A stretch of DNA of 64,000 nt from the NCBI GenBank assembly GCA_023267215.1, contig JAHFNS010000002.1, forward strand, positions 128,892 through 192,891. Direction: 5' to 3'. Both the position numbers and the translations under genes were made by a program. Shown piece by piece: positions 1-64,000 of the stretch. Within the stretch, counting starts at the first letter, position 1, and the number at the start of each line of letters is the position of its first letter. The notes below the pieces were generated by a model that saw nothing but the letters and a program-made list of their open reading frames with translations, ran no database searches and was not told where the DNA came from. The DNA is from Candidatus Nomurabacteria bacterium (GTDB lineage: Bacteria > Patescibacteriota > Minisyncoccia > Phycocordibacterales > UBA9973).

Positions 1-59
1 TAATTTTTTGTCCCTAAGCTGGGCTTAGGGGATTCCTTAAGCCCAGCTTAGGGTCTATA

Positions 60-731
60 TTATCCTCTTGATTCTAAAAATTTAACACTTTCTTCAGGAT
101 TTTCTATTAAAAGATACTGATATTTCAAAACATCCAATGGATTCAAATTCTTAACGAAAACTATTTCAAGCTGTGGCAAGTTTCTGAAACTTTTTTCTGT
201 TTTTTCGCTTCGACCACTTAAGGCAACTAAAATTCTAGGCTTTTTTGAAGCTGCAAGTGGTTTAAATCCAGAAGCTTTTGAAAGATTCTTCATGACTTCT
301 ACTGCCTTCTTTGTTTTATTATCGGACATAGAAAGTGAATCAACAAAAAGTATTTCATTATCTTTCAATTTCTTTGAAAGAACAGAGAAAAGGGCTTGCG
401 CGCGCATTTTCTTTGAAATTTTTCTTTTATAATTCTTTTCGGCTAATGGTCCATGTGTGACGCCTCCACCAACCCAAATAGGAGAACGGGTAGATCCATG
501 ACGAGCTCGTCCTGTTCCCTTTTGTTTCCATGGCTTCTTTCCTCCTCCACGTACCTCTCCGCGATCTTTCGTATCTGCAGTTCCGGCACGTTTATTTGAA
601 CGCATCCCTTCAACAACTTGATGCACTAGATCAGCACGCCATTTAGCAGCAAAAACTTTCGCTGGCAATGTTATTTTGCCTGCTTCCGCTCCTTTCTGAT
701 TATAAATTTTTGCTTCTGTTTTTGTTTCCAT
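60..731 (-). CDS. rplD: 50S ribosomal protein L4
   Basis: 223-aa ORF with conserved L4 core (GRARHGS, PIWVGGGV, KxWKQKGTG); lies downstream of rplC as in the S10 operon. Confidence 0.9.
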   Translation of the reverse strand: METKTEAKIYNQKGAEAGKITLPAKVFAAKWRADLVHQVVEGMRSNKRAGTADTKDRGEVRGGGKKPWKQKGTGRARHGSTRSPIWVGGGVTHGPLAEKNYKRKISKKMRAQALFSVLSKKLKDNEILFVDSLSMSDNKTKKAVEVMKNLSKASGFKPLAASKKPRILVALSGRSEKTEKSFRNLPQLEIVFVKNLNPLDVLKYQYLLIENPEESVKFLESRG

Positions 732-732
732 A

Positions 733-1347
733 TTATCTTGAAATTATTTCAACTAAAGTTCCACGCTTCCCAGCTATCGCTCCTTTCACGAGCATTGTAT
801 TATTTTCTTTATCAATAAATATAACTTTCAAGTTTTTCTGTGTGATACGATCTCCCCCCATTCTTCCTGCCATTCTCATTCCTTTCGGAACGTGAGTACG
901 AAGTCCTCCACCGATAGAACCTGGCTCTCTTTCAGAATGTTTCTGACCGTGTGAACGTGGACCTCCTCCGAAACCATGACGCTTTACGACACCTTGAAAA
1001 CCTTTACCTTTGGAAATACTGGAAACTTGAAGTTTATCTCCTACTACAAAAGTTGAGATATCAATAATGTCACCTTCCTTAGCATCATTCTTATCAGTTG
1101 GTTTTAATTTAAATTCTTTTAATTCTTTATAAAAAGCACCTTTCATTGCTCCACGACTACCCTTTGAAATTCTATGCTCTTTTTGGGTCCCAAAACCTAT
1201 CTGAATAGCATTATATCCATCTTTTGTCTTTTCAAAAACTCTAGTCACCGTCACTGGTTCTGCTTTAACGATAGTCACAGGAAAAACCTGTCCCTCGGGG
1301 GAAAAATATTCTGTCATATTTTCTTTTTTTCCTAATATGAATTTCAT
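733..1347 (-). CDS. rplC: 50S ribosomal protein L3
   Basis: 204-aa ORF starting MKFILGKK..MTEYF, with GKGFQGVVKRHGFGGGP and the Gly-rich C-terminus typical of L3; follows rpsJ. Confidence 0.9.
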   Translation of the reverse strand: MKFILGKKENMTEYFSPEGQVFPVTIVKAEPVTVTRVFEKTKDGYNAIQIGFGTQKEHRISKGSRGAMKGAFYKELKEFKLKPTDKNDAKEGDIIDISTFVVGDKLQVSSISKGKGFQGVVKRHGFGGGPRSHGQKHSEREPGSIGGGLRTHVPKGMRMAGRMGGDRITQKNLKVIFIDKENNTMLVKGAIAGKRGTLVEIISR

Positions 1348-1385
1348 TGTTTTTTTACTCCTAAGCTTAACTTAGGGGCTTTACC

Positions 1386-1805
1386 TTACAGCATTCTTAC
1401 GTCAATATCAACTCCCGAAGGAAGAGAAAGATTAGTAAGTGCTTCAACTGTTTTTCCATTTGGATTTATAATGTCAATCAATCTCTTATGTACTCTTATT
1501 TCAAATTGTTCTCGAGTGTTTTTGTAAATAAAAGATGCACGGTTAACTGTATATTTTTTAATTTCTGTTGGTAATGGAATTGGTCCAATAATAATTGCGT
1601 CATAACGCATGGCTGTATCTATAATTTGTTTAACTGACGCATCCAATATCTTGCTCTCGTAAGCACGAACTCTGATACGTAAAACCACTTTTCCCTCTTC
1701 TTTTTTTGCTCCAATTGTAGAGCGAACTTTTTTAGGAGAAGTTTTTCTAGGCTTTTTCTCAATTAAAACTTTTGGTTTTTTTATTTTTAATTCTTTGGTT
1801 GCCAT
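1386..1805 (-). CDS. rpsJ: 30S ribosomal protein S10 with lysine-rich N-terminal extension
   Basis: C-terminal 100 aa match S10 (LRIRVRAYE...IDIINPNGKTVEAL...LPSGVDIDV); preceded by a roughly 40-aa K-rich extension. An internal GTG near 1690 could be an alternative start. Confidence 0.85.
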   Translation of the reverse strand: MATKELKIKKPKVLIEKKPRKTSPKKVRSTIGAKKEEGKVVLRIRVRAYESKILDASVKQIIDTAMRYDAIIIGPIPLPTEIKKYTVNRASFIYKNTREQFEIRVHKRLIDIINPNGKTVEALTNLSLPSGVDIDVRML

Positions 1806-1811
1806 GGCATA

Positions 1812-3005
1812 TTAACCCAATATTTTTGTGACCACTCCTGCACCTACTGTTTTACCTCCTTCGCGAATAGCAAATCTCTGCGCTTCTTCAAGGGCAACTG
1901 GAGTAACTAATTTAACTGTGATCTTTACTGTATCTCCAGGCATAACCATTTCTACTCCTTCAGCGAGAGTTACATCTCCAGTAACATCTGTCGTACGAAT
2001 ATAGAATTGAGGTTTGTAACCTTTAAAGAATGGGGTGTGACGTCCACCTTCCTCTTTTTTCAAAACATAAATCTCACAAGTAAAATTATCATGTGGAGTA
2101 ACTGTACCTGGCTTTGCAAGGACCTGTCCACGAGTAATATCTTCTTTCTTTAATCCACGAAGCAATACTCCGGCATTGTCTCCAGCCATACCTTCTTGTA
2201 AGTTTTTGTTAAACATTTCAATACCAGTAACGGTTGTTTTTTGAGTAGGTTTAATTCCAACAATTTCTACTTCCTCACCAACCTTTACTACTCCTCTTTC
2301 TATTTTACCAGTAACAACTGTTCCACGGCCTTCGATTGAAAATATATCTTCAACAGGCATAAGGAAAGGTTTGGTAACATCTCTTACTGGAATAGGAATA
2401 TAAGTATCAAGAGCATCGGTTAATTCAAGAATTTTCTTTGCCCATTCATCGTTCAAATCTTTTGCTTCAAGAGCTTTCAAGGCAGAACCTCGAATGATAG
2501 GTGCATTTACACCATCAAAGCCTTGTTTAGTTAGAAGTTCACGAATTTCTTCTTCCACTAAATCAAGCATATCTTTATCATCAACCATATCGCATTTGTT
2601 TAAGAAAACGATCATTTTTGGAACACCAACTTGTTTTGCAAGAAGAACGTGTTCACGGGTTTGTGGCATAGCACCATCTGTAGCGGCAACCACCAAAATA
2701 GCACCGTCCATCTGAGCGGCACCTGTAATCATGTTTTTAATGTAGTCAGCGTGACCTGGAGCATCAATGTGCGCATAGTGACGAGCGTCAGTAGCATATT
2801 CATTGTGTGAAATGTTAATAGTGATTCCACGAGCTTTTTCTTCTGGGGCATTGTCGATTTGGTCAACACCACGAAGTCTGACTGTTTTACCAGCCATATT
2901 AAGCACATGCAAAATTGCCGCAGTTAAGGTTGTCTTACCATGGTCAACGTGACCAATGGTGCCGACGTTAATATGCGGTTTATCTCTTTTAAATTCTTCT
3001 GCCAT
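1812..3005 (-). CDS. tuf: Elongation factor Tu
   Basis: 397 aa with [23 protein letters not shown]-motifs and full EF-Tu domain II/III similarity. Confidence 0.95.
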
Positions 3006-3118
3006 AATATTTTTTTAATAATGAGAACTCAGTGTACGAGAACCAGTCACTAAGGCCTTATTACTAACTTGTCCGCCTCTGGCGGGCTTAATTAAACTAA
3101 TAATTTTAATGCTTTTAT

Positions 3119-3151
3119 AAAAAAACCAACAGAAAAACTGCAAAAGTGCAG
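3119..3151 (-). terminator. Rho-independent terminator downstream of pyrF
   Basis: Hairpin CTGCAAAAGTGCAG (3138..3151); on the minus strand it is followed by a T-rich run (A-run 3119..3137 on +). Confidence 0.5.
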
Positions 3152-3190
3152 TTGTTAGTATAGTAGCAAATTGATAAAAAATGTCAAATC

Positions 3191-4000
3191 TTATGACAGT
3201 GCCCTATATTTTTTAATTTCTTCAAAAAGTTTTCTAGCTTCCTCTTTTGGATTATCTGCAAAAATGATACCCCTAGAAGAATTTATTATTAATCCTAATC
3301 CTTCTTTATTTAATCCTGATTCAATGACTGATTTAACATCCCCTCCTTGTGCCCCTATCCCCGGAACAAGGAAAGTCATATCAGGGACGAATGAGCGAAT
3401 CTTTTTCATTTCTTCTGGATAAGTCGCCCCAACCACTAACATACAATTATTATTTTTATTCCAAATATTTGAAACTTTTTCCGCCACAATTTGCCAAAGT
3501 TTTTTATCTTCAATTTCTAAATCTTGGAATTCTCCTGCTCCAGAATTTGAGGTCCTACAGAGAATTATAGAAGTTTTATCTTTTCTATCTAAAAAAGGTT
3601 TCAGAGCTTCCTCCCCTAAATACGGATGCAAAGTTATCGCATCAAAATTTAACCAATCAAAAGCCATATACACATAGCCATTATTAGTATTACCAATGTC
3701 CGCACGTTTCGCATCTAGGATAGTAAAAATATCTGGATATTTTTGTTGTAAATATTCCATAGTCATTTTTAACTCTTTTAGGCCTTGGTCTCCTCTAGCT
3801 TCGTAAAAAGCAATATTTGGTTTATAAGCAGCCACATATTCATTTGTTTCTTCTATAATATATTTATTAAATTCAAATTGTGGAAATTCTAATTTTAAAA
3901 ATCTTTCAGGAATTTTAGAAAAATCTGCGTCTAAACCTACGCATAAAAGTGAATTAATTTTCTTTGCTCTTTCGTTGTATTTTTCTAAACTATTCATCAT
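3191..4000 (-). CDS. pyrF: Orotidine 5'-phosphate decarboxylase (long/type 2 form)
   Basis: LCVGLDAD, DAKRADIGNT and VPGIGAQGG motifs; last gene of the pyr operon. Confidence 0.85.
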   Translation of the reverse strand: MMNSLEKYNERAKKINSLLCVGLDADFSKIPERFLKLEFPQFEFNKYIIEETNEYVAAYKPNIAFYEARGDQGLKELKMTMEYLQQKYPDIFTILDAKRADIGNTNNGYVYMAFDWLNFDAITLHPYLGEEALKPFLDRKDKTSIILCRTSNSGAGEFQDLEIEDKKLWQIVAEKVSNIWNKNNNCMLVVGATYPEEMKKIRSFVPDMTFLVPGIGAQGGDVKSVIESGLNKEGLGLIINSSRGIIFADNPKEEARKLFEEIKKYRALS

Positions 4001-4004
4001 AAAT

Positions 4005-4676
4005 TTACCTCACCCCTTTGCCCCTCTCCTTATTAAGGAGAGGGGTTGGGGAGAGGTTCTTCTCTATTAAATACTTTTTTCCATGACCAACAGTAATATT
4101 TATCGGCACACCTGCTTTACACAAAGGACAATCCTCGGCAGAATATGTCGGTATGTAAAGATCAGAAAGTGCCCCAAAAGGCACTTTAAAAATATCTATA
4201 TCCAAATCTTTATTTTTATTTACCAAAGCACAAGCTCCAATAATGTTTCCACCAGCATTTTTTACCGCTTCTATAACTTTCAAAACAGACCCACCAGTAG
4301 TGACAATATCTTCAACTATCAAAATATTTTTATTATCTTCTACATATTTTTCATATCCACGAGTAAAAATTTGTTTACCCTCAAGACTTTTTTCAGTATA
4401 TATTCCTAAAACTTCCTTACCATACATTTCACTTAAATGCCCTGCGACATATTGAGAAAGAATAATTCCACCCAAAGCAGGACCCACAACCACTTCAATA
4501 TTTTTATCTTTATATTTTTCTGCTAATATTTTACATATTTCAGAAGTTTCTTTTGTATGTGGATATAAAAAATCTTTATTTACATAAGTGTCAAAATGTA
4601 ATCCTGAAGTACCCACAAAATGCCCCTTCGGTAATATCGCTCCAACTTTATTTAAAATATCAAGAATTTCATTCAT
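4005..4676 (-). CDS. pyrE: Orotate phosphoribosyltransferase
   Basis: PRTase PRPP-binding motif ILIVEDIVTTGGS. The C-terminal 17 aa are encoded by a palindromic repeat element (see repeat copy A). Confidence 0.85.
   Translation of the reverse strand: MNEILDILNKVGAILPKGHFVGTSGLHFDTYVNKDFLYPHTKETSEICKILAEKYKDKNIEVVVGPALGGIILSQYVAGHLSEMYGKEVLGIYTEKSLEGKQIFTRGYEKYVEDNKNILIVEDIVTTGGSVLKVIEAVKNAGGNIIGACALVNKNKDLDIDIFKVPFGALSDLYIPTYSAEDCPLCKAGVPINITVGHGKKYLIEKNLSPTPLLNKERGKGVR
4007..4058. repeat. Palindromic repeat element copy A (CCTCACCCC box + CCCCTCTCCTT/AAGGAGAGGGG hairpin)
   Basis: ACCTCACCCCTTTGCCCCTCTCCTTATTAAGGAGAGGGGTTGGGGAGAGG. It overlaps the pyrE 3' coding end and supplies a GGTGAGG SD-like sequence 8 nt before the pyrF ATG. 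Confidence 0.7.
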
Positions 4677-4680
4677 AATT

Positions 4681-5766
4681 TTATATTAACTTTTCTTTTA
4701 TCTCTCTTGCAAGATATGGGTTCCACATTGCCCCCGTAGCAGACATTACGAAATCTGCTCCTGCTTTTCTGTATTCAAAAAAATCTTCTGGTGTCATCAC
4801 TCCTCCAACACCAATAATTGTAAAATTAAATCCAAATTCTTTTCTTAATTCCTTTAACCTTTTCACCATATAAAGTCCTGCCCATTTTATCGCATGTCCA
4901 CAGATTCCACTACGAAGTCTCCCCTTACCGGGTAATGCTTGGTTCCCATTTTCATCTACAACTTCTGCAGCAATGGTATTAATAGCAGATATTCCCTGCA
5001 CAATATTACCAATCTTTTTCACAAAATTCTTTAATTCCTCAATGTCAGCAAAATATCCAATTTTTATAATTAATGGAATATTTCCAATCACTTCCTTAAT
5101 AGCTTGTGCTACTAATACTGAACGATCAGTATCATAACAAAGTAAATTATTTGTACCTTCATTGGGACAACTTAAATTTACTTCCATCACTTGCACACCT
5201 GTATCTTTTAAAAACTTGGCAGTGATACGATAATCATTAATATATTCTTCTACACTCTGTCCATTTTTCTTGGTCCCTTGAAATGCACCAACTACAATTT
5301 GTCCTGATTTCGCATATTTTATTACTTCTATTAAATCTTTCTGCCAAAAAGTTGGTTCAAAAGAAGGAACTCCAAATGAATTAGTTATAGAGAAAGGTTC
5401 CTGATAATCCCTATTCGCAACTAATTTACTTTGTGCTTTTTCTATTGTTAAATCCCCATTAATTTTTACTGATAAAATATTGGGCCATAAGTGACAAGGA
5501 TATTTCTCACTTCTAACAGTTTTATAAGTAACAATATCAAAACCCTTATCAAGTGCTGCTTTTACAAAATTACCATTAATAAGCGGACCAGCTGGAATAC
5601 CAAAGGGTGAATTTATTTTAAAACCTAAAAAATCATAAAGACGGGAAGGGCTCTCCTTCCCATTCTGGGAAGAAAAGTCCTTCCCGTCAGCAAATGCACC
5701 AAAAGGTCCATTTTTTAAATTTTCTTCATAAGATTTTTCTGGATCATAAAATGGAGTGTAAAGCAT
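4681..5766 (-). CDS. pyrD: Dihydroorotate dehydrogenase (class 1-like)
   Basis: GIPAGPLING, NLSCPN and flavin-binding C-terminal motifs (GVGGV); sits between pyrB and pyrE. Confidence 0.85.
   Translation of the reverse strand: MLYTPFYDPEKSYEENLKNGPFGAFADGKDFSSQNGKESPSRLYDFLGFKINSPFGIPAGPLINGNFVKAALDKGFDIVTYKTVRSEKYPCHLWPNILSVKINGDLTIEKAQSKLVANRDYQEPFSITNSFGVPSFEPTFWQKDLIEVIKYAKSGQIVVGAFQGTKKNGQSVEEYINDYRITAKFLKDTGVQVMEVNLSCPNEGTNNLLCYDTDRSVLVAQAIKEVIGNIPLIIKIGYFADIEELKNFVKKIGNIVQGISAINTIAAEVVDENGNQALPGKGRLRSGICGHAIKWAGLYMVKRLKELRKEFGFNFTIIGVGGVMTPEDFFEYRKAGADFVMSATGAMWNPYLAREIKEKLI
5640..5688. repeat. GC-rich nested palindrome inserted in frame in the pyrD 5' region
   Basis: 10-bp inverted repeat GACGGGAAGG/CCTTCCCGTC flanking an inner CTTCCC..GGGAAG palindrome; encodes DGKDFSSQNGKESPSR in the pyrD N-terminal region. 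Confidence 0.5.
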
Positions 5767-5780
5767 ATTATTATATTTAA

Positions 5781-6698
5781 TTATACCTCAAAAAGATATT
5801 GAAATAATGCCATACGAACATAAAGACCGTTCTCTGCTTGACGAAAATAAGCCGCACGCGAATCTTGGTCTATCTCTTGCTCAATCTCATTTACTCTAGG
5901 CAGGGCATGCATGATGATGGCTTCTTTTTTTAATTTTTCTAAATGTTTCATTTTGAGCAAAAAAGTATCTTTGACTTTTTCATAATCTTTCATATTAACA
6001 AAACGTTCTTTTTGCACACGTGTCATATATAGAACGTCAACTTTAGACAAAACTTCTTCCAAGTTTTTTATTTTTTTGAAAGAAATATTTTTTTTCTTAA
6101 AATAATCAATGTATTCTTTAGGTAATTCTAATTCTTTTGGTGAAACAAAATAAAAAGTATTTTTAGAATATAAATTCAATAGAGGGATAAGAGAATGAAG
6201 TGGTCGGCTATTTAATAAATCTCCGACAAAAGCAAAAGATAAATTGTTAAGTCGCCCATGTTCTTTTTTTATAGTATAAAGATCAAGCAAAGCCTGTGAA
6301 GGGTGTTGATTGTTTCCATCACCAGCATTTATAATCGGCTTACTTGAAACTTTAGCCGCAGCCTCTGCTGTACCCGTTTTGGAATGGCGCATTACTATCA
6401 GGTCCGCATAGGAACAAAGCATTCGTGTCGTATCTTCTATAGATTCTCCTTTATAAGCTGAGGAATTGCTTGTTGCATTCTCTACTGAAATGACACTGGC
6501 TCCCAATTTTAACGCCGCTGTTTCAAAAGACAAACGTGTTCTAGTGGAAGGTTCAAAAAAAACACAAGCAACCACTTTATCTTTTAAAACTTTTTGTACT
6601 TTTCCAGTCTTACATTCTTTCTCCATTTTTTCTGCATTTTTCAAAATTCTTTCAACATCTATCTTCGATAATTGTTTCGTATTTAAAATATGATGCAT
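5781..6698 (-). CDS. pyrB: Aspartate carbamoyltransferase catalytic subunit
   Basis: FFEPSTRTRLSFE carbamoyl-phosphate-binding motif and HPSQALLDL. Confidence 0.9.
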   Translation of the reverse strand: MHHILNTKQLSKIDVERILKNAEKMEKECKTGKVQKVLKDKVVACVFFEPSTRTRLSFETAALKLGASVISVENATSNSSAYKGESIEDTTRMLCSYADLIVMRHSKTGTAEAAAKVSSKPIINAGDGNNQHPSQALLDLYTIKKEHGRLNNLSFAFVGDLLNSRPLHSLIPLLNLYSKNTFYFVSPKELELPKEYIDYFKKKNISFKKIKNLEEVLSKVDVLYMTRVQKERFVNMKDYEKVKDTFLLKMKHLEKLKKEAIIMHALPRVNEIEQEIDQDSRAAYFRQAENGLYVRMALFQYLFEV

Positions 6699-6713
6699 AA
6701 GTTTATTTTTATA

Positions 6714-9700
6714 TTAATTTTGTAAATATTCTTTATACGACTTAATTTCCAAATCTGAAATCTTGTAATGCCCAAGAGCTTTGATAAAAGCCCTAGCTAA
6801 ATGCAAATCAGTAAATAATGGAATCTGATTATCTACTGTGGCTCTCCTTATACGGAATCCATCTGTAATACTATTTAATTTAATCTTACTCTCCAATTTG
6901 TTTTTACTCAAATTCACCACAAAGGCTACCTTCTTACTTATGATAATATCAAGAGCATTTGGGGATTGCTCAAAAGCTTTCCGCACAACCATGCAATCTA
7001 TATTGTGACTTTTTAAAAATTCTGCAGTTGTATCAGTAGCAAAAATTTTATAACCAATATTTATTAATGTATTAACCGCTTCTAAAAATTTAGCTTTATT
7101 GAGACTTCCCCCTAAAGAAAGAAGGACAGTTTTTTTATCAACATCAAACTTATTAGTACTAAAAATTGATTTTAATAACGCTTCATCATAATCTTTACCG
7201 AAACAAGCCACTTCCCCAGTAGAAGACATTTCTACTCTTAACACTGGATCAGCACCAAGCAATCGAGCAAAAGAAAATTGTGGTGATTTCACAATTACAT
7301 TTTTGGGATATATAAATTTATGTGCCAAAGCTTTGCCAAAAAAAGCATCTACTGCTATTTCAGGAAAATTCGCATCCATCGCTTTGGATAAAAGTGGAAA
7401 AGTACGGCTAGCACGCAAATTGACCTCAATAACAGATGGTCGATTGTCTTTAACTAAAAATTGAATATTAAATGGCCCGGTAATATTAAGTTCTTTAGCA
7501 ATTTTTTGAGAAATTTCTCGTAACTGAAATTCTGTAGAAGCATAAACTCTCTGGGTCGGATACACAATAGTAGCATCACCAGAATGGACACCAGCATTCT
7601 CTACATGTTCGGAAATACCATAAATCATAATCTGACCTCCTTGTGCTACTGCATCAAATTCAAGTTCTTTGGCATTTTCTATGTATTGTGAAATAGTAAT
7701 AGGATATTCCCCACTTAATACTACGGCTTTACTTACAAAATTCCGCAATTCATTTTTGTTATAACATACACTCATTGCAGAACCAGAGAGAACATACGAT
7801 GGACGTACTAAAACTGGGAAACCTTCAATCTCTATAAATTTCAAAGCTTTTTGCATGTTAGTGAAACTCTGCCATTTAGGTTGTGTAATGTTTAATTTAT
7901 CTAAAAGAGCAGAAAATAAATTTCGATCTTCGGCTCGATCAATATCAGAAGCACTGGTACCTAAAATGTGAAATCCCTCGGTAGAAAGTTTCTTAGCTAG
8001 ATTATTAGGACGTTGACCACCGACAGATATTATAAGTCCATACGCACATTCGAATTCAAAAATATCAGCTACGGTTTCAAAAGACAAATTCTCAAAATAA
8101 AGACGATCTGACATATCATAATCAGTAGAAACAGTTTCTGGGTTACAATTTATAATAATAGACTTTTTTTTGTGTCTTTTAAGCGCCATAGCCGTATAAA
8201 CACAAGACCAGTCAAATTCAACACTTGAACCAATATGATAGGGGCCACTACCAAGTACTGCAATCGCTTTATCTCCTAGTGGTAATACATCGTTATGATT
8301 ACCATGATATGTCAGATACAAATAATTCGTCTTGGAAGGCACTTCCCCAGCAAGAGTATCAATAGCAAATATGCTTGGTTTAATACCAAAACTTTTTCTT
8401 AATTTACGAATTTGAAATTCTGTCTTTCCACAGAGTATGCCAATTTTCTTATCAGAAAAACCAGTCTGTTTTAATTCAAGCATTTCTTCTTTTTTTATTT
8501 CTTTTTTTTGTTTATGAGTCTTTAACAATTCTTTTTCTACTCGTACAATATTCTCTAATCTAGACAAAAACCAAGGGTTTACACCTGTTATGTTGTAGAG
8601 ATTTTTTACTGTCATCCCCTTCATTAATCCAGCTGTCAAAGCAAAAAGACGTTTTGGTGTAGGAATAGTTAAAAATTTTTTTAATTCTTTTTCATCTTTA
8701 AATCCATTATCAGTCACACCTTCTATGAGACCTGATTGCATGCGTACTGCTTTCTGTAAAGCTTCTTCAAAACTCCTACCAATAGCCATAACTTCCCCCA
8801 CTGATTTCATAGCACTAGTGATTTGTTCTTCTGCGCCTTTAAATTTTTCCAAATCCCATCTCGGCATTTTAATAGCTACATAATCAAGGGCAGGTTCAAA
8901 AAAACTTTGCGTTACTTTTGTAATTTTATTTTTTATTTCAATTAAACTTTTACCCAAAGCAAGTTTAGCTGCCACATAAGCAAGCGGATAACCAGTCGCT
9001 TTCGATGCAAGTGCACTAGAACGAGAAAGACGTGCGTTAACTTCAATAACAAAATAATCTACTTTCCCATCCACAGTAGAAGCAGATGGATTAAGAGCAA
9101 ATTGTACGTTACATTCGCCAACTATCTTGAGACTTTGCACAATTTTTATACTTGCTTCTCTTAAACTATAATACTCTCGATTTGATAATGTTTGACTAGG
9201 TGCAATAACTATAGAATCACCTGTATGAATACCCAATGGGTCAAAATTTTCCATATTACATACGGTTACTATATTATTAAATTCATCTCTAACGACTTCA
9301 TATTCTATTTCTTTAAAGAAATGCAAATATTTTTCTATTAGGACTTGTGGACTTATCGCAAGAGCTCCCTCAACAATTTCTTCCAATTCTTTTTCATTTG
9401 TAGCTACTCCAGATTTCTGTCCACCCAAGGCAAAAGCTGCACGAATCATAAGTGGAAAACCTATTTCTTTTGCAATTTTTTGTGCTCCTTTTAGATTAAC
9501 AGCTGAACCGGAAGGTGGAATGGGAATATCAATACTTTTTAAATGATCAGCAAAAAGTTGCCGATCTTCTGTGAGTTTAATAGATTCTGTGGAAGTTCCT
9601 AAAACTTTTATATTATATTTCTTAAATACACCTTTTGCTTCTAAGTTCAAACCGCAATTGAGTGCAGTCTGTCCACCAAATGAAAGCATAATACCATCTG

Positions 9701-9944
9701 GTTTTTCTTTGGCTATAACTTTTTCCACAAAGTAATCATTAATCGGCAAGAAATAAACTTCATCTGCTAAAGATTTTGATGTCTGAAAAGTGGCAATATT
9801 TGGATTTACTAAAATAACTTTTATTTTTTCTTCCTTCAAGGCTTTTATCGCCTGACTACCGCTATAATCAAATTCACCTGCTTCACCTATTTTTAACGCG
9901 CCAGATCCCAACACTAATATTTTTTTAAATTTTTTCTTATTCAT
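6714..9944 (-). CDS. carB: Carbamoyl-phosphate synthase large subunit
   Basis: 1076 aa with duplicated ATP-grasp halves and an MGS-like C-terminal domain; overlaps the carA stop by 4 nt. Confidence 0.95.
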   Translation of the reverse strand: MNKKKFKKILVLGSGALKIGEAGEFDYSGSQAIKALKEEKIKVILVNPNIATFQTSKSLADEVYFLPINDYFVEKVIAKEKPDGIMLSFGGQTALNCGLNLEAKGVFKKYNIKVLGTSTESIKLTEDRQLFADHLKSIDIPIPPSGSAVNLKGAQKIAKEIGFPLMIRAAFALGGQKSGVATNEKELEEIVEGALAISPQVLIEKYLHFFKEIEYEVVRDEFNNIVTVCNMENFDPLGIHTGDSIVIAPSQTLSNREYYSLREASIKIVQSLKIVGECNVQFALNPSASTVDGKVDYFVIEVNARLSRSSALASKATGYPLAYVAAKLALGKSLIEIKNKITKVTQSFFEPALDYVAIKMPRWDLEKFKGAEEQITSAMKSVGEVMAIGRSFEEALQKAVRMQSGLIEGVTDNGFKDEKELKKFLTIPTPKRLFALTAGLMKGMTVKNLYNITGVNPWFLSRLENIVRVEKELLKTHKQKKEIKKEEMLELKQTGFSDKKIGILCGKTEFQIRKLRKSFGIKPSIFAIDTLAGEVPSKTNYLYLTYHGNHNDVLPLGDKAIAVLGSGPYHIGSSVEFDWSCVYTAMALKRHKKKSIIINCNPETVSTDYDMSDRLYFENLSFETVADIFEFECAYGLIISVGGQRPNNLAKKLSTEGFHILGTSASDIDRAEDRNLFSALLDKLNITQPKWQSFTNMQKALKFIEIEGFPVLVRPSYVLSGSAMSVCYNKNELRNFVSKAVVLSGEYPITISQYIENAKELEFDAVAQGGQIMIYGISEHVENAGVHSGDATIVYPTQRVYASTEFQLREISQKIAKELNITGPFNIQFLVKDNRPSVIEVNLRASRTFPLLSKAMDANFPEIAVDAFFGKALAHKFIYPKNVIVKSPQFSFARLLGADPVLRVEMSSTGEVACFGKDYDEALLKSIFSTNKFDVDKKTVLLSLGGSLNKAKFLEAVNTLINIGYKIFATDTTAEFLKSHNIDCMVVRKAFEQSPNALDIIISKKVAFVVNLSKNKLESKIKLNSITDGFRIRRATVDNQIPLFTDLHLARAFIKALGHYKISDLEIKSYKEYLQN

Positions 9945-11047
9945 TTTATTTTATCCTTTTTATTTATTAAACCAGCTTTTTCTAAAAAGAAATCAAATAT
10001 CCAATCAGTATCAAGTGGCCCTGGAGAACTTTCTGGGTGGAACTGTACAGACATAAAAGGCAATTTTTTATGAATAATCCCTTCATTGGTATTATCGTTA
10101 GCATTATAAAACCATTCTCTAAATCCAGTCGGTATCTTTTTGACAGAAAATCCGTGATTCTGCGTTGTAAGATAACATCGTTTTGTATCATTTTGTACAC
10201 AAGGTTGATTTTGACTACGATGCCCAAATTTAAGTTTGTAAGTAGTACCACCAGAAGCAAGAGCTAAAATTTGATTCCCCAAACAAATACCTAAAATAGG
10301 AATTTTTTGTTTAATAATTTTTTTAACATTTTTTATTGTTGCTTTCGCTTTCATTGGGTCCCCTGGACCATTGGAAATTACCACACCCCTAAATGGAAAA
10401 TCAAGTTTTGTGACATCTGTATCCCAGGGAACTACAACGATTTTAAATCCTCGAGCAACCATCCTCCTCAATATATTAAATTTCATTCCACAGTCTATAA
10501 CTACAATCGTCTCTCTCCCGATACCAAATTCTTTTATTTTTTTTGTAGAAACTTCAGCTGGTAAATTTCTCAAATTTGGATCTACAAAGGAAATTTTTTC
10601 ATTGTTTTTTTTCTGATCAAATTGAATCTTGCCTAACATTACTCCCTCTGTTCTTAATTTTTGAGTAAGTCTTCTGGTATCTTTTATTTCCAATGCTGGG
10701 ATATTTTGTTCTTTCAACCAAGCTCCAAGAGACATTTGAGATGCATGGTGAAACGGTGTATCAATATAATTACAAACTATTAATCCTGATATTTGTATTT
10801 TTTCAGATTCCCATAATTCCTTTCTGGGCACACCATAATTACCAACTAGAGGATATGTTAAAACCAAAATTTGACCTCTAAAAGATGGGTCTGTTAAAGC
10901 TTCTGGGTAACCTACCATACCGGTTGCAAAAACTACTTCACCAGAAATAGATTTTAGAGAAGAAATATTAGCACCAAAACTTTTACCTTCATAGGAACTT
11001 CCGTCTTTTAATATCAATTTAACTTTTTTATTATTTTTACTTCTCAT
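9941..11047 (-). CDS. carA: Carbamoyl-phosphate synthase small (glutamine amidotransferase) subunit
   Basis: GICLGNQILA catalytic-Cys motif and class I GATase His (FHPES). Confidence 0.9.
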   Translation of the reverse strand: MRSKNNKKVKLILKDGSSYEGKSFGANISSLKSISGEVVFATGMVGYPEALTDPSFRGQILVLTYPLVGNYGVPRKELWESEKIQISGLIVCNYIDTPFHHASQMSLGAWLKEQNIPALEIKDTRRLTQKLRTEGVMLGKIQFDQKKNNEKISFVDPNLRNLPAEVSTKKIKEFGIGRETIVVIDCGMKFNILRRMVARGFKIVVVPWDTDVTKLDFPFRGVVISNGPGDPMKAKATIKNVKKIIKQKIPILGICLGNQILALASGGTTYKLKFGHRSQNQPCVQNDTKRCYLTTQNHGFSVKKIPTGFREWFYNANDNTNEGIIHKKLPFMSVQFHPESSPGPLDTDWIFDFFLEKAGLINKKDKIK

Positions 11048-12284
11048 ATATTTTACCTTTTACTATAGTCATAATTACACTCCCCGGAAAAGTCATCCCC
11101 TCAAATGGGGACCATTTGCATTTTGTTTTCAATATTTCTTTTGTAATAAGAACTGGTTTATTCATATCAATTACCGTCAAAGATCCTATATATCCCTCTT
11201 TTACTTCTCCATATTTATTTTTTGTAAATTGATTGATAAATTTAGCTCCATTATAACTGCAAACTCTAACAATTTCTTTTTCTGTAAAATTATGTTCCTT
11301 CATAAGCCAAGTGGCGAAAGGTCCGTAAGTATCTAAATGTGGTATACCAGAAATCCCTTTTTCCTTTTCGGTCATTGTGTGTGGAGCATGATCAGTGGCT
11401 AAATAATCAATATCTCCATTTTTTAAAGCATTAATCAAATAAAAACTTTCCTCTGTCCCGCGAATAGGTGGATTAACTTGAAGCATCTTTTCTCTATTTT
11501 TATCTAAGGCAAATCCATCTTGGTTAGAGAAAAATAAATGATGAGGTGTTATCTCTACCGTTACATTTATTCCACGTGTTTTTGCATCTATTATTTTTTT
11601 AATTCCTTCTATGGTGGAACAATGACAAATTTTCCCAATGAGTTTGTATTTTTCTATTAAATAAAGCGCAAAATCTACAGCAGAGATTTCTGCTTCAGGT
11701 GGTCTTTGCAGTTCGTGAGTCGATTGACCTTTATTCATTTCCAAAATTTCAAAATCTTCACAGTGAAAACTTACATATTGTCCTTCATATAATTTTATAG
11801 TATTTTCTAATTCTTTTTTAGAGCTAAAAAATAATTCTCCTATAGAAGGACCCATAAAAACTTTATAAGGTACAAATTTTGAAAGAGGTTTTGTGTAGAG
11901 TCCAATGCCAGCATAGAGTAATATTTCTATGGAAGACTTTCTAGTTAATTCTTTTTTTTGTTCATAGTTTTCATCATTTGTTGGAGGGACGGGATTATTA
12001 GGCATTTCCGCTATCGCTACCACTCCGCCATTTATAGCAGCCTCCCCAACTGTTTTGAAGTCTTCTTTATAGTCTTGTTTATGACTTATATCTTCTCTTG
12101 CATGAACGTGTATATCTATAAAACCCGGGAAAATTAATTCATCTTTAAAAACAAAATCTGCGGAACCTGTCGGCTCGTTTACTTTAGTAATCAATCCACT
12201 TTCTTGATCAATCTCGATTCTACGACGAATTTGTTCAGTGTTGTTTATAACAACACCTTCTATTGTAAGAATATTATTAGGCAT
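11037..12284 (-). CDS. pyrC: Dihydroorotase (amidohydrolase family)
   Basis: DIHVHARED metal-binding motif and DHAPH motif; first gene of the pyr operon. Confidence 0.8.
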   Translation of the reverse strand: MPNNILTIEGVVINNTEQIRRRIEIDQESGLITKVNEPTGSADFVFKDELIFPGFIDIHVHAREDISHKQDYKEDFKTVGEAAINGGVVAIAEMPNNPVPPTNDENYEQKKELTRKSSIEILLYAGIGLYTKPLSKFVPYKVFMGPSIGELFFSSKKELENTIKLYEGQYVSFHCEDFEILEMNKGQSTHELQRPPEAEISAVDFALYLIEKYKLIGKICHCSTIEGIKKIIDAKTRGINVTVEITPHHLFFSNQDGFALDKNREKMLQVNPPIRGTEESFYLINALKNGDIDYLATDHAPHTMTEKEKGISGIPHLDTYGPFATWLMKEHNFTEKEIVRVCSYNGAKFINQFTKNKYGEVKEGYIGSLTVIDMNKPVLITKEILKTKCKWSPFEGMTFPGSVIMTIVKGKIYEK

Positions 12285-12304
12285 ATAGTTTATTCTTTAT
12301 TAGA

Positions 12305-12332
12305 CAAAAAAATAACCCCACGACAGGGGCTG
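12305..12332 (-). terminator. Weak terminator-like hairpin downstream of the hypothetical gene
   Basis: CCCCACGACAGGGG hairpin followed on the minus strand by a T-run. Confidence 0.35.
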
Positions 12333-12453
12333 TTTTAATAGAAAATATAAAAGAGAGAAAAGTGCGAATATGGGGTCGATTCTTAAGAATTAATTGCATT
12401 CTAAACATTAGGTAGAATAATACACCTTTTTAAAAAGTGAACAAGTGGAAAAC

Positions 12454-13143
12454 TTATTTACTTTTTTCTGTTAATAGTGATAAGGCTTTCTTTACAATTT
12501 TTGTTAACTTTTTAACTACTTCTATCTTCCCCTTATCGTTTAATACATGATAGATAACCGCATCCTTGTCTTTCTCTATAGAATGAATAATATACTCATT
12601 GTCCGCTAACTCTTTACTAGTAAATTCTAATGGTATTTCTTTTCTTAGAAGAACTAGTTTATCTTTTATTTCTGAATTTTTTATATCTTCAGATAAAATA
12701 TCCAAAAAATTTAAAACCGACTGACAAGAATTTACCCTTAAACGATTAGTTTTAAAATAATTAAAAACATCACCTCCCATTGATTCAATAATTTTAATCT
12801 CATTTTCATCTTCCCAGTTATTTCTTTCTTTCTGATTTTCATGAAAACTGTCGGTAAAAATTGGACCCTTTAAAAAACTTTTAAAAGACTCTACTCCCTC
12901 AATAACTTCCTCTTTTTCCAAATCACTTAAATCTTCAAAAACCTCCCCCTCCTTAATTTTTGTATTTTTTATTAGTTCTGAATCTTTCTCTAATCCATAA
13001 TCCACAAAATCTAAAGAGTTATCACTTTCTTCACAAAAAGTAGATAGCTCCTTAACAATCTCAGCTTTTTTTTCACTAATTTTATTTAAAATATTCTCTT
13101 TTTGAGAAACTACAAAATTTCCATCTGGGTTAAAGTCCATCAA
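12454..13143 (-). CDS. Hypothetical acidic protein
   Basis: 229-aa ORF with no recognisable motifs. TATAAT lies 7 nt upstream of the ATG, so the mRNA may be leaderless. Confidence 0.5.
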   Translation of the reverse strand: MMDFNPDGNFVVSQKENILNKISEKKAEIVKELSTFCEESDNSLDFVDYGLEKDSELIKNTKIKEGEVFEDLSDLEKEEVIEGVESFKSFLKGPIFTDSFHENQKERNNWEDENEIKIIESMGGDVFNYFKTNRLRVNSCQSVLNFLDILSEDIKNSEIKDKLVLLRKEIPLEFTSKELADNEYIIHSIEKDKDAVIYHVLNDKGKIEVVKKLTKIVKKALSLLTEKSK

Positions 13144-13187
13144 GTAATTATAACAAATTTTTTATTTTCTTACTGCAATGATAAGTT

Positions 13188-13382
13188 TTATCTTTTCTTA
13201 ATTATTGGCACACCTAGATCTTCACAAATCTTTTTTCCTATATGAGTGTTAATTTCATTATGCCTAGGAATAGTAGATGTCCTACCTGTAAAAGTATTAC
13301 ACCAAACACTATGAGAACCACCTTCCCTCAGAAAAACACACCCATATTTACGAATGTGTTTTATAAGATCAATTTGCTTCAT
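13188..13382 (-). CDS. hicA: HicA-family toxin (mRNA interferase)
   Basis: 64 aa: KELIKxLxKxGxxFxRxGGSH..TIPRHxEIN pattern typical of HicA/YcfA. Confidence 0.75.
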   Translation of the reverse strand: MKQIDLIKHIRKYGCVFLREGGSHSVWCNTFTGRTSTIPRHNEINTHIGKKICEDLGVPIIKKR

Positions 13383-13388
13383 AAGAAA

Positions 13389-13616
13389 TTAAGCACAAAC
13401 AGCAAGATTTTCTCGTGTAATAATAGATCGTCCTTCAGATTTTTTTGATAAAAGACGATTACTTTCAAGTATAAGCAAAAGTGCTTCTTTTAGATTTCTT
13501 TTGGTTTCAGACAAAGTTTTACCTTGAGTATTGACCCCTGGAATTTCCTCTATCCAGCCAGAATACCATTTGCCAGATTTTTTATATAAAGCTGTAAATT
13601 GTCGTGATTGTTTCAT
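13389..13616 (-). CDS. hicB: HicB-family antitoxin (short form)
   Basis: 75 aa with a WYSGWIEEIPGVNTQGKTLSE..L.EAL core resembling the HicB N-terminal domain; 6 nt upstream of hicA. Confidence 0.65.
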   Translation of the reverse strand: MKQSRQFTALYKKSGKWYSGWIEEIPGVNTQGKTLSETKRNLKEALLLILESNRLLSKKSEGRSIITRENLAVCA

Positions 13617-13655
13617 AAGTAAAATATACTAAAAAACCAATCAAAAATCAACAAA

Positions 13656-14648
13656 CTATTTCCTCGTTGCAATGATAGTGCCTGTTATATTATGTCCTTT
13701 ACAATGAGAAAGAACTCCTAAATAAGAATCTATTGATCCTTTTGATAAATTTTCCTTCGCTTTTCGTAATAACCTTTTTTTAGTACTAGTGCGTAAAACT
13801 CTATAATGTGGAAGAATAACATAACCAAGAAAATCTATTCCTTGAGATAATTTTCTAATTTCAACCTTTCTGGGGTGTAATTTTAATTCGAGTTCTGTTT
13901 TTAAAAATTCAAAAATTTTAGGAATGATGGATTCAAGAAATTTTTTTTCCTGAGAAACAATTACAAAATCATCACAATAACGAACATAATATTTTATTTT
14001 CAATTTATGTTTAATATATTGATCAAAAATATTCATATAGACATTAGCAAAAAGTTGGCTTGTCACATTGCCGAGGGGTAATCCTTTCCCTTTAGTTTTT
14101 TCAAAACTTTTTATAATATTATTTAATAACCATTTTGTTTCTGGACATTTAATTTTTGAAAAAAGAATATCTTTTAAAATTTCATGATCTATCGAATCAA
14201 AAAATTTTGAAATATCACACTTCAAAACCCAAACATTGCGAGTATAGTTTTGTGTTTCTTTTCGTAAAAATCTTTCTAATTGATTAACTCCCGAGTGAGT
14301 TCCTTTATTAAATCGACAAGCATATGAATCATATATAAAAGATGAGTCAAAGACCTTATAAAGTTGGCGAAAAATAGCTTGATGCACTACCCTGTCCCGC
14401 ACTTCTGCTTTGTGAATATGTCTGCGTTTTGGGTCATAAACGTAAAATGGTACATACGGTTCATTTATATATGTTTTTCGTCGAAGAGAAAAGTGAATGT
14501 CTAAAATATTTTTTTCTAAATTAAACTCAAATTTTTGTATATCTGGTTTTTTATTTTTTCCACACCGAAATTCTCGCCAAGCGGAAAGAAGATTGGAAGT
14601 TGAAATTATATGATAGAATAAATCACTATGAGTACCCCCCCCCAACAT
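13656..14648 (-). CDS. Diversity-generating retroelement reverse transcriptase
   Basis: RT motifs 2-5 (RDRVVHQAI; LKCDISKFFDSIDHEIL; GLPLGNVTSQLFANVYMN, i.e. the DGR-type [LIV]GxxxSQ; YVRYCDDFVIV). No maturase/endonuclease domains. Cognate TR/VR pair sits 400-900 bp upstream. Confidence 0.85.
   Translation of the reverse strand: MLGGGTHSDLFYHIISTSNLLSAWREFRCGKNKKPDIQKFEFNLEKNILDIHFSLRRKTYINEPYVPFYVYDPKRRHIHKAEVRDRVVHQAIFRQLYKVFDSSFIYDSYACRFNKGTHSGVNQLERFLRKETQNYTRNVWVLKCDISKFFDSIDHEILKDILFSKIKCPETKWLLNNIIKSFEKTKGKGLPLGNVTSQLFANVYMNIFDQYIKHKLKIKYYVRYCDDFVIVSQEKKFLESIIPKIFEFLKTELELKLHPRKVEIRKLSQGIDFLGYVILPHYRVLRTSTKKRLLRKAKENLSKGSIDSYLGVLSHCKGHNITGTIIATRK
14635..14643 (-). repeat. G9 homopolymeric tract (C9 on + strand) in codons 3-5 of the RT gene
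   Basis: ATG TTG GGG GGG GGT (M L G G G); the only G/C run of 7 or more in the window. Candidate slipped-strand phase-variation switch. Confidence 0.6.
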
Positions 14649-14727
14649 CTCCAGTAATATTATTGAGCTCCCCGTTATCCTCCATATAAAGAGATTATAT
14701 AAAATAATATATCAATTAGAAACAAAA

Positions 14728-15015
14728 ATGCCGAAACAAAATAAACTCGGCATTCATAAAAAAGTAGAAGAATATGTTCTACGAATTTTAACTCTTTTGA
14801 TAGATTCTGCACTTCGAAGTAAACAAGACAAAATACAGACCCTAAATCAAGCACGTCGAGATATTGAAGTACTAAAACATCTTATTCGTTTAGAATATGA
14901 ACTTAATATAATAAAAGAAAAACAATATATTATTCTCGCACAAATACTTGAAAAAATATCTATGATGACAACAGGTTGGATAAAATCTTTTGGAACACAA
15001 AAGCCCTTATATTGA
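14728..15015 (+). CDS. Putative Avd-like accessory variability determinant (four-helix-bundle family)
   Basis: 95 aa. The C-terminal half (IEVLKHLIRLEYELNIIKEKQYIILAQILEKISMMTTGWIKSF) resembles the four-helix-bundle Avd family. It lies between TR and RT but on the opposite strand, and the SD is weak, so the call is uncertain. Confidence 0.4.
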   Translation: MPKQNKLGIHKKVEEYVLRILTLLIDSALRSKQDKIQTLNQARRDIEVLKHLIRLEYELNIIKEKQYIILAQILEKISMMTTGWIKSFGTQKPLY

Positions 15016-15027
15016 AGGGCTTTTGCC
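15001..15027. promoter_or_regulatory. Perfect 8-bp stem hairpin immediately 3' of the TR
   Basis: AAGCCCTT-ATATTG-AAGGGCTT followed by TTTTG; overlaps the stop of the Avd-like ORF. Could be a bidirectional terminator and/or the TR-flanking structure used for cDNA priming. Confidence 0.45.
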
Positions 15028-15037
15028 TAGAAACTTC

Positions 15038-15148
15038 TGACGGAGGCCGTTGTCGGGATTACGGTTATCACGATTGTCGTTGCTCACGTTGAACTGACCA
15101 TCGTTATTGCGGTTCATGTTCATGGCATTGCCATCCGAATCAAGGGCC
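15038..15148 (-). repeat. DGR template repeat (TR)
   Basis: 111 nt matching VR 15407..15517 except at 11 positions. All 11 are TR adenines (coding strand). Encodes Asn-rich NAMNMNRNNDGQFNVSNDNRDNRNPDNGLRQ; invariant by inference. Confidence 0.8.
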
Positions 15149-15342
15149 CTTTCTGTGAGAGTCCATCCATACCACCACATGTCTTTAAAAAAAACATATT
15201 GAGTTGTTCCGGCTCTAAAGCCGTCTCTGTTTGGAATCTTTATATTCCCTAGACTCCCACAGGCAGTTTCTATATTATGGCAAACTGTCATCCATTTTAA
15301 AATGGATCAGCTTAACAGCCAAATTATTTATATCATAAAAAA

Positions 15343-15365
15343 AGTCCTCAACATAGTTGAGGACT
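15343..15365 (-). terminator. Strong hairpin and T7 run downstream of the DGR target gene
   Basis: AGTCCTCAAC-ATAG-GTTGAGGACT (10-bp stem); on the minus strand followed by TTTTTTT. Confidence 0.55.
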
Positions 15366-15367
15366 TA

Positions 15368-15389
15368 GGTAACAAGTTAAAAAGTTACC
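15368..15389 (-). promoter_or_regulatory. Small hairpin abutting the 3' end of VR
   Basis: GGTAAC-N10-GTTACC, 4 nt after the target stop codon; position matches the VR-flanking hairpin needed for homing in characterised DGRs. Confidence 0.35.
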
Positions 15390-15393
15390 AGTT

Positions 15394-16146
15394 TTAGAAA
15401 TCTACTTGACGGAGGCCGTGGTCGGGATAACGGTAATCACGATAGTCGTAGCTCACGTCGAACTGACCATCGTTATTGCGGCTCATGCTCATGGCACCGC
15501 CAACCGAATCAAGGGCCGCAAAACGAGTAAGCCCTTTGACGTCGTACATTTTATTAGTTTCAGTACGATATCGGAAAGCAGAGATAATACCTTCTTTTGG
15601 AATCATGAATTTTATATTTTCATTAATTCCATCATCATAACTTTTGTTAAGCAAATCCGGTTCATCCCCACCGACATGACATGTTGCGTAATCACTCGTG
15701 GGACGTACCTGCTGTTCCTTAATGGATTCGGCAATGTTGTCATAATATTTCCAAACCGCATTATTGCCAAATTTTTTTGCATAGGCTTCAAAATATTGAT
15801 CTTCAGTAATATCAGTAAAGATATATTCCAGCCGTTTCATTTTTTCGTTCCATGCAGGAAGCACTATTTTTGACCAATCAATAGTACGACTGAAGAATTT
15901 TTTGTAAAAAACTTCAATTCGTCTTTTTTCTTCAATCCATGGGTCAATTTCAATTCCAAAAATTTCTTTGCAAAAATTTTCGGTAAGTTTTTCAACTTCA
16001 TGATCTGGACTTAAAACAAAGTGATTGGCACTTTCAAATGAAAGCTTTCCACTATCTCCCAAAACACGAGTGATTGTTCCGGCAATTTTAAAGCCGATTG
16101 CAACTAACTGACCTGAGGTGGCAGGTGTAATAACTTGATTTGTCAT
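15394..16146 (-). CDS. DGR variable target protein (C-terminal VR, probable C-type-lectin-like fold)
   Basis: 250 aa. The last 37 residues (GAMSMSRNNDGQFDVSYDYRDYRYPDHGLRQVDF) are encoded by VR; Tyr/Ser/His/Asp replace the TR Asn codons. No signal peptide seen. Confidence 0.8.
   Translation of the reverse strand: MTNQVITPATSGQLVAIGFKIAGTITRVLGDSGKLSFESANHFVLSPDHEVEKLTENFCKEIFGIEIDPWIEEKRRIEVFYKKFFSRTIDWSKIVLPAWNEKMKRLEYIFTDITEDQYFEAYAKKFGNNAVWKYYDNIAESIKEQQVRPTSDYATCHVGGDEPDLLNKSYDDGINENIKFMIPKEGIISAFRYRTETNKMYDVKGLTRFAALDSVGGAMSMSRNNDGQFDVSYDYRDYRYPDHGLRQVDF
15407..15517 (-). repeat. DGR variable repeat (VR)
   Basis: See TR. The 3' (IMH-like) end is GC-rich: CGGCCTCCGTCA. Confidence 0.8.
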
Positions 16147-16171
16147 TTTAGACTCCTCTTTAATTGATTAA

Positions 16172-16185
16172 GAACAATATTGTTC
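16172..16185. promoter_or_regulatory. 14-bp perfect palindrome upstream of the DGR target gene
   Basis: GAACAATATTGTTC, about 15 nt upstream of the AAAGAGGAG SD of the target gene; candidate operator. Confidence 0.3.
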
Positions 16186-16255
16186 CTATTTAGTAGGCTA
16201 GCATATTTACGGTAAAAAGTCAAGCAAAAACCAATAAAAAGGCTCTAAAATAAGT

Positions 16256-18409
16256 TTATTTACGAGACGAGATTATTACTTCAGCCACGTTTTGTGGGAC
16301 TATGTCATAACGTAAAAATTCCATAGTGAAAGATGCACGTCCTTCAGTCATTGAACGAAGACCTGTCATGTATCCGAACATTTCAGAAAGAGGAACAACG
16401 GCACGAAGCGCTTTATTCATTCCGCGATCTTCCATACCTTCAATAATTCCACGCTTGGAAGAAAGATTACCTGTGATGTCTCCCATGAATTTTTCTGGAG
16501 TAACGACTTCCACTTTCATCATTGGTTCAAGAATAACTGGTTTTGCGCGCTTACAAGCATCTTGTACAGCCATAGAAGCTGCGATTTTAAAAGCCATTTC
16601 ATTGGAGTCCACTTCATGGAAAGAACCATCCCAAAGTTCAACAGAAACATTAACCATTTTGAATCCCGCAAGTACTCCGCGATCAAGACCTTCTTTAAAT
16701 CCTTTTTCGCAGGGAGCAATATATTCTTGTGGAATAGCACCTCCTTTAATCGTATTTATAAATTCAAAACCATTCGCTCTTTTTGTATTTTTTGGTAAAT
16801 CTTCCACTTCTTCTTTTGTAAGAGGCGTCATTGGTTTAACTTTAATTTTAACGTGACCGTAGTTTCCACGTCCACCAGATTGTTTTATGTATTTACCTTC
16901 TGCATCTGCATTATTGGTAATGGTCTCACGGTAAGCCACTTGTGGTTTACCTACATTAGCTTCAACAGTAAATTCTCTTTTCATGCGGTCTACAATAATT
17001 TCCAGATGAAGTTCTCCCATTCCAGCAATAATTGTCTCCCCTGTTTCTTGATCAGTACTAACTCGGAAAGTAGGATCTTCTTGTGCGAGACGATTGAGTG
17101 CCATACCCATTTTTTCTTGGTCTGCTTTTGTCTTTGGTTCAATACGAAGTTGAATAACAGGCTCAGGGAAAATTATTCTATCTAACTCAATTGGGTGTTC
17201 TTCGTCACAAATAGTATCAGAAGTGATAGTGTCTTTAAGTCCAACAGCCGCCGCGATTTCTCCAGCAAAAACTTTTTTCATTTCTTCTCGGTCATTCGCA
17301 TGCATACGAAGTATTCGTCCTATACGTTCTTTGTTGCGAGTACGAGGATTATAGATATAAGAACCAGCGGAAAGAGTTCCGGAATAAACTCTAAAGAAAA
17401 TAAGTTGCCCAACAAACGGATCCGTGGCAACCTTAAAGGCTAAAGCAGAAAAAGGCTCTTCGTCCGAAGCATGTCTCATAATAGGTTCATCATTATTGTC
17501 TGGATCTGTCCCCCCAATAGGTGGAATATCAAGCGGAGAAGGAAGATAGTCTACAACACCGTCGAGCACTAGCTGAACTCCTTTATTTTTTAAAGCGGAT
17601 CCAGCATAAACTGGGAAAATTTCATTAGCGATAACTCCTTTTCTTAAAAGTTTTTTCAAAACAACAGCATCAGGAATTTTTCCTTCGAAATAATCATTCA
17701 TGACAGCATCATCTTGTTCTACAATCTTTTCAATAAGTTCATGATGATATTTTTCTGCATCTGCCTTCATATCTTCTGGAATCTCTTTTTCGATAACTTT
17801 ATTACCCATTTCTCCCTCAAAGTAATAAGCTTTCATTGTGAATAAGTCCACAACACCTTCATGTTTTTCTTCAAGACCAATAGGAATTTGCATGCGAACA
17901 GCTTTCTTGGTTAGACGATCTAAAATAGTTGCATATGAATGTTCAAAAGATGCACCTATTCTGTCTAATTTATTTATAAAACAAATACGAGGAACTTTCG
18001 CTTCATCAGCATAACGCCAGTTTGTTTCTGATTGAGGTTCAACTCCAGCCACTCCGTCAAAAACAACAACAGCGCCGTCTAGTACACGAAGAGATCTTTT
18101 CACTTCTACGGTAAAATCTATGTGCCCAGGTGTATCAATAATATTAAAACGGTGTTTTTTACTTTTGTCTGTTGGGGAAGCATAAGTAGGCGTCCAGAAA
18201 CAAGTGACAGCAGCAGAAGTGATAGTGATACCTCTTTCTCTTTCTTGTTCCATCCAGTCTGTGGTAGTCTCTCCATCATGAACCTCTCCTATTTTATGAG
18301 AAACGCCAGTATAAAAAAGCACACGTTCTGTCGTAGTTGTTTTACCAGCATCGATGTGTGCAATAATTCCAATATTTCTAACTTTTTCTAGTGGATAGTC
18401 TCGTTCCAT
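16256..18409 (-). CDS. fusA: Elongation factor G
   Basis: 717 aa; [24 protein letters not shown] and EF-G domains IV/V. Confidence 0.95.
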
Positions 18410-18418
18410 ATATTTATA

Positions 18419-18889
18419 TTACCAAGCGAAATGAGCAAAAGCCTTGTTGGCTTCAGCCATCTTGTGAGTATCTTCTCTTTTCTTGATAGCAGAACCTTCA
18501 TTCTTAGAAGCAGCAATAAGCTCGTCAGCAAGTTTTAAGTGCATTTCACGTCCTTTACCTTTACGAGCAGCATCACGAATCCATCTCATAGCTAGAGCGA
18601 GTCTTCTTTCAGGACGTACTTCTCTTGGCACCTGGTAGTTCGCACCACCAATACGCTTTGAACGAACTTCTGTAAGTGGTCCTGCATTTTTCATTGCTAA
18701 GTCGAAAATCTCAAGAGGATTTGGATTGCCTGTTTTTTCTTTTATAACATCAAAAGCTTTATATACTATCTTTCTTGAAGTTTCTTTTTTACCAGACCAC
18801 ATAACGTAGTTGATAAATTTCTCCAATTTTTGAGAATTATAATTGAAATCTGGCTTAACTATATTTCGATTGTTTATTTTACGTCGCAT
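18419..18889 (-). CDS. rpsG: 30S ribosomal protein S7
   Basis: 156 aa; S7 signature region (RRLALAMRWIRDAAR, AHFAW C-terminus). Confidence 0.9.
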   Translation of the reverse strand: MRRKINNRNIVKPDFNYNSQKLEKFINYVMWSGKKETSRKIVYKAFDVIKEKTGNPNPLEIFDLAMKNAGPLTEVRSKRIGGANYQVPREVRPERRLALAMRWIRDAARKGKGREMHLKLADELIAASKNEGSAIKKREDTHKMAEANKAFAHFAW

Positions 18890-18894
18890 AATTT

Positions 18895-19317
18895 TTATTT
18901 TTTAACTACTTTTGGTCTCTTGTTTCCATAAAGAGATCTACCTTGTCTCCTCTTCTCAACTCCTTGAGTATCGAGTACTCCTCGAACAATGTGATATCTT
19001 ACTCCAATCAAGTCTTTCACACGTCCCCCACGAAGCATCACAACAGAGTGTTCTTGTAGGTTGTGTCCTTCACCAGGGATATAAGCTGTCACTTCCATGC
19101 CATTGGTTAAACGAACTCTAGCAATCTTTCGGAGAGCAGAGTTTGGTTTTTTAGGAGTAGTAGTCGAAACTTTTGTACAGACACCTCTTTTAAAGGGTGC
19201 AGGAAAAAACACTGGTCTATTTTTCAAAACATTAAATCCTCGCGCCAAAGCAACCGTTTTTGACTTGGCTTTGGTTTTAACTCTATTCTTTTTAATTAAT
19301 TGATTTACTGTTGGCAT
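18895..19317 (-). CDS. rpsL: 30S ribosomal protein S12
   Basis: [20 protein letters not shown] core. The ORF-track start at 19338 adds 7 spurious residues; the true start is probably the MPTVNQ Met. Confidence 0.9.
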
Positions 19318-19371
19318 AATTAAACAAAATAGCCCCATAGGACTATTAGAAATAATATACTATTAAAAAAT

Positions 19372-19995
19372 TTAAATTGCAAGCCCGGTAATAAGCTGAT
19401 ATAAATTAGATATTATTGGATATAAGCTGTCAGCAAAGAAAAAAATAAAAACAATTATCAAAATAAGAGAGTATTGTTCTAAAAAAGTAATAATAGAATA
19501 CAAGGAGTTAGGAAGAAGAGAAAAAAGTATTTTAGAACCATCAAGGGGAGGGATAGGAACAAGATTAAAAATAGCCAAACCAAGATTAACTAAAATAATA
19601 GAAGAAATTATAAAACCAAGTCTAACAAACACTCCACTATCTACTCCGCTATTCACAATAAAACGTAAAATGAGTCCAAAAAAAACAGCAATAAAAAGAT
19701 TAGCGATGATACCAGCGGCAGCCACAGCTACTGTCCCCCATTTTTTGTTTGTCAGGTTTAGTGGATTGTATGGTACTGGTTTTGCCCAACCAAACATAAA
19801 TGGAGAATGAGATAAAATGAGGAGCCCTGGTAAAACTATAGAACCAAACATGTCTAAGTGTTTGAGTGGGTTTAGAGTAAGACGCCCTGCATAAAGAGCT
19901 GTCTTGTCACCAAAACGCAACGCAACAAAACCATGAGAAACCTCATGAATAACAACTGACATTATAAGTATGGCTATGAAAAAAATTGTATCCAT
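19372..19995 (-). CDS. Site-2 protease family zinc metalloprotease (peptidase M50)
   Basis: HEVSHG (HExxH) in TM1 and LDG motif in a later TM; polytopic membrane protein. Confidence 0.7.
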   Translation of the reverse strand: MDTIFFIAILIMSVVIHEVSHGFVALRFGDKTALYAGRLTLNPLKHLDMFGSIVLPGLLILSHSPFMFGWAKPVPYNPLNLTNKKWGTVAVAAAGIIANLFIAVFFGLILRFIVNSGVDSGVFVRLGFIISSIILVNLGLAIFNLVPIPPLDGSKILFSLLPNSLYSIITFLEQYSLILIIVFIFFFADSLYPIISNLYQLITGLAI

Positions 19996-20061
19996 TTTAG
20001 CTAAAGCCTAGGGCCTAGTTGCCTAAAGCCTAGTTCTATGATAGCATACAGAAACTACATT

Positions 20062-20310
20062 ATGAAAACATGTGCAATATCAAAAAAAGGTTCATTGGTT
20101 GGAGGCGGGTACTCAAATAGGACTCGTGCCACAAAATTCAACCCAACCGGCAAGAAAAGGAAATATCCAAATCTTCAAAAAAAGAAGGTTTTTGTGCCTG
20201 AATTAAATAAAACTATAAAGATAGAAGTTTCAACTCGAGGCATGAGAACAATCAAGAAAAACGGTATATATAAGACTCTCCTAAAAGCAGGACTCGTAAA
20301 AGCAAAATAA
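20062..20310 (+). CDS. rpmB: 50S ribosomal protein L28
   Basis: CxxxxK..GNNxSHSNRxTKxxxxPNLQ...VSTRGMRTIKKNG pattern of L28; start probably the Met at 20062. Confidence 0.7.
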   Translation: MKTCAISKKGSLVGGGYSNRTRATKFNPTGKKRKYPNLQKKKVFVPELNKTIKIEVSTRGMRTIKKNGIYKTLLKAGLVKAK

Positions 20311-20317
20311 AACTAAA

Positions 20318-20349
20318 ACAAAAAATCCCCAAGTGGGGATTTTTTGTTT
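20318..20349. terminator. Bidirectional rho-independent terminator (rpmB / DEAD-box helicase)
   Basis: ATCCCC-AAGT-GGGGAT hairpin (20325..20340) flanked by an A-run and a T-run. Confidence 0.6.
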
Positions 20350-21622
20350 ATACAAATGTAAGAGCTATTCCTTTCTTACCAGAGCGGCCAGTACGGCCTA
20401 TTCTATGCACATAAGTTTCATAAGTTTGCGGAATATCATAGTTGATGACATGAGTCACATCTGGGATATCAAGGCCGCGGGCTGCGACGTCTGTCGCAAT
20501 TAATATATTTATTTGATCTTTTTTAAATTGTTCTAGGGTACGGATACGCTCACGACTTCTTTTGTCACCGTGAATACAACCTACCTTGAATCCCATATGT
20601 GAAAGCTCTTTAGTAAGAGTATCTACGCTGTGTTTCATCTCTCTAAAAATCAAAACTTTATCTGAACCATCTCTTTTTAATATTTCATGTAATTTTTCTA
20701 ATTTCTCTTCTTTGCTTCTTGTATGGACGACGTCTTGATCGATATTCTTTGCAGTCTCGCCAGATATGACAGAAATGAAAACAGGATCAACTAAAAACTC
20801 TGTTGTTAATTTTTTAACTTCAGGTGAAAGCGTAGCTGAAAAGAAAAGAGTTTGACGATTTTCTTTTGGAACTTTACTAAGGATAAAAACCATATCATCC
20901 CGGAATCCCATATCGAGCATTCTATCTGCCTCGTCGAGAACCACAGAATGACAAGTTGATAAATCTAAGACTTTTCTCATAATCAAATCTTTTATTCTTC
21001 CTGGTGTACCAATGACGAAAGAAACTCCTCTTTTTATTTCTGTTATCTGTTTCATTATCGGAAGTCCACCAACACAAGAGACAGAGAAAATTCCCAAACC
21101 AAAAGATAACATTCTAAAATCAGAATCTATTTGCATAGCGAGCTCTCTTGTTGGAGCCATAATCAAAATAGTTTCCCTTTTATTTTGTCCTTTCGTTTTC
21201 ACAATCTTTTCAATTAAAGGAAGAATAAAAGCTGCTGTTTTCCCTGTTCCGGTATTAGCCATACCGAAAACATCTTTACCTAAAAGAACCGAAGGAATAG
21301 CTTGATCTTGAATAGGTCTCGGATTTATAAATCCTGCTCTCGCTATATTTTTATGAATTTGGGTATCAAAAGGAAAATCAATAAAAGTGTGTTTAGAAAC
21401 ATAAGACTTCTCTTCTACCCGCTCCCCTTTTTTAATAAAACGAGAAAAATCTATGCGCTCAGAAAAACCTCTCTTTTTAGGACGGTTGTTGCTTCTCTTG
21501 AAATTACTGCCAGCAAATTTGTGGACAGGTTTACTAGAAAATTTATGGGCAGGCTTTGATTTTAAACCAAATTTAGAATGCCCGAATTTCTTCGGTTTTG
21601 ATGTAATATTATTTTTGTACAT
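20348..21622 (-). CDS. DEAD-box ATP-dependent RNA helicase with basic N-terminal extension
   Basis: Q-motif, Walker A (MANTGTGKTAAF), DEAD, SAT and HRIGRTGR motifs. Confidence 0.85.
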   Translation of the reverse strand: MYKNNITSKPKKFGHSKFGLKSKPAHKFSSKPVHKFAGSNFKRSNNRPKKRGFSERIDFSRFIKKGERVEEKSYVSKHTFIDFPFDTQIHKNIARAGFINPRPIQDQAIPSVLLGKDVFGMANTGTGKTAAFILPLIEKIVKTKGQNKRETILIMAPTRELAMQIDSDFRMLSFGLGIFSVSCVGGLPIMKQITEIKRGVSFVIGTPGRIKDLIMRKVLDLSTCHSVVLDEADRMLDMGFRDDMVFILSKVPKENRQTLFFSATLSPEVKKLTTEFLVDPVFISVISGETAKNIDQDVVHTRSKEEKLEKLHEILKRDGSDKVLIFREMKHSVDTLTKELSHMGFKVGCIHGDKRSRERIRTLEQFKKDQINILIATDVAARGLDIPDVTHVINYDIPQTYETYVHRIGRTGRSGKKGIALTFV

Positions 21623-21678
21623 AATGGGTCACTCCCAATATGTTATTAGTCGAGAATGATGTTTAAAGAATAGCATTT

Positions 21679-22194
21679 CTATTCTTTTTTGTCAAATTGT
21701 CTACCAACTACATTGTTTGAATCTTTTTTATTGAAAAGCACTTCACTATTTTCAAGTAAATAAACATTTTTTATACCAGCAGAAATCATTGTATTCCAAC
21801 AGGGCTTGCAACACCACCAATGTCCCCACAGATAAAGATCTGCTTCTTTAATATCAAACCCATGATCTAGAGCATCCTTAATCGCACGAGCCTCGCCATG
21901 GTTCCTGGGATGACACCCTTCACAAAGTTCATAACCCTCCCCTGTTGGTATGTGTTGCTTAACCCGTTCACATTCATGTGTCTCATGATAAGTACTACCA
22001 TTTGCACCACGACCAATGACTTTTTCATTTTTCACTATCAAACTAGTATTTGGCATTTCTTTGTCTAAAGAATTCTCTTTTGCATATTCTTTAGCCTCAA
22101 TCATATATTTGTTCGTCATGGGCATATATAAAATACTACGTCCTTCAGGAATATATGGAACTTCAATTTTAGGTTTTTTTGTATAACTTTCCAT
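21679..22194 (-). CDS. dCMP deaminase (cytidine/deoxycytidylate deaminase family)
   Basis: H(G)EARAI zinc-ligand motif and PCxxC (CKPCWNTMISAGI). Confidence 0.7.
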   Translation of the reverse strand: MESYTKKPKIEVPYIPEGRSILYMPMTNKYMIEAKEYAKENSLDKEMPNTSLIVKNEKVIGRGANGSTYHETHECERVKQHIPTGEGYELCEGCHPRNHGEARAIKDALDHGFDIKEADLYLWGHWWCCKPCWNTMISAGIKNVYLLENSEVLFNKKDSNNVVGRQFDKKE

Positions 22195-22223
22195 AAAGTT
22201 TTAATTCTTATATAATACACTAT

Positions 22224-23075
22224 ATGACAACTTTTGACACAATCTATCAGGGGCTTATTAAAAGAATAATGACAGAAGGTATTGATGAAGTAATTGAGAG
22301 AACGGGTCATACTTCAAAAGCATTACCCGGACTTTCATTTTCTATAGATATTGAAAAGGACGGTTTTCCTATCCTTACCTTACGTAAAAATCCTATAAAA
22401 TCACCTATAGCTGAACAAATATGGTTTATTCAAGGAGAAAAAGACGCAACGTTTTTAAGAAAATTTACAAAGATCTGGGACGCATTTATGGAAACAGATG
22501 GGACAATTTCATCTGCTTATGGATGGCGTTGGCGACATCATTTTGGAAGAGACCAACTAGGAAAAACTATAGAACTTTTAGAAAAAGAACCAGTCTCCCG
22601 ACATGGAGTGATAATTACTTGGGACCCAAAAGACGACGGATACGGAGGAACACCTAAAAAAAACGTGCCTTGCCCTTTCGCTTTTACGATAAATATACTT
22701 GGCGGTCGTTTAAATATGCATAATATAGTTCGTTCCAATGATATGATGCTCGGCTGTCCTTTTGATGTATTTGGCTTTGCTCTTTTGCAATGTATGATTG
22801 CACAACGTCTCGACTTACGCCCTGGAATATATACTCATTCAATATCAAATGCTCATATTTATGACACTCATTACGAAGGAGCTAAAGAACTTATCTCAAG
22901 AACAAACAACCATCCGAAGGTAGACCTACATTTACCAAAAGATGCATTTCGTAGAGCTGAACAAAAAGACGAAAATCTAATTGCAGAAATTTTAACAGAT
23001 TTGCAAGCTCAATATAATCCACTTCCTCCAATAAATGGTCTAGAAATTATTCCACAATATCCAGATGTAAAATAA
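22224..23075 (+). CDS. thyA: Thymidylate synthase
   Basis: Catalytic PCPFAF (PCH/PC-like) region and RSNDMMLGCPFDVFGFALLQCMIAQ, aligning with the ThyA active-site segment. Confidence 0.85.
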   Translation: MTTFDTIYQGLIKRIMTEGIDEVIERTGHTSKALPGLSFSIDIEKDGFPILTLRKNPIKSPIAEQIWFIQGEKDATFLRKFTKIWDAFMETDGTISSAYGWRWRHHFGRDQLGKTIELLEKEPVSRHGVIITWDPKDDGYGGTPKKNVPCPFAFTINILGGRLNMHNIVRSNDMMLGCPFDVFGFALLQCMIAQRLDLRPGIYTHSISNAHIYDTHYEGAKELISRTNNHPKVDLHLPKDAFRRAEQKDENLIAEILTDLQAQYNPLPPINGLEIIPQYPDVK

Positions 23076-23105
23076 TGAGTATTATAATATAAAAATAAAA
23101 TTTTT

Positions 23106-23882
23106 ATGTCAGGAATTGAAAAATTTATTAAAACAAAAGAAGATTTTAAAAAATCTTATGAGGGATTAAAAAACGAATCTAGACTCATTACTTTTGATGG
23201 AGTAGATGGAGCAGGAAAAACAGAAATCTTAAAAAGAGTGATTGAAAAATTAAAAGAAAGGTTTAAAAATGAAGGGAAAAATCCAGATGATATTGTTTAT
23301 TTAAAATGCACCAGTTTGAGAGATACAAACAGTCAAAAAAATATAAGTGAAACCATTAACAAATGTAGAGATGAAAACAATTTTTGGGACAAAAATAAAA
23401 TCGACTATATTTTAAATCTCTGGTCAGCAAAATTAAATAGGTCTTATGGTGATCATATTCTTCCTTTAACTAGAAAGGGTAAAACTGTTATCCTTGATAG
23501 ATCTGAAATTGATATATTTCGGGCAGGTATAGAGTGGGGAAACAAAGAACTGGTAGATAAAATAAAAGAATATATGGAAAATGGGACATTAACCCACGGG
23601 ATAACTGCTGCTAATAGAATATTTGTCTCTAGTGAAACAAACGACGCTTATAAAAACTTAACTGAGCGATCTAAATCATTATCTAAAAATGATCCAAGAT
23701 CACTTGATGAAATGAAAAGTCGCGTTAAAAATGAAGAAGAGGCTGAAAAACTAATAGTTGAAATACAAAAAGAAAAACCAAATGTAATAAAAGTTGAAAA
23801 CAAACGAATTGAAAATGAAAAGGAAAGAAATGTGCAGTTTGAAAAAATTGCAGAAAAAATTATCAGCAATTTAAAATTATAA
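23106..23882 (+). CDS. Thymidylate kinase-like P-loop nucleotide kinase with K/E-rich C-terminal tail
   Basis: Walker A ITFDGVDGAGKT and LPLTRKGKTVILDRSEIDIFRAG, resembling the TMK LID/DR(Y/F) region; assignment to tmk versus dNK uncertain. Confidence 0.5.
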   Translation: MSGIEKFIKTKEDFKKSYEGLKNESRLITFDGVDGAGKTEILKRVIEKLKERFKNEGKNPDDIVYLKCTSLRDTNSQKNISETINKCRDENNFWDKNKIDYILNLWSAKLNRSYGDHILPLTRKGKTVILDRSEIDIFRAGIEWGNKELVDKIKEYMENGTLTHGITAANRIFVSSETNDAYKNLTERSKSLSKNDPRSLDEMKSRVKNEEEAEKLIVEIQKEKPNVIKVENKRIENEKERNVQFEKIAEKIISNLKL

Positions 23883-23899
23883 TATTAATACATACAAAT

Positions 23900-24424
23900 A
23901 TGATTCTATCTATAATAGCTGCCATTGGTAAAAATAATGAGATAGGAAAAAAGAATGAGCTTCTTTGGAATTTACCTGCGGATATGAAACATTTTAAAGA
24001 AGCAACCTCAGGCCACACAGTTATAATGGGACAAAAGACTTTTGAATCCATTGGCCATCCTCTTCCAAATAGAAGAAACATTGTTTTAACTCAAGATAAT
24101 TTATTTCAAAGAGAAGGAATAGAAATAGTCCACTCTCTAGAAGAACTTGATGCTTTGCTTAAGACCTCACCCCAACTCTCTCCAGGAAAGGAAGAAAAAG
24201 ATGAGGAGGTTTTTGTAATTGGAGGTGGACAAATATATAAATTATTTATAGATAAAGCAGATAAACTTTACATCACTCACGTCAATGCATCTTTCCCTGA
24301 CGCTGACGCATTTTTCCCAGAAATTATTCCAATAGTCTTTCTAGAAACTTCTAGAGAAGAACATAAAAAAGACGAAAAAAACGCATATGACTATGCGTTT
24401 ACTACATATACTAGATTTCAATAA
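23900..24424 (+). CDS. folA: Dihydrofolate reductase
   Basis: ILSIIAAIGKNNEIGKKNELLWNLPADMKHFKEATSGHTVIMGQKTFESIG N-terminal DHFR signature. Contains an in-frame degenerate repeat copy (24164..24200). Confidence 0.8.
   Translation: MILSIIAAIGKNNEIGKKNELLWNLPADMKHFKEATSGHTVIMGQKTFESIGHPLPNRRNIVLTQDNLFQREGIEIVHSLEELDALLKTSPQLSPGKEEKDEEVFVIGGGQIYKLFIDKADKLYITHVNASFPDADAFFPEIIPIVFLETSREEHKKDEKNAYDYAFTTYTRFQ
24164..24200. repeat. Degenerate palindromic repeat copy E inside folA (in frame)
   Basis: ACCTCACCCCAACTCTCTCCAGGAAAGGAAG encodes TSPQLSPGKEEK. The same frame and peptide theme as the RluA insert (TSPPSSPSKGEG). Confidence 0.4.
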
Positions 24425-24427
24425 ATT

Positions 24428-24757
24428 TTAAGGGTCTTCATCTGTCTTTACTCTAATCAATACTTCTCTACCATCAGGAGTTTTCTCTTTTTTATAAACT
24501 CTTTTTGTATTTATTTCAACTTTTCTTACAAGTTCTTTTTCTAAATCGTAGCCAAGGATTTCACACATTCCAAGTAAAAAAATAGCTACATCTGCAAGTT
24601 CTTCTGATACACCTTCCTGTCCGCGATTATGTTTTGAAAAAGCTTCAGAAAGTTCTTCGTGTGCACGACAAAATTCAAGGGCAATGTCTGTGGTATTAAA
24701 ACCATGTCTTACCTTATTTGCCATCACTTCTTCTTGTAATTTCTTTAAATCAACCAT
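24428..24757 (-). CDS. MazG-like nucleotide pyrophosphohydrolase (small all-alpha NTP-PPase)
   Basis: 109 aa with an EELSEA....EELADVAIFLL pattern of the MazG/NTP-PPase family. Confidence 0.6.
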   Translation of the reverse strand: MVDLKKLQEEVMANKVRHGFNTTDIALEFCRAHEELSEAFSKHNRGQEGVSEELADVAIFLLGMCEILGYDLEKELVRKVEINTKRVYKKEKTPDGREVLIRVKTDEDP

Positions 24758-24839
24758 AATATAAATATACTCTTTCGATAATAAAAAGGCAAAAAGTATA
24801 AAAATGAAAACCGCCCTCCGAACGATTTTCGAAAAGCGG

Positions 24840-25421
24840 TTAAATAGTTATTTTTTTTAGAATTTCATTCCAATTAAAAACCCTTACCACACCCTTGGGT
24901 AAAATATCTCTATTCCAAGGATTATCATAAGCTAAAACTTTTATGCCATTTAAGGAACAATCTTTGATATGCATCAGATCATCCTCAACTATTATTTGGG
25001 CATTCAATTCTAGACAAACCTTTGATTTCTTGATTCTTTCTCCTTCTGGATGATAGGAATTTGTGTGATGAATATCTGAAAACATCCCCCCAAAATTTTT
25101 ACTAACCCATTCTCTAGTTTCTTGGATTAAAGAATATTTTCTACCAGTTACTATAAAAAAATTATATCCTAATTCTTTTAATGAAGAAATAGTTTCAACA
25201 GAACCAGAGACAGGAATAATTTCCTTAAAATAATCAGACATATAAAAATTATCAATTCTATATCTAGTTTCTTGTTCTGAAACACCCAAAATCATGGGAT
25301 ACTGATAAGAAAAGAAATCTTTTTTTTCTAATTTTGTCCCATATTTATTATTATGGAACAAAATAAAATTACTGGTAAAATCACCCAGTACATCATCAAT
25401 GTCTACAGCGATATTGTCCAT
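24840..25421 (-). CDS. 5'(3')-deoxyribonucleotidase (HAD superfamily, NT5C-like)
   Basis: N-terminal HAD motif VDIDDVLGDF (DxDxV) and overall NT5C-like length. Confidence 0.6.
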   Translation of the reverse strand: MDNIAVDIDDVLGDFTSNFILFHNNKYGTKLEKKDFFSYQYPMILGVSEQETRYRIDNFYMSDYFKEIIPVSGSVETISSLKELGYNFFIVTGRKYSLIQETREWVSKNFGGMFSDIHHTNSYHPEGERIKKSKVCLELNAQIIVEDDLMHIKDCSLNGIKVLAYDNPWNRDILPKGVVRVFNWNEILKKITI

Positions 25422-25521
25422 TTTTTGTTCCTCTAATAATTTAATTTAAAAAAGAATTATTTTTCTTTAAACTACCCCAAAACACCCTAAAAGTAAAGTA
25501 TCTGGAGATTGAGATGCTTTA

Positions 25522-26238
25522 CTAGCTCTTTTTTATTTTTTGGAAAAGTGGCAAATACAAATCCTCTTTTGGATCGATAAGGAGTTCTTTTTTATTTACT
25601 TTTTCTATAAATTCTACTGGTGCGTCTGTTATAAGGGCAAGGGGTTGCTGTTCTTTCCCTTCTCCCATACAAAGCACGGCAGCGGTAGCAAGACTATCTG
25701 CTATATCAGTTTTAGACATTTTTAAAACTCTACCAAAAATATCTTTTTTACCTATATAATTTTTTATCCCTTTAAATCCTGAATAACCAAGAGCTACTCC
25801 AACAACCCCTGCTCGCAGTGGAAAAATTCTACTATCAGTAATTAAAACACCTAAATTTTTTATTTTAAATTTTTTCTTTAGTTCTTTTCTAATAAAATCT
25901 GAAGATCGAAAACTATCTTTGGGCAAAAGAACAAACTTTCCTTTTGCATTAGATTCATCTATTCCAGCTGAAGCCATGACCATTCCATCTTTAATGGTAA
26001 GCCAAACAAGCTTAGTTTTGATAGCAAAACTGCTTTCTTTTTTTATAAGTTTTATTTTCTGAGTATTTTTTTCTTTCTTATTTTCAAATTCAACTGTTCT
26101 GTCTTCCGAAAGAGAAACAATTTTAGAAGTGATAACTAAAACAGATTTTTCTGGAATCTTTTTTATATATTTTTGAATGAATTTTATTAAATCTTCATTC
26201 TCTTTAAATATTCTGGTTCTGATTGGAATAATTTTCAT
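25522..26238 (-). CDS. CofE-like protein (F420-0:gamma-glutamyl ligase family homolog)
   Basis: VLVITSKIVSLSEDR, SAGIDESNAKG..LLPKD, GVLITDSR..RAGVVGVALGYSGF...YIGKKDIFGR and LCMGEGKE align with conserved CofE blocks as recalled from memory. Confidence 0.65.
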   Translation of the reverse strand: MKIIPIRTRIFKENEDLIKFIQKYIKKIPEKSVLVITSKIVSLSEDRTVEFENKKEKNTQKIKLIKKESSFAIKTKLVWLTIKDGMVMASAGIDESNAKGKFVLLPKDSFRSSDFIRKELKKKFKIKNLGVLITDSRIFPLRAGVVGVALGYSGFKGIKNYIGKKDIFGRVLKMSKTDIADSLATAAVLCMGEGKEQQPLALITDAPVEFIEKVNKKELLIDPKEDLYLPLFQKIKKS

Positions 26239-26878
26239 TGTTATTTTTGCCTCTTAATAAACGAATCCCTAAATACGAAAGTGGAGTATAAAGAAAACCC
26301 ATAAATATTTTATAGGTCCACCATGGAATAATAATCAACAAGATAGTTTTTACGGGTAAGATACCAAGATAAGCAATAAACATAAAAATAGCAGAGTCAA
26401 AAAATTCTGACCAAATATTGGACAAATTTGAACGTAGCCAGAATTTCTTTTCACCTATACGTTTCTTTAAAAAGAAAAAAGAAAAAACATCCTGATATTG
26501 ACCAATAGCGAAAGCGACAAGTGAAGCTATAGAAAAACGAACTGAAAGTCCAAAAATCTGATTATACCCTTCTTTTACCCAAAGACCTTCATAAGCCCAA
26601 GGCATCACATTAGAGACCAAAGAATACAACAAAAATAAAGCAATACTTACAACACCAGCAAAAACAAAATTATTTGCCATTTTCTTTCCATACACTTCCC
26701 CAATGATATCCGTCATACAAAACACAATAGGAAAAGAAAAAACTGCCACAGAAAGATGTGTACCAAAAAGAAAAGGCATCAATTTTATTCCTAAAGTATT
26801 CGCAGCAAAAAGAGAACTTATGTAAAGCGTTAAACAGATAAGAATTTTCTTGTAATCCCTTTCAGTTAGTGTTTGCAT
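26204..26878 (-). CDS. YhhQ/Vut_1-family membrane protein (queuosine precursor transporter family)
   Basis: 6-TM protein; SFPIVFCMTDIIGEVYG and WLRSNLSNIWSEFFDSAIFMFIAYLG blocks resemble YhhQ. Confidence 0.6.
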   Translation of the reverse strand: MQTLTERDYKKILICLTLYISSLFAANTLGIKLMPFLFGTHLSVAVFSFPIVFCMTDIIGEVYGKKMANNFVFAGVVSIALFLLYSLVSNVMPWAYEGLWVKEGYNQIFGLSVRFSIASLVAFAIGQYQDVFSFFFLKKRIGEKKFWLRSNLSNIWSEFFDSAIFMFIAYLGILPVKTILLIIIPWWTYKIFMGFLYTPLSYLGIRLLRGKNNNENYSNQNQNI

Positions 26879-26914
26879 TATAATTTTTACTAGAACCTAT
26901 CAACTAGAACCTAA

Positions 26915-27337
26915 TTAAATTACATCTATACCCATACTTCGAGCAGATCCAGCAATAATATTTATAGCCCCTTCGTCATCTTTTGCATTTAAATCTTTCA
27001 TTTTTTTCTTTGCTATCTCTAGCGCCTGAGCGCGAGTGATCTTTCCAGCTTTAGTAGTGATATTTTTACCTGATCCTTTCTCTACACCAGCAGCTTTCAA
27101 AATAAGCCCTGTAGCTGGAGGAGTCTTTACAACGAAATCATAACTTCTATCTTCATAAACAGTGATATTAACAGACACCTTGTCTCCCGCCATTTTAGAA
27201 GTAGCAGCATTAAATTTAGTGACAAAATCTCCAATATTTATCCCTGCTTGACCAAGTGCAGGTCCAAGCGGTGGAGCAGGAGTTGCTTTTGCTGCTTCTA
27301 TTTGTAATTTTATTTTTTTTGTTATTTTTTTTGCCAT
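26915..27337 (-). CDS. rplK: 50S ribosomal protein L11
   Basis: [16 protein letters not shown] signature. Confidence 0.9.
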
Positions 27338-27393
27338 AATTTTATTTATTCTTTCCTTTATAACTTTTTAAACCTTATGAACTTTATATTAAT

Positions 27394-27939
27394 CTATGTT
27401 TTCTTAACTTGCAAGAAATCAAGTTCGACTGGAGTCTCACGACCAAACATTGACACAAGTACTTTTATTTTACCACGTTCTTGATCTATTGAATTTACTT
27501 TTCCCTCTAGATCCTTAAATGGGCCATCAACAATTCGAACTGTCTCATCTATTGCAAGATCGATATTGTGTTTAGCCACTCCGGTATCCATTTTCTTAAA
27601 CAGATATTCTACTTCTTCGTTTTTTAATGGAACCGGATTTACTCCAGCGCCAACGAACCCAGTGACTCTCGGAGTATTGCGAACAACGTACCAAGAATCA
27701 TCTGTAACAATCATATCAACTAAAACATAACCAGGATAAATCTTTTCTTCCACTTCTACTCGTTTCCCTCCTTTTATTTTTATCTTTTTTTCAATTGGCA
27801 CTATAACATTAAAAATTTTCTCATTCATACCCAATGAATCAATACGCTGTTTTAGATTACGTAAAACTACGTTTTCATATCCAGCATAAGTATGAATAGC
27901 ATACCAATTTCTTACTCCCTCTGTTTCTTGTTTAGACAT
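27394..27939 (-). CDS. nusG: Transcription termination/antitermination factor NusG
   Basis: NGN domain (WYAIHTYAGYENVV) and C-terminal KOW (GPFKDLEGKV). Confidence 0.9.
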   Translation of the reverse strand: MSKQETEGVRNWYAIHTYAGYENVVLRNLKQRIDSLGMNEKIFNVIVPIEKKIKIKGGKRVEVEEKIYPGYVLVDMIVTDDSWYVVRNTPRVTGFVGAGVNPVPLKNEEVEYLFKKMDTGVAKHNIDLAIDETVRIVDGPFKDLEGKVNSIDQERGKIKVLVSMFGRETPVELDFLQVKKT

Positions 27940-27943
27940 TGTT

Positions 27944-28129
27944 TTAGAAAGAAATTATTTTTTGCAAACCTTGTAAGAAAATGAAATCAAAAATACCTAA
28001 AAGATAAGCTATCAAGACAGAAAGAATGACTACTATTAATGTATAAAAAAGAGTCTGATTTTTAGTAGGCCAAATTACGTGTTTTAACTCTATTTTTGTT
28101 TCTTTAAAATATTCAATAATTTTTGACAT
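27944..28129 (-). CDS. secE: Preprotein translocase subunit SecE
   Basis: 61-aa single-TM protein, with VIWPTKNQTL followed by a TM helix; immediately upstream of nusG. Confidence 0.75.
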   Translation of the reverse strand: MSKIIEYFKETKIELKHVIWPTKNQTLFYTLIVVILSVLIAYLLGIFDFIFLQGLQKIISF

Positions 28130-28149
28130 ATTTTTATTTTCTAAATCTT

Positions 28150-28175
28150 TTAAAAAAGCCCCTTTTCAAGGGCTC
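28150..28175 (-). terminator. Terminator-like hairpin downstream of the SIMPL gene / upstream of secE
   Basis: AGCCCC-TTTTCAA-GGGCT with a T-run on the minus strand. Confidence 0.45.
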
Positions 28176-28228
28176 TTTTATATTACTCTTTTATTCCAAA
28201 ATAGTCAAATTCAAATTGATGAAATTTT

Positions 28229-29065
28229 TTATCTTATTTCATAAGTAATAGAGACATCTGAGGTTATGGTATTTTCTCCTTTTGGCAATAAGGCTTGAGC
28301 AGCTGAACCAGAAGCACTATCCATCATGACTGCCTTGGCAGAATACATTGGTGTAGGGTAATTTCCTCCCTCATTAAAAGAGGTTATTTTACCTAAGTGA
28401 ATTCCTAAATCTTTTGCCAAAACTTCTGCTTTGGATTTTGCATCATCAATTGCTTTTTTGCGAGCCTGTGCTTTTAACCCATCTTCGTTATCAATCGCGA
28501 AATTAGGACCACTTAGATCAGAAACACCTAATGTTCCAAGTCCTTGCATTATTTTCCCTACATCATCAGTATTTCTAACTTTCACAGTTATACTTTCTGA
28601 TGCAGTATATCCAGTGATTACTTGTTTACTAGGAGGACAATAATAAGCCGAGGAAGTACTTATAGTGGTTCCTGCTGTACCAGCACCCATAGGAATAGGC
28701 GGACAAACTGCTTGTTTATATTCGTATTTTGGATAAAAAGAAGCATTAGCTGTCTTTATATCTTTTTCAAGAACACCATCTGTCTTTAAAAGATCTAGGG
28801 AACTTTTTTCAATTCCTGCAACGAGAATTTGCGCTTCCTTTACAGTTTTAGCATCTTTGCTAATAGAAAAATAAACATTGGCAATATCAGGTACTGCATT
28901 TACTTCTCCATGCCCAGAAAAAGTTATATTATTTTCTGGTTTATTATTCTCGCTACGAATAGATTCAGTCAAAAGACTAACACCAACAGCTATCAAAAAA
29001 ACAACAAGAAAAATTCTTAAACCTTTATACAATCTCATTTTTTGTTCTGGTAATATATTTATCAT
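28229..29065 (-). CDS. SIMPL-domain (DUF541/YggE-like) membrane-anchored protein
   Basis: N-terminal signal anchor, then a domain with a YxxxxSISxD / ITSDVSITYEI pattern typical of SIMPL proteins. Confidence 0.55.
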   Translation of the reverse strand: MINILPEQKMRLYKGLRIFLVVFLIAVGVSLLTESIRSENNKPENNITFSGHGEVNAVPDIANVYFSISKDAKTVKEAQILVAGIEKSSLDLLKTDGVLEKDIKTANASFYPKYEYKQAVCPPIPMGAGTAGTTISTSSAYYCPPSKQVITGYTASESITVKVRNTDDVGKIMQGLGTLGVSDLSGPNFAIDNEDGLKAQARKKAIDDAKSKAEVLAKDLGIHLGKITSFNEGGNYPTPMYSAKAVMMDSASGSAAQALLPKGENTITSDVSITYEIR

Positions 29066-29070
29066 AAAAA

Positions 29071-29508
29071 TTATTTTTCTTTAATTCCTAATAATTCGAC
29101 TTCAAAATTAATAGTGGCATTTGCAGGTATAACTCCAGGAACTCCGGTCGGCCCATAAGCATCTTCTGGAGGTATTTTAAGAAACTTCTTTTCACCTATT
29201 TTCATTCCGACTATTCCTTTATCCCAACCAGGGATAACTTGTTGTGCTCCCAAGGTAAATTCAAACGGTTTTACGTGATTAAATTTTGGATCAACATTAG
29301 AATCAAATGGAGTACCATCTTCTAACGTGCCTGTGTAATTCATAGAAACAGTGTCACCTATTTTAGCAATTTTTTCTTCTGGCATTGTATTCTTATTATT
29401 AATTGTAATAAAAACTAAAACTCCTATAACAACGATTACTATTAAAAACCACCAAATAATATTTTTTTTCATGAGTTCTAAAAAATTTAATGTTTGATAA
29501 TAGAACAA
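29071..29508 (-). CDS. FKBP-type peptidyl-prolyl cis-trans isomerase (membrane anchored)
   Basis: GDTVSMNYTGTLEDGTPFDS...FEFTLGAQQVIPGWDKGIVGMKIGEKK FKBP core. Confidence 0.8.
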   Translation of the reverse strand: MFYYQTLNFLELMKKNIIWWFLIVIVVIGVLVFITINNKNTMPEEKIAKIGDTVSMNYTGTLEDGTPFDSNVDPKFNHVKPFEFTLGAQQVIPGWDKGIVGMKIGEKKFLKIPPEDAYGPTGVPGVIPANATINFEVELLGIKEK

Positions 29509-29526
29509 TTATACACCCAAGGAACA

Positions 29527-30540
29527 CTAAATCAAATTGACTTCTCTTTCTAGTTTCAAGCCAAATTTATCTTCAACAGAGTTTATAACTTGTAGAGAAA
29601 AATTCTCTATTTCTTTTCCCGTTGCTCCGCCATAGTTTACGAGTATTAATGCTTGTTTTTCGTGCATACCGACATTGCCGACTCTCTTCCCCTTCCATCC
29701 ACATTGCTCTATAAGCCAACCAGCTGGAATTTTAATAAGATCATCTTCTTTAAAATAAGGAATATCGGGGTATCTTTTCTGTAAATCTTCTAATTTTTCT
29801 TCAGTGATAAAAATATTTTTAAAGAAACTTCCTGTATTTCCTAAAACTTTTGGATTTGGTAATTTACTCTGACGTATAAAAACAATGGCATCACTTATAT
29901 CTCTAGAACTTTTTATTTCAATTTTATTTTCTGTTAAATATTCTTGCAAAACTTTATAATTAATATTTTTTTTCTCTTTTCTGCTTAATTTCACAGTTAT
30001 GGCAGAAATAAAATATTTTCCTTTTAATTTATTTTTAAAAATACTTTCTCGATAACCAAATTCACATTCTTTATTTGAAAAAACTTTTTTTTCTCCCGTT
30101 TCAATATTATAAGCTTCAACATTTTCTAATGTATCTTTTAATTCAGCTCCATACGCTCCTATATTCTGCATCGGCGATGCTCCAACTGTTCCTGGGATAA
30201 AAGATAAATTCTCAAGACCCCAAAATCCTTGGTTAACTGAGAAAAGTACTAAATCATGCCATTTTTCTCCTCCCATAGATCTCACTAAAACAAAATCAGA
30301 ATTATTTTCTATGATTTCAATCCCCTTTAATTTATTAAAAATAACAATACCGTCAAAATCTTTTGTAAATAAAACATTACTTCCCCCACCAAAAAATAAT
30401 TTTTGATTGTTTTTAAATTCAACAGACGTTAAGAGTTCTTTTAAATCTGTCTCTTTGTTTATTTCAACAAAAAATTTTGCATGCACGGTTATTCCGAAAG
30501 TATTCAATCTGGTTAAATTATAATTTTTGGAAATTTTCAT
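29527..30540 (-). CDS. murB: UDP-N-acetylenolpyruvoylglucosamine reductase
   Basis: FAD-binding N-terminal domain (FFGGGSNVLF) and GAYGAE motif; MurB C-terminal domain. Confidence 0.8.
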   Translation of the reverse strand: MKISKNYNLTRLNTFGITVHAKFFVEINKETDLKELLTSVEFKNNQKLFFGGGSNVLFTKDFDGIVIFNKLKGIEIIENNSDFVLVRSMGGEKWHDLVLFSVNQGFWGLENLSFIPGTVGASPMQNIGAYGAELKDTLENVEAYNIETGEKKVFSNKECEFGYRESIFKNKLKGKYFISAITVKLSRKEKKNINYKVLQEYLTENKIEIKSSRDISDAIVFIRQSKLPNPKVLGNTGSFFKNIFITEEKLEDLQKRYPDIPYFKEDDLIKIPAGWLIEQCGWKGKRVGNVGMHEKQALILVNYGGATGKEIENFSLQVINSVEDKFGLKLEREVNLI

Positions 30541-30550
30541 CTTATATTGA

Positions 30551-31924
30551 TTAACTAAAAAGAAAAATTATTGTACCAATACTCACGATAAATAACAAAA
30601 AAACTGTAAACCAACCTAGGGCATTGGTGCTTTTTTTATTTTTGAAATTTCCCATTATCTCTTCACTTGCACTTATTTTCACAATAAAATACAAGATCAC
30701 AGGTGAAATGATGCCATTGAAAACAGCTGAATAAATAAGGGTTTTTATAGGGTCAAGGCCAATAAAATTCAAGATTATACCTAAAATCATCGCTACGATT
30801 ATCACTCCATAAAAAGAAGAAGCTTGTTTCAATTTTCTATAAAGTCCAGACTTCCAATTAAAAGTTTCAGATAAAGCGTAAGAAGCTGATCCTGCAAGTA
30901 TTGGGATAGCTAAAAGCCCAACACCTAAAATTCCAATTGCAAATAATATAAATGCAAAGTTTCCAGCAAAAGGTTTTAAGGCAAGTGCTGCATCAGCTGC
31001 TGTACCTATGTTTGTAATTCCATTTTGAAATAAAGTTGCCGCACAAGTCGCTATTATGAAAAACATAATAAGATTGGAAAACAACATTCCGGACCAACTA
31101 TCTATTCTCATTTTATGAATATCTTCCACGGTATTGAGAGCTCGCCTTGATTCTTCTGTCTTTTCTCCTTTCAATATTTGTTCTTCCACTTCCTGACTCG
31201 TCTGCCAGAAAAACAAATAAGGACTTATGGTTGTACCGAAAGCGGCACAGATTAAAATTATTTCCTCTTTTGAAAAAGTGATTGTCGGAATAACTAAATG
31301 TTTAAAGACATCTCCCCAATTGATCTGTACTGAAAAAGCAGAAAACACATAAGCAAATAAAACTAAGGCCAAATATTTTAAATATTTTGAATATTTTTTA
31401 TATGAAACAAATATTTGTAGAGCCAAGGAAAGAATAGCAAAGCCAAAAATTAAAAAAGCAAAACTCACATATGGGAAAATAAGTTGAGTGCCTTTAGCCA
31501 TTGCTCCCAAGTCTGCTCCGATGTTGAAGACATTTGCAAAAAGTAAGAGCACCGTACAAAAATATAAAAGTTTTTTTGAAAAATGCCTTTTGATGTTCGT
31601 TGCGAGACCAACGCCTGTCGTGAGCCCAATACGAGCACACATTTCTTGAATGACACCCATTAAAGGAAAAGAAAAAAGAGAAAGCCAAATCAAATTAAAA
31701 CCTCTGGACGCTCCCATTTGTGAATATGTGGCAATACCCGAAGGGTCATCATCCGCAGCGCCAGTCGTGAGACCAGGACCTAAAGTTTTCCAATATTCTT
31801 TCGCTTCTTTAATCGGTTGCTCGTTTTCTATGTCGTGCTTTATTTCTCGCTCTAATTCTACGCTTTTTTCCAAGACTTCTGCTGGGGCACTAAATATTTT
31901 TTCCAAAAGGCTTTTCTTTGACAT
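30551..31924 (-). CDS. NRAMP-family divalent metal (Mn/Fe) transporter
   Basis: GPGLTTGAADDDPSGIATYSQMGASRGFNLIW...MGVIQEMCARIGLTTG matches the Nramp consensus; about 11 TM. Confidence 0.75.
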   Translation of the reverse strand: MSKKSLLEKIFSAPAEVLEKSVELEREIKHDIENEQPIKEAKEYWKTLGPGLTTGAADDDPSGIATYSQMGASRGFNLIWLSLFSFPLMGVIQEMCARIGLTTGVGLATNIKRHFSKKLLYFCTVLLLFANVFNIGADLGAMAKGTQLIFPYVSFAFLIFGFAILSLALQIFVSYKKYSKYLKYLALVLFAYVFSAFSVQINWGDVFKHLVIPTITFSKEEIILICAAFGTTISPYLFFWQTSQEVEEQILKGEKTEESRRALNTVEDIHKMRIDSWSGMLFSNLIMFFIIATCAATLFQNGITNIGTAADAALALKPFAGNFAFILFAIGILGVGLLAIPILAGSASYALSETFNWKSGLYRKLKQASSFYGVIIVAMILGIILNFIGLDPIKTLIYSAVFNGIISPVILYFIVKISASEEIMGNFKNKKSTNALGWFTVFLLFIVSIGTIIFLFS

Positions 31925-32000
31925 ATATTATAAGGTCATTGTAGCTTATAAAATACAAAAATAAAAGGCTCAAAGGATAAAAATTCCTCTGAGCCAAAAA

Positions 32001-32711
32001 CTATTCCATATTATTTCCCATCCACGGTATCACGACATGATGAGGGTTTCGCGTACAATTGAAGATATTATCACCCATGGACGCAAGATTGTATCTACTT
32101 ATTTCAAAATTACCATAATCATAATTATGAATTATTATTATGAAATATCCACAATCATATTTAGAAATAAAAGACATAATAGCTGGGCAATTACTATTGA
32201 CTATTTTTTGAGGGATTTTCCCCGAGTTTTTTTTCAAAAAGTTTTCTATCTCTCTTTCGGACAAACAAAGACTGTCTAAATCAGAAGAAACAGAAAGAAA
32301 TATTTCGGTATAAGTCCTGTCGGAACATAGCTCATACCTTTCTACTGTGATCGGATTATTTCTAGTCACAACATCATTACCTTCTTTCCATTGTTCTTTA
32401 ATATCAAAACAACGATCTTCATTTCCCCTAAATTGCCCTATATTGTGAGAAATTTCAGTCAATGATTTTTCTTCTTCAGAACCATCTATAACAATTGGTT
32501 CTTCTTTGATTAGTCGTAGAATTTTTTGTGACTTAAGTCTCTGGATTGCATTTTTTGCCATGAAATCGATGAACCCAGAATCCAGAATGGCATTTGATGA
32601 AATTTGATCATTACCATTATAAAACTTCACTCTTTCTCTAAAATCAGAAAAAAACTGTTGGCAAAAACCTATCTCAGATATTATACTTTTTATTCTTAAA
32701 TCTCGTGACAT
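32001..32711 (-). CDS. Hypothetical protein
   Basis: 236-aa ORF with a strong AAGGAGGTG SD; no recognisable motifs. Confidence 0.5.
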   Translation of the reverse strand: MSRDLRIKSIISEIGFCQQFFSDFRERVKFYNGNDQISSNAILDSGFIDFMAKNAIQRLKSQKILRLIKEEPIVIDGSEEEKSLTEISHNIGQFRGNEDRCFDIKEQWKEGNDVVTRNNPITVERYELCSDRTYTEIFLSVSSDLDSLCLSEREIENFLKKNSGKIPQKIVNSNCPAIMSFISKYDCGYFIIIIHNYDYGNFEISRYNLASMGDNIFNCTRNPHHVVIPWMGNNME

Positions 32712-32875
32712 GAGCCACCTCCTTTTTTAATGAACACTCATCACCCCCTACGTTTTTTCAGAGGCACCAAGATATTCTCTTTAGAGATTACATTGGATAT
32801 CGTGCAGTGTCAATAGCAACCGGTAATGTGTACACTCCTTCCCCATATACGCCATGGCTGATATGAGGGAATTTA

Positions 32876-32900
32876 ACAGGCAAGGCCTGTTTATTTTTTA
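32876..32900 (+). terminator. Plus-strand-oriented hairpin and T-run in the 186-nt gap (possible end of a small + strand transcript)
   Basis: ACAGGC-AAG-GCCTGT followed by TTATTTTTT. The orientation is wrong for terminating the flanking minus-strand genes. Confidence 0.35.
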
Positions 32901-33473
32901 CTCTCGAAGCACAAGGATAGAACCATCATTATTTAATTTGATTAGTTTGGAAGCTTTTGCTTCAATCTCCCCTCCGTCTATATAAAGATCCACTTTCTCA
33001 CCAAAGTATTTTTTCGCTTCTTCAATATTTTTAGCCGGAGGCAACGCCTCCGTATTTGCAGAAGGAGCAATAAGTGGGCCAGTTTTTAAAAGAAGATTTC
33101 TAAGTGATTTGGGAAAAGGCAATCTGAAAGCAAAAGGATCCAAAACAACACTTACTGGACCTGGCCAATAATTTTCTAAAATTTTCTTTTTTTCTTCTGA
33201 TAAAATAATTTCAAATTTTTCGAGTTCTTTAATATCCCCAATCAAAATAATACACGGTTTATTTGAATTTCTTTTTTTTATTTCATAAATCCTTTCTACT
33301 GTATTTTCTTCCAAAGCTTTCCCCACTATTCCATAAATAGTATCCGTCGGCATGACAACCACTCCATCTTTTTTTAATACTTTTATCAAATTTTGATTAT
33401 TCCAAATATTTTCTTGCATATTATTTAAATTTAAAATTCCTATGACCATTATCTTTGCTAGAAATTTGAACAA
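32898..33473 (-). CDS. tsaC: L-threonylcarbamoyladenylate synthase (YrdC/Sua5 family)
   Basis: VVMPTDTIYGIVG motif and YrdC fold length; overlaps the tsaE 3' end. Confidence 0.75.
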   Translation of the reverse strand: MFKFLAKIMVIGILNLNNMQENIWNNQNLIKVLKKDGVVVMPTDTIYGIVGKALEENTVERIYEIKKRNSNKPCIILIGDIKELEKFEIILSEEKKKILENYWPGPVSVVLDPFAFRLPFPKSLRNLLLKTGPLIAPSANTEALPPAKNIEEAKKYFGEKVDLYIDGGEIEAKASKLIKLNNDGSILVLRE

Positions 33474-33888
33474 ATTTAGAATGTTTCGGCATAGCCTTTG
33501 AAATATTTTCTGGCCATTCGATAAAAACTAAATGCTCGTCGTTACCTATAATTTCTTCCCAACCTAAATGTAATAATTCCTTTTCACTTTCTAGACGATA
33601 CGCATCTATGTGAAAGAAAAATTTATAATTAGACCCCCTCGCCCTTTGGGCACTCCCCCGACGCCTCGCGAGAGAGTACTTTTTCATAATGACATAAGTC
33701 GGGCTAAAGACTCTCTCTTTTATTCCCAGATGTTTAGTAACTAATTTTGTGAAAGCTGTTTTGCCAGCACCTAAGTCTCCAGAAAGACCAACAACCAAAG
33801 CACCTTTGTGCTTTTTCTTGCCTTTCAATATCTTATCCAAAAATGTTTTCGCAATCTTTTCAGTTTCTTTTATATTTTTTGAAAGCAT
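33421..33888 (-). CDS. tsaE: tRNA t6A biosynthesis ATPase TsaE (YjeE)
   Basis: LSGDLGAGKT Walker A, SPTY and HIDAYRL motifs. Contains an in-frame GC-rich insert (33633..33680). Confidence 0.7.
   Translation of the reverse strand: MLSKNIKETEKIAKTFLDKILKGKKKHKGALVVGLSGDLGAGKTAFTKLVTKHLGIKERVFSPTYVIMKKYSLARRRGSAQRARGSNYKFFFHIDAYRLESEKELLHLGWEEIIGNDEHLVFIEWPENISKAMPKHSKFVQISSKDNGHRNFKFK
33633..33680. repeat. GC-rich palindromic in-frame insert within tsaE
   Basis: ACCCCCTCGCCCTTTGGGCACTCCCCCGACGCCTCGCGAGAGAGTAC encodes SLARRRGSAQRARGSNYK between the conserved SPTY and HIDAYRL blocks; contains the CTCGCGAG palindrome. Confidence 0.45.
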
Positions 33889-33903
33889 CTTTATGTATTA
33901 AAA

Positions 33904-34869
33904 TTATAAAATCCAATTAAATAAATACCCAGTAAAAATAATACCAACTCCAACGATACTTGCAAATATCAAAATAAGCTTTGTTTTCATTACTTTTTTT
34001 AGAATCATAAACTCTGGCAGGGATAATGCTGTGACGGCCATCATAAAAGAAAGTGTCGTCCCTATAGCCACGCCTTTTTCTGTTAAAGCACTGACAAGAG
34101 GAATGATACCAGCAGCATTAGAATAAAGAGGGATACCGATGATTACAGCAAGGGGTACGGCATACCATTTATCTGCACTTGCATATTGTGCCAAGAAATC
34201 TGTCGGTATATAGCCATGGATCCATGCTCCGACTCCTATTCCAATTACAACAAACAACCAAACTCTATCTAAAATATCCAAAGTATAATTTTTCGCATAA
34301 ACAATTCTCTCTCTATTGGACATTCTAGAAAAACCATCACCTCCATTTATTTTATTTTCATAAACAAAAGATTCTACTAGATTTTCTACTTTCATTTTAC
34401 CAATAATAATTCCAGCAAAAAAAGAAATAAAGAGTCCGCTTATTATATATATGAATGCAATTTTGAAGCCAAACATTCCTAAAAGTAAGACAAGGGCTAC
34501 TTCATTTATCATAGGTGAGGCAACCAAAAAAGAAAAAGTTGTACCCAATGGAACTCCAGCTTGTATAAAACCTAAAAATAATGGTATAGCCGAACAAGAA
34601 CAAAAAGGAGTGATAATGCCAAGCAAAGAAGCTAAAACGTTTCCTATATATTTATTTTTATGCGACAAAATTGCTCGAATTCTTTCTGGTGGTAAATATG
34701 ATCTAATTATTGAAACAACAAAAATAATAACCGAAAGTAAAATAAATATTTTTATAGTGTCATAGATAAAAAAATTAACCGTATTCGCCGGTAGTGTTTC
34801 AGGAATGAAATTTAAAACTTTATAAGTAAGCCAATCTGCCAATAATTGTATAGGGTAAAAAATGTTCAT
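33904..34869 (-). CDS. DUF318/ArsP-like permease
   Basis: Polytopic membrane protein with an ITPFCSCSAIP motif typical of the predicted-permease (ArsP-like) family. Confidence 0.5.
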   Translation of the reverse strand: MNIFYPIQLLADWLTYKVLNFIPETLPANTVNFFIYDTIKIFILLSVIIFVVSIIRSYLPPERIRAILSHKNKYIGNVLASLLGIITPFCSCSAIPLFLGFIQAGVPLGTTFSFLVASPMINEVALVLLLGMFGFKIAFIYIISGLFISFFAGIIIGKMKVENLVESFVYENKINGGDGFSRMSNRERIVYAKNYTLDILDRVWLFVVIGIGVGAWIHGYIPTDFLAQYASADKWYAVPLAVIIGIPLYSNAAGIIPLVSALTEKGVAIGTTLSFMMAVTALSLPEFMILKKVMKTKLILIFASIVGVGIIFTGYLFNWIL

Positions 34870-34988
34870 AATTGGGTGCCTATTCGGTTATGCTCCGAAT
34901 CTGAGGGTTCCACAAACCCTAGTGCTGCTATTACACCATAGGCACCATGTAATGCTAGTTATAACATACTTTCTTTATTTTTTAAAAT

Positions 34989-35600
34989 TTACTTATAGTC
35001 TGGGCTTTCCTCCGTTATACCTGCCCTAAAATTAGATAATCTAGCAAAAGCGTATAAAACGCTTGAGAGACGATTGAGATAAGCCTTGGTAGATGCTTTT
35101 ATTTCTACTTTCCCTTCCTTGTCCTTCGAAACCTCGGCAGAGTAAGAATCAGCTACTGCAATCACTCTCCTCTCTGCCCTGCGAGAAATAGTACGAGCAA
35201 CATCAAAGAGCGAAGCAAGTTCTGTCCCCCCAGAAATGAAAAATGATTTTATAGGTGGAAGTTCTTTTTCTATGGTATCAACTATATTTTCTATTTCTTT
35301 TAATTTTTCCTCATCAATAGACATCGAAGCCCCTGCAAGCTCTGCTTGAATGATAAATAAATTTTTCTGAATATCATGAACTATTTCATCAACTGCCAAG
35401 GCCTCGCCTTTTTGAGGACTTAAGGCAAGGCCTTTTAAATCTAATTTTTCTTTTTTTGCTTTCACTTTGCAAAGCCCGAGAAAAGAATTTATTTCATCTA
35501 AAGAACCAAGTGCTTCAGCAATAATAGAACTTTTTGAGATGCGTTGATCACAACTAAATGTTTTTGTTGTTCCATTGTCCCCTTTTCTTGTATAAAGCAT
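34989..35600 (-). CDS. ATP:cob(I)alamin adenosyltransferase, PduO type
   Basis: N-terminal LYTRKGDNGTT...AEALGSLDEINSFLG signature of PduO/MMAB-type adenosyltransferases. Confidence 0.7.
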   Translation of the reverse strand: MLYTRKGDNGTTKTFSCDQRISKSSIIAEALGSLDEINSFLGLCKVKAKKEKLDLKGLALSPQKGEALAVDEIVHDIQKNLFIIQAELAGASMSIDEEKLKEIENIVDTIEKELPPIKSFFISGGTELASLFDVARTISRRAERRVIAVADSYSAEVSKDKEGKVEIKASTKAYLNRLSSVLYAFARLSNFRAGITEESPDYK

Positions 35601-35608
35601 ATTTTTAT

Positions 35609-36283
35609 CTAACGTTTTATAATTAATTCCTCTTCCAGAGTTTCTTTTTTTAAATTTTCTACAATTTTTTCTGCCACAAATTCTGGTTCCATATAATTTT
35701 TATAATCTACTGGTTTTGTTTTCCCAAAAAAATCTGTTTGCATGCCTGCTGGATATGCTGCAATTACAGAAATATTTTCCATACTTAAAGTCTTGCGAAG
35801 CAATTCTGTAAACCCTCGTACTGCCCACTTGCTCGATGAATAAATAGAAGAAAGAGGGCTCGGATCAAAAGCTCTTGAGGAAATTATATTTAAGATAGTT
35901 CCAAATTTTTGTTTCTTCATATATTTAATTACTGAACGAGAACCAAAAAAAGTTCCAAAAAAATTAACCTCCATAACCTCATGTGCTAAAACAGAATCAA
36001 TTTCTTCAATAGACACATGCTCCATACCAATACCAGCATTATTAATCCAAATATCTATTCTGCCAAATTGAGTAACTACTTTTTCTGCCAAACTTTGTAA
36101 TTCATTCTCTTTCGTCACATCTACCTTTATTCCTAAAATACCTTCCTCTAAATTTATGAATTCACTTTCATCTCGTGAGCAGACAATAACTTTCGAACCC
36201 TCTTTTAAAAAACAAGAAGCCATAGCTTTCCCTAAGCCCTTTGACCCTCCTGTAATAACTACTATTTTATCTTTTAGTTGCAT
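35609..36283 (-). CDS. Short-chain dehydrogenase/reductase (SDR)
   Basis: VVITGGSKGLGKA Rossmann motif, NNAG, and a YxxxK catalytic region. Confidence 0.8.
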   Translation of the reverse strand: MQLKDKIVVITGGSKGLGKAMASCFLKEGSKVIVCSRDESEFINLEEGILGIKVDVTKENELQSLAEKVVTQFGRIDIWINNAGIGMEHVSIEEIDSVLAHEVMEVNFFGTFFGSRSVIKYMKKQKFGTILNIISSRAFDPSPLSSIYSSSKWAVRGFTELLRKTLSMENISVIAAYPAGMQTDFFGKTKPVDYKNYMEPEFVAEKIVENLKKETLEEELIIKR

Positions 36284-36302
36284 AATTTGATTTTAGCATT
36301 TT

Positions 36303-37112
36303 TTAACCTCTTTGCCTGTTAATTTCAGAAACAACAATAGAGGTAGCCACGGCGACATTGAGCGAACTAGCTGAACCTTGTATTGGTATTTTGACCATAT
36401 CATCTGCCAAATCTTTATATCCAGCACTCAAACCCCATTTTTCATTTCCTGCTAAAAGAATAACGGGGGCTTTAAAATTATATTCATAGATAGAATATTT
36501 TCCATTCTCATCGGTACCAACAACTTTTAATTCTGGATATCTTATTTTCATTTCTTTTATCCAAGGCTCAAGTTCTTTTTGAGAAGGAAGCCGTACAATG
36601 GGCAGTGAGAATAAAGAGCCCGTCGTAGCACTTATTGTTTCTGGGTCATAAAGGTCCACAGCATGACCCGTAATGATTAGTCCATCAACCCCCAGAGCAT
36701 CACAAGATCGAACAATTGTCCCAAGATTGCCTGGACTTGAAGGTCTGTCAAAAACAACTATCAGTGGAATATTTTTAATTTTTATTTTATTTAAACCATC
36801 TTTAGGTATTTCCGATAGTGCAAGCAATTCAGAAGGTTCTTCTTTATTGCTTAACTTTTTTAAAAGTTCGATAGAAAGATCATAATGTGTTTCGGCCTTT
36901 GAATTCTTTAAAATATTTTTTGCCCAATCAGATAAACCTTTCTCTGATGAATAAAAGAAGGATTTGATTTCCCAATTATATTTAAGAGCATTATTTACAT
37001 TACGAACACCTTCAAAAATAAAACCTTCATGATTTCTCTTTTCTCTGTTTGTTTTCAATGCATTCAAAATCTGAAATTGTGCATTTTCTTTTCCGATTTT
37101 TACTACTTTCAT
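36303..37112 (-). CDS. SpoU/TrmH-family RNA 2'-O-methyltransferase
   Basis: PGNLGTIVRSCDALGVDGLII and SLNVAVA motifs of the SPOUT class. Confidence 0.75.
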   Translation of the reverse strand: MKVVKIGKENAQFQILNALKTNREKRNHEGFIFEGVRNVNNALKYNWEIKSFFYSSEKGLSDWAKNILKNSKAETHYDLSIELLKKLSNKEEPSELLALSEIPKDGLNKIKIKNIPLIVVFDRPSSPGNLGTIVRSCDALGVDGLIITGHAVDLYDPETISATTGSLFSLPIVRLPSQKELEPWIKEMKIRYPELKVVGTDENGKYSIYEYNFKAPVILLAGNEKWGLSAGYKDLADDMVKIPIQGSASSLNVAVATSIVVSEINRQRG

Positions 37113-37138
37113 AAAATTTAAATAAACATTACCTCAAG

Positions 37139-37223
37139 TGCGCGGGAGAGGATTCGAACCTCCATGCCCTTGCGGGCGCTACCACCTCAAGGTAGTACGT
37201 CTGACCAGTTTCGCCACCCGCGC
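37139..37223 (-). tRNA. tRNA-Leu (anticodon GAG), class II with long variable arm
   Basis: Hand fold: acceptor GCGCGGG/CCCGCGC, anticodon stem CTACC/GGTAG, loop TTGAGGT, variable-arm hairpin GCCC-GCAA-GGGC, T-arm GGAGG-TTCGAAT-CCTCT. No encoded CCA. Confidence 0.8.
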
Positions 37224-37224
37224 A

Positions 37225-37905
37225 TTATTTTGTCAAATATTTCCTTTGTTGTTTCTTTTCTATCTCTAAAGCTCTTTGTATTTTGAGCTTCTTTCTTGAT
37301 AAACAAACAACTTTCTGATTATAGTACATTTTCTTTATTACTTCCATCGCTTCTTTTTTGCCATATTTCAACTGAAAAGTACGTCCCCTGCCGTCTTTCC
37401 CAATATGACCAAAAACACCAACTCTACTTTCTAATTCTTCTCTTAGCCAATCAATATGTTTTTTACTCGCAGAAACAAATTCTAAATAAAACATATGACT
37501 TGAACGCCACCTTGGATCCCAATATGAATAAAAACATCCATCTCCGTCAAAACACCCCCTTAAAAAATCAAAAAAATATTTACTAGGAATTTTTAACTTT
37601 CCCATTGTCAATGACTTTTTAGGAGTTAAACCAATAGACAAAAGAAAATCATAAAATATTCTATTCTTAAATTGAATCCTCAAACATTCATCCCCTTTTA
37701 AATTCCATTTATTTCCTATCTTAAAGTTTACCCCTACACACTTGGAAAAATTTAGTAATTGCTCCCTGTCCTTCGAGGTTAAATCGACTAGCAGGCCATC
37801 ACTTGATAAACATCCATCTGTAGCAATTAAACCTATTGCATAGGCTAAATTCCCATTCCAGGTTTCATTTATAATTCTTTTTGGTTCTGGTCCTCTCTTC
37901 CCCAT
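37225..37905 (-). CDS. LAGLIDADG homing endonuclease (double-motif), free-standing, abutting tRNA-Leu
   Basis: Two dodecapeptide motifs: LAYAIGLIATDGCL and FLRGCFDGDGCF. The stop codon is 1 nt from the tRNA 5' end. Confidence 0.75.
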   Translation of the reverse strand: MGKRGPEPKRIINETWNGNLAYAIGLIATDGCLSSDGLLVDLTSKDREQLLNFSKCVGVNFKIGNKWNLKGDECLRIQFKNRIFYDFLLSIGLTPKKSLTMGKLKIPSKYFFDFLRGCFDGDGCFYSYWDPRWRSSHMFYLEFVSASKKHIDWLREELESRVGVFGHIGKDGRGRTFQLKYGKKEAMEVIKKMYYNQKVVCLSRKKLKIQRALEIEKKQQRKYLTK

Positions 37906-37954
37906 ATGAATATTATATCACCTCAAGTACATAGCGTCTACTAATTATTACCAA

Positions 37955-37986
37955 CATAAAAATCCACCGAGAGAGTGGATTTTTAT
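37955..37986. terminator. Bidirectional terminator hairpin (rplS side)
   Basis: ATCCAC-CGAGAGA-GTGGAT flanked by an A-run and a T-run. Confidence 0.55.
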
Positions 37987-38007
37987 GTTTTGCTTTTTAT
38001 AATTTTT

Positions 38008-38409
38008 TTATTTTTCTGTTTTTTCCACTTCTACCTCCTCGTCAGCAACTGAGACAACAGAACGTAATTTTCGGCGGACATCTTTTACTGCTTTAACTCG
38101 TACATAATATAGTTTTGATTTACGAGCTCGAGATTTCTTAGTTATTTCAATTTTATCAACAGCTGGAGAATAAAGTGGAAAGATTCTTTCTACGCCTACA
38201 CCTGAAGCTATTCTGCGAACGGTGAAAGTCGCACCGATTTCTGTACCATGTTTGCGAGCAAGAACGATACCTTCAAAAGCCTGCAGACGTGTCTTCCCTT
38301 TTTCATCTAAGACTTTGGACCAAACACGAATAGTATCTCCTGAATTGAAATCAAGCTTCCCTCTGTCTTCAACATTTACTGAAGTAAGTTTTGTTTTATC
38401 TATTTTCAT
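38008..38409 (-). CDS. rplS: 50S ribosomal protein L19 with C-terminal extension
   Basis: SGDTIRV...RLQAFEGIV...GVERIFPLYSP core. The ORF track extends to a TTG at 38448, but the MKIDKTK Met at 38409 fits the L19 N-terminus. Confidence 0.85.
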   Translation of the reverse strand: MKIDKTKLTSVNVEDRGKLDFNSGDTIRVWSKVLDEKGKTRLQAFEGIVLARKHGTEIGATFTVRRIASGVGVERIFPLYSPAVDKIEITKKSRARKSKLYYVRVKAVKDVRRKLRSVVSVADEEVEVEKTEK

Positions 38410-38452
38410 AACAGTTTTTAATCTAACATAAACCAATTCTAAAGGCAAATTA

Positions 38453-38496
38453 ACTCACCTCACCCCTAAGCCCCTCTCCTTGTAAAGTAGAGGGGT
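38453..38496. repeat. Palindromic repeat element copy B (intergenic)
   Basis: ACTCACCTCACCCCTAAGCCCCTCTCCTTGTAAAGTAGAGGGGT. Confidence 0.65.
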
Positions 38497-38504
38497 ATTA
38501 AAGA

Positions 38505-40208
38505 CTAGGCAAATTCCTGTTGATAGCATTTCACACAATAAACTATCTCTGGTCCATCTGGGGCATAAGGTGTATAAATGTTTATATTACATTTTGCACA
38601 GGTTCTATGATACATTTTAGGTTTTGTCATTCTCTCAAATCTTTCATTTTCTCTGCATTTAGGACATTCATGTGGGACTGGTAAATTCATCTTACGAAGT
38701 AAATCTAATTCTCCTTTTACTATTTTGTATCCATTTTTACATTTTTCACATTCAATTATCTCATCCAAAACTTTTTCATCTATATCTTTTATTGTATCTG
38801 GCAAAGAATCTGTTTTCTTTGTAGTTTTATAAATTGTGCCTTCTCTGTCTTCCCAAAAATAACCCTCTTCTAAAACTTCTCCCTTTGTTTTTGGAAAAAA
38901 TTTAATTGCATTTGATTTATTGTATGGGAACTTACTAAATTCCGGTGGAAAAAATTCTCCATAGTAAAATTTCCGTCCAAGCTTGTCTATGTATGGATTC
39001 TTTTTCATATCTTCAATAATTTTATCTCTGAGTTTTTCATATTCCTCTTTTGTATACTCTTTATTTAAAATACAGTATTTTTTTCTTTTTAAATTTACAC
39101 AACCAAAATTATTTTTACCAGTGATATTCCATGAACAGTATTGCAAATCCAAACTCTCTGACCAACAATAATTGGAGAATAATATTAGATTGGTGCCCTC
39201 TCCTACTCCCGTACTTTCATAAATTTGGCTTACATTGTTTCCCCAACCAGAATAATCCCAGCAATCTTTAGCTGACGGGACAGTAATAAATTGAGTCCAT
39301 TTACAATCTTCGGCACCACCAACCATATAAACTTCCTTTGAATTTTTAGAACTGTAAACATCTTCACCTGTCACATTTAAATTTTTTGAGTTTCCATTAT
39401 ACTCTCTATATGGCAAGGTATTCCAAAACTCATGTACTTTCTCTTTAAGAGACTGTAACGACATCCAAGAATCAAGTTTCAACTCTTTGACTTTTTCTTG
39501 ATATTCTTCTTTTGTGTACTTAATATTAAAAATATAATAAGAAGCACCTCGCAGATTTACACATCCAATACAATTAGTGCAACTTGAACAATTGCGAGAA
39601 AACCATACATTCACACAATCACGACATTCATATGAGAAAAAAGTTTGATAACTTTTATTAACCCCAACACATTCATAACATAATTCTGAATAAAACCCTC
39701 GTAAACAATCTAAACTCGATTTTAGATTATTTAATAATGAGGAATAGTAGACATTCTCACAATAATCTGCCCAAAAAGTTAAATAGCAATCTTTAGACCA
39801 CCCTATACCATTAGAATATTCGGAATTCTTTATAGTTAAATGATCTGCTTCAAGAAGAGCAAAAGGAGTTTTATCAAAAAGTTTTTTTAATTGTTCTAAA
39901 AAGGGTTTGCTTGGATCATAATCCATTGCGTATTCTGTCCCATCCCAACTATCTCCCCACCAACAAGTCGGGCAATAACCTATCACTTCTTTATCTGGTG
40001 GATAAACAGAAACAGATCTAGCTCCACATTTATCACAATTGCGCCAATATAGATTCCAAGTATTCTGAAAAGAGATACGTCTAATAAATCGACATTCCGG
40101 ACACCAAGTCGGAGGAGGCACCTTCATTTTTTCATAAAAATTAAAATCCTCCGGCTCAATTGTGAAGTCTTGCTTACAGTTCTGGCAATTTCTAACTTCA
40201 GTTTGCAT
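38505..40208 (-). CDS. Cysteine-rich protein with multiple CxxC zinc-ribbon-like motifs and an internal duplicated module
   Basis: 567 aa. There are 4 CxxC pairs at each terminus and two internal repeats ending ..C.NL(R/K)...Y.I.N..YTKEEY(Q/E)K. Function unknown. Confidence 0.5.
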   Translation of the reverse strand: MQTEVRNCQNCKQDFTIEPEDFNFYEKMKVPPPTWCPECRFIRRISFQNTWNLYWRNCDKCGARSVSVYPPDKEVIGYCPTCWWGDSWDGTEYAMDYDPSKPFLEQLKKLFDKTPFALLEADHLTIKNSEYSNGIGWSKDCYLTFWADYCENVYYSSLLNNLKSSLDCLRGFYSELCYECVGVNKSYQTFFSYECRDCVNVWFSRNCSSCTNCIGCVNLRGASYYIFNIKYTKEEYQEKVKELKLDSWMSLQSLKEKVHEFWNTLPYREYNGNSKNLNVTGEDVYSSKNSKEVYMVGGAEDCKWTQFITVPSAKDCWDYSGWGNNVSQIYESTGVGEGTNLILFSNYCWSESLDLQYCSWNITGKNNFGCVNLKRKKYCILNKEYTKEEYEKLRDKIIEDMKKNPYIDKLGRKFYYGEFFPPEFSKFPYNKSNAIKFFPKTKGEVLEEGYFWEDREGTIYKTTKKTDSLPDTIKDIDEKVLDEIIECEKCKNGYKIVKGELDLLRKMNLPVPHECPKCRENERFERMTKPKMYHRTCAKCNINIYTPYAPDGPEIVYCVKCYQQEFA

Positions 40209-40212
40209 AGTA

Positions 40213-40965
40213 TTATTTTAACACCTCTATAAACTCTTTGGGTAGTGGTGATTCAACTTTTATTATTTTTCCTTTCAAATCTTTAAAGACAATAGATTTA
40301 GCATGTAGGGCCAATCTATCTATACCTTTAGGAGAGGGGTGCCCTCCATTATAAAGTGAATCACAAACTACTGGATGATTTATAAATTTCATATGCACTC
40401 GAATCTGATGTGTACGACCCGTTTTCGGACGCACTTCTAAATAAGTAAATTTAGCCCCCTCTCCTTTAGAAGGAGAGGACGGGGGTGAGGTAAATCTTTT
40501 CAAAACAGTATATTCAGTGATAGCTTCTCGAAGTTCCCCTCTCGCCCCACGTCCTGCTAACCTTTTACGAAAATCATTTCCACTTCGTCCAATTGGTTTT
40601 CTTATAGTTCCTCTATCATTTTTCATAGAACCTAAAACAATTGCATTATAAACTTTTTTTATTTCTCTTCCTTTAAATTGTTCTTTCAAAAATTCATAAG
40701 CTTTTTGATTCTTTGCTAAAAGTAAAACACCAGAAGTATCTTTATCTAGGCGATGTACTATACCTGGACGAGGAAGAAGCTCAAAAAATTTATCGTCATT
40801 TTTTATCTTAATTGGTTCTCCAACATTTTTTGTTTTAGGATAATTTTTTAAAAACCAATCAGAAATTGTTTTTTCTTTACTTCTACCATCTGGATGCACC
40901 GAAACACCAGAGGGTTTATCTATGGCTAAAATATTCGAATCTTCATAAAGTATTTTAATTTTCAT
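40213..40965 (-). CDS. RluA-family pseudouridine synthase carrying an in-frame repeat insertion
   Basis: NILAIDKPSGVSVHP and HRLDKDTSGVLLLAKN catalytic motifs; TGRTHQIRVH. A 14-aa TSPPSSPSKGEGAK segment is encoded by repeat copy D. Confidence 0.8.
   Translation of the reverse strand: MKIKILYEDSNILAIDKPSGVSVHPDGRSKEKTISDWFLKNYPKTKNVGEPIKIKNDDKFFELLPRPGIVHRLDKDTSGVLLLAKNQKAYEFLKEQFKGREIKKVYNAIVLGSMKNDRGTIRKPIGRSGNDFRKRLAGRGARGELREAITEYTVLKRFTSPPSSPSKGEGAKFTYLEVRPKTGRTHQIRVHMKFINHPVVCDSLYNGGHPSPKGIDRLALHAKSIVFKDLKGKIIKVESPLPKEFIEVLK
40453..40494. repeat. Palindromic repeat element copy D (reverse orientation, in frame inside the RluA-family gene)
   Basis: GCCCCCTCTCCTTTAGAAGGAGAGGACGGGGGTGAGGTAAAT is the reverse complement of the family consensus. 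Confidence 0.65.
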
Positions 40966-41705
40966 ATAATTAATTCTTTAAGTCTTTCCATCCAACCTAA
41001 AATCGTAAGAAATAATTTGGTATCATTAACTGACACATCTAATGTACCATATGGTAAAGTATTTCTCTTGTTTTTACTAGCGTTGCTTCTTTTTATATAT
41101 GTTTTATAAAATTGATTTATTGGAATCTGTGATACTTCAGACCAATATTTTTCAGAATTTTTCACATTGGTTTGAGAAAATGTATGTATATGACCACGAA
41201 ATTTTTCTTCTGGGACCAAACATATTTCTCTAAAAAATTTCATTATAATTTTAATTATATCTGGGTCGCTGTTTGTAAGACGTGCAATTCCTCTTTTTGT
41301 TTTTCCTCCTTCACCTAAATATAGAGCAATCCCTATCATTTTTAAGTCATTTTGAGAGATATTACTAATTTCTTTTTTAGCACCATTAATAATGAGATCA
41401 CTTCTCTTTTTTGTATTTGCAATTCGACTTACTCTTCTTTTTTCAATAGAGTTTACACTACGTCCATTCTGAGATAACAAACTTTTTTGTTTTTCATTTA
41501 GAACAACATCTCGTACCCATAAACTTACACTTGCTTTTGATACATTAAGAACATTTTTTATTTCATTTATAGATTTTCCTTGTCTACGTAAAATTATAGC
41601 TCTCCTTTTTTCATTAACTTTCATATATAGAGTATACCGTATGTATAGTATTATATCAAGGTTTAATAAAGAAACTATTGAAATAAACCCGAAAATACTA
41701 TACAC
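40962..41705 (-). CDS. Putative HTH plus LAGLIDADG-like endonuclease
   Basis: N-terminal HTH (RRQGKSINEIKNVLNVSKASVSLWVRDV); central MIGIALYLGEGG...DPDIIKIIMKFF resembles a single LAGLIDADG motif. Flanked by tRNA-Val and tRNA-Arg. Confidence 0.45.
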   Translation of the reverse strand: MYSIFGFISIVSLLNLDIILYIRYTLYMKVNEKRRAIILRRQGKSINEIKNVLNVSKASVSLWVRDVVLNEKQKSLLSQNGRSVNSIEKRRVSRIANTKKRSDLIINGAKKEISNISQNDLKMIGIALYLGEGGKTKRGIARLTNSDPDIIKIIMKFFREICLVPEEKFRGHIHTFSQTNVKNSEKYWSEVSQIPINQFYKTYIKRSNASKNKRNTLPYGTLDVSVNDTKLFLTILGWMERLKELII

Positions 41706-41722
41706 TTCCCTTGTGTGTATCT

Positions 41723-41798
41723 GCGCGCTTAGCTCAGTTGGTAGAGCAACTCATTTACACTGAGAAGGTCGGGGGTTCGAGTCCCTCAGCGCGCACCA
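41723..41798 (+). tRNA. tRNA-Val (anticodon TAC), CCA encoded
   Basis: Acceptor GCGCGCT/AGCGCGC, D-arm GCTC-AGTTGGTA-GAGC, anticodon loop TTTACAC, T-arm GGGGG-TTCGAGT-CCCTC, then ACCA. Confidence 0.8.
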
Positions 41799-41799
41799 G

Positions 41800-41871
41800 G
41801 CCTTCGTAGTTCAATGGATAGAACGAAAGGTTTCTAACCTTTTAATGTAGGTCCGATTCCTACCGAAGGCA
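41800..41871 (+). tRNA. tRNA-Arg (anticodon TCT)
   Basis: Acceptor GCCTTCG/CGAAGGC, anticodon stem AAAGG/CCTTT, loop TTTCTAA, T-arm GTAGG-TCCGATT-CCTAC. Starts 1 nt after tRNA-Val. Confidence 0.75.
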
Positions 41872-41875
41872 CATT

Positions 41876-42547
41876 TTATTTAAATCTCTCAAGAGCGATT
41901 GCAATAGCTCCTGCATATTTGAAAGATTCCTCACGGGTCATTTCAGGAATATCTTTACTTGTATCTAAAATATTTGTCCAAACATTAGCTAATTCTACTT
42001 TTGTTTTCAAACCTAAAGAAAAATATTCAGCTAATTTTTCCAAATTATCATTATCACCACATAAAATTATTTTTTTAATTGGAGGTTTTATTTTTGTCTC
42101 TATATCTTTATATGTATGCCAATATATAAAATGTTTCATTAATGCATCACGCAAATCTGGAATTTCTACTCCTCTTATATTTAAAATAATTGAAGACATT
42201 ACAATATTATTAGAAACAATAAAAACTCCAACACTTTTATTTCCTAAATCTACAATCATATATGTCTCTTTATCCCCTCTTTTTATTAAAACATTCGCAA
42301 TAGTCTCTGCTTTATGTTCTATCGACGAAAAAGTATAAACAGACTCCACTTTAAATTCTTTTTTAAAAGAATTTAAAGTTTCTTTCATCTTTTCTTTATC
42401 TCCTTCCAAAATCCCTTCTTCAATTTTTTTTTCTCCATAACGATTCACCTTAAAACTATTTCCTATTTTAATAAGTTCTATAAATTTAATAGATTCATCT
42501 CCAATATCTGCTCCATGAGAAATTGATTTAAATAAATTTTTAAACAT
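41876..42547 (-). CDS. PilM-like (actin-fold) type IV pilus assembly protein, short form
   Basis: N-terminal ADIGDESIKFIEL and C-terminal YAGAIAIALERF resemble the PilM termini. It is shorter than canonical PilM. Confidence 0.4.
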   Translation of the reverse strand: MFKNLFKSISHGADIGDESIKFIELIKIGNSFKVNRYGEKKIEEGILEGDKEKMKETLNSFKKEFKVESVYTFSSIEHKAETIANVLIKRGDKETYMIVDLGNKSVGVFIVSNNIVMSSIILNIRGVEIPDLRDALMKHFIYWHTYKDIETKIKPPIKKIILCGDNDNLEKLAEYFSLGLKTKVELANVWTNILDTSKDIPEMTREESFKYAGAIAIALERFK

Positions 42548-42562
42548 TGAAATATTATAACA

Positions 42563-42895
42563 CTATCTTGCTCTTGTCCCGACAGTAACATCATTATTTG
42601 GTTCTAAAAGAGAAAATTTTCCATCTTCAGTTGAAACAGCTAATATCATTCCCTGACTCTCTATTCCACGAATTGTTTTCGGCTCTAAATTGGCAATAAA
42701 CATACATTTTTTGCCAACTAATACAGTATAATCCGGAAAATATAAGGAGATACCTGAAACTATTTGTCTCGAAGTCTCTTCTCCTAGGTCAACAGACAAT
42801 TTTAGTAATTTGTCAGTATCCGGAACTTTCTCTGCCGATAAAATTTTCCCAACGACAATATCTATTTTTTTAAAATCTTCTAATGTAATTATCAT
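42563..42895 (-). CDS. tRNA-binding domain protein (CsaA/Trbp111/EMAP-like)
   Basis: 110 aa; an IVVGKILSAEKVPDTDKLLKLSVDLGEE..RQIVSGI OB-fold signature. Confidence 0.7.
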   Translation of the reverse strand: MIITLEDFKKIDIVVGKILSAEKVPDTDKLLKLSVDLGEETSRQIVSGISLYFPDYTVLVGKKCMFIANLEPKTIRGIESQGMILAVSTEDGKFSLLEPNNDVTVGTRAR

Positions 42896-43329
42896 TTGTT
42901 TATTTTATCTAAATATCTTTGTAATATCAAAGCAGCCGCAGAAGCATCTATCCTTCCACTTTTGATTTGTTTCACCTTACTATGCACCTGAGACTGATTT
43001 AAACTTTTTTTAGTGTCAGTTCCCTTGCGAGCTTCAACAGATGTTAAAAATTCTTTTTCTTTATGAACTGGTAAATTAAATTTTTCTTTAAGTTCTGAAA
43101 TAAAGACCTCAATCCTTGCAGACAATGTATTTAATTTTCCAGAAAAATCTACTGATTCTCCTATCACTATTTGGGTAACATTTTCTGTTTTTATTATTTC
43201 TTTAAGCCTATCAAAAGTATCCACATTATTAAGTATGATTTCCTTTGGGAAAGCTAAAACACCATCTTCGTCTGAAATAGCTACACCTATCCTCTTTGTC
43301 CCGTAATCTATACCCAAAAATCTTTTCAT
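42892..43329 (-). CDS. ruvX: Holliday-junction resolvase-like protein YqgF/RuvX
   Basis: LGIDYGTKRIGVAISD N-terminal motif. Confidence 0.8.
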   Translation of the reverse strand: MKRFLGIDYGTKRIGVAISDEDGVLAFPKEIILNNVDTFDRLKEIIKTENVTQIVIGESVDFSGKLNTLSARIEVFISELKEKFNLPVHKEKEFLTSVEARKGTDTKKSLNQSQVHSKVKQIKSGRIDASAAALILQRYLDKINK

Positions 43330-43375
43330 ATTTAAGATATTAGCACAAAAATTTTACTTCTGGTATAATATAAAA

Positions 43376-43645
43376 ATGATGGATCAATTTTATACACAAT
43401 CGTTTTTTCCTATTAATAATAACTGGGCAATTCTTGGTTTTATAGTATTAGGTCTTTGGATCTTGTTTTGGAAAGGTTGTTCGTTGTGGATAGCTACTAA
43501 AAATGACAAGAAGTTGTGGTTTGCGATACTTCTTATTTTTAATACTATTGGTATTTTAGAAATTATCTTCATTTTCTTTGTTGCAAAAAAGAAATGGAGT
43601 GACATAAAAGAAATATTTTCTAAAACAAAACAAACTGAATTATAA
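43376..43645 (+). CDS. Small membrane protein (2 TM), hypothetical
   Basis: 89-aa ORF with two hydrophobic helices, followed by a strong terminator. Confidence 0.4.
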   Translation: MMDQFYTQSFFPINNNWAILGFIVLGLWILFWKGCSLWIATKNDKKLWFAILLIFNTIGILEIIFIFFVAKKKWSDIKEIFSKTKQTEL

Positions 43646-43670
43646 TTTTTAATTAAAAAACATTATTTAA

Positions 43671-43708
43671 AATACCCAGCTACTAGCGAGTAGCTGGGTA
43701 TTTTATTT
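43671..43708 (+). terminator. Rho-independent terminator (14-bp stem)
   Basis: AATACCCAGCTACT-AGCG-AGTAGCTGGGTATT followed by TTATTTTA. Confidence 0.6.
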
Positions 43709-43727
43709 TAAAGATTTAAATATTTAT

Positions 43728-44252
43728 TTGTGGTATACTAGATTAGTGGAACAGTATGAAAGAAATCCAAATACTTTTTGCATTATCTGTAAAAAAGCAA
43801 TTTACAGAAAACCAAGCCAAATAAAAAGAAATAAAAGTGGAGTTTTTTGTAGTATGGATTGCTATGGCATTAGTCAAAGAAAAGAAAAACCATGTATAGT
43901 TTGTGGAAAAATGATCATGTCAAAATTTAACAAAAAGACTTGTAGCAGAAGTTGTGCAAATATACATAGAGCTGGAATAAAATATAAGATTGGAAGTCCA
44001 CGAAGTAAAGTAAAATCTCAACAAGCTGTAAAGATAAAGCTGCTTAAAGAAAGAGGAAAAAAATGTGAAAAATGTGATTATAATAAATATGAGATATTAC
44101 AAGTTCATCATAAAGATAGAAATAAAAATCATAATGATTTAGAAAATCTTGAATTAATTTGTCCAAACTGTCATTATGAAGAACATTTCTTAAAAAAGAG
44201 TTGGTTGAGAAATAAGATTGAAAAAGAAGAAAAAAAGGATATACTAGATTAA
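43728..44252 (+). CDS. HNH endonuclease with N-terminal Cys-rich zinc-ribbon region
   Basis: CEKCDYNKYEILQVHHKDRNKNHNDLENLELICPNCH is an HNH motif; several CxxC pairs lie upstream. It ends 14 nt before tRNA-Ser. Confidence 0.65.
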   Translation: MWYTRLVEQYERNPNTFCIICKKAIYRKPSQIKRNKSGVFCSMDCYGISQRKEKPCIVCGKMIMSKFNKKTCSRSCANIHRAGIKYKIGSPRSKVKSQQAVKIKLLKERGKKCEKCDYNKYEILQVHHKDRNKNHNDLENLELICPNCHYEEHFLKKSWLRNKIEKEEKKDILD

Positions 44253-44266
44253 CTAACAAAAAACAA

Positions 44267-44349
44267 GGAGGGTTGCGCCGAATGGTAAGGCACTTGTCTT
44301 GAAAACAAGCGGGCGAAAGCCCTTAGAGGTTCGAGTCCTCTACCCTCCG
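44267..44349 (+). tRNA. tRNA-Ser (anticodon TGA), class II
   Basis: Acceptor GGAGGGT/ACCCTCC, anticodon stem CTTGT/ACAAG, loop CTTGAAA, variable-arm hairpin GGGC-GAAA-GCCC, T-arm AGAGG-TTCGAGT-CCTCT. Confidence 0.75.
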
Positions 44350-44374
44350 CAGGAAAAACTTGTTATCGGCAGAC

Positions 44375-44394
44375 CCACAGTCATATGACTGTGG
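44375..44394. promoter_or_regulatory. 20-nt perfect palindrome upstream of the 44449 gene
   Basis: CCACAGTCATATGACTGTGG, about 55 nt upstream of the start codon; candidate operator. Confidence 0.35.
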
Positions 44395-44448
44395 TGCGAC
44401 CCGACGGCATGATTACCTAAAAGAGTAATTTTAAGCTAAAATAAGAAT

Positions 44449-45414
44449 ATGGAAGGACAAAATTTTGGGTTAAAAAGCAATAATTTAGACTTAGAAAAAT
44501 CTTCGGCTCAGAATGATTTAGACTCTTTGCTAAGAGAAAAAGGTGTTGAAAATGTTCCTAAAATTGAAACCAATTTCTTTTTTCATAAACACTCAACAGC
44601 AGAAGACGGACAAGCGGTGGGTGAACGTCTAAAAAATGCAGATATTCTTATTCAGGAAAACGCTGGTTGGGATTCTGCTCGACTTGATATTTTCAACGAC
44701 GTATCGAATGGTATCCTGACCCCTGAACAAGCGATGGATATGGAAAAGCATAATGGAAAGCCATTTTTGTGGAAAGACTTCTATGCTTCGTTACTCGACG
44801 GTTTGTATAAATCAGACAAGAGAGTAATGCTTGTGGACGTTCCGAATGATAATGTTGTCTTTAAAAACCTTATGGGCCTATATGCGTCCAATGGTGCCTA
44901 CAATAACCTCATTAACAAGTCCTTACCTTACGAGGAAGCGCTAAGGAGAATTGGTAATGTCTCAAAATTTGAATCTGACATGCAGAAGGCTCGCGAAGAT
45001 TATATTTTAGAAAAACTTCCAGAAGCTCTAGCTGAAACATTGAAGCAGAATCCTGATCTCCAGAAAAAAGAAAACTTGAAAATACTTTTCTCAATGGGAG
45101 GTTTTCACACTCGCCTATATCACGAGATGAAAAAATTAGGGAATGATGTAAGTCGAGAATTCTCAAACATGCCATACAGTTTTGATCCTCGAATGTCTGC
45201 TGAGCGCAGTATTCATTTCAAGGGAATGGAGGAGTCAAAATATTTGTTGCCTAAAATAGCCCTCTATCTTATCCTAAAGAAAGAGCTACCAAACCTAGAG
45301 ATAACACATGACGTTATATCTGTTTTCTCGGATGAGGAAATTAAAAGCCTTTATGAAAAATACCAGACAGCTTCTTCGGAAGAGTTTAAAGAATACTTCG
45401 AGTCGATATTATAG
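44449..45414 (+). CDS. Hypothetical protein (locally GC-elevated gene)
   Basis: 321-aa ORF with no recognisable motifs; its base composition is visibly more GC-rich than its neighbours. Confidence 0.5.
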   Translation: MEGQNFGLKSNNLDLEKSSAQNDLDSLLREKGVENVPKIETNFFFHKHSTAEDGQAVGERLKNADILIQENAGWDSARLDIFNDVSNGILTPEQAMDMEKHNGKPFLWKDFYASLLDGLYKSDKRVMLVDVPNDNVVFKNLMGLYASNGAYNNLINKSLPYEEALRRIGNVSKFESDMQKAREDYILEKLPEALAETLKQNPDLQKKENLKILFSMGGFHTRLYHEMKKLGNDVSREFSNMPYSFDPRMSAERSIHFKGMEESKYLLPKIALYLILKKELPNLEITHDVISVFSDEEIKSLYEKYQTASSEEFKEYFESIL

Positions 45415-45475
45415 ACTCCGACCCACATGCCTCGCACTGGAAATAATATCTTAATAATTTTGATATAATATAAAT

Positions 45476-46120
45476 ATGAAAATCAGTAAGATAACACAAT
45501 CTCTTTTATTAATGTCTCTCGTGGTTGTTGTCTTTAATATTGCTCGTCTTGATATGTGGGGTACGACCAATCTTTTGTATTTAATTTGGAATCTTTTTTT
45601 GGCCTGGATACCATATATCATTTCTTCATGTTTTATAAAAAAAGAGACATCTGTAAATTATTTCATTCCAATTTTTGTCGTCTGGATTTTGTTTTTTCCT
45701 AATGCACCATATTTAGTAACAGATGTTTTACATATAGCCTCAAGTTTATCAATATCATTATGGTATGACAGTTTGCTGTTCTTCTTTTTCGGATGGATAG
45801 GTTTACTTTTAAGTATATTATCACTCTCCCATGTTTATAATTATTTAAAAGTTCATTTAAGTTATTTAACTTCAGAAATTATTATTTTTGTTATCTGTTT
45901 AATATCAAGTTTTGGAATATATTTAGGTAGATTCGAACGATGGAATAGTTGGGATATATTCGTTGATCCATTACATTTAATAAAAGACTCTCTTTATATT
46001 TCGACCAACCTAATATACGTAAAAACACCCTTATTATTTATAGGTGTTTTTACGATATTTATGTATTTTACTTACAAAACAATAACTGTTTTAGTAACCA
46101 AACAAATGTGCAAAGAATGA
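45476..46120 (+). CDS. Integral membrane protein, hypothetical (DUF1361-like?)
   Basis: 214 aa with about 6 TM helices; family assignment is a guess. Confidence 0.45.
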   Translation: MKISKITQSLLLMSLVVVVFNIARLDMWGTTNLLYLIWNLFLAWIPYIISSCFIKKETSVNYFIPIFVVWILFFPNAPYLVTDVLHIASSLSISLWYDSLLFFFFGWIGLLLSILSLSHVYNYLKVHLSYLTSEIIIFVICLISSFGIYLGRFERWNSWDIFVDPLHLIKDSLYISTNLIYVKTPLLFIGVFTIFMYFTYKTITVLVTKQMCKE

Positions 46121-46909
46121 ACCAATACCACCAAAGAATCCCCTACTGGGTTGCTTGTTTGTTCCTGTTGTTATTGGTTGTGCTTGATCAATAACAGTCG
46201 AAGCAACAACTGCATTACCATTCACTGTGCCTTGTGCAATTATATTATCTCCGACAACCACGTTGGAAATCAATATGGTGTTTGATCCTTTCATTATTTT
46301 TGCATTAGTTGTATCTATGGTATAAGTCACATTACTTTTGTTTGTAATAGTTAACGTTACTCCATTAATTAGAGAAACGGTACCAGCGACAATTGGTTGT
46401 CCATTACCTGCAAACAATGGATTATTTTGTGCATCTTTGTTTTCCATCTTTTTTACATCACCATTTACACCACGTCCTAAGAATCCATCACGGATATTTA
46501 TAGCAACAACGTTAGTACCAGTCACAGTGCCTTGTATGGAGACATTGTCCCCGACAAGAATACTTGTAATAGTACCAGCAACATTATTTTTCATAATTTT
46601 TGCATTTGTTGCATCTACTGTATATGTAACAGTTGTAGATGTAGTGTTTGTAGAATCTGTTTTGATAAATTGTTTGCTAACAACAGCAATAGTATTACCA
46701 TTAATAGCTGAAACTGTACCGAAAACTCCCCCTTTCATCATTCCCCAATTTCCTTTACCTACATTATCTCCACGATTACGCATCATGCTACCAATACCAT
46801 TATTAGATTGATTAACAATTGTATTATCAGCTAAAACAGGCAAAGCTCCTGCTAAAACTGTTAAAACAGCAAAGACTATAAATGTATAGATATATTTTGT
46901 ATTTTTCAT
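46091..46909 (-). CDS. Secreted protein with internally duplicated roughly 75-aa domain
   Basis: Signal peptide begins at the MKNTKYIYTF Met (46909). Two repeats (TVTYTVDATNAKIMKNNVAGTITSILVGDNVSIQGTVTGTNVVA and VTYTIDTTNAKIMKGSNTILISNVVVGDNIIAQGTVNGNAVVA). The ORF-track start at 46993 is probably spurious. Confidence 0.5.
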   Translation of the reverse strand: MKNTKYIYTFIVFAVLTVLAGALPVLADNTIVNQSNNGIGSMMRNRGDNVGKGNWGMMKGGVFGTVSAINGNTIAVVSKQFIKTDSTNTTSTTVTYTVDATNAKIMKNNVAGTITSILVGDNVSIQGTVTGTNVVAINIRDGFLGRGVNGDVKKMENKDAQNNPLFAGNGQPIVAGTVSLINGVTLTITNKSNVTYTIDTTNAKIMKGSNTILISNVVVGDNIIAQGTVNGNAVVASTVIDQAQPITTGTNKQPSRGFFGGIGSFFAHLFGY

Positions 46910-47051
46910 ATGTAATTTTTTTATTAATAATTTACAGAATACGACATAATCTGTATATAGATGTATACGTCTTGTAAAAATGAAATGGTGCATTAAATTT
47001 AATACCTATTTTAGATAGACTTAAAATAACTGTGGGGGTATAATTGTATTA

Positions 47052-47519
47052 ATGAATGAAAATAAAGAAATAGAATGGTCTGCTTTAGAATACGAAAAAA
47101 AAGAGCGAAGTAATGATTGGTTTTGGGCTCTTGGTGTTATTGTCGTAGCTTCCTCCGTTGCTTCTTTTATTTACGGTAATTTCTTTTTTGGTTTACTTTT
47201 AATAATAGGCGGAGTATTACTTGGTTTTTTTGCAGTTAAAAAACCGGACTTGGTTTTTTACGAAATAAATAAAAATGGATTAAAAATAAGAAGTCGTCTT
47301 TATCCTTATAAAAATATAAAATCTTTTTGGATAAAAAAGGAAAGAGAAAACCCTACTCTTTTTATAAAATCAGGAAGAATTTTTATGCCAATAATTTCAA
47401 TGCCAGTAAAGAGAGAAATAGTAGAAGATATAAAAAAAATGATGCTTGAAAATGATGTTTTAGAAGAAGAGATGAAAGAACATGTCTCTGAAAAAATAAT
47501 GGATTCTTTGGGATTCTAG
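47052..47519 (+). CDS. Membrane-anchored bacterial PH-like (DUF304/YdbS-like) protein
   Basis: Two N-terminal TM helices followed by a roughly 80-aa domain with a bPH_2-like pattern. Confidence 0.4.
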   Translation: MNENKEIEWSALEYEKKERSNDWFWALGVIVVASSVASFIYGNFFFGLLLIIGGVLLGFFAVKKPDLVFYEINKNGLKIRSRLYPYKNIKSFWIKKERENPTLFIKSGRIFMPIISMPVKREIVEDIKKMMLENDVLEEEMKEHVSEKIMDSLGF

Positions 47520-47567
47520 TTATTGAAAAGTGGATTTTTAAACTTAAAATTGTTAATCTAACAATAT

Positions 47568-47639
47568 CCTCTCGTCGTTCAATGGATAGGACGTAACTTT
47601 GCGGAAGTTATGATGCAGGTTCGATTCCTGCCGAGAGGA
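47568..47639 (+). tRNA. tRNA-Arg (anticodon GCG by hand fold)
   Basis: Acceptor CCTCTCG/CGAGAGG, D-arm GTTC-AATGGATA-GGAC, anticodon stem TAACT/AGTTA, loop TTGCGGA, T-arm GCAGG-TTCGATT-CCTGC. Confidence 0.7.
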
Positions 47640-47665
47640 CAAGAATTTATGCTACACTTGTTATT

Positions 47666-48226
47666 ATGCATTCCGAAGAAACTGACGAGCAAATAATCAT
47701 TTTATTTAAAACTGGAAATGAAGAAGTATTTAAGATTTTAATAGATCGATATACACCCATCCTTTATAATTTTGTCGCGCGTTTAACAGATAAAGATAAT
47801 GCTAGCGATATTCTTCAAGAAACTTTCATAAAAGTTTGGAAAAATCTAAAAAAATTTGACGAAGAAAAAGCCAGTTTCAAAACTTGGATTTTTACGATTG
47901 CTAAAAATACGACTACTGATTTTTTAAGAAAGAAAAAAAGTTTAATTTTTTCTGATTTTGGAAAAGATGAAGAAGAGAATTCTTTTGAAAACAACATACC
48001 TGATGAAGATTTATTACCAGATGAAATCTTACAAAGAACACAAGATTTTGAGTTACTTAATAAAACATTAGAAAAACTCACAATAAATTACAGAACAATT
48101 TTAATACTTCACTACCAAGAAGATATGACTTTTAAAGAAATAGGAGAAATTTTAGATAAACCTTTAAACACCATTAAAAATCAACACTACAGAGCTATCT
48201 TCGAATTACGAAAAATGTTAACATAA
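47666..48226 (+). CDS. RNA polymerase sigma factor, ECF (sigma-70 region 2/4) family
   Basis: Region 2 (ILQETFIKVWKNL..F..WIFTIAKN) and region 4 HTH at the C-terminus. Confidence 0.8.
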   Translation: MHSEETDEQIIILFKTGNEEVFKILIDRYTPILYNFVARLTDKDNASDILQETFIKVWKNLKKFDEEKASFKTWIFTIAKNTTTDFLRKKKSLIFSDFGKDEEENSFENNIPDEDLLPDEILQRTQDFELLNKTLEKLTINYRTILILHYQEDMTFKEIGEILDKPLNTIKNQHYRAIFELRKMLT

Positions 48227-48285
48227 GCACCAAAAATAATTATTTAACGTATGTATAGTATAATGAACTAGTTTTAGTAAATTTT

Positions 48286-48885
48286 ATGTCATTTGATTCA
48301 CTCATCCCCAATTTTTTATTTTTAGTAACTAGTTACAAATATCTACTTCTGTTTATGAGTATTGTTATAGAGGGGCCCATTTTAATGGTCGCTTCTGGTT
48401 TCCTTATTCTTTTAGGATTTTTTGAACCAATTCCGACGTTCCTTGTAATTATCTCTGGTGATTTATTAGGAGATATTATTTGGTATTATATCGGCTATTT
48501 TTTTGCTCCACCATTTATAAGAAAATATGGAAAATTCTTCAAAATAACCCCAGAAATATTTGAAAAAGCAAAGATTCTCTTTCATAAAAATCAAAACAAG
48601 ATATTATTGATTTCTAAGGTAACCATTGGATTTGGAATGTCATTAGCGACACTCATGGCAGCTGGTGCTTCTCACATTTCCTTAAAGAGATATGCCCTAC
48701 TAAACTTTTTAGGGGAATTGTTTTTAGTAAGTGTTCTTTTGACTATCGGATATTTTTTTGGGCAAATGTATGTTTCTATATCTGGCATGATGAAAATTTA
48801 TTTTCTGATAGGAACTATTATTGCGATAATTATTTTTATTTTTTATTTCAGTAAATATATTAAAAATACCGTCATAAAAATTTAA
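48286..48885 (+). CDS. DedA/SNARE-associated family membrane protein
   Basis: A membrane protein with a G..L...YY.GY........K...I......K .........KVTIGFG DedA signature. Confidence 0.7.
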   Translation: MSFDSLIPNFLFLVTSYKYLLLFMSIVIEGPILMVASGFLILLGFFEPIPTFLVIISGDLLGDIIWYYIGYFFAPPFIRKYGKFFKITPEIFEKAKILFHKNQNKILLISKVTIGFGMSLATLMAAGASHISLKRYALLNFLGELFLVSVLLTIGYFFGQMYVSISGMMKIYFLIGTIIAIIIFIFYFSKYIKNTVIKI

Positions 48886-48901
48886 ATTTTATTAGAATTA
48901 A

Positions 48902-49636
48902 ATGCAAAATATGAAACTTTCAATTATCATTCCCACTTTAGAAGAAGAAAAAATTCTTGAAAAGATGTTAATTTCTTTAAAAGAATTAAACAAAATAGAT
49001 TATGAAGTGATAGTTTCTGATGGACATTCAAAAGATAAAACAGTAGAAATCGCAAAAAAATATGCAAATAAAGTGATAGAACATGACGGACTCACTCGCC
49101 AAACAATAGCCGCTGGCAGAAATGCTGGAGCCAATATCGCACAAGGAGATTTTTTGGTATTTTTAGATGCAGACGTTTTTATTCCAGAAATAAATACTTT
49201 TTTTACAAAAGCGATTTCAAAATTTGAAAAAGAAAAAAGGTTGGTTGCTCTTGTCCCCTATTTAAAAACATTACCTGAATATGAAAAATGGAGTGATTAT
49301 ATCTCTCTAATTATTTTAAATTCTATTTACTATTTTATGAATAATATTTTACAAAAAGGTTCGGCTGGTGGTGAATTTCAAATGTTTCGTAGAGAAACAT
49401 TTGAAAAAATAGGAGGCTATAATAAAAATATGGTAGTTTGTGAAGACATCGAAATGCTTATGCGAATGTCTAAAATAGGGAAAACTAGACTCGATACCTC
49501 TCTTATTGTAATGCATACCTCACGTAGAGCCCATAATGAAGGTTGGATTTCTCTTTGGAGAAAATGGATTTTCAATGCTATTTCAAATATTATTTTCAAA
49601 AAACCAGCTGTTGGGGAATGGAATGTATCTCGCTAA
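48902..49636 (+). CDS. Family 2 glycosyltransferase
   Basis: LSIIIPTLEEE...YEVIVSDGHSKDKT and DAD motifs of GT-A fold GT2 enzymes. Confidence 0.75.
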   Translation: MQNMKLSIIIPTLEEEKILEKMLISLKELNKIDYEVIVSDGHSKDKTVEIAKKYANKVIEHDGLTRQTIAAGRNAGANIAQGDFLVFLDADVFIPEINTFFTKAISKFEKEKRLVALVPYLKTLPEYEKWSDYISLIILNSIYYFMNNILQKGSAGGEFQMFRRETFEKIGGYNKNMVVCEDIEMLMRMSKIGKTRLDTSLIVMHTSRRAHNEGWISLWRKWIFNAISNIIFKKPAVGEWNVSR

Positions 49637-49680
49637 AAGAAACGCACCAAAATTTATTATTAAACGTATATAAAAGAAAC

Positions 49681-50097
49681 ATGGAAAAAGAACTAAAAAA
49701 AGCGTTCCAAAAAGCTAAATTTGAAGAAAATTCTAATTTAGCTTCAAATATTTGGCAAAATATAATTATTCGCAACAGACGTATCGCTCGCTTAAAGTTG
49801 TGGACTTTTTCTTTGACTGGATTGATTTCACTGTCAGGTATCATTCCTGCTTGGAAAGCATTACTAAGCGACTTGGCCCAATCTGGTTTTTATGAATATC
49901 TATCTTTGATCTTTTCTAATGATGGATCTTTCTTTCACTATTCGAAAGAAATAATGCTCTCTATCGCCGAATCAATACCAACCATGAGTATCATAATGTC
50001 CTTATCTTTAGTCTTTGTCCTTTTCCTTTCACTCAAACATGTAACAAAACAAATTATTAATAATAACCAAATATTTTCACAGGCCTCCCCTGTATAA
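49681..50097 (+). CDS. Membrane protein, hypothetical (anti-sigma-like topology)
   Basis: Probable start at the MEKELKK Met: a cytoplasmic N-terminal segment followed by TM helices. The ORF-track start at 49543 overlaps the GT2 gene and is unlikely. Confidence 0.4.
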   Translation: MEKELKKAFQKAKFEENSNLASNIWQNIIIRNRRIARLKLWTFSLTGLISLSGIIPAWKALLSDLAQSGFYEYLSLIFSNDGSFFHYSKEIMLSIAESIPTMSIIMSLSLVFVLFLSLKHVTKQIINNNQIFSQASPV

Positions 50098-50114
50098 TTA
50101 CACAAGGAAACCCT

Positions 50115-50657
50115 GTGGTTTTTAAATTTATGAAAAAAACATACGAAGACATAAAGAGTTTTTTGAAAAAGGTTTTTGAGTCAAAAATTTTAGTCAAATT
50201 TTTATACGTGATCGGAATTATTATAATAGCCATACTTATATTTTCAGCTGGAATTTCTATTGGTTTTCATAAAGCAGGTTTTGGTAGAGATTGGGGAGAA
50301 AATTATGAACGTAATTTTGGTATGAGACCTGATCGTATGATGTTTGGTGGAAATAATTTTCCAAATGCTCATGGAGCAACAGGTAAAATAATAAAAATAG
50401 AATTACCAACAATAATAGTGCAAGACAAATACAATACTGAAAAAGTAATTTTAATAAAAGATGACACACAAATACAAGAAACAATGCAAAATATTAAAAT
50501 GAGTAATCTTGCTGTTGATGATTATATAATTGTTATTGGCACCCCAAACGAACAAGGACAAATAGAAGCAAAATTTATTAGAGTAATGCCATTTGGCATG
50601 CCTGGTACAATCCTACCTCCACAAACACCAGCAATACCACCAACACCTATAAAATAA
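50115..50657 (+). CDS. Membrane-anchored hypothetical protein with Pro-rich C-terminus
   Basis: 180 aa with a single N-terminal TM helix. Confidence 0.4.
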   Translation: MVFKFMKKTYEDIKSFLKKVFESKILVKFLYVIGIIIIAILIFSAGISIGFHKAGFGRDWGENYERNFGMRPDRMMFGGNNFPNAHGATGKIIKIELPTIIVQDKYNTEKVILIKDDTQIQETMQNIKMSNLAVDDYIIVIGTPNEQGQIEAKFIRVMPFGMPGTILPPQTPAIPPTPIK

Positions 50658-50661
50658 ACAT

Positions 50662-52350
50662 ATGAGAAATTATTTCACAAAAATTAAAGCTTATGTCGTT
50701 AAGCATAAAATCATTAGCATCATCATTTTAATCATAATATTACTAATCATTTATTGGGGATACGGGAAACTCACAAGCACTGGAGGAGAAACACAATACA
50801 TAACAACTACAGTACAAAAAGGAACAATCGTTTCATCTATCACAGCTTCTGGTCAAATAGAAAGTTCTAGCCAAATAGATTTGAAAGCAAATACTTCTGG
50901 CACCATTACTTATGTCGGGGTAAAACCTGGAGACAAAGTTTTAAAAGGTAAAACACTTTTCTCAATTGATAATAAAGATGCACAAAAAGTTATCCGCGAT
51001 GCAGAAATAAGTTTGCAATCCGCACAAATCGCTTTGGATAAACTAAAAATACAAAACTCAAATGATAATATGAATGCTGACTTAGCAAAATCATATGATG
51101 ATGGATTTAATACTGTTTCTAATACATTTCTTGATCTACCAGGAATCATGACAGGTCTTGATAGTATGTTCTTTAAAAGCACTATTAGTGGAGGAACAGG
51201 TCAATTAAATATAGATTGGTATGAAGGGCAAGCTTCAAGCGAAGATCAAGATAAAGTAAAATCTTACAAAAAAAGTTTTGTAGATTCTTACAATCTTGCT
51301 CTAGCAGCCTACAACACCAGTTCTGATAACTATAAAACAGTCTCACGAACTTCAGACAATACAACCATCGAGAGACTCATATCTCAAACTTATGACACTA
51401 GTAAATTAATATCTGATGCCATAAAAAATGCTAATAACTATCTTGATATTATCAATGATTCAATGCAAAGACATAATTTTAACATCCCCACAATAATTAA
51501 TACAAATAAAACAAGCTTGAGTAGTTATACTTCTAAAACCAACACTGCTTTATTAAATTTGCTTTCAATAAAAACAAGTATAAAAGGATATAAGGATGCT
51601 TTTCCTAATTCTAGTTTAGATTTACAATCATCTGAATTATCTATAAAACAAAAAGAAAATACTTTACAGGATGCGAAAGATAAACTATCAGATTATTATG
51701 TTGTCGCTCCATTTAATGGAACAATAGCAAGTGTTGTAGCAAAAGTTGGAGATATCTCATCTGGAATTCTTGGTTCAATAATCACAAACCAACAGATAGC
51801 ATTACTTTCTATGAACGAAGTAGATGTATCGAAAATAAAATTGGGACAAAAAGCAACTGTAACTTTTGATGCAATAGATAATTTGTCTATAACTGGTACT
51901 GTCGCCGAAATTGATACACTTGGTACAGTTTCTCAAGGTGTCGTATCATATAGTGTAAAAATTGCATTAGATACCGAAGACGTACGTGTAAAACCAGGAA
52001 TGAGTATTTCTGCATCAATTATTACTGATTCAAAAACAGATGTACTGATAGTGCCGACAAGTGCAATAAAAACACAAGGTAATATAAAATATGTACAAAT
52101 GTTTGGCTCTCCTCTATCTACTCCTCTTGCAGGATCACAAGGGACACCTTCAACAATAGCACCAAATCAAATTACTGTTGAAACAGGACTAACTGATGAC
52201 ACTAATACAGAAATTATTTCTGGAGTTAAAGAAGGAGATCAAATAGTGTCGCGTACCATTACAAGCACAACTACAAAAACTCCAACAGCCACCTCCCTTC
52301 TAGGAGGAAACACTCGTGGTCTTAGTGGAGGGGGAAATTTTGGAAGATAA
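50662..52350 (+). CDS. Periplasmic adaptor (HlyD/MacA-like membrane fusion protein), extended
   Basis: N-terminal TM helix; a biotinyl-lipoyl-like hairpin (GTITYVGVKPGDKVLKGKTLFSID), a long coiled coil and a beta-barrel (VVAPFNGTIASV). Gly-rich C-terminus. Confidence 0.7.
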   Translation: MRNYFTKIKAYVVKHKIISIIILIIILLIIYWGYGKLTSTGGETQYITTTVQKGTIVSSITASGQIESSSQIDLKANTSGTITYVGVKPGDKVLKGKTLFSIDNKDAQKVIRDAEISLQSAQIALDKLKIQNSNDNMNADLAKSYDDGFNTVSNTFLDLPGIMTGLDSMFFKSTISGGTGQLNIDWYEGQASSEDQDKVKSYKKSFVDSYNLALAAYNTSSDNYKTVSRTSDNTTIERLISQTYDTSKLISDAIKNANNYLDIINDSMQRHNFNIPTIINTNKTSLSSYTSKTNTALLNLLSIKTSIKGYKDAFPNSSLDLQSSELSIKQKENTLQDAKDKLSDYYVVAPFNGTIASVVAKVGDISSGILGSIITNQQIALLSMNEVDVSKIKLGQKATVTFDAIDNLSITGTVAEIDTLGTVSQGVVSYSVKIALDTEDVRVKPGMSISASIITDSKTDVLIVPTSAIKTQGNIKYVQMFGSPLSTPLAGSQGTPSTIAPNQITVETGLTDDTNTEIISGVKEGDQIVSRTITSTTTKTPTATSLLGGNTRGLSGGGNFGR

Positions 52351-52356
52351 AAGAGA

Positions 52357-53037
52357 ATGATAGAAATAAAAGACATTACAAAGGTATATAAAAGTAGTGT
52401 GGAAGATTTTCAGGCCTTAAAAGGTATCAGCTTCACAATTTCCGATGGAGAATATGTTGCTATTATGGGTCCTTCTGGTTCTGGTAAATCAACTCTCATG
52501 CACATACTAGGAGCGTTAGACAGTCCAACTTCTGGTACATATTTTTTAGACGGGAAAGATGTCTCAAAATTATCTGATGATGAACTAGCTGATATTCGCA
52601 GAGACAAAATTGGTTTCGTTTTTCAAGCTTTCAATCTTTTACCTCGTACTACAGTCTTGCAAAATGTTTCTCTTCCTCTTGTCTATGAAGGAATCCATGG
52701 CAGAGAACGAGACGAACGCGCAAAAAAAGCACTTATAGATGCAGGATTAGAAGAAAGTCATTTTGGACATCTTTCTAATCAACTTTCTGGGGGTCAAATC
52801 CAACGTGTGGCCATAGCTCGTGCATTAGTAAACAATCCGACACTTATTTTAGCTGACGAACCGACAGGCAACCTTGATACTAAGACAGGAGAAATAGTTT
52901 TGGATACTTTTCAAAAGTTAAATCGTAATTTTGGACGCACTATAATATTAATCACCCACGAACAAGACGTGGCAGATCATGCCGATAGAATTATTCATAT
53001 AAAAGATGGAATAATCTTAAGCGACATTAAAAAATAA
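52357..53037 (+). CDS. ABC transporter ATP-binding protein (MacB/LolD-like)
   Basis: Walker [11 protein letters not shown], signature LSGGQ, Walker [12 protein letters not shown]. Confidence 0.9.
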
Positions 53038-53047
53038 AACAAAAAAA

Positions 53048-54271
53048 ATGAAATTGAAAGATATTTTAGAAGAAACATATAGTGCTCTCTCTTCAAATAA
53101 AATCCGCTCTGGACTTACAATGCTTGGTATTGTAATTGGTATCAGTTCTGTTATAGCTATGACAGCTATAGGTAATGGCGCACAAAGTTCTATTACTGAT
53201 TCTATTCAATCTATTGGCTCCAACCTTATTACTGTCCGTCCTGGGGCAGCACGTGGAGTAGGTATACAAGTAAGTGCTGGACGAGGTTCAGCAAAATCTC
53301 TTACCTTAGCAGACTCAAGTGCAATCATGACAAGTGTTTCATCAGTAAAAAATGTCGCAGCAGAAGTTTCTGGACGTTATCAAGTGACAGCTAAAGGTAC
53401 AAACACAAATACAACAGTGGACGGTATCACTTCAAGTTATGCCTATGTACATAATATAGAGATGGTAGAAGGATCATTCATTACAGATCAAAATGTTGAG
53501 AGTGGGGCAAAAGTCGCAGTGGTCGGACCTACTGTACAGTCAGATTTATTTGGTGGAGATGGGAGTGCTCTGGGACAGACGATTCGTATAAAAAATATGC
53601 AATTTAAAGTTGTGGGTATTACACAATCAAAAGGTGGAACAGGATTTAATAATTCCGATGAAATGATTTTCATTCCGATTACCACAGCACAAAGATATTT
53701 CTCTGGAGACCAATATGTCACTTCTATCAGTGTCGGAGCGACAAACGCAGATACAACCTCACAAGTACAGGCAGATGTTACTACTCTTTTTTTAAACAGA
53801 CATCATATAACTGACCCTGCACTTGCAGACTTTTCTACGCTCAATCAAGCAGACATTATAGCTACAGCTTCTTCTATCACTAGCACTTTCACTACTTTGC
53901 TCGCAGCCATTGCTGGTATTTCTCTACTTGTTGGAGGTATTGGCATAATGAACATGATGTTGACGACCGTCACAGAAAGAACACGCGAAATCGGACTCCG
54001 AAAAGCGATTGGTGCAAAGAGAAAAGATATCAGTAGTCAATTTTTATTAGAAGCAGTGATGCTCACTTTCCTTGGTGGAATCATCGGTGTACTTTTAGGT
54101 TGGTTCATTTCTTTTATCATAACCAAGTTAGGAATAATCACAACAAAAGTTTCCATTGGTTCAGTTTTCTTGGCCTTCGGTGTTTCAGCTTTTATTGGAA
54201 TCGTCTTTGGATATTATCCAGCGACAAGAGCATCAAAATTAAATCCAATTGACGCTTTGAGGTTTGAGTAA
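53048..54271 (+). CDS. ABC transporter permease (FtsX/MacB-like, 4 TM with large periplasmic domain)
   Basis: MacB-type topology with a C-terminal FtsX domain (RTREIGLRKAIGA motif). Confidence 0.85.
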   Translation: MKLKDILEETYSALSSNKIRSGLTMLGIVIGISSVIAMTAIGNGAQSSITDSIQSIGSNLITVRPGAARGVGIQVSAGRGSAKSLTLADSSAIMTSVSSVKNVAAEVSGRYQVTAKGTNTNTTVDGITSSYAYVHNIEMVEGSFITDQNVESGAKVAVVGPTVQSDLFGGDGSALGQTIRIKNMQFKVVGITQSKGGTGFNNSDEMIFIPITTAQRYFSGDQYVTSISVGATNADTTSQVQADVTTLFLNRHHITDPALADFSTLNQADIIATASSITSTFTTLLAAIAGISLLVGGIGIMNMMLTTVTERTREIGLRKAIGAKRKDISSQFLLEAVMLTFLGGIIGVLLGWFISFIITKLGIITTKVSIGSVFLAFGVSAFIGIVFGYYPATRASKLNPIDALRFE

Positions 54272-54279
54272 AAAAACAT

Positions 54280-54726
54280 ATGAATAAAAATAAAAAAATT
54301 ATTTTTGGAGTAATAGGAGTTGTAATTTTAGCAGGAGTATTTTATGGAGGAATGATTTATGGAAAAAACCAAACTTCCACAGGAGGAATTAACGCAAATA
54401 TGCAAAATCGTGTAGGACAATTTGGTGCTGGTAATAGAAATAATAGAACAACAGGAGGAGGATTTGTCTCTGGAGAAATTATTTCAAAAGATGATAAAAG
54501 TATCACAGTTAAAATTATGAATAATGATCCATCAGCAACTAATACAAATACTGGATCAAAAATTATTTTCTTTGATACGAGTACAACAATCTCAAAAATG
54601 GCTGCTGGGTCTTTAAATGATTTGGTAGCAGGCACACAAGTTTCAATCACAGGATCTGCAAATACTGACGGTAGTGTGACGGCAAAAACTATCCAAATAA
54701 GGCCACAGACAAAACTCAATAAATAA
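54280..54726 (+). CDS. Secreted/membrane-anchored hypothetical protein
   Basis: 148 aa with an N-terminal TM/signal and a Gly/Asn-rich low-complexity segment. Confidence 0.45.
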   Translation: MNKNKKIIFGVIGVVILAGVFYGGMIYGKNQTSTGGINANMQNRVGQFGAGNRNNRTTGGGFVSGEIISKDDKSITVKIMNNDPSATNTNTGSKIIFFDTSTTISKMAAGSLNDLVAGTQVSITGSANTDGSVTAKTIQIRPQTKLNK

Positions 54727-54728
54727 AT

Positions 54729-54767
54729 TCACCTCACCCCTACCCCTCTCCTTAATAAGGAGAGGGG
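54729..54767. repeat. Palindromic repeat element copy C (intergenic)
   Basis: TCACCTCACCCCTACCCCTCTCCTTAATAAGGAGAGGGG, immediately after the 54280 gene stop. Confidence 0.65.
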
Positions 54768-54906
54768 TTTTGTCTTCTGTAATAATTTTATTTTTAACAC
54801 GTCAACACTAAAGGATGATAGTCCATACCTTGACTTTATTGGTAAAGGTGATATACTACAAGTTAACAAATCTGTACAAAAATTGAAAACTAAATAGAGG
54901 TATAAA

Positions 54907-55641
54907 GTGAAAAAAATAATTATTTTTCTTGTTGTCCTATTGGGGACAACTTTAGCCCAAAAAGAATCACTGGAAACAAAAATGTTTTTCCCAACGAGAG
55001 AAGCAGCGGAAAAAGCATTTTATTCGGGTGATTTCCGATATTATTTATCGGACCCTAAAAACATAAAAAGCTATCCACCATTTTCTGCAAAAGGTCTTCC
55101 AAGATCTTATGTAGTTCTGGAGGTTGTTAGAGAAAATTCTGGAAAGTCGCCTGCATGGGTATTACTCGCCCCAGGTACACCATCAGTATTTAATTTCCAC
55201 GGAGTACCAATTCAAGATGGACGGTGTTGGAATAAAATTCTTGAAGCTTATCCCGTTCTACTTAATGGACGAGATGGTAAGGACGGAATTAATGGAAAAG
55301 ATGGACAAAATGGTAAAGATGGACCTCCTGGGAAAGATGGAGAAATAGTAATCATTCCATCAGAAGACAATACTCCTTCCAACTGGACAATTTGGAAAAC
55401 TCTTACCACTGGAGGAGCAGGAATTGGAGGATATTTTATTGGTCATAATAATTTTAAAAAAACGATCACTAATATAACAAGAATTCCACCGGTCGCAGTA
55501 CAAACCGGCAACGGGACAATAATCTATGGTCCTGAACGTGTAAATGTTAGTACTAGTAATGAATTTAATGAACCTATAGCAATAATGTGTGGTTTATTAA
55601 GTGCAGGAGTTACTTTCCTGCTAAATTGGTTCGTGTTTTAA
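54907..55641 (+). CDS. Collagen-like (GXY)9 repeat protein with signal peptide and C-terminal hydrophobic anchor
   Basis: GRDGKDGINGKDGQNGKDGPPGKDGE run of GXY triplets. N-terminal signal peptide; C-terminal TM. Confidence 0.6.
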   Translation: MKKIIIFLVVLLGTTLAQKESLETKMFFPTREAAEKAFYSGDFRYYLSDPKNIKSYPPFSAKGLPRSYVVLEVVRENSGKSPAWVLLAPGTPSVFNFHGVPIQDGRCWNKILEAYPVLLNGRDGKDGINGKDGQNGKDGPPGKDGEIVIIPSEDNTPSNWTIWKTLTTGGAGIGGYFIGHNNFKKTITNITRIPPVAVQTGNGTIIYGPERVNVSTSNEFNEPIAIMCGLLSAGVTFLLNWFVF

Positions 55642-55777
55642 ATCATTTAGTGTGGAGGTTTTATTCTTTTTTAAGATTAACTCTTCCACAGCTTTTCAAA
55701 GTTATTGATATTTTTAGATAAATGTGGATAATTTTGAAGAGCTAAAAAACTCTTTTAAAATAGTAATAATAAAAATT

Positions 55778-58759
55778 ATGAATAAAAAAATAAAACTGAC
55801 AATATTAGGTATCTTAACTCTCGTTGGGCTTTTTACTAGTATAAATATAACTTCTGCTGGTAGAACTCCAATAGTTACTTGCAACAGTGCTACTATTTAT
55901 GGAACTGTCTGGCCAAACAATACTACAGTGAGTGCTTGGTTTGAATGGGGAAATAACATATCAACAGTTCAAAATGGAGGTGGAACTAAAATTGGATTTC
56001 AACAAGTTAATAATACCACTGAACTCAGTGCAAATTTGTCAGGACTAAATCAAAATACAACTTATTATTACAGATTGGTTGTTCAAAGTGGTAGTGATTA
56101 CATTCCTGCCACAACCGAATCCTTTTCTACTACTACTTGCCAAATTGTAAACCCTCCCGTCAATGGTGGCTGGAGTGACTGGAGTTCAAAAGATAATTCT
56201 TGTGGTGTTTCCGGAGTTCAAACTCGCTCTTGTACAAACCCTACTCCAGCTAATGGTGGAGCATATTGTTCCGGTCCTTCTACTCAAACATATACAAATC
56301 CACAATGTCCTATTATAAATACTCCCGTCAATGGAGGATGGAGTGACTGGAGTTCAAAAGATAATTCCTGTGGTATTTCCGGAGTTCAAACTCGTAGTTG
56401 TAATAACCCAACTCCAGCTTACGGAGGAGCATATTGCTCAGGCCCTTCTTATCAATCATATACAAATCCAGTATGTCCTAATTTAATTTTACCTCCTGTT
56501 GTTTCATTAACAGCAACTCCGACATCAGTATCTTACGGTGGTTCTTCTACTTTATCTTGGAACTCAACAAACAATCCATCATGTATCGCCAATGGTGGTT
56601 GGTCAGGGCAAAAAGCAATGAGGGGCAATGAGTCAACTGGCGCTTTGAATTTCAATACTACTTATAATATTACATGTACAAACAGTGCAGGCTCAGACAG
56701 TAAATCAGTCACAGTGAGTGTTTTACAACAACCGGTTATTCAAAATCCAAGTGGAACAATCTATGCCTCTTCTTGTTTTATACAACTTAATCAATCTACT
56801 TGTGAATCAAAAGTTTCTTGGAATACTTATAATTTAACTCCCGGAGCCTTGACAGCTGTCACCAGAAGCAATCCACCCGTAACAGTATTTACCACGACAT
56901 CCGGAAATAATTTAAGTGATTATATAAATTATGGAAACAGTATTTATTTCTTATATCACAATCAGCAACAGTTGGCATCCGCCCCAGTAAATGCCTCTTG
57001 TGTCTCTGGCACTACTTATATTGGAGGTATTTGTATAGCTCCTGTTGTAAATTATCCTGTAAATGGTGGTTGGGGACCTTGGAGTTCTAAAGATAATTCT
57101 TGTGGAGCGTCTGGAATCCAAATCCGTAGTTGTAATAATCCTAGCCCAGCAAATGGTGGACTAGATTGTTCTGGTTTATCTTCTCAATCATATACAAATC
57201 CGGCTTGTCCTATTACCCAAACTCCCGTCAACGGTGGTTGGGGAGCTTGGAGTTCTAAAGATAATTCTTGTGGTATTTCCGGAGTTCAAACTCGTAGTTG
57301 TAATAATCCTTATCCAGCAAATGGCGGACTAGATTGTTTAGGTACCTCTTCTCGAACTTATACAAATCCACAATGCCCTATCACTCAAACTCCCGTAAAC
57401 GGTGGTTGGGGAGCTTGGAGTACAAAAGATAATTCTTGTGGAGCTTCTGGGATTCAAACTCGTAGTTGTAATAATCCTAGTCCATCAAATGGTGGGCTAG
57501 ATTGTTCAGGAGCTTCTACTCAAACATACGTAAATCCTCAATGTTCTTATCCTGTTTACACTTGCCAAGATTATTCCGCTACAAATTATGGAGGTTCTTT
57601 ACCTTGTAATTATTATCAAGCTCCTTTAGTTTGCCAAGATCCAAGTGCTACCAACTACAGAGGTGGTTTACCTTGTAATTATTACAATAATTATATTCAA
57701 ACCTGCCAGGATCCTTCTGCAACAAATTATCGTGGGACATTGCCTTGTAATTATTATTACCAACCTATTTTAACTTGCCAAGATCCTTCTGCCTTAAATT
57801 ACAGAGGAACACTTCCTTGCACGTATAATACATATATTAACAATAAACCAACTGTAAATATTTCTACAGATCAAAGTACTGTATCCTTTAATGGAACTAC
57901 TTTTGTTCGTTGGTATACAACCAATGCAACCTCTTGTTATGCAAGTGATGGATCTATCGGTTGGGCAGGAGCAAAAAGCATTGGACCAGGAAGTTTTTAC
58001 ACAGGATCATTAACTTCTGGTAAAACTTACACTATTACTTGTACAAACAGTTTTGGGTCTGCGACTGATAGCACAAATGTATCTGTTCGTTCTCAAACCA
58101 CAACAACAATCACAACCAGACGTGCTCCAACTTCTCTCGTACTTATTACCTCTTCTGTAGATCGTAATCAACCAATAGTGCCTACCATAGACAATACTAG
58201 ACCAAAACCAGGAGATGAAATCAATTACACCGTAAATTATCAAAATATCGGCACAGGATCTATCACTAGTCTCAATCTAAGAGTAGACCTCCCTTACGAA
58301 GTAAATTACATATTGTCTAATCCAAACAATCCAACCATTTCTGGTAATACTTTAATTTTCAATTTAGGAACCCTAAAAGCAAACGGACAAGGCACGGTGA
58401 CAATAAGAGTGCGAGTACGAGAAAACATACCAGCCGGAACAAATTTAAATTTCCCTGCTACTTTGAGTTATGTTGACCCAGGAGGTCAACCACAATCAGT
58501 AATGGCTAATGTCTCTGCTCAAGTTTGGAGTGAACCACCAATAACACAACTGGTAAATCCAAACGACAAAGAAACAGTACAATTAGGAGCACTCGCTTTC
58601 CTGTTTGGTAACAGTTTTGTTCCAAGCACACTAATAGGATGGCTTCTTATTATTCTATTAATTACTCTGGTTGTTTTAGCCGTAAGAAAAGCGTACTACG
58701 GACCAAATGCAATTTTTGTTCCACAAACTTTAGAAAAAAGTAAAAAAATAAATGGATAA
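55778..58759 (+). CDS. Large surface protein with 5 thrombospondin type-1-like repeats, Cys-rich 24-aa repeats, Ig-like domains, a DUF11-like domain and a C-terminal TM anchor
   Basis: Five repeats of VNGGW(S/G)xWSSKDNSCG.SG.QTRSCNNP.PANGG..CSG.S.Q.YTNP.CP (WSxWS and CS.TCG-like core). Four repeats of CQDPSATNYRG.LPCNYY. DUF11-like segment (INYTVNYQNIGTGS...GTVTIRVRV). The start is probably the Met at 55778. Confidence 0.7.
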   Translation: MNKKIKLTILGILTLVGLFTSINITSAGRTPIVTCNSATIYGTVWPNNTTVSAWFEWGNNISTVQNGGGTKIGFQQVNNTTELSANLSGLNQNTTYYYRLVVQSGSDYIPATTESFSTTTCQIVNPPVNGGWSDWSSKDNSCGVSGVQTRSCTNPTPANGGAYCSGPSTQTYTNPQCPIINTPVNGGWSDWSSKDNSCGISGVQTRSCNNPTPAYGGAYCSGPSYQSYTNPVCPNLILPPVVSLTATPTSVSYGGSSTLSWNSTNNPSCIANGGWSGQKAMRGNESTGALNFNTTYNITCTNSAGSDSKSVTVSVLQQPVIQNPSGTIYASSCFIQLNQSTCESKVSWNTYNLTPGALTAVTRSNPPVTVFTTTSGNNLSDYINYGNSIYFLYHNQQQLASAPVNASCVSGTTYIGGICIAPVVNYPVNGGWGPWSSKDNSCGASGIQIRSCNNPSPANGGLDCSGLSSQSYTNPACPITQTPVNGGWGAWSSKDNSCGISGVQTRSCNNPYPANGGLDCLGTSSRTYTNPQCPITQTPVNGGWGAWSTKDNSCGASGIQTRSCNNPSPSNGGLDCSGASTQTYVNPQCSYPVYTCQDYSATNYGGSLPCNYYQAPLVCQDPSATNYRGGLPCNYYNNYIQTCQDPSATNYRGTLPCNYYYQPILTCQDPSALNYRGTLPCTYNTYINNKPTVNISTDQSTVSFNGTTFVRWYTTNATSCYASDGSIGWAGAKSIGPGSFYTGSLTSGKTYTITCTNSFGSATDSTNVSVRSQTTTTITTRRAPTSLVLITSSVDRNQPIVPTIDNTRPKPGDEINYTVNYQNIGTGSITSLNLRVDLPYEVNYILSNPNNPTISGNTLIFNLGTLKANGQGTVTIRVRVRENIPAGTNLNFPATLSYVDPGGQPQSVMANVSAQVWSEPPITQLVNPNDKETVQLGALAFLFGNSFVPSTLIGWLLIILLITLVVLAVRKAYYGPNAIFVPQTLEKSKKING

Positions 58760-59417
58760 AGTTAGTATACGGATAAATAAATATTTAGCTTTAAAAAAAA
58801 TCTCCACAAGAAAAGGGGCTGATGAACTAGTGAAAAAAAAGAAAGTTTTTATAAATGGTAAATTGGCCGTACTTGGTAGTCAAGTAAATGAAAACGATAA
58901 AGTAGAAGTAAAAGGTGTAGAAAAAAAAGAATATCTTTACTTCGCCTATAATAAACCAACAGATGTGGAAACAAATTCTCCTAAAAAAGACCTCTTCCCT
59001 TTAGGGAGACTGGATAAAAATTCGCATGGACTCATAATTCTTACTAATGATGGAAGAATTACAGATCAACTATTAAATCCAAAGTTTTCTCATGAAAAAG
59101 AATATTTAGTAAAAACAAAAGAAAAATTACGCTCAAGTTTTAAACAAAAAATGGAAGCTGGGGTTAATATTGAAGGATATGTCACTAAAAAATGTGCTGT
59201 AAAAATAATAAATGAAAATACTTTTAAAGTGATATTAACTGAAGGAAAAAAACATCAAATCAGGAGAATGTGCGCAAATCTTTTCCAAGAAGTGGCTGAC
59301 CTAAAAAGAGAAAGAATTATGAATATTAAACTCGGAAGCCTCAAATCGGGGGCTTTTAGAGAGATAAAAGGTGAAGAATTAGTGGTATTCCTAGATAAAG
59401 TGCTTAAACAAGCTTAA
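58752..59417 (+). CDS. Pseudouridine synthase, RsuA/RluB family (S4 domain + catalytic domain)
   Basis: An S4-like N-terminal (INKYLA...) and an RLDKNSHGLIILTNDG catalytic Asp motif. Confidence 0.8.
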   Translation: MDKVSIRINKYLALKKISTRKGADELVKKKKVFINGKLAVLGSQVNENDKVEVKGVEKKEYLYFAYNKPTDVETNSPKKDLFPLGRLDKNSHGLIILTNDGRITDQLLNPKFSHEKEYLVKTKEKLRSSFKQKMEAGVNIEGYVTKKCAVKIINENTFKVILTEGKKHQIRRMCANLFQEVADLKRERIMNIKLGSLKSGAFREIKGEELVVFLDKVLKQA

Positions 59418-59531
59418 AAAACCTTGACAAATAACTTCTAATATACTATACTTAATAAACAAATAGGTGCGAAAAGAGTCGATTTCTAAAGCAATCTTAC
59501 TTTGTATTTAACAATCTAATCAAAAAAATCA

Positions 59532-59729
59532 ATGACTGGTACAATAAAAAGACTCACTGATAAAGGTTTCGGTTTCATCACAGGAGAAGGACTACAGAAA
59601 GATTTATTCTTTCATAGTAATTCTCTAGTTGGTGTAAGCTTCGACGAACTTCATGAAGGTGATACTGTTTCTTTTGAAACAGAGGAATCTCCAAAAGGTT
59701 TGAATGCTACAAACGTACAACGTGCGTAA
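59532..59729 (+). CDS. Cold-shock protein (CspA family)
   Basis: GTIKRLTDKGFGFITGEG...FFH RNP1/RNP2 motifs. Confidence 0.85.
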   Translation: MTGTIKRLTDKGFGFITGEGLQKDLFFHSNSLVGVSFDELHEGDTVSFETEESPKGLNATNVQRA

Positions 59730-59745
59730 TATTCACTTTATCTAA

Positions 59746-59777
59746 ATAAAAAAAGCCCCACTTGGGGCTTTTTTTAT
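59746..59777. terminator. Bidirectional rho-independent terminator (csp / rpsT)
   Basis: AGCCCCA-CTT-GGGGCT flanked by A7 and T7 runs. Confidence 0.65.
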
Positions 59778-59784
59778 TGTAAAT

Positions 59785-60036
59785 TTATTTAACTAATTTT
59801 GATAAACGAGATTTCTTACGAGCAGCATTATTCTTTTTTATAACACCCTTTTTTGCTGTCTTATCTATAATAGCAAAAGCAGAACTTAACAACTTCCCTG
59901 CTTCCTTCTTATCTGTCTTCGCAGTTTTCTCAATCTTTTTAATTACGTCTTTCATGGCATGCTTTTGACGATCGTTAAAAGCCTTCTTGCGAAGTGACCC
60001 ACGAATTGCTTTTTTAGCTGATTTTATGATTGGCAT
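59785..60036 (-). CDS. rpsT: 30S ribosomal protein S20
   Basis: MPIIKSAKKAIRGSLRKKAFNDRQKHAMK... S20 pattern. The ORF-track start at 60072 adds 12 residues that overlap ruvA upstream; the Met at 60036 is more likely. Confidence 0.8.
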   Translation of the reverse strand: MPIIKSAKKAIRGSLRKKAFNDRQKHAMKDVIKKIEKTAKTDKKEAGKLLSSAFAIIDKTAKKGVIKKNNAARKKSRLSKLVK

Positions 60037-60100
60037 ATATGCTAATCTAACAGAAAACTCCCCAAAATGCAAACCTCTATATAAATGCTATAATAAAGCT

Positions 60101-60679
60101 ATGATTGGAAGCATAAAAGGGAAAATAATCTTAAAAACTGACAAGTTTTTGATAGTGGAAACAGGTGGCGTTGGTTATAAAACAAACGTCTCACCAGATA
60201 CTTTATCTAAATTAAAAAATCCAAAAGATGACGTGTTTTTCTTCATACATACTCACGTAAGAGAAGATGCTCTTGATCTTTATGGGTTTTTAAATCAAGA
60301 AGAATTAGAATTTTTTGAAATGCTTATAAATGTCTCCGGCATCGGACCAAAAGGCGCACTAGGTATTTTAGGAATCGCTTCTATCGAAACATTAAAAAGA
60401 GCAATAGGCACAGGAGACACAGCATACCTCACAAAAATTTCTGGCATCGGTAGAAAAACTGCAGAAAAAATAGTTATTGAACTTCGAGACAAAATGCAAA
60501 ATAAAAATACAGAAGAAAAAGGTGGCACTTCCCTTCGAGATGAGCTCGATGCTCTAGAAGCATTGAAATCTCTCGGCTATTCTCAAAACGAAGCCCGTGA
60601 TGCTCTAAAAAAAATTTCTCCCGACGCAAATACGAATACAAAAATCCGTGAGGCTCTAAAAATTTTAGCTAATAAATAA
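60101..60679 (+). CDS. ruvA: Holliday junction DNA helicase RuvA
   Basis: MIGSIKGKI...VETGGVGY OB domain, two HhH motifs (GIGPKGA, GIGRKTA) and a C-terminal domain III. The internal Met at 60101 is taken as the start. Confidence 0.8.
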   Translation: MIGSIKGKIILKTDKFLIVETGGVGYKTNVSPDTLSKLKNPKDDVFFFIHTHVREDALDLYGFLNQEELEFFEMLINVSGIGPKGALGILGIASIETLKRAIGTGDTAYLTKISGIGRKTAEKIVIELRDKMQNKNTEEKGGTSLRDELDALEALKSLGYSQNEARDALKKISPDANTNTKIREALKILANK

Positions 60680-60775
60680 AAGATAAAATAATGCTTTTTT
60701 CGGCATACGCAATATTAATTTCGTAAACCATTGTCAGGTTCGAGTGCGAGCCGTGAAAAAGTATTATTTTATCTT

Positions 60776-61618
60776 TTATTTCCCAAAAAAATAATTTTTC
60801 AAACCACTAAAAGTAAGATTAGCCATATTGGTATACATTTGGTGACGTGCGAGACTGTTACCAAATCTATAAATATAACCATATTCTATAAGTACAGATT
60901 TTACACTCTTTAAAAGAGTGCCGTTAGAACCTAAAGCGATCAAACTCTGGTCAGGGGTCAACCCTTCTAATTCTTTTTCATAAGTACTTGGAATATACTT
61001 TTTTGAAATTTGTGAAAAAATGCTTTTCGCTAATTTTGTACTCTCTTTAGAATTAACCATCTGTTCTTCTGGCATATAAACAGTAAAACCTTTATAAATA
61101 CCTTTAGCCCATGTATTCTCACGTGGATAATCATTAAAATGAATATGTATGACAGCATCTATTTTATTTTCATCTGCCCATTTATTTATGCCATACAACC
61201 TAAGAGCAACATCTTCGGTAGCTTTATTGTGTACCACTTCTATTTTTTTAACAAAACTTCCATTATTAATTTTATCTTGCATATTTTTTTTAGCATTTTC
61301 TTCAAAAGAAATAATCTCTGGTTGATGAAAAGAAAAATAATTAGTAAATTCTGTCGTATAACCAAGAACATCGCGAGTAATATAAACTTTAAATCTTTTA
61401 TCCTTTTTGAGGATATTATAAATTTTTGTTGCCAATACTAAATTCATATCTGCTTCTTTTAGGTTTCCATATTGTGAACCCCATATTTCATCATCATGTC
61501 CAGGAACTAAGAGAATTTTAATAGTATCTTTTTGTGTTGAGACAACAGCAAAAACATCATGTGGTACAAGAAAAATTAAGACAAAAAATATGAACAATGT
61601 GATGAAAATCTTTTTCAT
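60776..61618 (-). CDS. N-acetylmuramoyl-L-alanine amidase (Amidase_3/CwlD-like)
   Basis: Signal peptide, then ILLVPGHD...E..NL.LA..I...L......VYITRD and IHFN motifs of zinc amidase_3. Confidence 0.7.
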   Translation of the reverse strand: MKKIFITLFIFFVLIFLVPHDVFAVVSTQKDTIKILLVPGHDDEIWGSQYGNLKEADMNLVLATKIYNILKKDKRFKVYITRDVLGYTTEFTNYFSFHQPEIISFEENAKKNMQDKINNGSFVKKIEVVHNKATEDVALRLYGINKWADENKIDAVIHIHFNDYPRENTWAKGIYKGFTVYMPEEQMVNSKESTKLAKSIFSQISKKYIPSTYEKELEGLTPDQSLIALGSNGTLLKSVKSVLIEYGYIYRFGNSLARHQMYTNMANLTFSGLKNYFFGK

Positions 61619-61632
61619 TGTATAATCATAAC

Positions 61633-62499
61633 ATGCCAGAGCTACCAGAAGTAGAAACCACAGTTAGGGGATTAAAAAAGAAAATAATAGATCTTACTAT
61701 AAAAGACGTCTGGACAGACCTTGCCACAAAAGACAAACGTCAGCATGATGCGGTTGCAAATCCGAAGTATTTTTTGCTATTCAAAAAAGAAATTTTGAAT
61801 AAAAAAATTATCTCAGTAGAAAGACGAGCAAAAAATATTTTAATAAATCTGTCTGGTGGCCCCGCCAAGGACGGGGTAAAAAAAACAATATTGATTCATT
61901 TAAAAATGACTGGGCATTTACTTTTTAATAACAAAGATAAATTTATACATCTTCTTTTTACCCTCTCTGGTAAAAATTATTTAGCTTTTTCTGATATTCG
62001 TAAGTTTGGCAAAATAACTTTACTTGATACAAAAACTGCTCATGATACAAGACATTTAAACAATATTGGCCCAGAACCCTTGGATAAAAATTTTACTTGG
62101 CAAAAATTAAAAGAAAGATTAATTAAAAAGCCACAGGGTAAAATAAAGACCGTTTTAATGGATCAATCTCTCCTCTCGGGTATCGGTAATATTTATTCTG
62201 ATGAAATACTTTGGCAGGCAGGAATCCATCCGGAAAGAAAAATAAAAGATATAAAAGATGAAGAATTTAAAAAAATATTTACTGCAATGCAAACTATTTT
62301 AAAGAAAAGTATTAGCTTGGGTGGAGATTCAATGTCTGATTATATAAATCTATTTGGCAAAAAAGGTAAATTCCAGCTTTGCCATAATGCCTACAGACGC
62401 ACAGGAGAAAAATGTGGAAAGAAAAACTGTAAAGGCATTATTCTAAGAAAAATAATAAATGGTCGCAGCGCACATTTTTGCTCAGTGCATCAAAAATAA
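61633..62499 (+). CDS. mutM: Formamidopyrimidine-DNA glycosylase
   Basis: N-terminal MPELPEVE catalytic Pro, H2TH motif, and a C-terminal zinc finger CxxC...CxxC. Confidence 0.85.
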   Translation: MPELPEVETTVRGLKKKIIDLTIKDVWTDLATKDKRQHDAVANPKYFLLFKKEILNKKIISVERRAKNILINLSGGPAKDGVKKTILIHLKMTGHLLFNNKDKFIHLLFTLSGKNYLAFSDIRKFGKITLLDTKTAHDTRHLNNIGPEPLDKNFTWQKLKERLIKKPQGKIKTVLMDQSLLSGIGNIYSDEILWQAGIHPERKIKDIKDEEFKKIFTAMQTILKKSISLGGDSMSDYINLFGKKGKFQLCHNAYRRTGEKCGKKNCKGIILRKIINGRSAHFCSVHQK

Positions 62500-62540
62500 A
62501 TTCATTATGAAAATAAATTTAAAAAAGGTAATATATTAAT

Positions 62541-63392
62541 ATGTTAGTATTTTTTAGTTATATATTTTATTTCATCGCTGCAAGTGCTTCCCCTCTCCAG
62601 AGACGTTGGCTTGCAACAAAGAAAAATGCGGACAACAAAGGCCAAATTCATTTTGCATTTCAAGTAACTTTTATTACTATCGTTTTAAGTTTAGTCTTGC
62701 CATTTTTTAGTACTTTCTATTTAGAAGGAAATCCTCTTTATCTGGTCGGACTTTCATTAGTTTGTGGAATCTTTGGTGCTGGATATTTTATTAGCTCATA
62801 CACAGCACAAAAACACGTAGAAGCAGGCGTTTCAACACTCGTAAGTAATATTTATACACCAATCACAATAGTTTTAGCCATGCTATTTTTAAACGAAAGT
62901 TTAACAACTATCCAAATTTTTGGAACAGTACTTTTGCTTGTTGGTATGGCCATTGTTTCAAAAAAACACAGAATAGGAAAATTTAAATTCGATAAATACT
63001 TTATGCTGATGATTCTCTCCGGCGTAATGCTTGGTGTTTCTCTCACAGCTGAACGAGCTCTAATGAAAATGACTGGATTTTCGGCTGGTACAATGCTTTC
63101 TTGGTGGGCACAATGTGCTTTCTTGGGAATAGCTACTATTGTCACAAAAAATAAAAGTGAGTATTCAAAAAAAGATATTACAATAACGGGAGTTTTACGA
63201 TTTCTTCAATCACTTTCATGGGTAATATTATTATTTGTTGTAGGAAATTTGAGTCTAGTGTCTGCAATTACTACATTTAAGGTTGTGATTATTTTTATAG
63301 CAGCAGCTTTGTTTCTTAAGGAACGTGAAGATCTTCTATTAAAAATTGCTGGTAGTATCATTGCTTTAACTGGTTTACTTTTAATGAAATAG
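62541..63392 (+). CDS. EamA/DMT-superfamily-like 10-TM permease
   Basis: Two repeated 5-TM halves, each ending in an EamA-like ..FLNE(S/R)L.....G..L...G motif. Confidence 0.5.
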   Translation: MLVFFSYIFYFIAASASPLQRRWLATKKNADNKGQIHFAFQVTFITIVLSLVLPFFSTFYLEGNPLYLVGLSLVCGIFGAGYFISSYTAQKHVEAGVSTLVSNIYTPITIVLAMLFLNESLTTIQIFGTVLLLVGMAIVSKKHRIGKFKFDKYFMLMILSGVMLGVSLTAERALMKMTGFSAGTMLSWWAQCAFLGIATIVTKNKSEYSKKDITITGVLRFLQSLSWVILLFVVGNLSLVSAITTFKVVIIFIAAALFLKEREDLLLKIAGSIIALTGLLLMK

Positions 63393-63555
63393 GGTTTTTA
63401 TATAAAATAAAGAAACATAAAATTTAGAAAGCCTTGCGCAGGAGCTTAGAAAATAAAGGAGGTATTCCGACTATTATTTTCTTGAGCGACGAGAAGTTCG
63501 CTGGCTAAGCAACGCCCAGATAGATTGCTTTATAAATTTTGATATTTCTTTATTT

Positions 63556-64000
63556 TTATATCTTCAATATCCCAAAAAGAGCAATTCCGCAAGCGACGGA
63601 GACGTTGAGCGACTCTTTTTTGCCTCGCATTGGAATTTCGGCAATTATGTCACATTTTGCAAGTATATTTTTTGGAATTCCCGTTACTTCTGCCCCCACA
63701 ATAAAAACATTTTTCTTTTGTAATTTCACTTTTTTATAATCAATAGATTTTTTATCTTGTTCTATGCCTATTATTAAATAATTCTCTTCTTTTAATTTTT
63801 TAAGTAGAGGTAGAATATTTTTTTTATACTCCCAAAATACAAATTCCTCAGCACCCAAAGATGATTTTGCTAAATCCCCCCTCTTCCTACCAAAACGGTC
63901 AAGTGGTGTGGGGGTGTAACCTGTTAAATAAATTTTATTAATACCAGCTGCATCAGCAGTCCGAAACATAGCGCCAACATTTGTGACACTCCTAATATCA
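63556..64000 (-). CDS. SpoU/TrmH-family RNA methyltransferase (5' end runs off the window)
   Basis: In-frame translation upstream of the listed Met continues as ..NVGAMFRTADAAG, the N.GAI.RTA motif, to the window edge. A C-terminal SLNVSVACGI motif is present. Confidence 0.65.
   Translation of the reverse strand, partial: DIRSVTNVGAMFRTADAAGINKIYLTGYTPTPLDRFGRKRGDLAKSSLGAEEFVFWEYKKNILPLLKKLKEENYLIIGIEQDKKSIDYKKVKLQKKNVFIVGAEVTGIPKNILAKCDIIAEIPMRGKKESLNVSVACGIALFGILKI

Follow-up and report, generated by a model that had tools for sequence, protein, structure and literature searches.

The E. coli-type str operon (rpsL-rpsG-fusA-tufA) carries tuf directly after fusA in one transcription unit, whereas fusA and tuf lie 13,250 bp apart in the DNA described here, a stretch of 64,000 nucleotides (the window) from a Nomurabacteria-like member of the Patescibacteria with a tiny genome, found in groundwater. 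This raises the question of how the intervening genes arrived, whether together or separately, and from which promoters they are transcribed. The reading preferred here, at a probability of roughly 0.7, is that the interval is layered, with a resident pyr operon and younger insertions of a DGR (diversity-generating retroelement, which mutates its target gene) and of the hicBA toxin-antitoxin pair at the fusA tail, lying between two independent transcription units. Flank synteny was compared by tblastn across about 100 loci, and every genome compared is a metagenome assembly.

Organization of the fusA-tuf interval

The genes run on the minus strand in the order M50-rpsL-rpsG-fusA, then the DGR, hicBA, hyp229 and pyrC-carA-carB-pyrB-pyrD-pyrE-pyrF, then tuf-rpsJ-rplC-rplD. 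The flanks comprise:

16256..19995, minus: str unit, left flank (M50-like peptidase gene, rpsL, rpsG, fusA)
18895-19338, minus: rpsL (longest ORF)
18419-18889, minus: rpsG
16256-18409, minus: fusA (EF-G, TIGR00484, 1074 bits)
60..3005, minus: tuf-rpsJ-rplC-rplD, start of the tuf/S10 transcription unit, right flank
1812-3005, minus: tuf (EF-Tu, TIGR00485, 693 bits, NCBIfam)
1386-1805, minus: rpsJ
733-1347, minus: rplC
60-731, minus: rplD

A preliminary description had placed rpsL-rpsG-fusA and tuf-rpsJ-rplC-rplD on one strand in canonical order, with the DGR, hicBA, a hypothetical gene and a seven-gene pyr operon between them. This layout was recovered in full, with the named genes at or near the positions it gave, all of them on the minus strand; the longest rpsL ORF starts at 19338, and the 19317 given earlier is possibly a later in-frame start. 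Genes, order and strand are identical to those of the E. coli-type str and S10 operons, and rpsL-rpsG and tuf-rpsJ stay close in all relatives (median gaps 32 and 79 bp), as in E. coli. Unlike the E. coli str operon, the window has fusA and tuf 13.2 kb apart and tuf at the head of the S10 unit, and an M50-like peptidase gene stands 5' of rpsL, a linkage kept in most related loci.

A variable gap among related loci

It had also been claimed that fusA and tuf are normally contiguous, which does not describe this class: the gap is at most 500 bp in only 12 of 54 related loci and exceeds 500 bp in the other 42, with a median of about 1 kb and more than 1 kb in half. The cargo varies from locus to locus and includes toxin-antitoxin pairs, an IS200 transposase, surface proteins, transporters, and pur, arg and pyr genes; in the preferred reading the interval is a recurrent landing site for genes in this class. 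Flexible genomic islands likewise occupy one interval between core genes with different accessory cargo in each relative; unlike them, this hot spot lies within a ribosomal-protein/elongation-factor array, and its insertion point is nucleotide-exact in several lineages. The compositional contrast by which an inserted block was to be recognized ran the other way, since the cargo block is host-like, lying nearer the genome background than equally sized pieces of that background do, and the outliers are the ribosomal flanks.

The pyr operon as the older layer

The part of the interval next to tuf is a 9-kb de novo pyrimidine operon, with NCBIfam and Pfam matches:

3191..12284, minus: seven-gene pyr operon
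11037-12284, minus: pyrC
9941-11047, minus: carA
6714-9944, minus: carB
5781-6698, minus: pyrB
4681-5766, minus: pyrD
4005-4676, minus: pyrE
3191-4000, minus: pyrF

Together these genes supply the complete UMP pathway. NCBIfam cut-offs are exceeded by carA, carB, pyrB, pyrC and pyrF; pyrE scores 148.5 against a cut-off of 150.25, and pyrD passes only Pfam DHO_dh (81.7 bits), its N-terminal 145 residues being without a match.

The operon is an old, vertically inherited layer of the interval. The same seven genes in identical order lie between fusA and tuf in locus L089 and downstream of fusA in L122; L092 keeps pyrC to pyrE in the same order, with pyrF not detected, and reduced sets occur in L001, L084, L085, L087 and L090. 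Every close relative with a readable PyrF context has pyr genes at the fusA-tuf site. More than 120 PyrF clusters are 73-86% identical, and those with a named source are Nomurabacteria, Paceibacterota or unclassified MAGs. The pyr-bearing loci by themselves form a clade with support of 99/100, and together with the pyr-less sister locus L211 they do so with 199/200 on the tuf side; in the EF-G tree the pyr-less L002, L004 and L005 are nested among pyr-bearing loci, a pattern that could reflect one gain or several losses, and the fusA-side and tuf-side trees conflict. The preliminary description had accepted that a block shared with related genomes would argue for ancestral organization, and for the pyr part such sharing was found. 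In the layered history, the UMP operon would first have moved to this site in the ancestor of a Nomurabacteria subclade, bringing its own promoter and a leader-peptide-coupled attenuator.

A pyrBI-like leader upstream of pyrC

12277..12444, minus: pyr promoter and leader region
12444..12417, minus: pyr promoter (TTGTTC 12444..12439, 16 nt, TG+TATTAT 12424..12417)
12408..12277, minus: 43-codon leader ORF, traversing the attenuator hairpin, its stop codon overlapping the pyrC ATG
12331..12314, minus: attenuator hairpin (-10.8 kcal/mol, T7 to about 12305)

The hairpin previously noted at 12305..12332 is real (12331..12314 plus T7), but rather than terminating the hypothetical gene it is the pyr attenuator, inside the pyrC leader ORF. 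The leader is homologous to that of L122 (73% over 254 nt) and has no match to an Rfam family. A hairpin with a T-run precedes pyrC in 18 distinct leaders, which come from several genomic settings, and in each of them an ATG-initiated ORF spans the hairpin and ends 4-13 nt beyond the pyrC ATG; as the stem is invariant, covariation evidence is absent.

In the E. coli pyrBI leader, according to work by Turnbough and colleagues, attenuation is reportedly UTP-sensitive and coupled to leader-peptide translation. The window has the defining pyrBI-type arrangement, a leader ORF of about 40 codons running through an intrinsic, rho-independent terminator directly before the first pyr structural gene, with T-rich tracts 5' of the hairpin. 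It departs from E. coli pyrBI in several ways: the operon has seven genes and opens with pyrC, the host belongs to the CPR, the sequences show no similarity, and about 10 nt separate the -10 box from the leader ATG, so that the pyr mRNA would be near-leaderless. By analogy, the attenuator may sense UTP as the E. coli leader does. Reiterative transcription at E. coli pyrBI is treated in PMC7039003 and PMC6524683.

The DGR cassette and its scars at the fusA tail

13656..16255, minus: DGR cassette
16223..16195, minus: DGR target promoter (TTGACT 16223..16218, 17 nt, TGc-TAGCCT 16203..16195)
15394-16146, minus: DGR target gene
15517..15407, minus: VR
15366..15342, minus: hairpin/terminator after the target gene (11-bp stem, -15.2 kcal/mol, z -5.6, T-run)
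15148..15038, minus: TR
15022..14995, minus: hairpin after TR
14728-15015, plus: avd, antisense between TR and RT
13656-14648, minus: DGR reverse transcriptase (RVT_1, 93.6 bits)
16256..16279, minus: replacement fusA tail GTAATAATCTCGTCTCGTAAATAA, encoding VIISSRK* (clade tail ETIIA[AS]RK*)
13656..13679, minus: remnant B, ancestral fusA 3' end ACTATCATTGCAACGAGGAAATAG
13163..13186, minus: remnant C, degenerate ancestral fusA 3' end ACTTATCATTGCAGTAAGAAAATAA, directly past the hicA stop (distal scar)

The template repeat (TR) and variable repeat (VR) form a 111-nt pair in which 11 of 11 mismatches fall at TR adenines, and the RT is accompanied by an Avd gene that the preliminary description lacked; its bAvd score of 37.1 bits is below the Pfam cut-off of 40, and the avd genes of L211 and L213, 84-89% identical to it, both carry a precomputed bAvd match. 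As in BPP-1-type and CPR DGRs, there are an RT, Avd, and a TR and VR that mismatch at adenines alone; a hairpin about 30 nt 3' of VR may correspond to the target-recognition hairpin of such systems. Unlike those systems, avd is antisense between TR and RT, the RT frame ends in a captured host-gene tail, and the cassette behaves as a movable unit, occupying three chromosomal positions among related genomes: at the tail of fusA, at that of pgk, and 5' of M50-rpsL. The terminator-like hairpin reported at 15343..15365 downstream of the target gene was located at 15366..15342. A strong hairpin 25-35 nt past the target stop codon is shared by the window, L058 and L012; it carries a T-run in the window and in L012, whereas the L058 hairpin has none, and it could act in homing or in termination. 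The same architecture is found in L012, L058, L211, L213 and L214, and viral relatives are at most 43% identical.

The scars are read at fusA itself. The window gene is about 83% identical to that of L122 along its length and only 56-59% over the last 27 nt, with the break directly after ..GTGGCTGAA (position -24), and the ancestral 3' end (ACTATCATTGC..AGGAAATAA) occurs twice downstream, at the end of the DGR RT and after hicA. The first copy, remnant B, supplies the last seven codons and stop codon of the RT (..TIIATRK*) and differs from the working fusA tails of relatives at 3-5 of 24 positions, whereas the window's own fusA tail differs from them at 9-12. The RT homologues P0122 and P0123 have the C-termini ETIITARK* and ETIIAARK*, respectively, and other RT homologues have different ends; RTs whose C-terminus is fused to a fusA tail occur in three genomes. 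Copies of the fusA tail numbered 6 in 716 kb of downstream sequence, 0 in 593 kb of upstream sequence and 2 in 1.5 Mb of reverse-complement sequence; a general scan for tail copies following genes of any kind showed a weak enrichment (7 versus 2). On either side of the DGR, the two fusA-tail copies disagree at 12 of 24 positions, which fits an imported substitute tail or later change better than a simple recent target-site duplication.

Next to the DGR lie a toxin-antitoxin pair and the hypothetical gene:

13389-13616, minus: hicB (PF21748, UPF0150, 28.1 bits, cut-off 27.3)
13188-13382, minus: hicA (PF07927, 40.3 bits, cut-off 27)
12454-13143, minus: hyp229, hypothetical protein

The two small genes lie side by side, encode a HicA toxin domain and a HicB-type antitoxin domain, and form a HicAB type II system; this cassette (13188..13616) is flanked by remnants B and C. 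Its orthologues in L122 (92% and 81% identity) occupy a different site, between pyrB and pyrD, with no detectable flanking repeat around them, and the sister locus L211 has neither hicBA nor pyr. The gene hyp229 is native to this lineage, where it lies downstream of fusA, outside the young insertion: without a match in Pfam or NCBIfam, it is 38.5% identical (E 9e-31) to hyp203 of L211, which directly follows the RT/fusA-tail junction there, and its start region is colinear with the L122 fusA end and ORF107 start; ORF111 of L213 matches L122 ORF107.

The interval is thus scarred and layered, and the idea of a 13-kb insertion at the junction is partly right. Compared with the canonical str-S10 order the interval does hold additional DNA, and insertion holds for the DGR and hicBA, since the scars lie in the fusA-proximal part, and fails for pyr, which is resident across the subclade. 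On sequence grounds the young layer, about 3.1 kb, is supported as a true insertion. The self-contained DGR cassette would have entered fusA within its final 24 nt before this genome and L211 diverged, leaving EF-G to work with a substituted tail while the displaced original came to end the RT frame; hicBA would have entered that displaced tail later, in this lineage only, duplicating it again. The order of these events, and the making of the duplications by the insertion process itself, are inferred.

Cassette mobility and the case for recombination

The DGR cassette is mobile. In L214 a copy with 77% nucleotide identity to the window's over 2.46 kb sits between the 3' end of pgk and HIT, bracketed by a pgk-tail duplication identical at 18 of 19 nt at the pgk and RT ends. 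The same cassette at pgk with pgk-tail repeats indicates that it moves as a unit and that insertion duplicates about 19-35 nt of the host-gene 3' end.

The most durable competing account, though an unlikely one, has the cassettes arriving by homologous or homology-facilitated illegitimate recombination of DNA acquired from other Paceibacteria through conserved fusA and tuf arms, the duplicated tails being junction by-products rather than the work of a dedicated insertion mechanism. The working fusA tail does look foreign, its nearest matches being in distant lineages; duplicated tails with identical amino acids occur in L017, L019 and L068, and the synonymous differences between the copies in L019 and L017 would be expected if both had once worked in different genomes. 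The disagreement of the fusA-side and tuf-side trees points the same way, as does the presence of ComEA/ComEC DNA-uptake genes in most genomes of a freshwater CPR survey (PMC9166423). Against it, the pgk-site copy has near-identical 19-nt repeats with no flanking homology to the fusA site, four remnants (window B and C, L089, L093) share a start at -23 or -24, and fusA divergence is steady except in the last 24 nt.

Transcription across the interval

3006..3187, minus: tuf promoter and leader (TTGACA 3187..3182, 16 nt, TG-n-TACTAT 3165..3160)
3153..3136, minus: tuf leader hairpin CTGCACTTTTGCAG with T-run (-7.5 kcal/mol), a conserved 5' UTR block following

The tuf promoter and leader, which have no Rfam match, are conserved in 11 loci regardless of what lies upstream, so tuf heads the S10 unit rather than closing the str unit; the pyr promoter and attenuator are conserved as well. 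The interval would then lie between units transcribed independently of each other, M50-rpsL-rpsG-fusA on one side and tuf-S10 on the other. That str-promoter transcripts read on into pyr, as proposed earlier, is unlikely given the strong terminator-like hairpin after the target gene, the second hairpin after TR, and the separate promoters of pyr (with its attenuator) and tuf; in the 109 nt between fusA and the target gene no terminator is predicted, and passage of str transcripts beyond the target gene is improbable.

These observations bear on the earlier model of a single recent foreign island of 13 kb, set in a normally contiguous junction and expressed by str read-through, which is now highly improbable. 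The canonical order is indeed interrupted, and the terminator-free 109 nt would suit it. It is contradicted by the synteny of pyr throughout the subclade, and host-like composition, internal scars at two places, the terminators and promoters just listed and the variable gap across the class also count against it. Less probable still is an ancestral origin of the entire arrangement, along with the DGR and hicBA, in which relatives lost parts and no insertion took place: L211 has a DGR and hypothetical gene at the same site, but the tail remnants are insertion scars, L122, L092, L001 and L087 have an intact ancestral fusA tail followed directly by a small ORF or pyr genes, the cassette recurs at pgk in L214, and hicBA lies elsewhere in L122. 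Least credible of all is a misjoin of the DGR to fusA in a metagenomic bin: TR/VR repeats do break contigs (those of L211 and L213 begin inside the DGR, leaving the fusA side of the cassette off both), yet the RT/fusA-tail junction recurs in four independent assemblies (window, L211, L212, L213), misjoining of contigs would need repeats longer and less diverged than imperfect ones of 24 nt, and identical PyrF and RT proteins are recorded on a 325-kb contig from three sources.

Comparison with known mobile elements

The layered interval invites comparison with elements that target the 3' ends of conserved genes, such as islands at tRNA and tmRNA genes, streptococcal ICEs in rpsI, rplL or guaA, and archaeal casposons, which insert at the 3' end of aEF-2, the archaeal counterpart of EF-G, with 14-15-bp duplications. 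As in these, the last codons of a housekeeping gene are hit with the frame kept, gene-tail direct repeats surround the cargo, and cargo builds up in tandem. Att-like direct repeats with one copy in the target-gene 3' end are present at 16279..16256, 13679..13656 and 13186..13163 and at the pgk tail in L214, where the duplication is near-identical (18/19 nt), in contrast to the 12/24 differences in the window.

The cassettes differ in having no integrase, Cas1, PolB or transposase in or next to them, in a repeat that follows the host gene (fusA or pgk tail) rather than being element-borne, and in a repeat whose length ranges from about 19 to 66 nt. The ORFs of 12454-16146 contained no domain of an integrase, a transposase or another recombinase, and the 25 Pfam families listed, out of 32 matched, in a census of gap ORFs included no recombinase; comparison of the cassette ends by eye revealed no terminal inverted repeats. 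The casposon genes (Cas1, family B polymerase) are absent from the block, which is limited to the target gene, avd, RT, hicBA and hyp229.

A tentative proposal, of fairly low probability, is that Nomurabacteria DGRs and small toxin-antitoxin cassettes are mobilized as units, by an undescribed process, which inserts them around the stop codons of strongly expressed housekeeping genes such as fusA and pgk, duplicating 19-35 nt of the gene tail and leaving the host gene intact. The agent could be target-primed reverse transcription by the DGR RT itself, or an enzyme acting in trans. If this is true, these DGRs would be mobile elements themselves, not passengers of phages or plasmids.

Gene order and the spacing of fusA and tuf

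The fusA-tuf interval is a layered cargo bay, in which an inherited, self-regulated pyr operon is accompanied by younger DGR (diversity-generating retroelement) and hicBA cassettes. The preliminary description had interpreted all 13 kb as an insertion; this idea holds for the DGR and hicBA, which left fusA-tail scars, but not for the pyr operon, which occupies the same site across relatives. The gene order it proposed is real, as all named genes were found in the window in minus-strand reading, and both hairpins it named are present and fold much better than shuffled sequence. From fusA to tuf, the order is DGR target gene, template repeat (TR), avd, reverse transcriptase (RT), hicB, hicA, hyp229 (a hypothetical gene of 229 residues) and pyrC-carA-carB-pyrB-pyrD-pyrE-pyrF.

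Features of the window
19995..16256, minus strand: M50-like peptidase gene, rpsL, rpsG, fusA
16146..15394, minus strand: DGR target gene
15148..15038, minus strand: TR (DGR template repeat)
14728-15015, opposite strand to the neighbouring DGR genes: avd
14648..13656, minus strand: DGR RT
13679..13656, minus strand: remnant B, a fusA-tail copy forming the last 7 codons and stop of RT (TIIATRK*)
13186..13163, minus strand: remnant C, a fusA-tail copy directly 3' of the hicA stop codon
12408..12277, minus strand: pyr leader ORF, 43 codons, encoding MFRMQLILKNRPHIRTFLSFIFSIKTAPVVGLFFCLIKNKLYA
3005..60, minus strand: tuf, rpsJ, rplC, rplD

In the window (19372-19995) and in most related loci among L001-L090, the small M50-like peptidase gene lies directly 5' of rpsL, and rpmB (L28) is upstream in divergent orientation; the rpsL of the window has no adjoining rpoB or rpoC.

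An EF-G scan of species-representative genomes yielded 80 loci, all from Patescibacteria, the nearest of which (79-93% EF-G identity) mostly carry the label Candidatus Nomurabacteria or Paceibacterota, and further loci were added through PyrF homologues, a PyrC metagenome scan and RT homologues. The junction, previously described as normally contiguous, is usually not so in this class: among 54 related loci with both genes, the median gap is 1050 bp, and the gap exceeds 500 bp in 42, 1 kb in 27 and 3 kb in 13, and in 11 more loci tuf is absent within 3-10 kb downstream of fusA. The rpsL-rpsG (median 32 bp) and tuf-rpsJ (median 79 bp) junctions are always tight, never exceeding 1 kb. Among L001-L080, the rpsG-fusA junction exceeds 1 kb in 9/65 loci (maximum 7.4 kb) and the rpsJ-rplC junction in 10/46. 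Gap cargo in relatives includes RelB and HepT/MNT toxin-antitoxin genes, an IS200 transposase, peptidoglycan-binding and surface proteins, an ABC/HlyD transporter and response regulators, as well as biosynthetic genes, namely purD and purN in L003 (13844-15945) and argH and argG ahead of pyr genes in L084 (2601-5099).

Some fusA matches in the EF-G scan are longer than 2.2 kb, which is assumed to reflect tblastn joining of the EF-Tu G domain. At L088 (5035-7185), which is one assembly from the L087 population, the fusA call is split into two ORFs of 241 and 470 residues, probably by a frameshift or sequencing error. Exact-sequence look-ups with EF-G and EF-Tu gave no match, and those with S12 and PyrF returned only contigs of at most 2.1 kb from SRR14366756 and SRR14366760. 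No account of a fusA-tuf hot spot in Patescibacteria came up in a literature search.

Displaced copies of the fusA tail

In close relatives, fusA ends in GA(A/G)ACTATCATTGCnGCrAGrAArTAA, encoding ETIIA[AS]RK*. The fusA of the window is about 83% identical throughout to that of L122, a relative with 93% EF-G identity, but only 56-59% over the last 27 nt; identity breaks directly after GTGGCTGAA, and the C-terminus reads EVIISSRK*. The ancestral tail is found twice downstream on the same strand, as remnants B and C. Remnant B differs from the relatives' working fusA tails by 3-5 mismatches, the window's own tail by 9-12, and the nearest matches of this working tail lie in distant lineages. When clade tails were searched for with at most 4 mismatches in 24, six copies were found in 716 kb downstream of fusA, none in 593 kb upstream and two in 1.5 Mb of reverse complement. 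L089 and L093 carry a toxin-antitoxin cassette bracketed by fusA-tail copies in the same manner as the window, and L017, L019 and L068 have tail duplications of 33-66 nt with identical amino acids. A generic scan for duplicated gene tails 3' of any ORF gave a weak enrichment (7 vs 2). We conclude that the DGR was inserted into the fusA tail and hicBA into the displaced copy of that tail.

The DGR cassette and its movement

The DGR is genuine, since all 11 differences between TR and the variable repeat (VR) fall at TR adenines. Two RT homologues of 80-81% identity, P0122 and P0123, end in ETIITARK* and ETIIAARK*, while others of similar identity have unrelated short C-terminal tails. L211 is the sister of the window on the tuf side (EF-Tu 96%); there, hyp203, which shares 38.5% identity with hyp229, comes next after the RT/fusA-tail junction, and then a 65-residue ORF and tuf. 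At L213 the junction is followed by ORF111 and pyrD, and ORF111 is homologous to ORF107, which directly follows fusA in L122. Because they follow the junction or fusA itself, hyp203/hyp229 and ORF111/ORF107 are native neighbours 3' of fusA. ORF107 was considered as the hyp229 counterpart and rejected, the proteins not being similar; the true counterpart is hyp203. The RT/fusA-tail junction recurs in four independent assemblies, the whole evidence base consisting of metagenome assemblies.

At L214, a DGR cassette with 77% nucleotide identity to that of the window over 2.46 kb (target protein 67%, RT 81% identical) separates pgk from a convergent HIT gene, bracketed by AATTAAAGCTTTGAAATAA at the pgk end and AATTAAAGCTTTGAAGTAA at the RT stop, where the HIT gene ends too. 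Since these copies match the pgk tail, the repeat follows the host site like a target duplication and is not an element-borne att sequence. Judged by these junctions, the DGR cassette as a whole is mobile. Viral collections contained no RT relative above 43% identity and no relative of the target gene, and thus gave no indication that the DGR came from a phage.

More distant DGR cassettes (RT 47-53% identical) occur at L012 (5683-8091) and L058 (5652-8159), with the same architecture of target, TR, antisense avd and RT, immediately upstream of M50-rpsL, a third position beside the same ribosomal array. They were too distant to be used for fixing the cassette ends.

The pyr operon as an old resident

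For PyrF, more than 120 homologue clusters were found at 73-86% identity; where a source is named, it is Nomurabacteria, Paceibacterota or an unclassified MAG. In every relative with a readable PyrF context the pyr genes lie between fusA and tuf.

pyr genes at related loci
L001, L087, L090: amidohydrolase-pyrD-pyrE-pyrF, in the fusA-tuf gap
L085: pyrE-pyrF-pyrD, in the fusA-tuf gap
L084: argH-argG-amidohydrolase-pyrD-pyrE-pyrF, in the fusA-tuf gap
L089: the seven pyr genes of the window in identical order; CarB 81%, EF-Tu 92% identity
L122: all seven pyr genes, fusA directly upstream; EF-G 93%; metagenome scan
L092: pyrC to pyrE, pyrF not detected, fusA directly upstream; metagenome scan
L100: pyrC, carA, carB, pyrB, pyrD upstream of tuf; metagenome scan

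In more distant relatives (PyrC 56-68%), pyrC-carA-carB-pyrB is located away from fusA and tuf, in some with pyrD and pyrF, with or without pyrE, 5' of pyrC. In dinucleotide and tetranucleotide distance and in GC3, the pyr block is nearer to the remainder of the window than are background chunks of equal size, and the compositional outliers are the ribosomal flanks. The difference between inserted block and flanks for which a check had been proposed did not appear: the cargo is host-like, with no foreign signal by GC, GC3, dinucleotide or tetranucleotide tests. On this comparative evidence, the pyr operon is an old, inherited resident of the fusA-tuf site.

In a tree of EF-Tu, L3 and L4, the pyr-bearing loci form an exclusive clade at 99/100, or 199/200 with L211 added. 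The EF-G tree groups the window, L122, L001, L087 and L092 at 99% and places the pyr-less L002, L004 and L005 beside L090, L085 and L129 at 88%, so that neither one gain nor several losses of pyr is singled out. The fusA and tuf flanks may have different histories. The fusA-side and tuf-side trees disagree on the position of L002, L004 and L005, and recombination within the gap could be the source of this disagreement.

The four-gene clusters of L001, L087 and L090 lack carA, carB and pyrB, and the amidohydrolase that opens them (339-345 residues) is 27-29% identical to the window PyrC (11037-12284), which suggests a different or partial pyrimidine pathway. The window PyrD (4681-5766) scores far under every NCBIfam PyrD cut-off and has about 145 N-terminal residues without a family match, an extension common to its relatives (359-368 residues).

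Predicted transcription and candidate regulatory leaders

The preliminary description had proposed read-through from the str promoter into the DGR and pyr genes. No terminator was found between fusA and the DGR target gene, so read-through into the target gene is possible; beyond it, the hairpins after the target gene (-15 kcal/mol, with a T-run) and after TR (-17.7 kcal/mol) should halt transcription from fusA. The target gene has a predicted cassette promoter (TTGACT-17-TGcTAGCCT) whose -35 region is conserved with L214, and separate promoter-like sites are present for RT-hicBA-hyp229, for the pyr operon and for tuf. Transcripts are predicted to start near 16190, 12410 and 3152 and to stop at about 15340, about 14995 and, under some conditions, about 12305. 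The hairpin after TR (window 14988-15032) overlaps the 3' end of convergent avd and may be a two-way terminator; its weak sub-threshold match to a CRISPR repeat model (25 bits, E 0.27) was taken as chance.

The hairpin described as lying after the hypothetical gene is instead the pyr attenuator before pyrC. Window positions 12455-12285 are homologous to the L122 pyr leader, and 18 distinct leaders, in contexts both linked and unlinked to fusA, gave a match to a GCCCC-loop-GGGGTT hairpin plus T7 run immediately 5' of pyrC. An ATG-initiated ORF of 37-56 codons crosses the hairpin in all 18, with its stop 4-13 nt past the pyrC start codon; in the window (pyr leader 12277-12444, minus strand), the leader ORF crosses the intrinsic terminator and its stop overlaps the pyrC start codon. 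The mRNA of the leader peptide appears near-leaderless. The stem is invariant and shows no covariation, giving no support either way. In the E. coli pyrBI leader, a leader ORF is combined with an attenuator before the pyr genes, and the window leader shares this layout, which by analogy would point to UTP-sensitive attenuation coupled to translation.

The 180 nt 5' of tuf (window 3006-3187, minus strand) are conserved in 11 loci regardless of the gene further upstream, and contain a promoter (TTGACA box, 16-17 nt, TGnTAnTAT box), a short CTGCACTTTTGCAG hairpin and T-run directly after the predicted start, and a conserved UTR block of about 60 nt. The region is thus a candidate for a leader that regulates the tuf/S10 unit. 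Its conservation as a separate promoter and leader marks the fusA-tuf spacer as the boundary of two transcription units, which plausibly accounts for the tolerance of insertions there. The tuf leader, pyr leader and DGR hairpins have no Rfam match at gathering or E-value thresholds.

Order of events and insertion models

Because L211 has the DGR but lacks hicBA, the DGR would have arrived before the window and L211 split, and hicBA would have entered remnant B later, B being duplicated to give C. The pyr operon is also absent from L211, from which its genes would subsequently have been lost. In L122, the pyrB-pyrD interval contains hicBA orthologues (92% and 81% identity), around which no flanking repeats were found.

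Two explanations of the tail copies fit the data. A dedicated insertion process duplicating 19-35 nt is favoured by the pgk-site copy in L214 and by a shared -24 breakpoint; the block shows no recombinase or transposase, and no terminal inverted repeat on inspection by eye. Recombinational import of donor segments with a substitute fusA tail is favoured by the divergent working tail of the window, by synonymous differences between the tail copies and by the disagreement of the flank trees.

Implications for gene gain and host dependence

CPR bacteria have tiny genomes, and their gene gain and loss are poorly understood. The fusA-tuf interval is an example, resolved to the nucleotide, of a site of gene gain within the genome's most conserved gene array, where blocks of 0.5-9 kb were turned over between genomes with 96% identical EF-Tu. 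The usual view of DGRs is of fixed components of phages, plasmids or chromosomes; the one described here moved with host-tail duplications, which makes movement as a unit testable. The conserved pyr attenuator would give CPR bacteria a clear example of classical attenuation by a leader peptide. It indicates that a complete de novo pathway to pyrimidines is under regulation in some Nomurabacteria, which bears on their real host dependence.

Follow-up and report, generated by a model that had tools for sequence, protein, structure and literature searches.

A dispersed triplex-type repeat of the BoxC/PIT/TM kind in a Candidatus Nomurabacteria genome and its apparent association with DUF559 nuclease genes

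In the 64 kb of DNA that we analyzed (hereafter, the window), the AT-rich genome of a member of Candidatus Nomurabacteria/Paceibacterota (CPR) carries five short dispersed sequences that are very probably copies, four of them intact and one decayed, of a repeat of the BoxC/PIT/TM kind. Repeats of this kind are already known from the work of Bachellier in the 1990s, Hoyne and Maher (2000), and Holder et al. (2015; PMC4666352); what is new is the lineage, the presence of copies inside genes, and the link to a nuclease. Our explanation as a whole, namely, that these are BoxC/PIT/TM copies, solo in this window, of a family spread by a nuclease of the DUF559 family, appears probable on balance.

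Architecture of the repeat

Each G/C-rich unit has three arms. A short loop separates the C-rich arm from the purine arm that is complementary to it, and after a further loop of 2-5 nt comes a second G-rich arm. This last arm is the mirror of the purine arm, such that G stands opposite G, and A or T stands opposite A. Because of this mirror third arm, a single strand is predicted to be capable of forming a hairpin with a third strand in its groove, that is, a class II purine-motif intrastrand triplex. A preliminary description of this DNA had reported a box and a hairpin at five sites, all of which we located where it had placed them; the box and hairpin, however, turned out to be parts of the three-arm BoxC/PIT/TM triplex architecture, which it had missed. 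The box, CCTCACCCC, is the complement of the G-rich third arm (GGGGTGAGG), the mirror of the purine arm of the hairpin.

The hairpin, CCCCTCTCC(TT)/(AA)GGAGAGGGG, is 8-11 bp long in four copies. The stems are perfect over 9-11 bp in copies A, C, and D and include one mismatch in copy B. The loops are 3 nt long (7 nt when only 9 bp are counted), so that the full 11-bp stem leaves a 3-nt loop rather than the 4-11 nt given previously. Read with the C-rich arm at the 5' end, copy A is CCCCTCTCCTT-aat-AAGGAGAGGGG-caaa-GGGGTGAGGTA on the minus strand, and an extra mirror arm on the opposite side, GGGGAGAGG, makes it two-sided. On the same strand, copy B reads CCCCTCTAC-tttacaa-GGAGAGGGG-ctta-GGGGTGAGG, with its single Watson-Crick mismatch in the stem, and copy C reads CCCCTCTCCTT-att-AAGGAGAGGGG-ta-GGGGTGAGG. 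Copy D, on the plus strand, is CCTCTCCTT-tag-AAGGAGAGG-acggg-GGTGAGGTA, and the loop that it encodes in the RluA-family protein is TSPPSSPSKGEGA. Copy E retains GGAGAGAG-tt-GGGGTGAGG (the box and the complement of the purine arm, 24165-24183) and has lost the C-rich arm, the partner strand of the hairpin.

The elements are 37-52 bp long, and three of the five lie in coding sequence, copy A at the 3' end of an ORF and copies D and E within ORFs (Table 1). The gene context given in the preliminary description, with copies B and C intergenic and copy A forming the end of the pyrE-like gene, agrees with the ORFs: copy A provides the final 17 codons of that gene together with its stop codon, and it ends 6 nt ahead of the pyrF ATG. 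An exact-sequence lookup of the pyrE-like protein returned no record.

Table 1 Repeat copies, parts of copy A, and the genes that carry or adjoin the copies in the window
Feature	Position	Strand	Remarks
Copy A, two-sided triplex motif	4007..4058	.	9-11 perfect triads on either strand
Copy A, C-rich box CCTCACCCC	4008-4016		
Copy A, hairpin arm CCCCTCTCCTT	4021-4031		
Copy A, hairpin arm AAGGAGAGGGG	4035-4045		
Copy A, second mirror arm GGGGAGAGG	4048-4056		
Copy B, triplex motif	38457..38495	-	Intergenic; flanked by the L19 gene and by the stop of ORF 38505-40208
Copy C, triplex motif	54730..54767	-	Intergenic; begins 4 nt past the stop of ORF 54280-54726(+)
Copy D, triplex motif	40456..40492	+	Antisense within the RluA-family ORF
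Copy E, decayed	24164..24200	-	Inside the dihydrofolate reductase (DHFR) ORF; encodes TSPQLSPGKEEKDEE
Phosphoribosyltransferase (pyrE-like) ORF	4005..4676	-	C-terminal NLSPTPLLNKERGKGVR, up to the stop, derived from copy A
OMP decarboxylase (pyrF) ORF	3191..4000	-	Start codon 6 nt past GAGGT of copy A
RluA-family pseudouridine synthase ORF	40213..40965	-	Carrier of copy D
Dihydrofolate reductase ORF	23900..24424	+	Carrier of copy E

A scan of the window for triplex structure alone, which is agnostic to sequence, detected copies A, B, C, and D only, with up to 11 perfect triads. It gave five matches for the four copies because copy A scores on both strands, and the same scan of 100 dinucleotide shuffles of the window yielded no sites. 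Triads that conform to the rules (G·G-C and A/T·A-T) number 9-11 in copies A (both strands), C, and D, and 9 in copy B, which has the one Watson-Crick mismatch. The repeats are likewise enriched at the level of sequence: the window contains five exact matches to CCTCACCCC compared to 0.09 expected (at least five in 0 of 100 shuffles) and eight matches to CCCCTCTCCTT with at most one mismatch compared to 0.57 expected. A repeat-family search of the window clusters copies A, B, and C at 73-100% identity. A chance origin of the repeats is excluded by the shuffled-sequence controls. The five sites extend over 50 kb on both strands and are non-tandem; a CRISPR array, dismissed already in the preliminary description, is excluded because the copies face both ways and lie at irregular intervals of 2-34 kb.

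As DNA, copies A through D fold as hairpins, as had been proposed, with computed energies of -20.1 kcal/mol for copy A (z -5.7), -9.3 kcal/mol for copy B (z -3.3), -13.3 kcal/mol for copy C (z -5.6), and -10.0 kcal/mol for copy D (z -2.7); the degenerate copy E has no fold (z +1.0). None of the copies matched an Rfam family, whether the cutoff was the gathering threshold or E <= 1.

Relationship to the BoxC/PIT/TM_ECO elements of E. coli

Holder et al. (2015; PMC4666352) defined the TM_ECO motif as CCCTCNCCC-N3-6-GGGNGAGGG-N3-GGGNGAGGG, equated it with BoxC/PIT, and showed that it forms a stable triplex in vitro; the stable triplex was absent in duplex DNA and in vivo, and the E. coli motif had no ties to known mobile elements. 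This published consensus has no match in the window because of a one-base offset of the arms and a second loop that spans 2-5 nt rather than 3, so membership in the family rests on the architecture and the shared cores. Both the copies in the window and those in E. coli are three-arm class II purine motifs with the same 8-nt cores, GGAGAGGG and GGGTGAGG, and both are dispersed in either orientation, with local variation in presence and absence among relatives. The differences are the one-base shift of the arms (CCCCTCTCC / GGAGAGGGG / GGGGTGAGG here, as opposed to CCCTCTCCC / GGGAGAGGG / GGGTGAGGG in E. coli), the variable second loop, a stem that is lengthened here by AA/TT pairs along with a third arm lengthened to match, and the AT-rich CPR host. 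In addition, whereas the copies in E. coli K-12 are always intergenic, most of those in the window are coding.

A scan for the box combined with the C-rich arm produced matches at more than 120 loci from many phyla, including Chloroflexota, Planctomycetota, Bacteroidota, Cyanobacteriota, Pseudomonadota, Acidobacteriota, Armatimonadota, and Gemmatimonadota. The words of the repeat are thus found far beyond the source genome. The purine arm, which was not part of the query, is present within 24 nt in 126 of the 156 matches (86 exact and 40 near-exact variants). Variant stems (GGAGAAGG, GGGGAGGG, GGGGAAGG, AGAAGGGG) are accompanied by matching mirror arms (GGATGAGG, GGGTGGGG, GGATGGGG, GGGGTTGA), and the mirror rule is obeyed perfectly in 14 of 42 instances, compared to 2 under a direct-repeat rule and a mean of 1.3 with permuted stems. 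The three arms covary across phyla.

Presence and absence of copies at orthologous sites

Comparison with related genomes bears out the earlier proposal that the element can land inside coding sequence: copies are in frame, and orthologs with and without the insert occur at the same sites, namely, in RluA, in DHFR, and at the pyrE tail, and likewise in the spacer that holds copy B. In RluA, the closest relatives lack the insert, and other relatives carry one in the same loop; in a DNA alignment with the closest relative, the position of copy D is occupied by 15 nt (ENKKI). Relatives of the DHFR have either an intact TSPQPSP[SD]KGEG or no insert, while the copy E of the window is decayed; the in-frame peptide in relatives of both proteins has the form TSPQPSPxKGEG. 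Homologs of the pyrE product stop at about query residues 193-212, mostly 199-208, that is, before the tail derived from copy A. Copy B is missing from two syntenic relatives (L205 and L207), in which the orthologous spacers are 7 nt and roughly 40 nt long, and 31 kb of the closest relative contain no copies at all. These comparisons of orthologous sequences support gain and loss of copies, although the RluA and DHFR inserts that are common to several relatives could reflect old vertical inheritance rather than repeated gain.

No target-site duplication was detected at the RluA or L19 sites aligned with the empty orthologous sites, and at the RluA site, the element substitutes for the 15 nt instead of forming a clean insertion. 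Of the label of a MITE- or REP-like dispersed element, then, the description as a small dispersed repeat stands, and neither a target-site duplication nor a terminal repeat of the transposase type was found with it.

Association with DUF559 nuclease genes

DUF559 (PF04480), which includes YcjD, is a protein with the PD-(D/E)XK fold and a conserved E-x-D-G motif at its putative catalytic site; it matches PDB 3HRL and, more weakly, 3R3P, annotated as 'Mobile intron protein' (E 6e-5). YcjD/DUF559 is a very widespread protein to which, as far as we know, no role has been assigned. In genomes from many phyla, the gene lies between two inverted copies of the repeat, as it does in all six of the motif-selected loci that contain it. 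To these we add 80 DUF559 loci chosen by protein alone, in a metagenome scan with a four-sequence DUF559 alignment. In 64 of these, at least one motif lies near the gene (on both sides in 39), and in the remaining 16, there was no motif under the criteria used. According to the structure-only scan of the 80 loci, the density of motifs is 3.34 per kb within 250 bp of the DUF559 gene compared to 0.049 per kb elsewhere, an approximately 69-fold difference. The exact arm type of the window flanks several DUF559 genes (metagenome loci L151, L158, and L159).

The same layout of motifs is found at the DUF559 genes of Deinococcus proteolyticus and N. gonorrhoeae, and the motifs around the pDEIPR03 gene of the former are perfect. 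In E. coli, a motif-like hairpin covers the stop codon of ycjD, and TM_ECO no. 9 is located 168 bp downstream, with about 0.004 such coincidences expected. Motifs that flank the same gene are more alike (83%) than motifs paired across loci (72%; permutation p <= 2e-4), and the 3' motif regularly overlaps the final codons of the DUF559 gene. Taken at the level of sequence, this arrangement suggests that the repeats are the end-repeats of the DUF559 nuclease gene. The polarity of the motifs around the genes is mixed, with both box-inside and box-outside arrangements, which is odd for transposon ends of fixed polarity and counts against the end-repeat reading.

The window itself contains no DUF559 gene or remnant that could be detected by tblastn and a six-frame profile search (best E = 0.5), so the copies there are solo. 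A long contig retrieved in looking for DUF559 in CPR bacteria does not resemble a CPR genome in its gene content. Few plasmid records (39 of 72,556) and very few phage records (2 of 50,697) contain DUF559, and this scarcity counts against the mechanism of spread considered below because it leaves the passage across phyla unexplained. Clustering of the neighbor genes in 120 motif-selected loci retrieved chiefly generic ABC transporters; DUF559 was first noticed inside a MetRS ORF and not through this clustering. In the literature on DUF559, ycjD, BoxC, and intrastrand triplexes that was covered, no link between the nuclease and the repeats is reported; most subscription journals lie outside that coverage, so this absence is no proof.

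Alternatively, DUF559 might be a free-standing homing-type endonuclease gene that invades existing doublets of the motif, in which case the repeats would be its targets, not its ends, and would spread or arise by other means, for example, through replication or repair at structured DNA. The mixed polarity of the flanking motifs fits such invasion, as do the distant resemblance to 3R3P and the gene-less doublets that are common in E. coli and in the scanned loci. We nevertheless consider it unlikely: the two motifs around a gene resemble each other more than random pairs do, the regular overlap of the 3' motif with the end of the coding sequence points to a unit that co-evolves and not to random invasion, and the spread of solo copies is not accounted for.

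Possible regulatory by-products of individual copies

On the plus strand, copy C forms a hairpin followed by TTTTGTCTTCT, which resembles an intrinsic terminator, with a 12-bp stem that includes 7 GC pairs and a T-rich tail, and a promoter-like site comes next. Judging from this sequence, copy C appears to be a terminator for the preceding gene, as a local by-product. Copy B is not terminator-like on the sense strand, and no T-run is visible by eye at copies A and D. On the minus strand, copy A terminates in GAGGTAAATTT directly ahead of the pyrF ATG; it supplies, as by-products, the stop codon of pyrE and an SD-like GAGGT for pyrF, and it is plausible that this GAGGT serves as a putative SD of that gene. 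Copy B fails as a source of an SD, being located about 48 nt upstream of the likely L19 start, which is most likely ATG 38409. An SD is absent from most genes in the window.

The terminator-like copy C, immediately after a stop codon and ahead of a promoter-like site, the proximity of GAGGT to pyrF, and the location of copies A and B at cistron junctions might be taken to indicate that the elements are selected host regulatory signals, such as terminators, mRNA-stabilizing hairpins, ribosome-binding sites, or sites of intercistronic processing. This seems distinctly improbable, given that copies D and E lie within coding sequence, that copy B has no T-run and is remote from the likely L19 start, that the sites are empty in close relatives, and that most genes here do without an SD. 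Moreover, the earlier tests in E. coli found neither promoter nor terminator activity (as recounted by Holder et al., PMC4666352), and regulation leaves the mirror third arm and its covariation unaccounted for.

Origin and spread of the repeats

A short palindrome, dispersed in both orientations and polymorphic in presence and absence, could in principle be a lineage-specific classical MITE moved by an ordinary transposase, with its resemblance to BoxC resulting from convergence of G/C-rich palindromes. This is very improbable because identical words of 18-27 nt and the three-arm layout recur in many phyla, the third arm obeys the triplex rules and covaries, the aligned empty sites show no target-site duplication, and the 10 ORFs scanned beside the copies include no transposase. 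Candidate parent units with the arm type of the window, in the order motif-DUF559-motif, are found in the metagenome loci L151 and L158, and none is present in the window. That selection acts on the protein, with TSPQPSPxKGEG favored as a flexible linker and the palindrome in the DNA incidental, is barely credible even though the same peptide occurs in the same frame in RluA and DHFR of several relatives, given that copies B and C encode no protein, that copy A is translated in another frame and direction, that conservation is seen in the hairpin and mirror arm at the DNA level and the residues of the loop are variable, and that the DHFR copy in the window is decaying.

Under the preferred explanation, the copies in the window would be solo, non-autonomous members of a selfish dispersed repeat that is gained and lost at orthologous sites and persists where the harm is small, that is, between genes, at the 3' ends of genes, and in surface loops, in frame. 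When read in the C-rich direction, the element contains no stop codons and encodes Pro/Ser...Gly/Glu peptides. The family would be the cognate end-repeat of genes for DUF559 (YcjD-like, Vsr/PD-(D/E)XK-fold) endonucleases. By analogy with REP-RAYT or with a MITE and its parent element, the nuclease may recognize the motif, folded or as a duplex, and drive its copying, and the triplex fold may have a role in vivo. We lean slightly toward such DUF559-driven spread.

A close parallel to this arrangement may be drawn with the REP/REPIN-RAYT systems, which likewise involve short imperfect palindromes, single or in inverted doublets, a lone small nuclease gene between inverted copies of the genome's own repeat, and repeats that greatly outnumber the gene. 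Unlike REPs, none of the copies here has the GTAG/CGTC head, an additional mirror third arm is present, the words of the repeat cross phyla instead of being species-specific, and the gene between the repeats encodes a DUF559 protein of the PD-(D/E)XK/Vsr fold rather than an HUH Y1 (IS200/IS605-like) transposase. The Rickettsia palindromic elements (RPE) of Ogata and colleagues (2000) are reportedly selfish palindromes inserted in frame in conserved genes, where short hydrophilic segments are tolerated in loops; they are said to be 100-150 bp long and restricted to Rickettsia. The elements described here are similarly palindromic, in frame in conserved genes, and missing from orthologs (RluA, DHFR, and the pyrE tail); they are shorter, and, as far as the RPE are described, these have no sequence relationship to them and lack a third arm of the triplex type. 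I-Bth0305I, the Vsr-fold homing endonuclease of 3R3P, is comparable in its weakly similar catalytic domain and in being encoded by a selfish nuclease gene. It differs in that 3R3P was deposited as a mobile intron protein, whereas the DUF559 genes here are free-standing. The target of I-Bth0305I is long, asymmetric, and its own, and we know of no repeat family associated with it.

Implications

The BoxC/PIT elements, familiar since the 1990s, are to our knowledge still without a consensus on their origin and function. If they and DUF559 belong together, both questions become testable by E. coli genetics and with the purified 117-residue protein. The broadest proposition, which we regard as evenly poised, is that BoxC/PIT/triplex repeats and DUF559 nucleases constitute one selfish system that spans phyla, a previously unrecognized analogue of REP-RAYT built on a Vsr/PD-(D/E)XK nuclease that would recognize the three-armed, triplex-capable fold, with orphan repeats written into essential proteins of reduced CPR genomes. 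If true, this would establish a new class of partnership between repeats and nucleases, whose recognition unit may be a non-B DNA fold. For this tiny candidate-phyla bacterium, in which some copies lie in frame within essential genes, the result explains unusual GC-rich islands, as well as extensions at the C terminus and inserts in loops of CPR proteins, as derived from repeats, and such an origin matters for gene calling, for alignments of protein families, and for judging which of the 'insertions' in CPR proteins are functional.

Repeat copies and three-arm architecture

All five repeat copies, A to E, lie where the preliminary description had placed them, and their enrichment over chance is evident: in the window, with a G+C content of 30-37%, there are 5 matches to CCTCACCCC over 64 kb against 0.09 expected (none of 100 dinucleotide shuffles gets to 5), and 8 to CCCCTCTCCTT, with at most one mismatch, against 0.57 expected. 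A repeat search of the window groups copies A, B, and C in one family. The proposed hairpin is borne out for copies A-D, which, as single-stranded DNA, fold better than shuffled sequences, at -20.1 kcal/mol (z -5.7) for A, -9.3 kcal/mol (z -3.3) for B, -13.3 kcal/mol (z -5.6) for C, and -10.0 kcal/mol (z -2.7) for D; the same folding yields no structure for copy E.

Repeat copies and other features of the window
Feature	Position	Strand	Context
Copy A	4007-4058		last 17 codons and stop of phosphoribosyltransferase ORF 4005-4676 (minus strand); pyr operon; ends just before OMP decarboxylase ATG
Copy B	38453-38496		between 567-aa ORF and L19
Copy C	54729-54767		4 nt past a stop codon
Copy D	40453-40494		within RluA-family pseudouridine synthase
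Copy E	24164-24200		within DHFR
Possible scar of second RluA insert family	40771-40800	minus	
G/C-rich island, 50 nt	33630-33679	minus	in AT-rich TsaE-like ORF 33421-33888; encodes SLARRRGSAQRARGS; looks like a foreign insert; no triplex motif by scanner
Orientation switch	~43300-43750		genes flip from minus to plus; cumulative GC skew minimum at 40-44 kb; probably the replication origin region
Large repetitive ORF	55724-58759	plus	168-nt and 69-72-nt tandem repeat modules, conserved Cys codons; likely a repetitive surface protein
Direct repeat, 111 nt	15038-15148 / 15407-15517		90% identity; unrelated to triplex motif
Inverted repeat, 26 nt	60674-60699 / 60756-60781		96%; between convergent genes; unrelated to triplex motif

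Read with the C-rich arm first, all intact copies share the layout CCCCTCTCC(TT)-loop-(AA)GGAGAGGGG-2-5 nt-GGGGTGAGG(TA). The third arm mirrors the purine arm, with G facing G and A or T facing A, the pairing rule of purine-motif (reverse-Hoogsteen) third strands. A purpose-written scanner that uses this mirror rule alone, with no sequence input (9-nt arms, at most one mismatch), recovered from the window copies B, C, and D as well as copy A, the latter on both strands because its hairpin is flanked by two mirror arms, one to either side, and nothing besides; there are up to 11 consecutive perfect triads (Watson-Crick pair plus third-strand base). With 8-nt arms and looser loops, five hits were observed in the window vs none in 100 dinucleotide shuffles. 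Copy E keeps GGAGAGAG-tt-GGGGTGAGG and has lost the C-rich arm.

Relationship to the BoxC/PIT/TM repeats

The E. coli motif TM_ECO, formerly named BoxC and afterwards PIT (potential intrastrand triplex), is defined as CCCTCNCCC-N3-6-GGGNGAGGG-N3-GGGNGAGGG, with 23 copies in K-12 and 3,610 across 262 genomes of proteobacteria; cyanobacteria are rich in related G/C-rich motifs (Holder et al. 2015, PMC4666352). In vitro, the isolated strand adopts a stable triplex, none was detected in duplex DNA or in vivo, promoter and terminator activity was absent in earlier work, and between-strain variability of the loci is unusually high (PMC4666352). In layout and in the 8-nt cores, GGAGAGGG and GGGTGAGG, the window copies agree with those of E. 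coli, but their arms are shifted by one base (...CACCTCACCCCTACCCCTCTCCTTAATAAGGAGAGGGG..., compared with ...CACCCTCACCCTAACCCTCTCCCTCAAGGGAGAGGG... in the E. coli hrpB-mrcB copies), so that the published regular expression has no match in the window. No Rfam family matches these elements. Judging by layout and cores, they very probably belong to the BoxC/PIT/TM kind, but are not TM_ECO proper. The earlier reading, a REP- or MITE-like element able to sit in coding sequence, was partly right. New with respect to PMC4666352 are the lineage, Ca. Nomurabacteria, and the gene-internal positions, both undescribed there.

Gene context, gain, and loss

Copy A indeed forms the end of pyrE, as had been claimed. 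The pyrE homologs listed stop at query residues ~193-212 (mostly 199-208); copy A has thus added a C-terminal extension of ~15 residues, NLSPTPLLNKERGKGVR. Its GAGGT, 6 nt upstream of the pyrF ATG, is a possible Shine-Dalgarno (SD) sequence. An SD-like word precedes only a minority of window ORFs, and several have TATAAT-like hexamers directly 5' of the ATG, a combination hinting that leaderless or SD-independent initiation is frequent. Directly after a gene, copy C forms a hairpin resembling a terminator, a 12-bp stem followed by TTTGTCTTCT, with a promoter-like site after it. Read in the C-rich direction, the motif is free of stop codons in all frames, and in the G-rich direction one frame contains TGA; this agrees with the orientation of D and E, the copies internal to coding sequence.

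Orthologs that lack the element, a case the preliminary description had envisaged, exist for RluA, DHFR, the pyrE tail, and the L19 site. Among RluA and DHFR homologs, the named ones come from Ca. Nomurabacteria, Paceibacterota, and Patescibacteria. The RluA loop reads VLKRF-TSPPSSPSKGEGA-KFTYLEV in the window and VLKRF-ENKKI-KFTYLEV in the closest relatives, and several other relatives carry TSPQPSPYKGEG(A/V) at the same loop. In the DNA alignment, the ~39-nt motif corresponds to 15 nt in a relative, with no flanking duplication; nor was a target-site duplication seen at the L19 site. DHFR relatives have TSPQPSP[SD]KGEG or no insert, and the window has a decayed TSPQLSPGKEEKDEE. At the copy B site, two syntenic relatives preserve the gene order RluA, ~570-aa ORF, L19, with no motif before L19. 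Judged from an alignment with two relatives and the gene call in a relative, L19 more likely starts at ATG 38409 than at TTG 38448, the start of the ORF as called (window 38407-38448); with that start, copy B would not be the L19 ribosome-binding site. The closest relative has no motif in 31 kb, and another has one in 20.7 kb, in RluA. These comparisons indicate that, over the time these lineages span, the elements are gained and lost; those RluA and DHFR copies that are shared may be old.

Paceibacterota RluA homologs also harbor a second, unrelated family of in-frame inserts, ~25-30 aa long (NFSSCALPRVRGGTLGDKNF...), in two different loops (alignment columns 108-134 and 230-265), of which NDDKFFELLP in the window RluA is a possible scar. 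This family suggests another palindromic element writing itself into CPR proteins.

Breadth across phyla and arm covariation

One genome per species (596 Gb in all) was scanned with CCTCACCCC-N1-6-CCCCTCTCC, giving at least 120 loci; by our own arithmetic, ~100 matches could be due to chance. Lineages among the matches listed include Chloroflexota, Planctomycetota, Bacteroidota, Cyanobacteriota, Pseudomonadota, Acidobacteriota, Armatimonadota, Gemmatimonadota, and others. Exact GGAGAGGGG, which is absent from the query, lies at most 24 nt away in 86 of the 156 matches listed, and a near-exact variant in 40 more. The motif loci also hold purine/pyrimidine hairpins with other stems, the third arms of which vary to match (purine arm/mirror third arm: GGAGAAGG/GGATGAGG, GGGGAGGG/GGGTGGGG, GGGGAAGG/GGATGGGG, AGAAGGGG/GGGGTTGA). 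A perfect third arm is found in 14/42 cases under the mirror rule vs 2/42 under a direct-repeat rule and a mean of 1.3 (maximum 5) for permuted stems; thus, the mirror arm is under constraint. Such covariation provides independent support for the three-arm reading.

Association with DUF559 nucleases

The link to DUF559, a YcjD-like endonuclease, was first met when ORFs of the motif-selected loci were clustered, in the MetRS ORF of a betaproteobacterial MAG. Here, a complete motif-DUF559-motif cassette (L013:2124-2636) lies in-frame and stop-free between the catalytic body of MetRS and its C-terminal tRNA-binding domain. By tblastn, six of the at least 120 motif-selected loci, from six different lineages, contain DUF559 genes, all of them PF04480 and all directly bracketed by inverted motifs. 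To avoid the bias of selecting by motif, we picked 80 loci by protein alone, searching metagenome contigs with four DUF559 sequences. In this set, the structure-only scanner found 124 motifs in the 37 kb within 250 bp of a DUF559 gene vs 11 in the other 226 kb (3.34/kb vs 0.049/kb, ~69-fold), with at least one motif at 64 of the 80 loci and one on each side at 39. Usually, one motif ends 2-100 nt upstream of the start codon and an inverted one covers the last codons, which gives DUF559 proteins their ...SPSP-like C-terminal tails. The opposite polarity is seen in a minority of loci, and the occurrence of both is at odds with a simple transposon-end model. Motifs flanking the same gene are 83% identical vs 72% for different loci (permutation p <= 2e-4); it seems rather improbable that DUF559 genes invade pre-existing motif doublets. 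Arm types vary among loci, each following the mirror rule, and three loci (L151, L158, L159) have exactly the type in the window.

In E. coli K-12, a motif-like hairpin spans the ycjD stop codon, followed 168 bp downstream by TM_ECO no. 9, a coincidence with a chance expectation of ~0.004 (23 motifs, 4.64 Mb). Near-identical inverted motifs abut a DUF559 gene in Deinococcus proteolyticus, and motifs flank one on both sides in N. gonorrhoeae. The Picosynechococcus gene has short G5-type versions, which the scanner does not score; in Picosynechococcus sp. PCC 7002 (pAQ6, 20770-21705; L211), it lies between short CCCCC-loop-GGGGG-nn-GGGGG(G) units. From this arrangement, it seems that some of the G5 repeats abundant in cyanobacteria are miniature versions of the three-arm design.

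DUF559 has a match to 3HRL, a structural-genomics entry, and a weaker one to the 'Mobile intron protein' 3R3P, and is rare on plasmids and phages. The 64-kb window contains no DUF559 gene or remnant. No report tying DUF559/YcjD to BoxC or triplex repeats was found in the literature searched, most subscription journals lying outside it. We hypothesize that the DUF559 nuclease may be the partner of the whole BoxC/PIT/TM family, and this testable hypothesis on the partner of the repeats is the most useful by-product of the analysis.

Follow-up and report, generated by a model that had tools for sequence, protein, structure and literature searches.

Diversity-generating retroelements (DGRs) are already known to be common in candidate-phyla bacteria, and the locus described here is one further example. 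Its closest described counterparts are the DGRs of the Patescibacteria (CPR), in which 90% of the CPR DGR set has the B3 architecture, TR-(avd)-RT with avd reversed (Wu et al. 2018, PMC5758913) and in which DGR clade 2, the Patescibacteria clade, has targets without known domains (Roux et al. 2021, PMC8144416). For the RNA, the closest described system is the DGR of Bordetella phage BPP-1 (mtd-avd-TR-brt). The Bordetella DGR RNA has a structured spacer (Sp) immediately 3′ of TR, which contains the primer, a Stop strand, the Thumb Ring and an RT-binding stem-loop; the Stop duplex is about 11–13 bp long, with one strand just 5′ of TR, and the template:primer duplex pairs the 3′ end of TR with a primer strand whose distance to the Stop strand is 2 nt (Handa et al., bioRxiv 10.1101/2023.10.23.563531). 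The same work describes, for 207 DGRs, stem-loops that closely follow TR, and is the source of the Bordetella element order and spacings used below. In addition, RT-associated RNA motifs have been catalogued as RT-1 to RT-19, of which RT-10 is the BPP-1 spacer (Weinberg et al. 2017, PMC5737381).

The results of the current analysis, which covered a 64-kb stretch of DNA (the window), indicate that positions 13656–16146 very probably form a complete chromosomal DGR of the Patescibacteria (CPR) lineage, with B3 architecture. The original prediction had proposed a full DGR with RT, TR, VR-bearing target and Avd, and all four parts were found; the ORFs that it described for the RT (13656–14648, − strand), the target (15394–16146, − strand) and the Avd-like protein (14728–15015, + strand) are present with the quoted peptides. 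Along the − strand, the target and its VR come first, then a terminator, the gene for the DGR RNA (leader, TR and hairpin), avd on the opposite strand, and last the RT. The order target-TR-(avd reversed)-RT is repeated in every RT-carrying related Patescibacteria locus, and the identical layout was seen in 10 genome loci and in further metagenome loci. The window resembles the published CPR B3 DGRs (PMC5758913, PMC8144416) in host lineage, gene order and reversed avd, in its small target without a recognisable domain or membrane anchor, in its AAY-codon-rich TR, and in being a chromosomal cassette beside housekeeping genes, here directly after rpsL-rpsG-fusA; it differs from them in nothing at the level of architecture, and is a member of this class. 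Three features discussed below, i.e. the covarying leader, the hairpin shared with avd and the G-run at the RT start, were not found in Wu 2018 or Roux 2021, and Paul et al. 2017 may hold parts of them.

The RT (13656..14648, − strand) is a protein of 330 aa that consists of the RT domain only, with LGNVTSQ as motif 4 and a catalytic YCDD. Among Pfam families it matches RVT_1 alone (E 1.7e-26), maturase and endonuclease domains being absent. Its best solved relative is bRT of the Bordetella phage (8ub7), aligned over residues 4–319 against 2–306 with an E value of 2.7e-50, and group II intron and retron RTs match at E 3e-18 or worse. The presence of LGNVTSQ, the closeness of bRT and the lack of maturase and endonuclease domains uphold the earlier assignment to the DGR-type RTs. 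More than 7,500 homologs were recovered at E <= 1e-30, and those with a named source all come from Patescibacteria/CPR or are labelled ‘bacterium’.

TR (15038..15148, − strand) contains 33 adenines, all in codon positions 1 or 2, and 11 AAY codons, and has a GC content of 51% compared to 33% for the 64-kb window. VR (15407..15517, − strand) encodes ALDSVGGAMSMSRNNDGQFDVSYDYRDYRYPDHGLR near the C terminus of the target. Programmatic alignment and a repeat finder both reproduced the predicted relationship, in which the two repeats are identical at 100 of 111 positions and differ at 11 TR adenines. The mismatches, given as + strand positions in TR, lie at 15051, 15060, 15066, 15075, 15081, 15090, 15113, 15119, 15128, 15129 and 15134; at each of these the + strand of TR has T, corresponding to A in the coding (−) orientation, and the + strand changes from TR to VR are, in order, T>G,A,A,A,A,C,C,C,C,C,A. 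Given 33 A among the 111 TR bases, 11 mismatches would all hit an A by chance with a probability of about 4e-7, and a check for mismatches outside TR adenines returned 0 non-A differences across the 111 nt. In each of ten relatives, 14–24 differences lie at A sites, and the core has hardly any at other positions. The TR of the window keeps all 33 A and is free of stop codons; a 94-aa ORF that runs across it (15007–15291) is open in the window only. No additional VR copy was found within the 64-kb window. Both repeats end, as had been claimed, in the GC-rich GGCCTCCGTCA, after which the flanks part, with AGTAGATTTCTAA following VR and GAAGTTTCTAGGC following TR; an IMH/IMH*-like pair is present, with a hairpin after the IMH-like end. 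By analogy with the Bordetella phage IMH, the 3′ boundary of VR (15394..15418, − strand), where GGCCTCCGTCA is followed by AGTAGATTTCTAA, which differs from the TR flank, would act as an IMH, and this arrangement of GGCCTCCGTCA before a differing flank also occurs in 10 relatives. The IMH*-like 3′ flank of TR (15028..15037, − strand) reads GAAGUUUCUA and is invariant in most loci.

The avd gene (14728..15015, + strand), which lies on the other strand from TR and RT, encodes 95 aa. Its product matches Pfam bAvd with E 4.7e-9 (37.1 bits, cut-off 40) and NCBIfam DivGenRetAVD with E 2.1e-11 (44 bits, cut-off 80), and bAvd is matched by all 12 clade members tested, with a best E value of 1.7e-11. 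A PDB profile search with Avd did not recover bAvd, and a sequence match to a solved Avd was absent. The original prediction considered Avd on the opposite strand to be unusual. This view does not hold, since an inverted avd is conserved in the relatives and corresponds to the published B3 layout; because 90% of the DGRs in the CPR set have B3, a reversed avd is in fact typical. Judged from sequence conservation, the opposite-strand ORF is a real, conserved gene.

Directly 5′ of TR, about 175 nt (15149..15323, − strand) with five covarying helices in all likelihood constitute a structured leader RNA. RNAalifold places P1 at 15279–15320, the single-stranded UAGAAACU at 15265–15272, P3 at 15233–15248, the A-rich AAACAGAGA at 15224–15232, P4 at 15210–15223 and P5 at 15177–15199, and the 12-bp helix P2 is formed by 15251–15262 paired with 15153–15164, all on the − strand; the strand could be assigned because conserved G·U pairs fix it. 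In a MAFFT alignment that was not fitted to the structure, 87.3% of cells pair compared to 34–50% in slid controls, and 24 pairs show double changes; in the structure-fitted alignment 91.6% are paired and 38 of the 45 pairs have double changes. P2 is 94% paired, with double changes in 8–9 pairs; its 3′ strand stops 4 nt before TR, and its 5′ strand is followed by P3 and a conserved AAACA. The reading frame through the leader is broken in 10 relatives, which indicates that it is non-coding. A covariance model (R1) matched 30 loci, 12 of them outside the seed. Every match sits either immediately after a target homolog or in the interval from a target-sized gene to avd/RT, and where a TR is present the match is always 5′ of it. 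The leader folds on its own with z = −5.15, and the single-sequence MFE folds (z −5.15 and −5.66) reproduce P1–P5, a helix between the leader and the TR 3′ flank, and the hairpin 3′ of TR. Rfam yielded no match to the leader, whether at the gathering score or with E values of up to 10. A distant B3 DGR (L039), with a leader unrelated in sequence, folds to the same topology.

At the other end of TR, the predicted hairpin at 15001–15027 proved to be real and structurally conserved in 20 loci. In the window it is a stable hairpin (14997..15026) that follows TR directly on the 3′ side, is bordered by an A-run and a U-run, and overlaps the last codons and the stop of avd; across the 20 loci it has a stem of 12–18 bp and −14 to −25 kcal/mol, begins 0–3 nt past ...TTTCT, and differs in its apical sequences. 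It is a candidate bidirectional terminator, at which the converging TR RNA and avd would both end, and, by analogy, a candidate Avd-binding stem-loop. Upstream of the leader, a predicted −10 box (TATAAA; 15327..15332, − strand) is TATAAT or TATACT in relatives, with TATA columns 1–4 invariant, and may belong to a separate promoter for the template RNA; the promoter scan gave overlapping candidates at this box, in a number not above chance. We propose that a separate RNA of about 330 nt would be transcribed from its own promoter, from about 15322 to 14990, and would end at the hairpin that it has in common with the convergent avd. RT and Avd would bind this DGR RNA, and the RT would copy TR to cDNA with misincorporation opposite the 33 adenines. 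The cDNA would then replace VR, guided by the GC-rich IMH-like end, and would rewrite as many as 22 codons that specify the ligand-binding surface of a soluble protein with a lectin fold.

The locus shares much with the BPP-1 DGR, i.e. a full-length RT alignment, an Avd partner, adenine-specific differences between TR and VR, a CLec-fold target with a C-terminal VR, a VR with a GC-rich IMH-like end followed by a hairpin, and a stem-loop directly 3′ of TR. The RNAs are also alike in having a duplex of about 12 bp with one strand a few nt 5′ of TR, to which a stop role can be ascribed by analogy, a putative short duplex with the TR 3′ end across a 2-nt linker, and a small stem-loop with unpaired adenosines after the ~12-bp duplex. 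In contrast to BPP-1, however, the partner strand of the Stop-like duplex lies upstream rather than downstream, avd is on the other strand between TR and RT, and an extra 5′ hairpin (P1) is present; BPP-1 has a 140-nt spacer 3′ of TR, but in the window the structured RNA equivalent to it is 5′ of TR, i.e. in permuted order. The TR RNA, avd and RT of the window also appear to be three separate transcription units, and BPP-1 is a phage with a tail-fibre target, whereas the window is bacterial chromosome and its target is not a tail fibre. Similarly, the window shares with RT-1 to RT-19 (PMC5737381) a structured RNA beside a bacterial RT gene, at least one of those motifs lying within a DGR, but here the leader is upstream of TR, and avd separates the leader from the RT.

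We put forward, as a reading whose chances we consider even, that the DGR RNA of the window represents the Bordetella DGR RNA in circularly permuted form, such that the elements found 3′ of TR in Bordetella would correspond to elements 5′ of TR here. The leader UAGAAACU would pair with AGUUUCUA in the TR 3′ flank, like the template:primer duplex, and after a 2-nt linker P2 (12 bp) would follow, like the cPRT Stop duplex. P3 and then AAACA would resemble the short stem-loop with its A-minor adenosines, P4 and P5 would be RT-contacting elements, and the role of Avd-binding stem-loop would fall to the 3′ hairpin. Leader AGAAACU is indeed complementary to flank AGUUUCU, the linker to P2 is 2 nt (GC), and MFE folding of the full RNA also produces the helix, which suggests the TR 3′ flank as the candidate template strand of a template:primer-like duplex. 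This helix is invariant in most loci; one locus (L037) has a single compensatory change of C-G to U-A, which speaks for the helix, two (L013 and L034) have an internal A·C mismatch, and one (L031) a terminal mismatch. Because the helix is almost invariant, covariation neither supports nor refutes it. A structured spacer of the Bordetella type was not found 3′ of TR, where no more than about 10 nt, a single hairpin and a U-rich tail precede antisense avd, although read-through into antisense avd could supply a conventional 3′ spacer. In B3 loci, the phage-type spacer position is impossible, because avd occupies it on the other strand. Group II intron and retron RTs have the RT fold and motifs in common with the RT of the window, but the locus lacks a maturase/endonuclease domain, intron RNA domains and msr/msd; the proposed cis-priming from an RNA 2′-OH would resemble that of retrons.

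At the start of the RT gene, a G9 run (C9 on the + strand; 14635..14643) occupies codons 2–5 of the RT ORF. Within the 64 kb of the window no other run of G or C reaches 7 nt, and 0.017 runs of 9 or more are expected; GGG makes up 11% of Gly codons. Of 25 related loci, 24 have a run of G7–G12 in the same place at the start of the RT gene. The conserved avd-RT intergenic region (14649..14727) contains, on the − strand, a TATAAT (14693–14698) 8 nt ahead of a conserved ATG (14682–14684) that opens M-x-N/D-N-R-x-L-N. The TATAAT would be a promoter, and the ATG a leaderless start. Across the G9 run this upstream ATG is out of frame with the body of the RT in the window, and often so in relatives; the RT ORF of the window has a proximal in-frame ATG, and 4 relatives lack a canonical in-frame RT start. 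The run thus hints at slippage-gated expression of the RT. The slippage-prone G9 is also a caveat for statements about activity.

Several alternatives have to be weighed against these interpretations. The top-scoring NCBIfam model for the RT is a group II intron RT/maturase (143.5 bits), and public annotations name its homologs ‘retron-type’ or ‘RT/maturase’, so that the RT might be thought to derive from a retron, a group II intron or an Abi/DRT defence system and the 111-nt repeat to be an ordinary duplication. We regard this as exceedingly improbable: the score is far under the model cut-off of 300, bRT matches much better than group II RTs (E 2.7e-50 versus 3e-18), the GxxxSQ motif is present and a maturase/endonuclease domain is absent. 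The bRT match, the adenine-only mismatches and the repetition of this pattern in 10 relatives rule out another retroelement identity. Nor is it at all probable that the Avd-like ORF is fortuitous and that 14728–15015 is a structured spacer RNA read on the − strand, which the original prediction had offered as an alternative. The ORF is short, begins at position 21 of the bAvd profile and scores just below the Pfam cut-off; but every RT-bearing relative with a scanned avd-RT region has avd in the same inverted position with 46–84% aa identity, and the ORF has stayed open, at equal length and place and with 28 invariant residues, though the DNA of the loci has diverged. A terminator-like hairpin, moreover, stands between TR and avd. 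A spacer RNA in place of avd is ruled out by this conservation of the ORF together with the bAvd matches in the relatives.

It is also unlikely that the leader stands outside the RT machinery, as a remnant of the target 3′ region, a regulatory leader or an independent neighbouring small RNA. In two loci, the sequence upstream of TR weakly resembles, at the protein level, the part of the target gene upstream of VR (tblastn q191-247), which would fit a remnant, but five helices upheld by compensatory changes would not be shown by a pseudogene remnant. The 3′ strand of P2 always ends a few nt before TR, the leader linker is complementary to the TR 3′ flank, the element is seen in DGR context only, and the sequence-unrelated leader of L039 has the same topology; all of these favour a role of the leader with the RT. 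We give similarly little weight to a decayed or silent DGR, in which the TR/VR differences would record past activity and, for example, RT production would be off. Decay is frequent in this family: loci L009/L032, L010, L011, L014 and L022 keep target and leader without avd and RT, with TR retained in L009/L032 and a TR-like sequence in L010, and both the out-of-frame upstream ATG of the window and the relatives without any canonical in-frame RT start are in line with such silencing. Against it, the RT ORF is intact with its YCDD and proximal in-frame ATG, avd is complete, and TR is stop-free with all its adenines; the 0 non-A differences also count against decay, because neutral drift after inactivation would add non-A differences. 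Zero non-A differences and intact genes lend support to the earlier suggestion that the element may be active or may have been so recently.

Taken jointly, and with somewhat more doubt than confidence, these observations might be read as a mode of stochastic, switchable hypermutation in this large clade of Patescibacteria DGRs, and perhaps in B3 DGRs generally, based on a permuted DGR RNA of about 330 nt and a slippage-gated RT. Within a discrete, separate transcript, the template would have on its 5′ side the primer strand, the stop duplex, the A-minor stem-loop and the helices that contact the RT, and the G7–G12 run would separate a conserved leaderless-type start codon from the body of the RT. 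The RNA model covers the commonest DGR architecture in candidate-phyla bacteria. If the permuted topology is true, the RNP geometry seen by cryo-EM is conserved and the RNA connectivity is not, and the compact, self-contained template RNA would lend itself to reconstitution and engineering. Through the G-run at the RT start, candidate-phyla cells, which often lack mismatch repair, might have a simple means of turning a mutator on and off.

The target gene (15394..16146, − strand) encodes 250 aa, with an N-terminal helical region and a C-terminal half that models as a C-type-lectin/FGE fold, as had been anticipated; VR lies at the C-terminal end of this domain, in one of the fold types (CLec or Ig) that tolerate variation. 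Neither a signal peptide nor a transmembrane segment is evident in the protein. This family of soluble lectin-fold proteins could help to explore what cells with reduced genomes diversify. The exact protein was found in 2 contigs only, both with the same VR. Between the target stop codon and the terminator, the 3′-UTR motif TAACTTTTTAACTTGT (15372..15387, − strand) occupies conserved alignment columns; the hairpin proposed at 15368–15389 does form in the window, but what the relatives conserve there is the sequence motif and not the hairpin. The other predicted hairpin, at 15343–15365, was recovered by the terminator scan as an intrinsic-terminator-like site with a T-run (15335..15366, − strand) that ends the target gene. 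It lies 28 nt past VR and may also be the hairpin downstream of the IMH; a hairpin and T-run occur in the same place after the target in all relatives, with stems that differ in sequence.

The cassette at 13656-16146 is very probably a genuine and complete diversity-generating retroelement (DGR), and a further member of the B3 architecture known from the CPR; the evidence from the RT, the TR/VR pair, Avd and the related loci therefore supports the DGR interpretation of the original prediction. The RT ORF (13656-14648, minus strand) has RVT_1 as its sole domain, and the LGNVTSQ motif on which the prediction relied is present together with YCDD. The Bordetella phage RT (bRT; cryo-EM entries 8ub7 and related) matches the whole length of the protein at E 2.7e-50, as against 3e-18 or worse for group II intron and retron RTs, and the protein's NCBIfam match to a group II RT/maturase model is far under that model's cut-off. 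Scripted alignment of the template repeat (TR, 15038-15148) with the variable repeat (VR, 15407-15517) gave identity at 100 of 111 positions, and each of the 11 mismatches has a plus-strand T in TR, i.e. A on the coding minus strand; the substitutions are exactly those that the original prediction listed. With 33 A among the 111 positions, the chance of all 11 mismatches falling on A is 4e-7. TR and VR are collinear direct repeats 369 nt apart and form the top family of the repeat finder; no further VR-like copy was found in the 64-kb window. Every one of the 33 TR adenines lies at codon position 1 or 2 (AAY codons, n=11), and the GC content of TR is 51%, compared with 33% for the window. The identity ends at ...CGTCA, followed by AGTAGATTTCTAA after VR, at the end of the target ORF, and by GAAGTTTCTAGGC after TR, diverging flanks that resemble the IMH and IMH* arrangement of VR and TR 3' ends. 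Ten relatives show 14-24 adenine-site differences per TR/VR pair and few differences at other bases, almost all of the latter outside the repeat core. Two related loci, L003 (4133) and L008 (6642), share an identical non-adenine T-to-G difference, in the GGT codon just before the mutated adenines.

The target (15394-16146, minus strand) has no Pfam match. We identified 72 homologs, all of those with a source name being Patescibacteria, and in their alignment the body is conserved, the tail, ALDSxGxAMxMxRxxxGxFxVxxxxRxxRxxxxGLRQVxF, hypervariable. An alignment-based AF2 model was confident (pLDDT 91.7); a Foldseek search with this model of PDB and BFVD returned nothing significant, the best matches being animal CTLDs (E ~0.4). 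For the avd ORF (14728-15015, plus strand), the Pfam model bAvd gives E 4.7e-9 and the NCBIfam model DivGenRetAVD E 2.1e-11, with scores that are both under the curated cut-offs and a match that begins at profile position 21. In a 12-sequence Avd alignment, 28 residues are invariant and all 12 members match bAvd, which indicates that avd is a genuine gene, directed towards TR and away from RT. Comparison with solved structures did not match bAvd by single sequence or by the 12-sequence profile, and a single-sequence AF2 model, one long helix, was set aside.

A scan with the target alignment, using one genome per species, yielded 23 loci, 22 in Patescibacteria MAGs (Nomurabacteria, Paceibacteria and similar) and one in a genome labelled only 'bacterium'. 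The RT is present in ten, with an Avd protein identity of 48-84%, and all ten have the order target(+), TR(+), avd(-), RT(+), which is also found in further metagenome and look-up loci. The opposite-strand avd, which the original prediction considered unusual, is thus the norm for the lineage. Wu and colleagues described the same layout, TR-(avd)-RT, as B3, in 90% of their CPR set (PMC5758913), and Roux and colleagues reported a Patescibacteria-restricted DGR clade 2, whose targets are without transmembrane or known domains (PMC8144416). The window cassette lies 109 nt downstream of fusA, after rpsL-rpsG (16256-19338), and its relatives adjoin unrelated housekeeping genes (racemase, RF-1, uvrC and DHFR/thyA among them), which implies that the cassette has been relocated or shuffled. 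Ribosomal protein genes have previously been noted within CPR DGRs (Wu et al., PMC5758913). Several loci (L009 (=L032), L010, L011, L014 and L022) have a target homolog followed by the leader, the non-coding stretch 5' of TR, without an RT. L009, which is in the same MAG as L010, then also has a TR and an avd fragment; in L011 TR is cut off after ~12 nt, and in L014 and L022 the 3' part of the leader is lost. Decay of the DGR with the target gene kept appears to be frequent. Two other loci carry a second target-family gene beyond the RT (L025, 5286-6053; L026, 5018-5764) and may be two-target DGRs.

Alignment of the stretch between the VR end and avd in 11 loci revealed a common order of elements, starting from VR: a 3'-UTR motif, a terminator hairpin with a T-run, a TATAAT-like box, ~175 nt of strongly conserved sequence (the leader), TR, an invariant CGTCAGAAGTTTCT and a stable hairpin. 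The stems of the terminator hairpin differ in sequence among loci. Between the target stop codon and the terminator, at 15372-15387, the motif TAACTTTT(T)AACTTGT is conserved in sequence in relatives and may be a target-site or 3'-UTR signal. A 94-aa ORF over TR was rejected as a gene, its frame being broken by stops or frameshifts in 10 of 10 relatives, and the conservation of the leader is therefore not protein-coding. In the RNAalifold prediction, a hairpin at the 5' end (P1) precedes a long-range helix of 12 bp (P2), inside which lie three further hairpins (P3-P5), and seven nucleotides of the leader pair with the TR 3' flank. In the 18-sequence MAFFT alignment, which was not fitted to the structure, this five-helix model pairs 87.3% of cells, as against 34-50% for controls in which the partners were slid 1-3 columns along, and double-sided changes occur in 24 pairs; its covariation score is 0.393, compared with at most 0.167 in the slid controls, and 0 of 500 shuffles reach the observed values. 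Conserved G.U pairs (e.g. column pairs 13/46 and 79/203) place the leader on the TR strand.

A covariance model built from the same alignment, R1, matched 25 distinct loci and then 5 more; the matches outside the seed among the 25 are L010, L011, L013, L014, L022, L035 and L037. Every match is located either immediately 3' of a target homolog or between avd/RT and a gene of target size; in each locus that has a TR, the match is 5' of it. The alignment fitted to R1, which leans towards the model, pairs 91.6% of cells and has double changes in 38 of 45 pairs. The window leader folded alone reproduces P1-P5 (z = -5.15), and a fold that includes TR and the tail (z = -5.66) additionally has the 3' hairpin and the UAGAAACU:AGUUUCUA helix. 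The structure of the leader RNA is itself well supported. A known RNA family was rejected, Rfam giving no match at gathering score or at E up to 10; a leader-motif scan of viral contigs gave chance matches only, and 3 of 11 metagenome motif matches (L027-L029) were discarded as chance. Two variants, a leader without P3 and P4 (L034, 5882-6036) and one with a ~20-nt insertion in the P1 loop (L024, 3425-3620), are useful for telling which helices are dispensable. In L030, the sequence after the leader (3386-3470) is 100% identical to the locus's own VR and is not an A-rich TR. Corruption of TR was considered, and its overwriting by cDNA is possible; since the contig breaks off after 85 nt of the repeat, the likelier cause is an assembly artefact, probably a collapse of the repeat during assembly.

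The order of elements allows a comparison with the Bordetella phage DGR RNA described by Handa and colleagues (bioRxiv 10.1101/2023.10.23.563531). The phage RNA comprises, in order, an upstream cPRT Stop strand, TR, an Avd-binding stem-loop, the primer strand, 2 nt, the Stop strand Sp59-70 of the spacer RNA (Sp) 3' of TR, a short stem-loop, A-minor adenosines, the Thumb Ring and a bRT-binding stem-loop; the TR 3' end pairs with Sp47-56, with A56 as primer. The window RNA comprises P1, UAGAAACU, which is complementary to the TR 3' flank, 2 nt (GC), the P2 5' strand (12 nt), the P3 stem-loop, a conserved AAACA, P4, P5, the P2 3' strand, 4 nt, TR, AGUUUCU and a hairpin. If the ends of the phage RNA were joined and the circle reopened after the Avd stem-loop, ahead of the primer strand, the order of the window RNA would result. 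By this analogy the window RNA may be a permuted form of the Bordetella DGR RNA, a mechanistic reading to which we give about even chances. The putative long-range helix between leader and TR flank shows no variation in most loci; one locus (L037) has exchanged C-G for U-A, a compensatory change, and mismatches are A.C in L013 and L034 and terminal in L031. A distant B3 DGR, L039 (RT 56% identical, different target, no R1 match), has the layout of the window, i.e. terminator, TATACT box, a leader of ~250 nt, TR and reversed avd, and in its MFE fold a leader strand pairs with the TR 3' flank, adjoining a 14-bp helix whose 3' strand abuts TR. The survey of Handa and colleagues was confined to 40 nt on the upstream side of TR and 100 nt on the downstream side (bioRxiv 10.1101/2023.10.23.563531), and would therefore have missed a partner lying 90-150 nt upstream.

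A hairpin of 12-18 bp (-14 to -25 kcal/mol) begins 0-3 nt after ...TTTCT in 20 loci, with A-run and U-run flanks and differing apical sequences; in the window it spans 14997-15026 and takes in the final codons of avd together with the stop codon. Its form is that of a terminator acting in both directions, which would serve the converging TR RNA and avd alike, and it occupies the site at which the Bordetella DGR RNA of Handa and colleagues has its Avd-binding stem-loop, "just downstream of TR".

The start of the RT gene contains a run of nine G (14635-14643, RT codons 2-5), the only G/C homopolymer of at least 7 in the 64-kb window, in which 0.017 G/C runs of at least 9 are expected and GGG makes up 11% of Gly codons. 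A G7-G12 run occupies the equivalent site in 24 of 25 related loci, the exception being L026, where it is replaced by GGT GGA GGT. Upstream of the RT are a conserved TATAAT and, 8 nt on, a conserved ATG that opens M-x-N/D-N-R-x-L-N (window 14682-14698). Relative to the RT body, this ATG is in frame in 7 of the 25 loci, one of them L026, which has no run; it is at offset 1 in 14, the window among them, and at offset 2 in 4, i.e. out of frame in 18. Four loci are without any canonical in-frame RT start, and ~19 of 120 database RT calls are N-terminally truncated; in the window, the 330-aa RT ORF is intact because a proximal in-frame ATG-TTG is present. The G-run and the out-of-frame ATG may together constitute a slippage-prone tract, or phase-variation switch, that gates RT production. 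Candidate mechanisms are phase variation of the DNA, slippage during transcription, frameshifting by the ribosome and simply initiation at the proximal start, any of which may apply. The frame bias was unconvincing as proof of programmed +1 frameshifting (chi-square P ~0.04, from 25 non-independent loci), and a literature search for poly-G or phase variation in DGRs gave nothing relevant.

Directly after the RT gene, on the minus strand, are a HicA toxin (13188-13382) and a HicB/UPF0150-like antitoxin (13389-13616). Elsewhere in the window, a 1011-aa ORF (55724-58759) contains a DUF11 domain and a tandem array with a 168-nt unit (56154-57543) matching thrombospondin type 1 repeats, and the ORF before it (54907-55641) shows weak similarity to collagen-like repeats (E 6.4e-4, below the Pfam cut-off). 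As judged from these matches, the putative thrombospondin- and collagen-like repeats are eukaryote-like adhesion repeats, unusual in a CPR genome.
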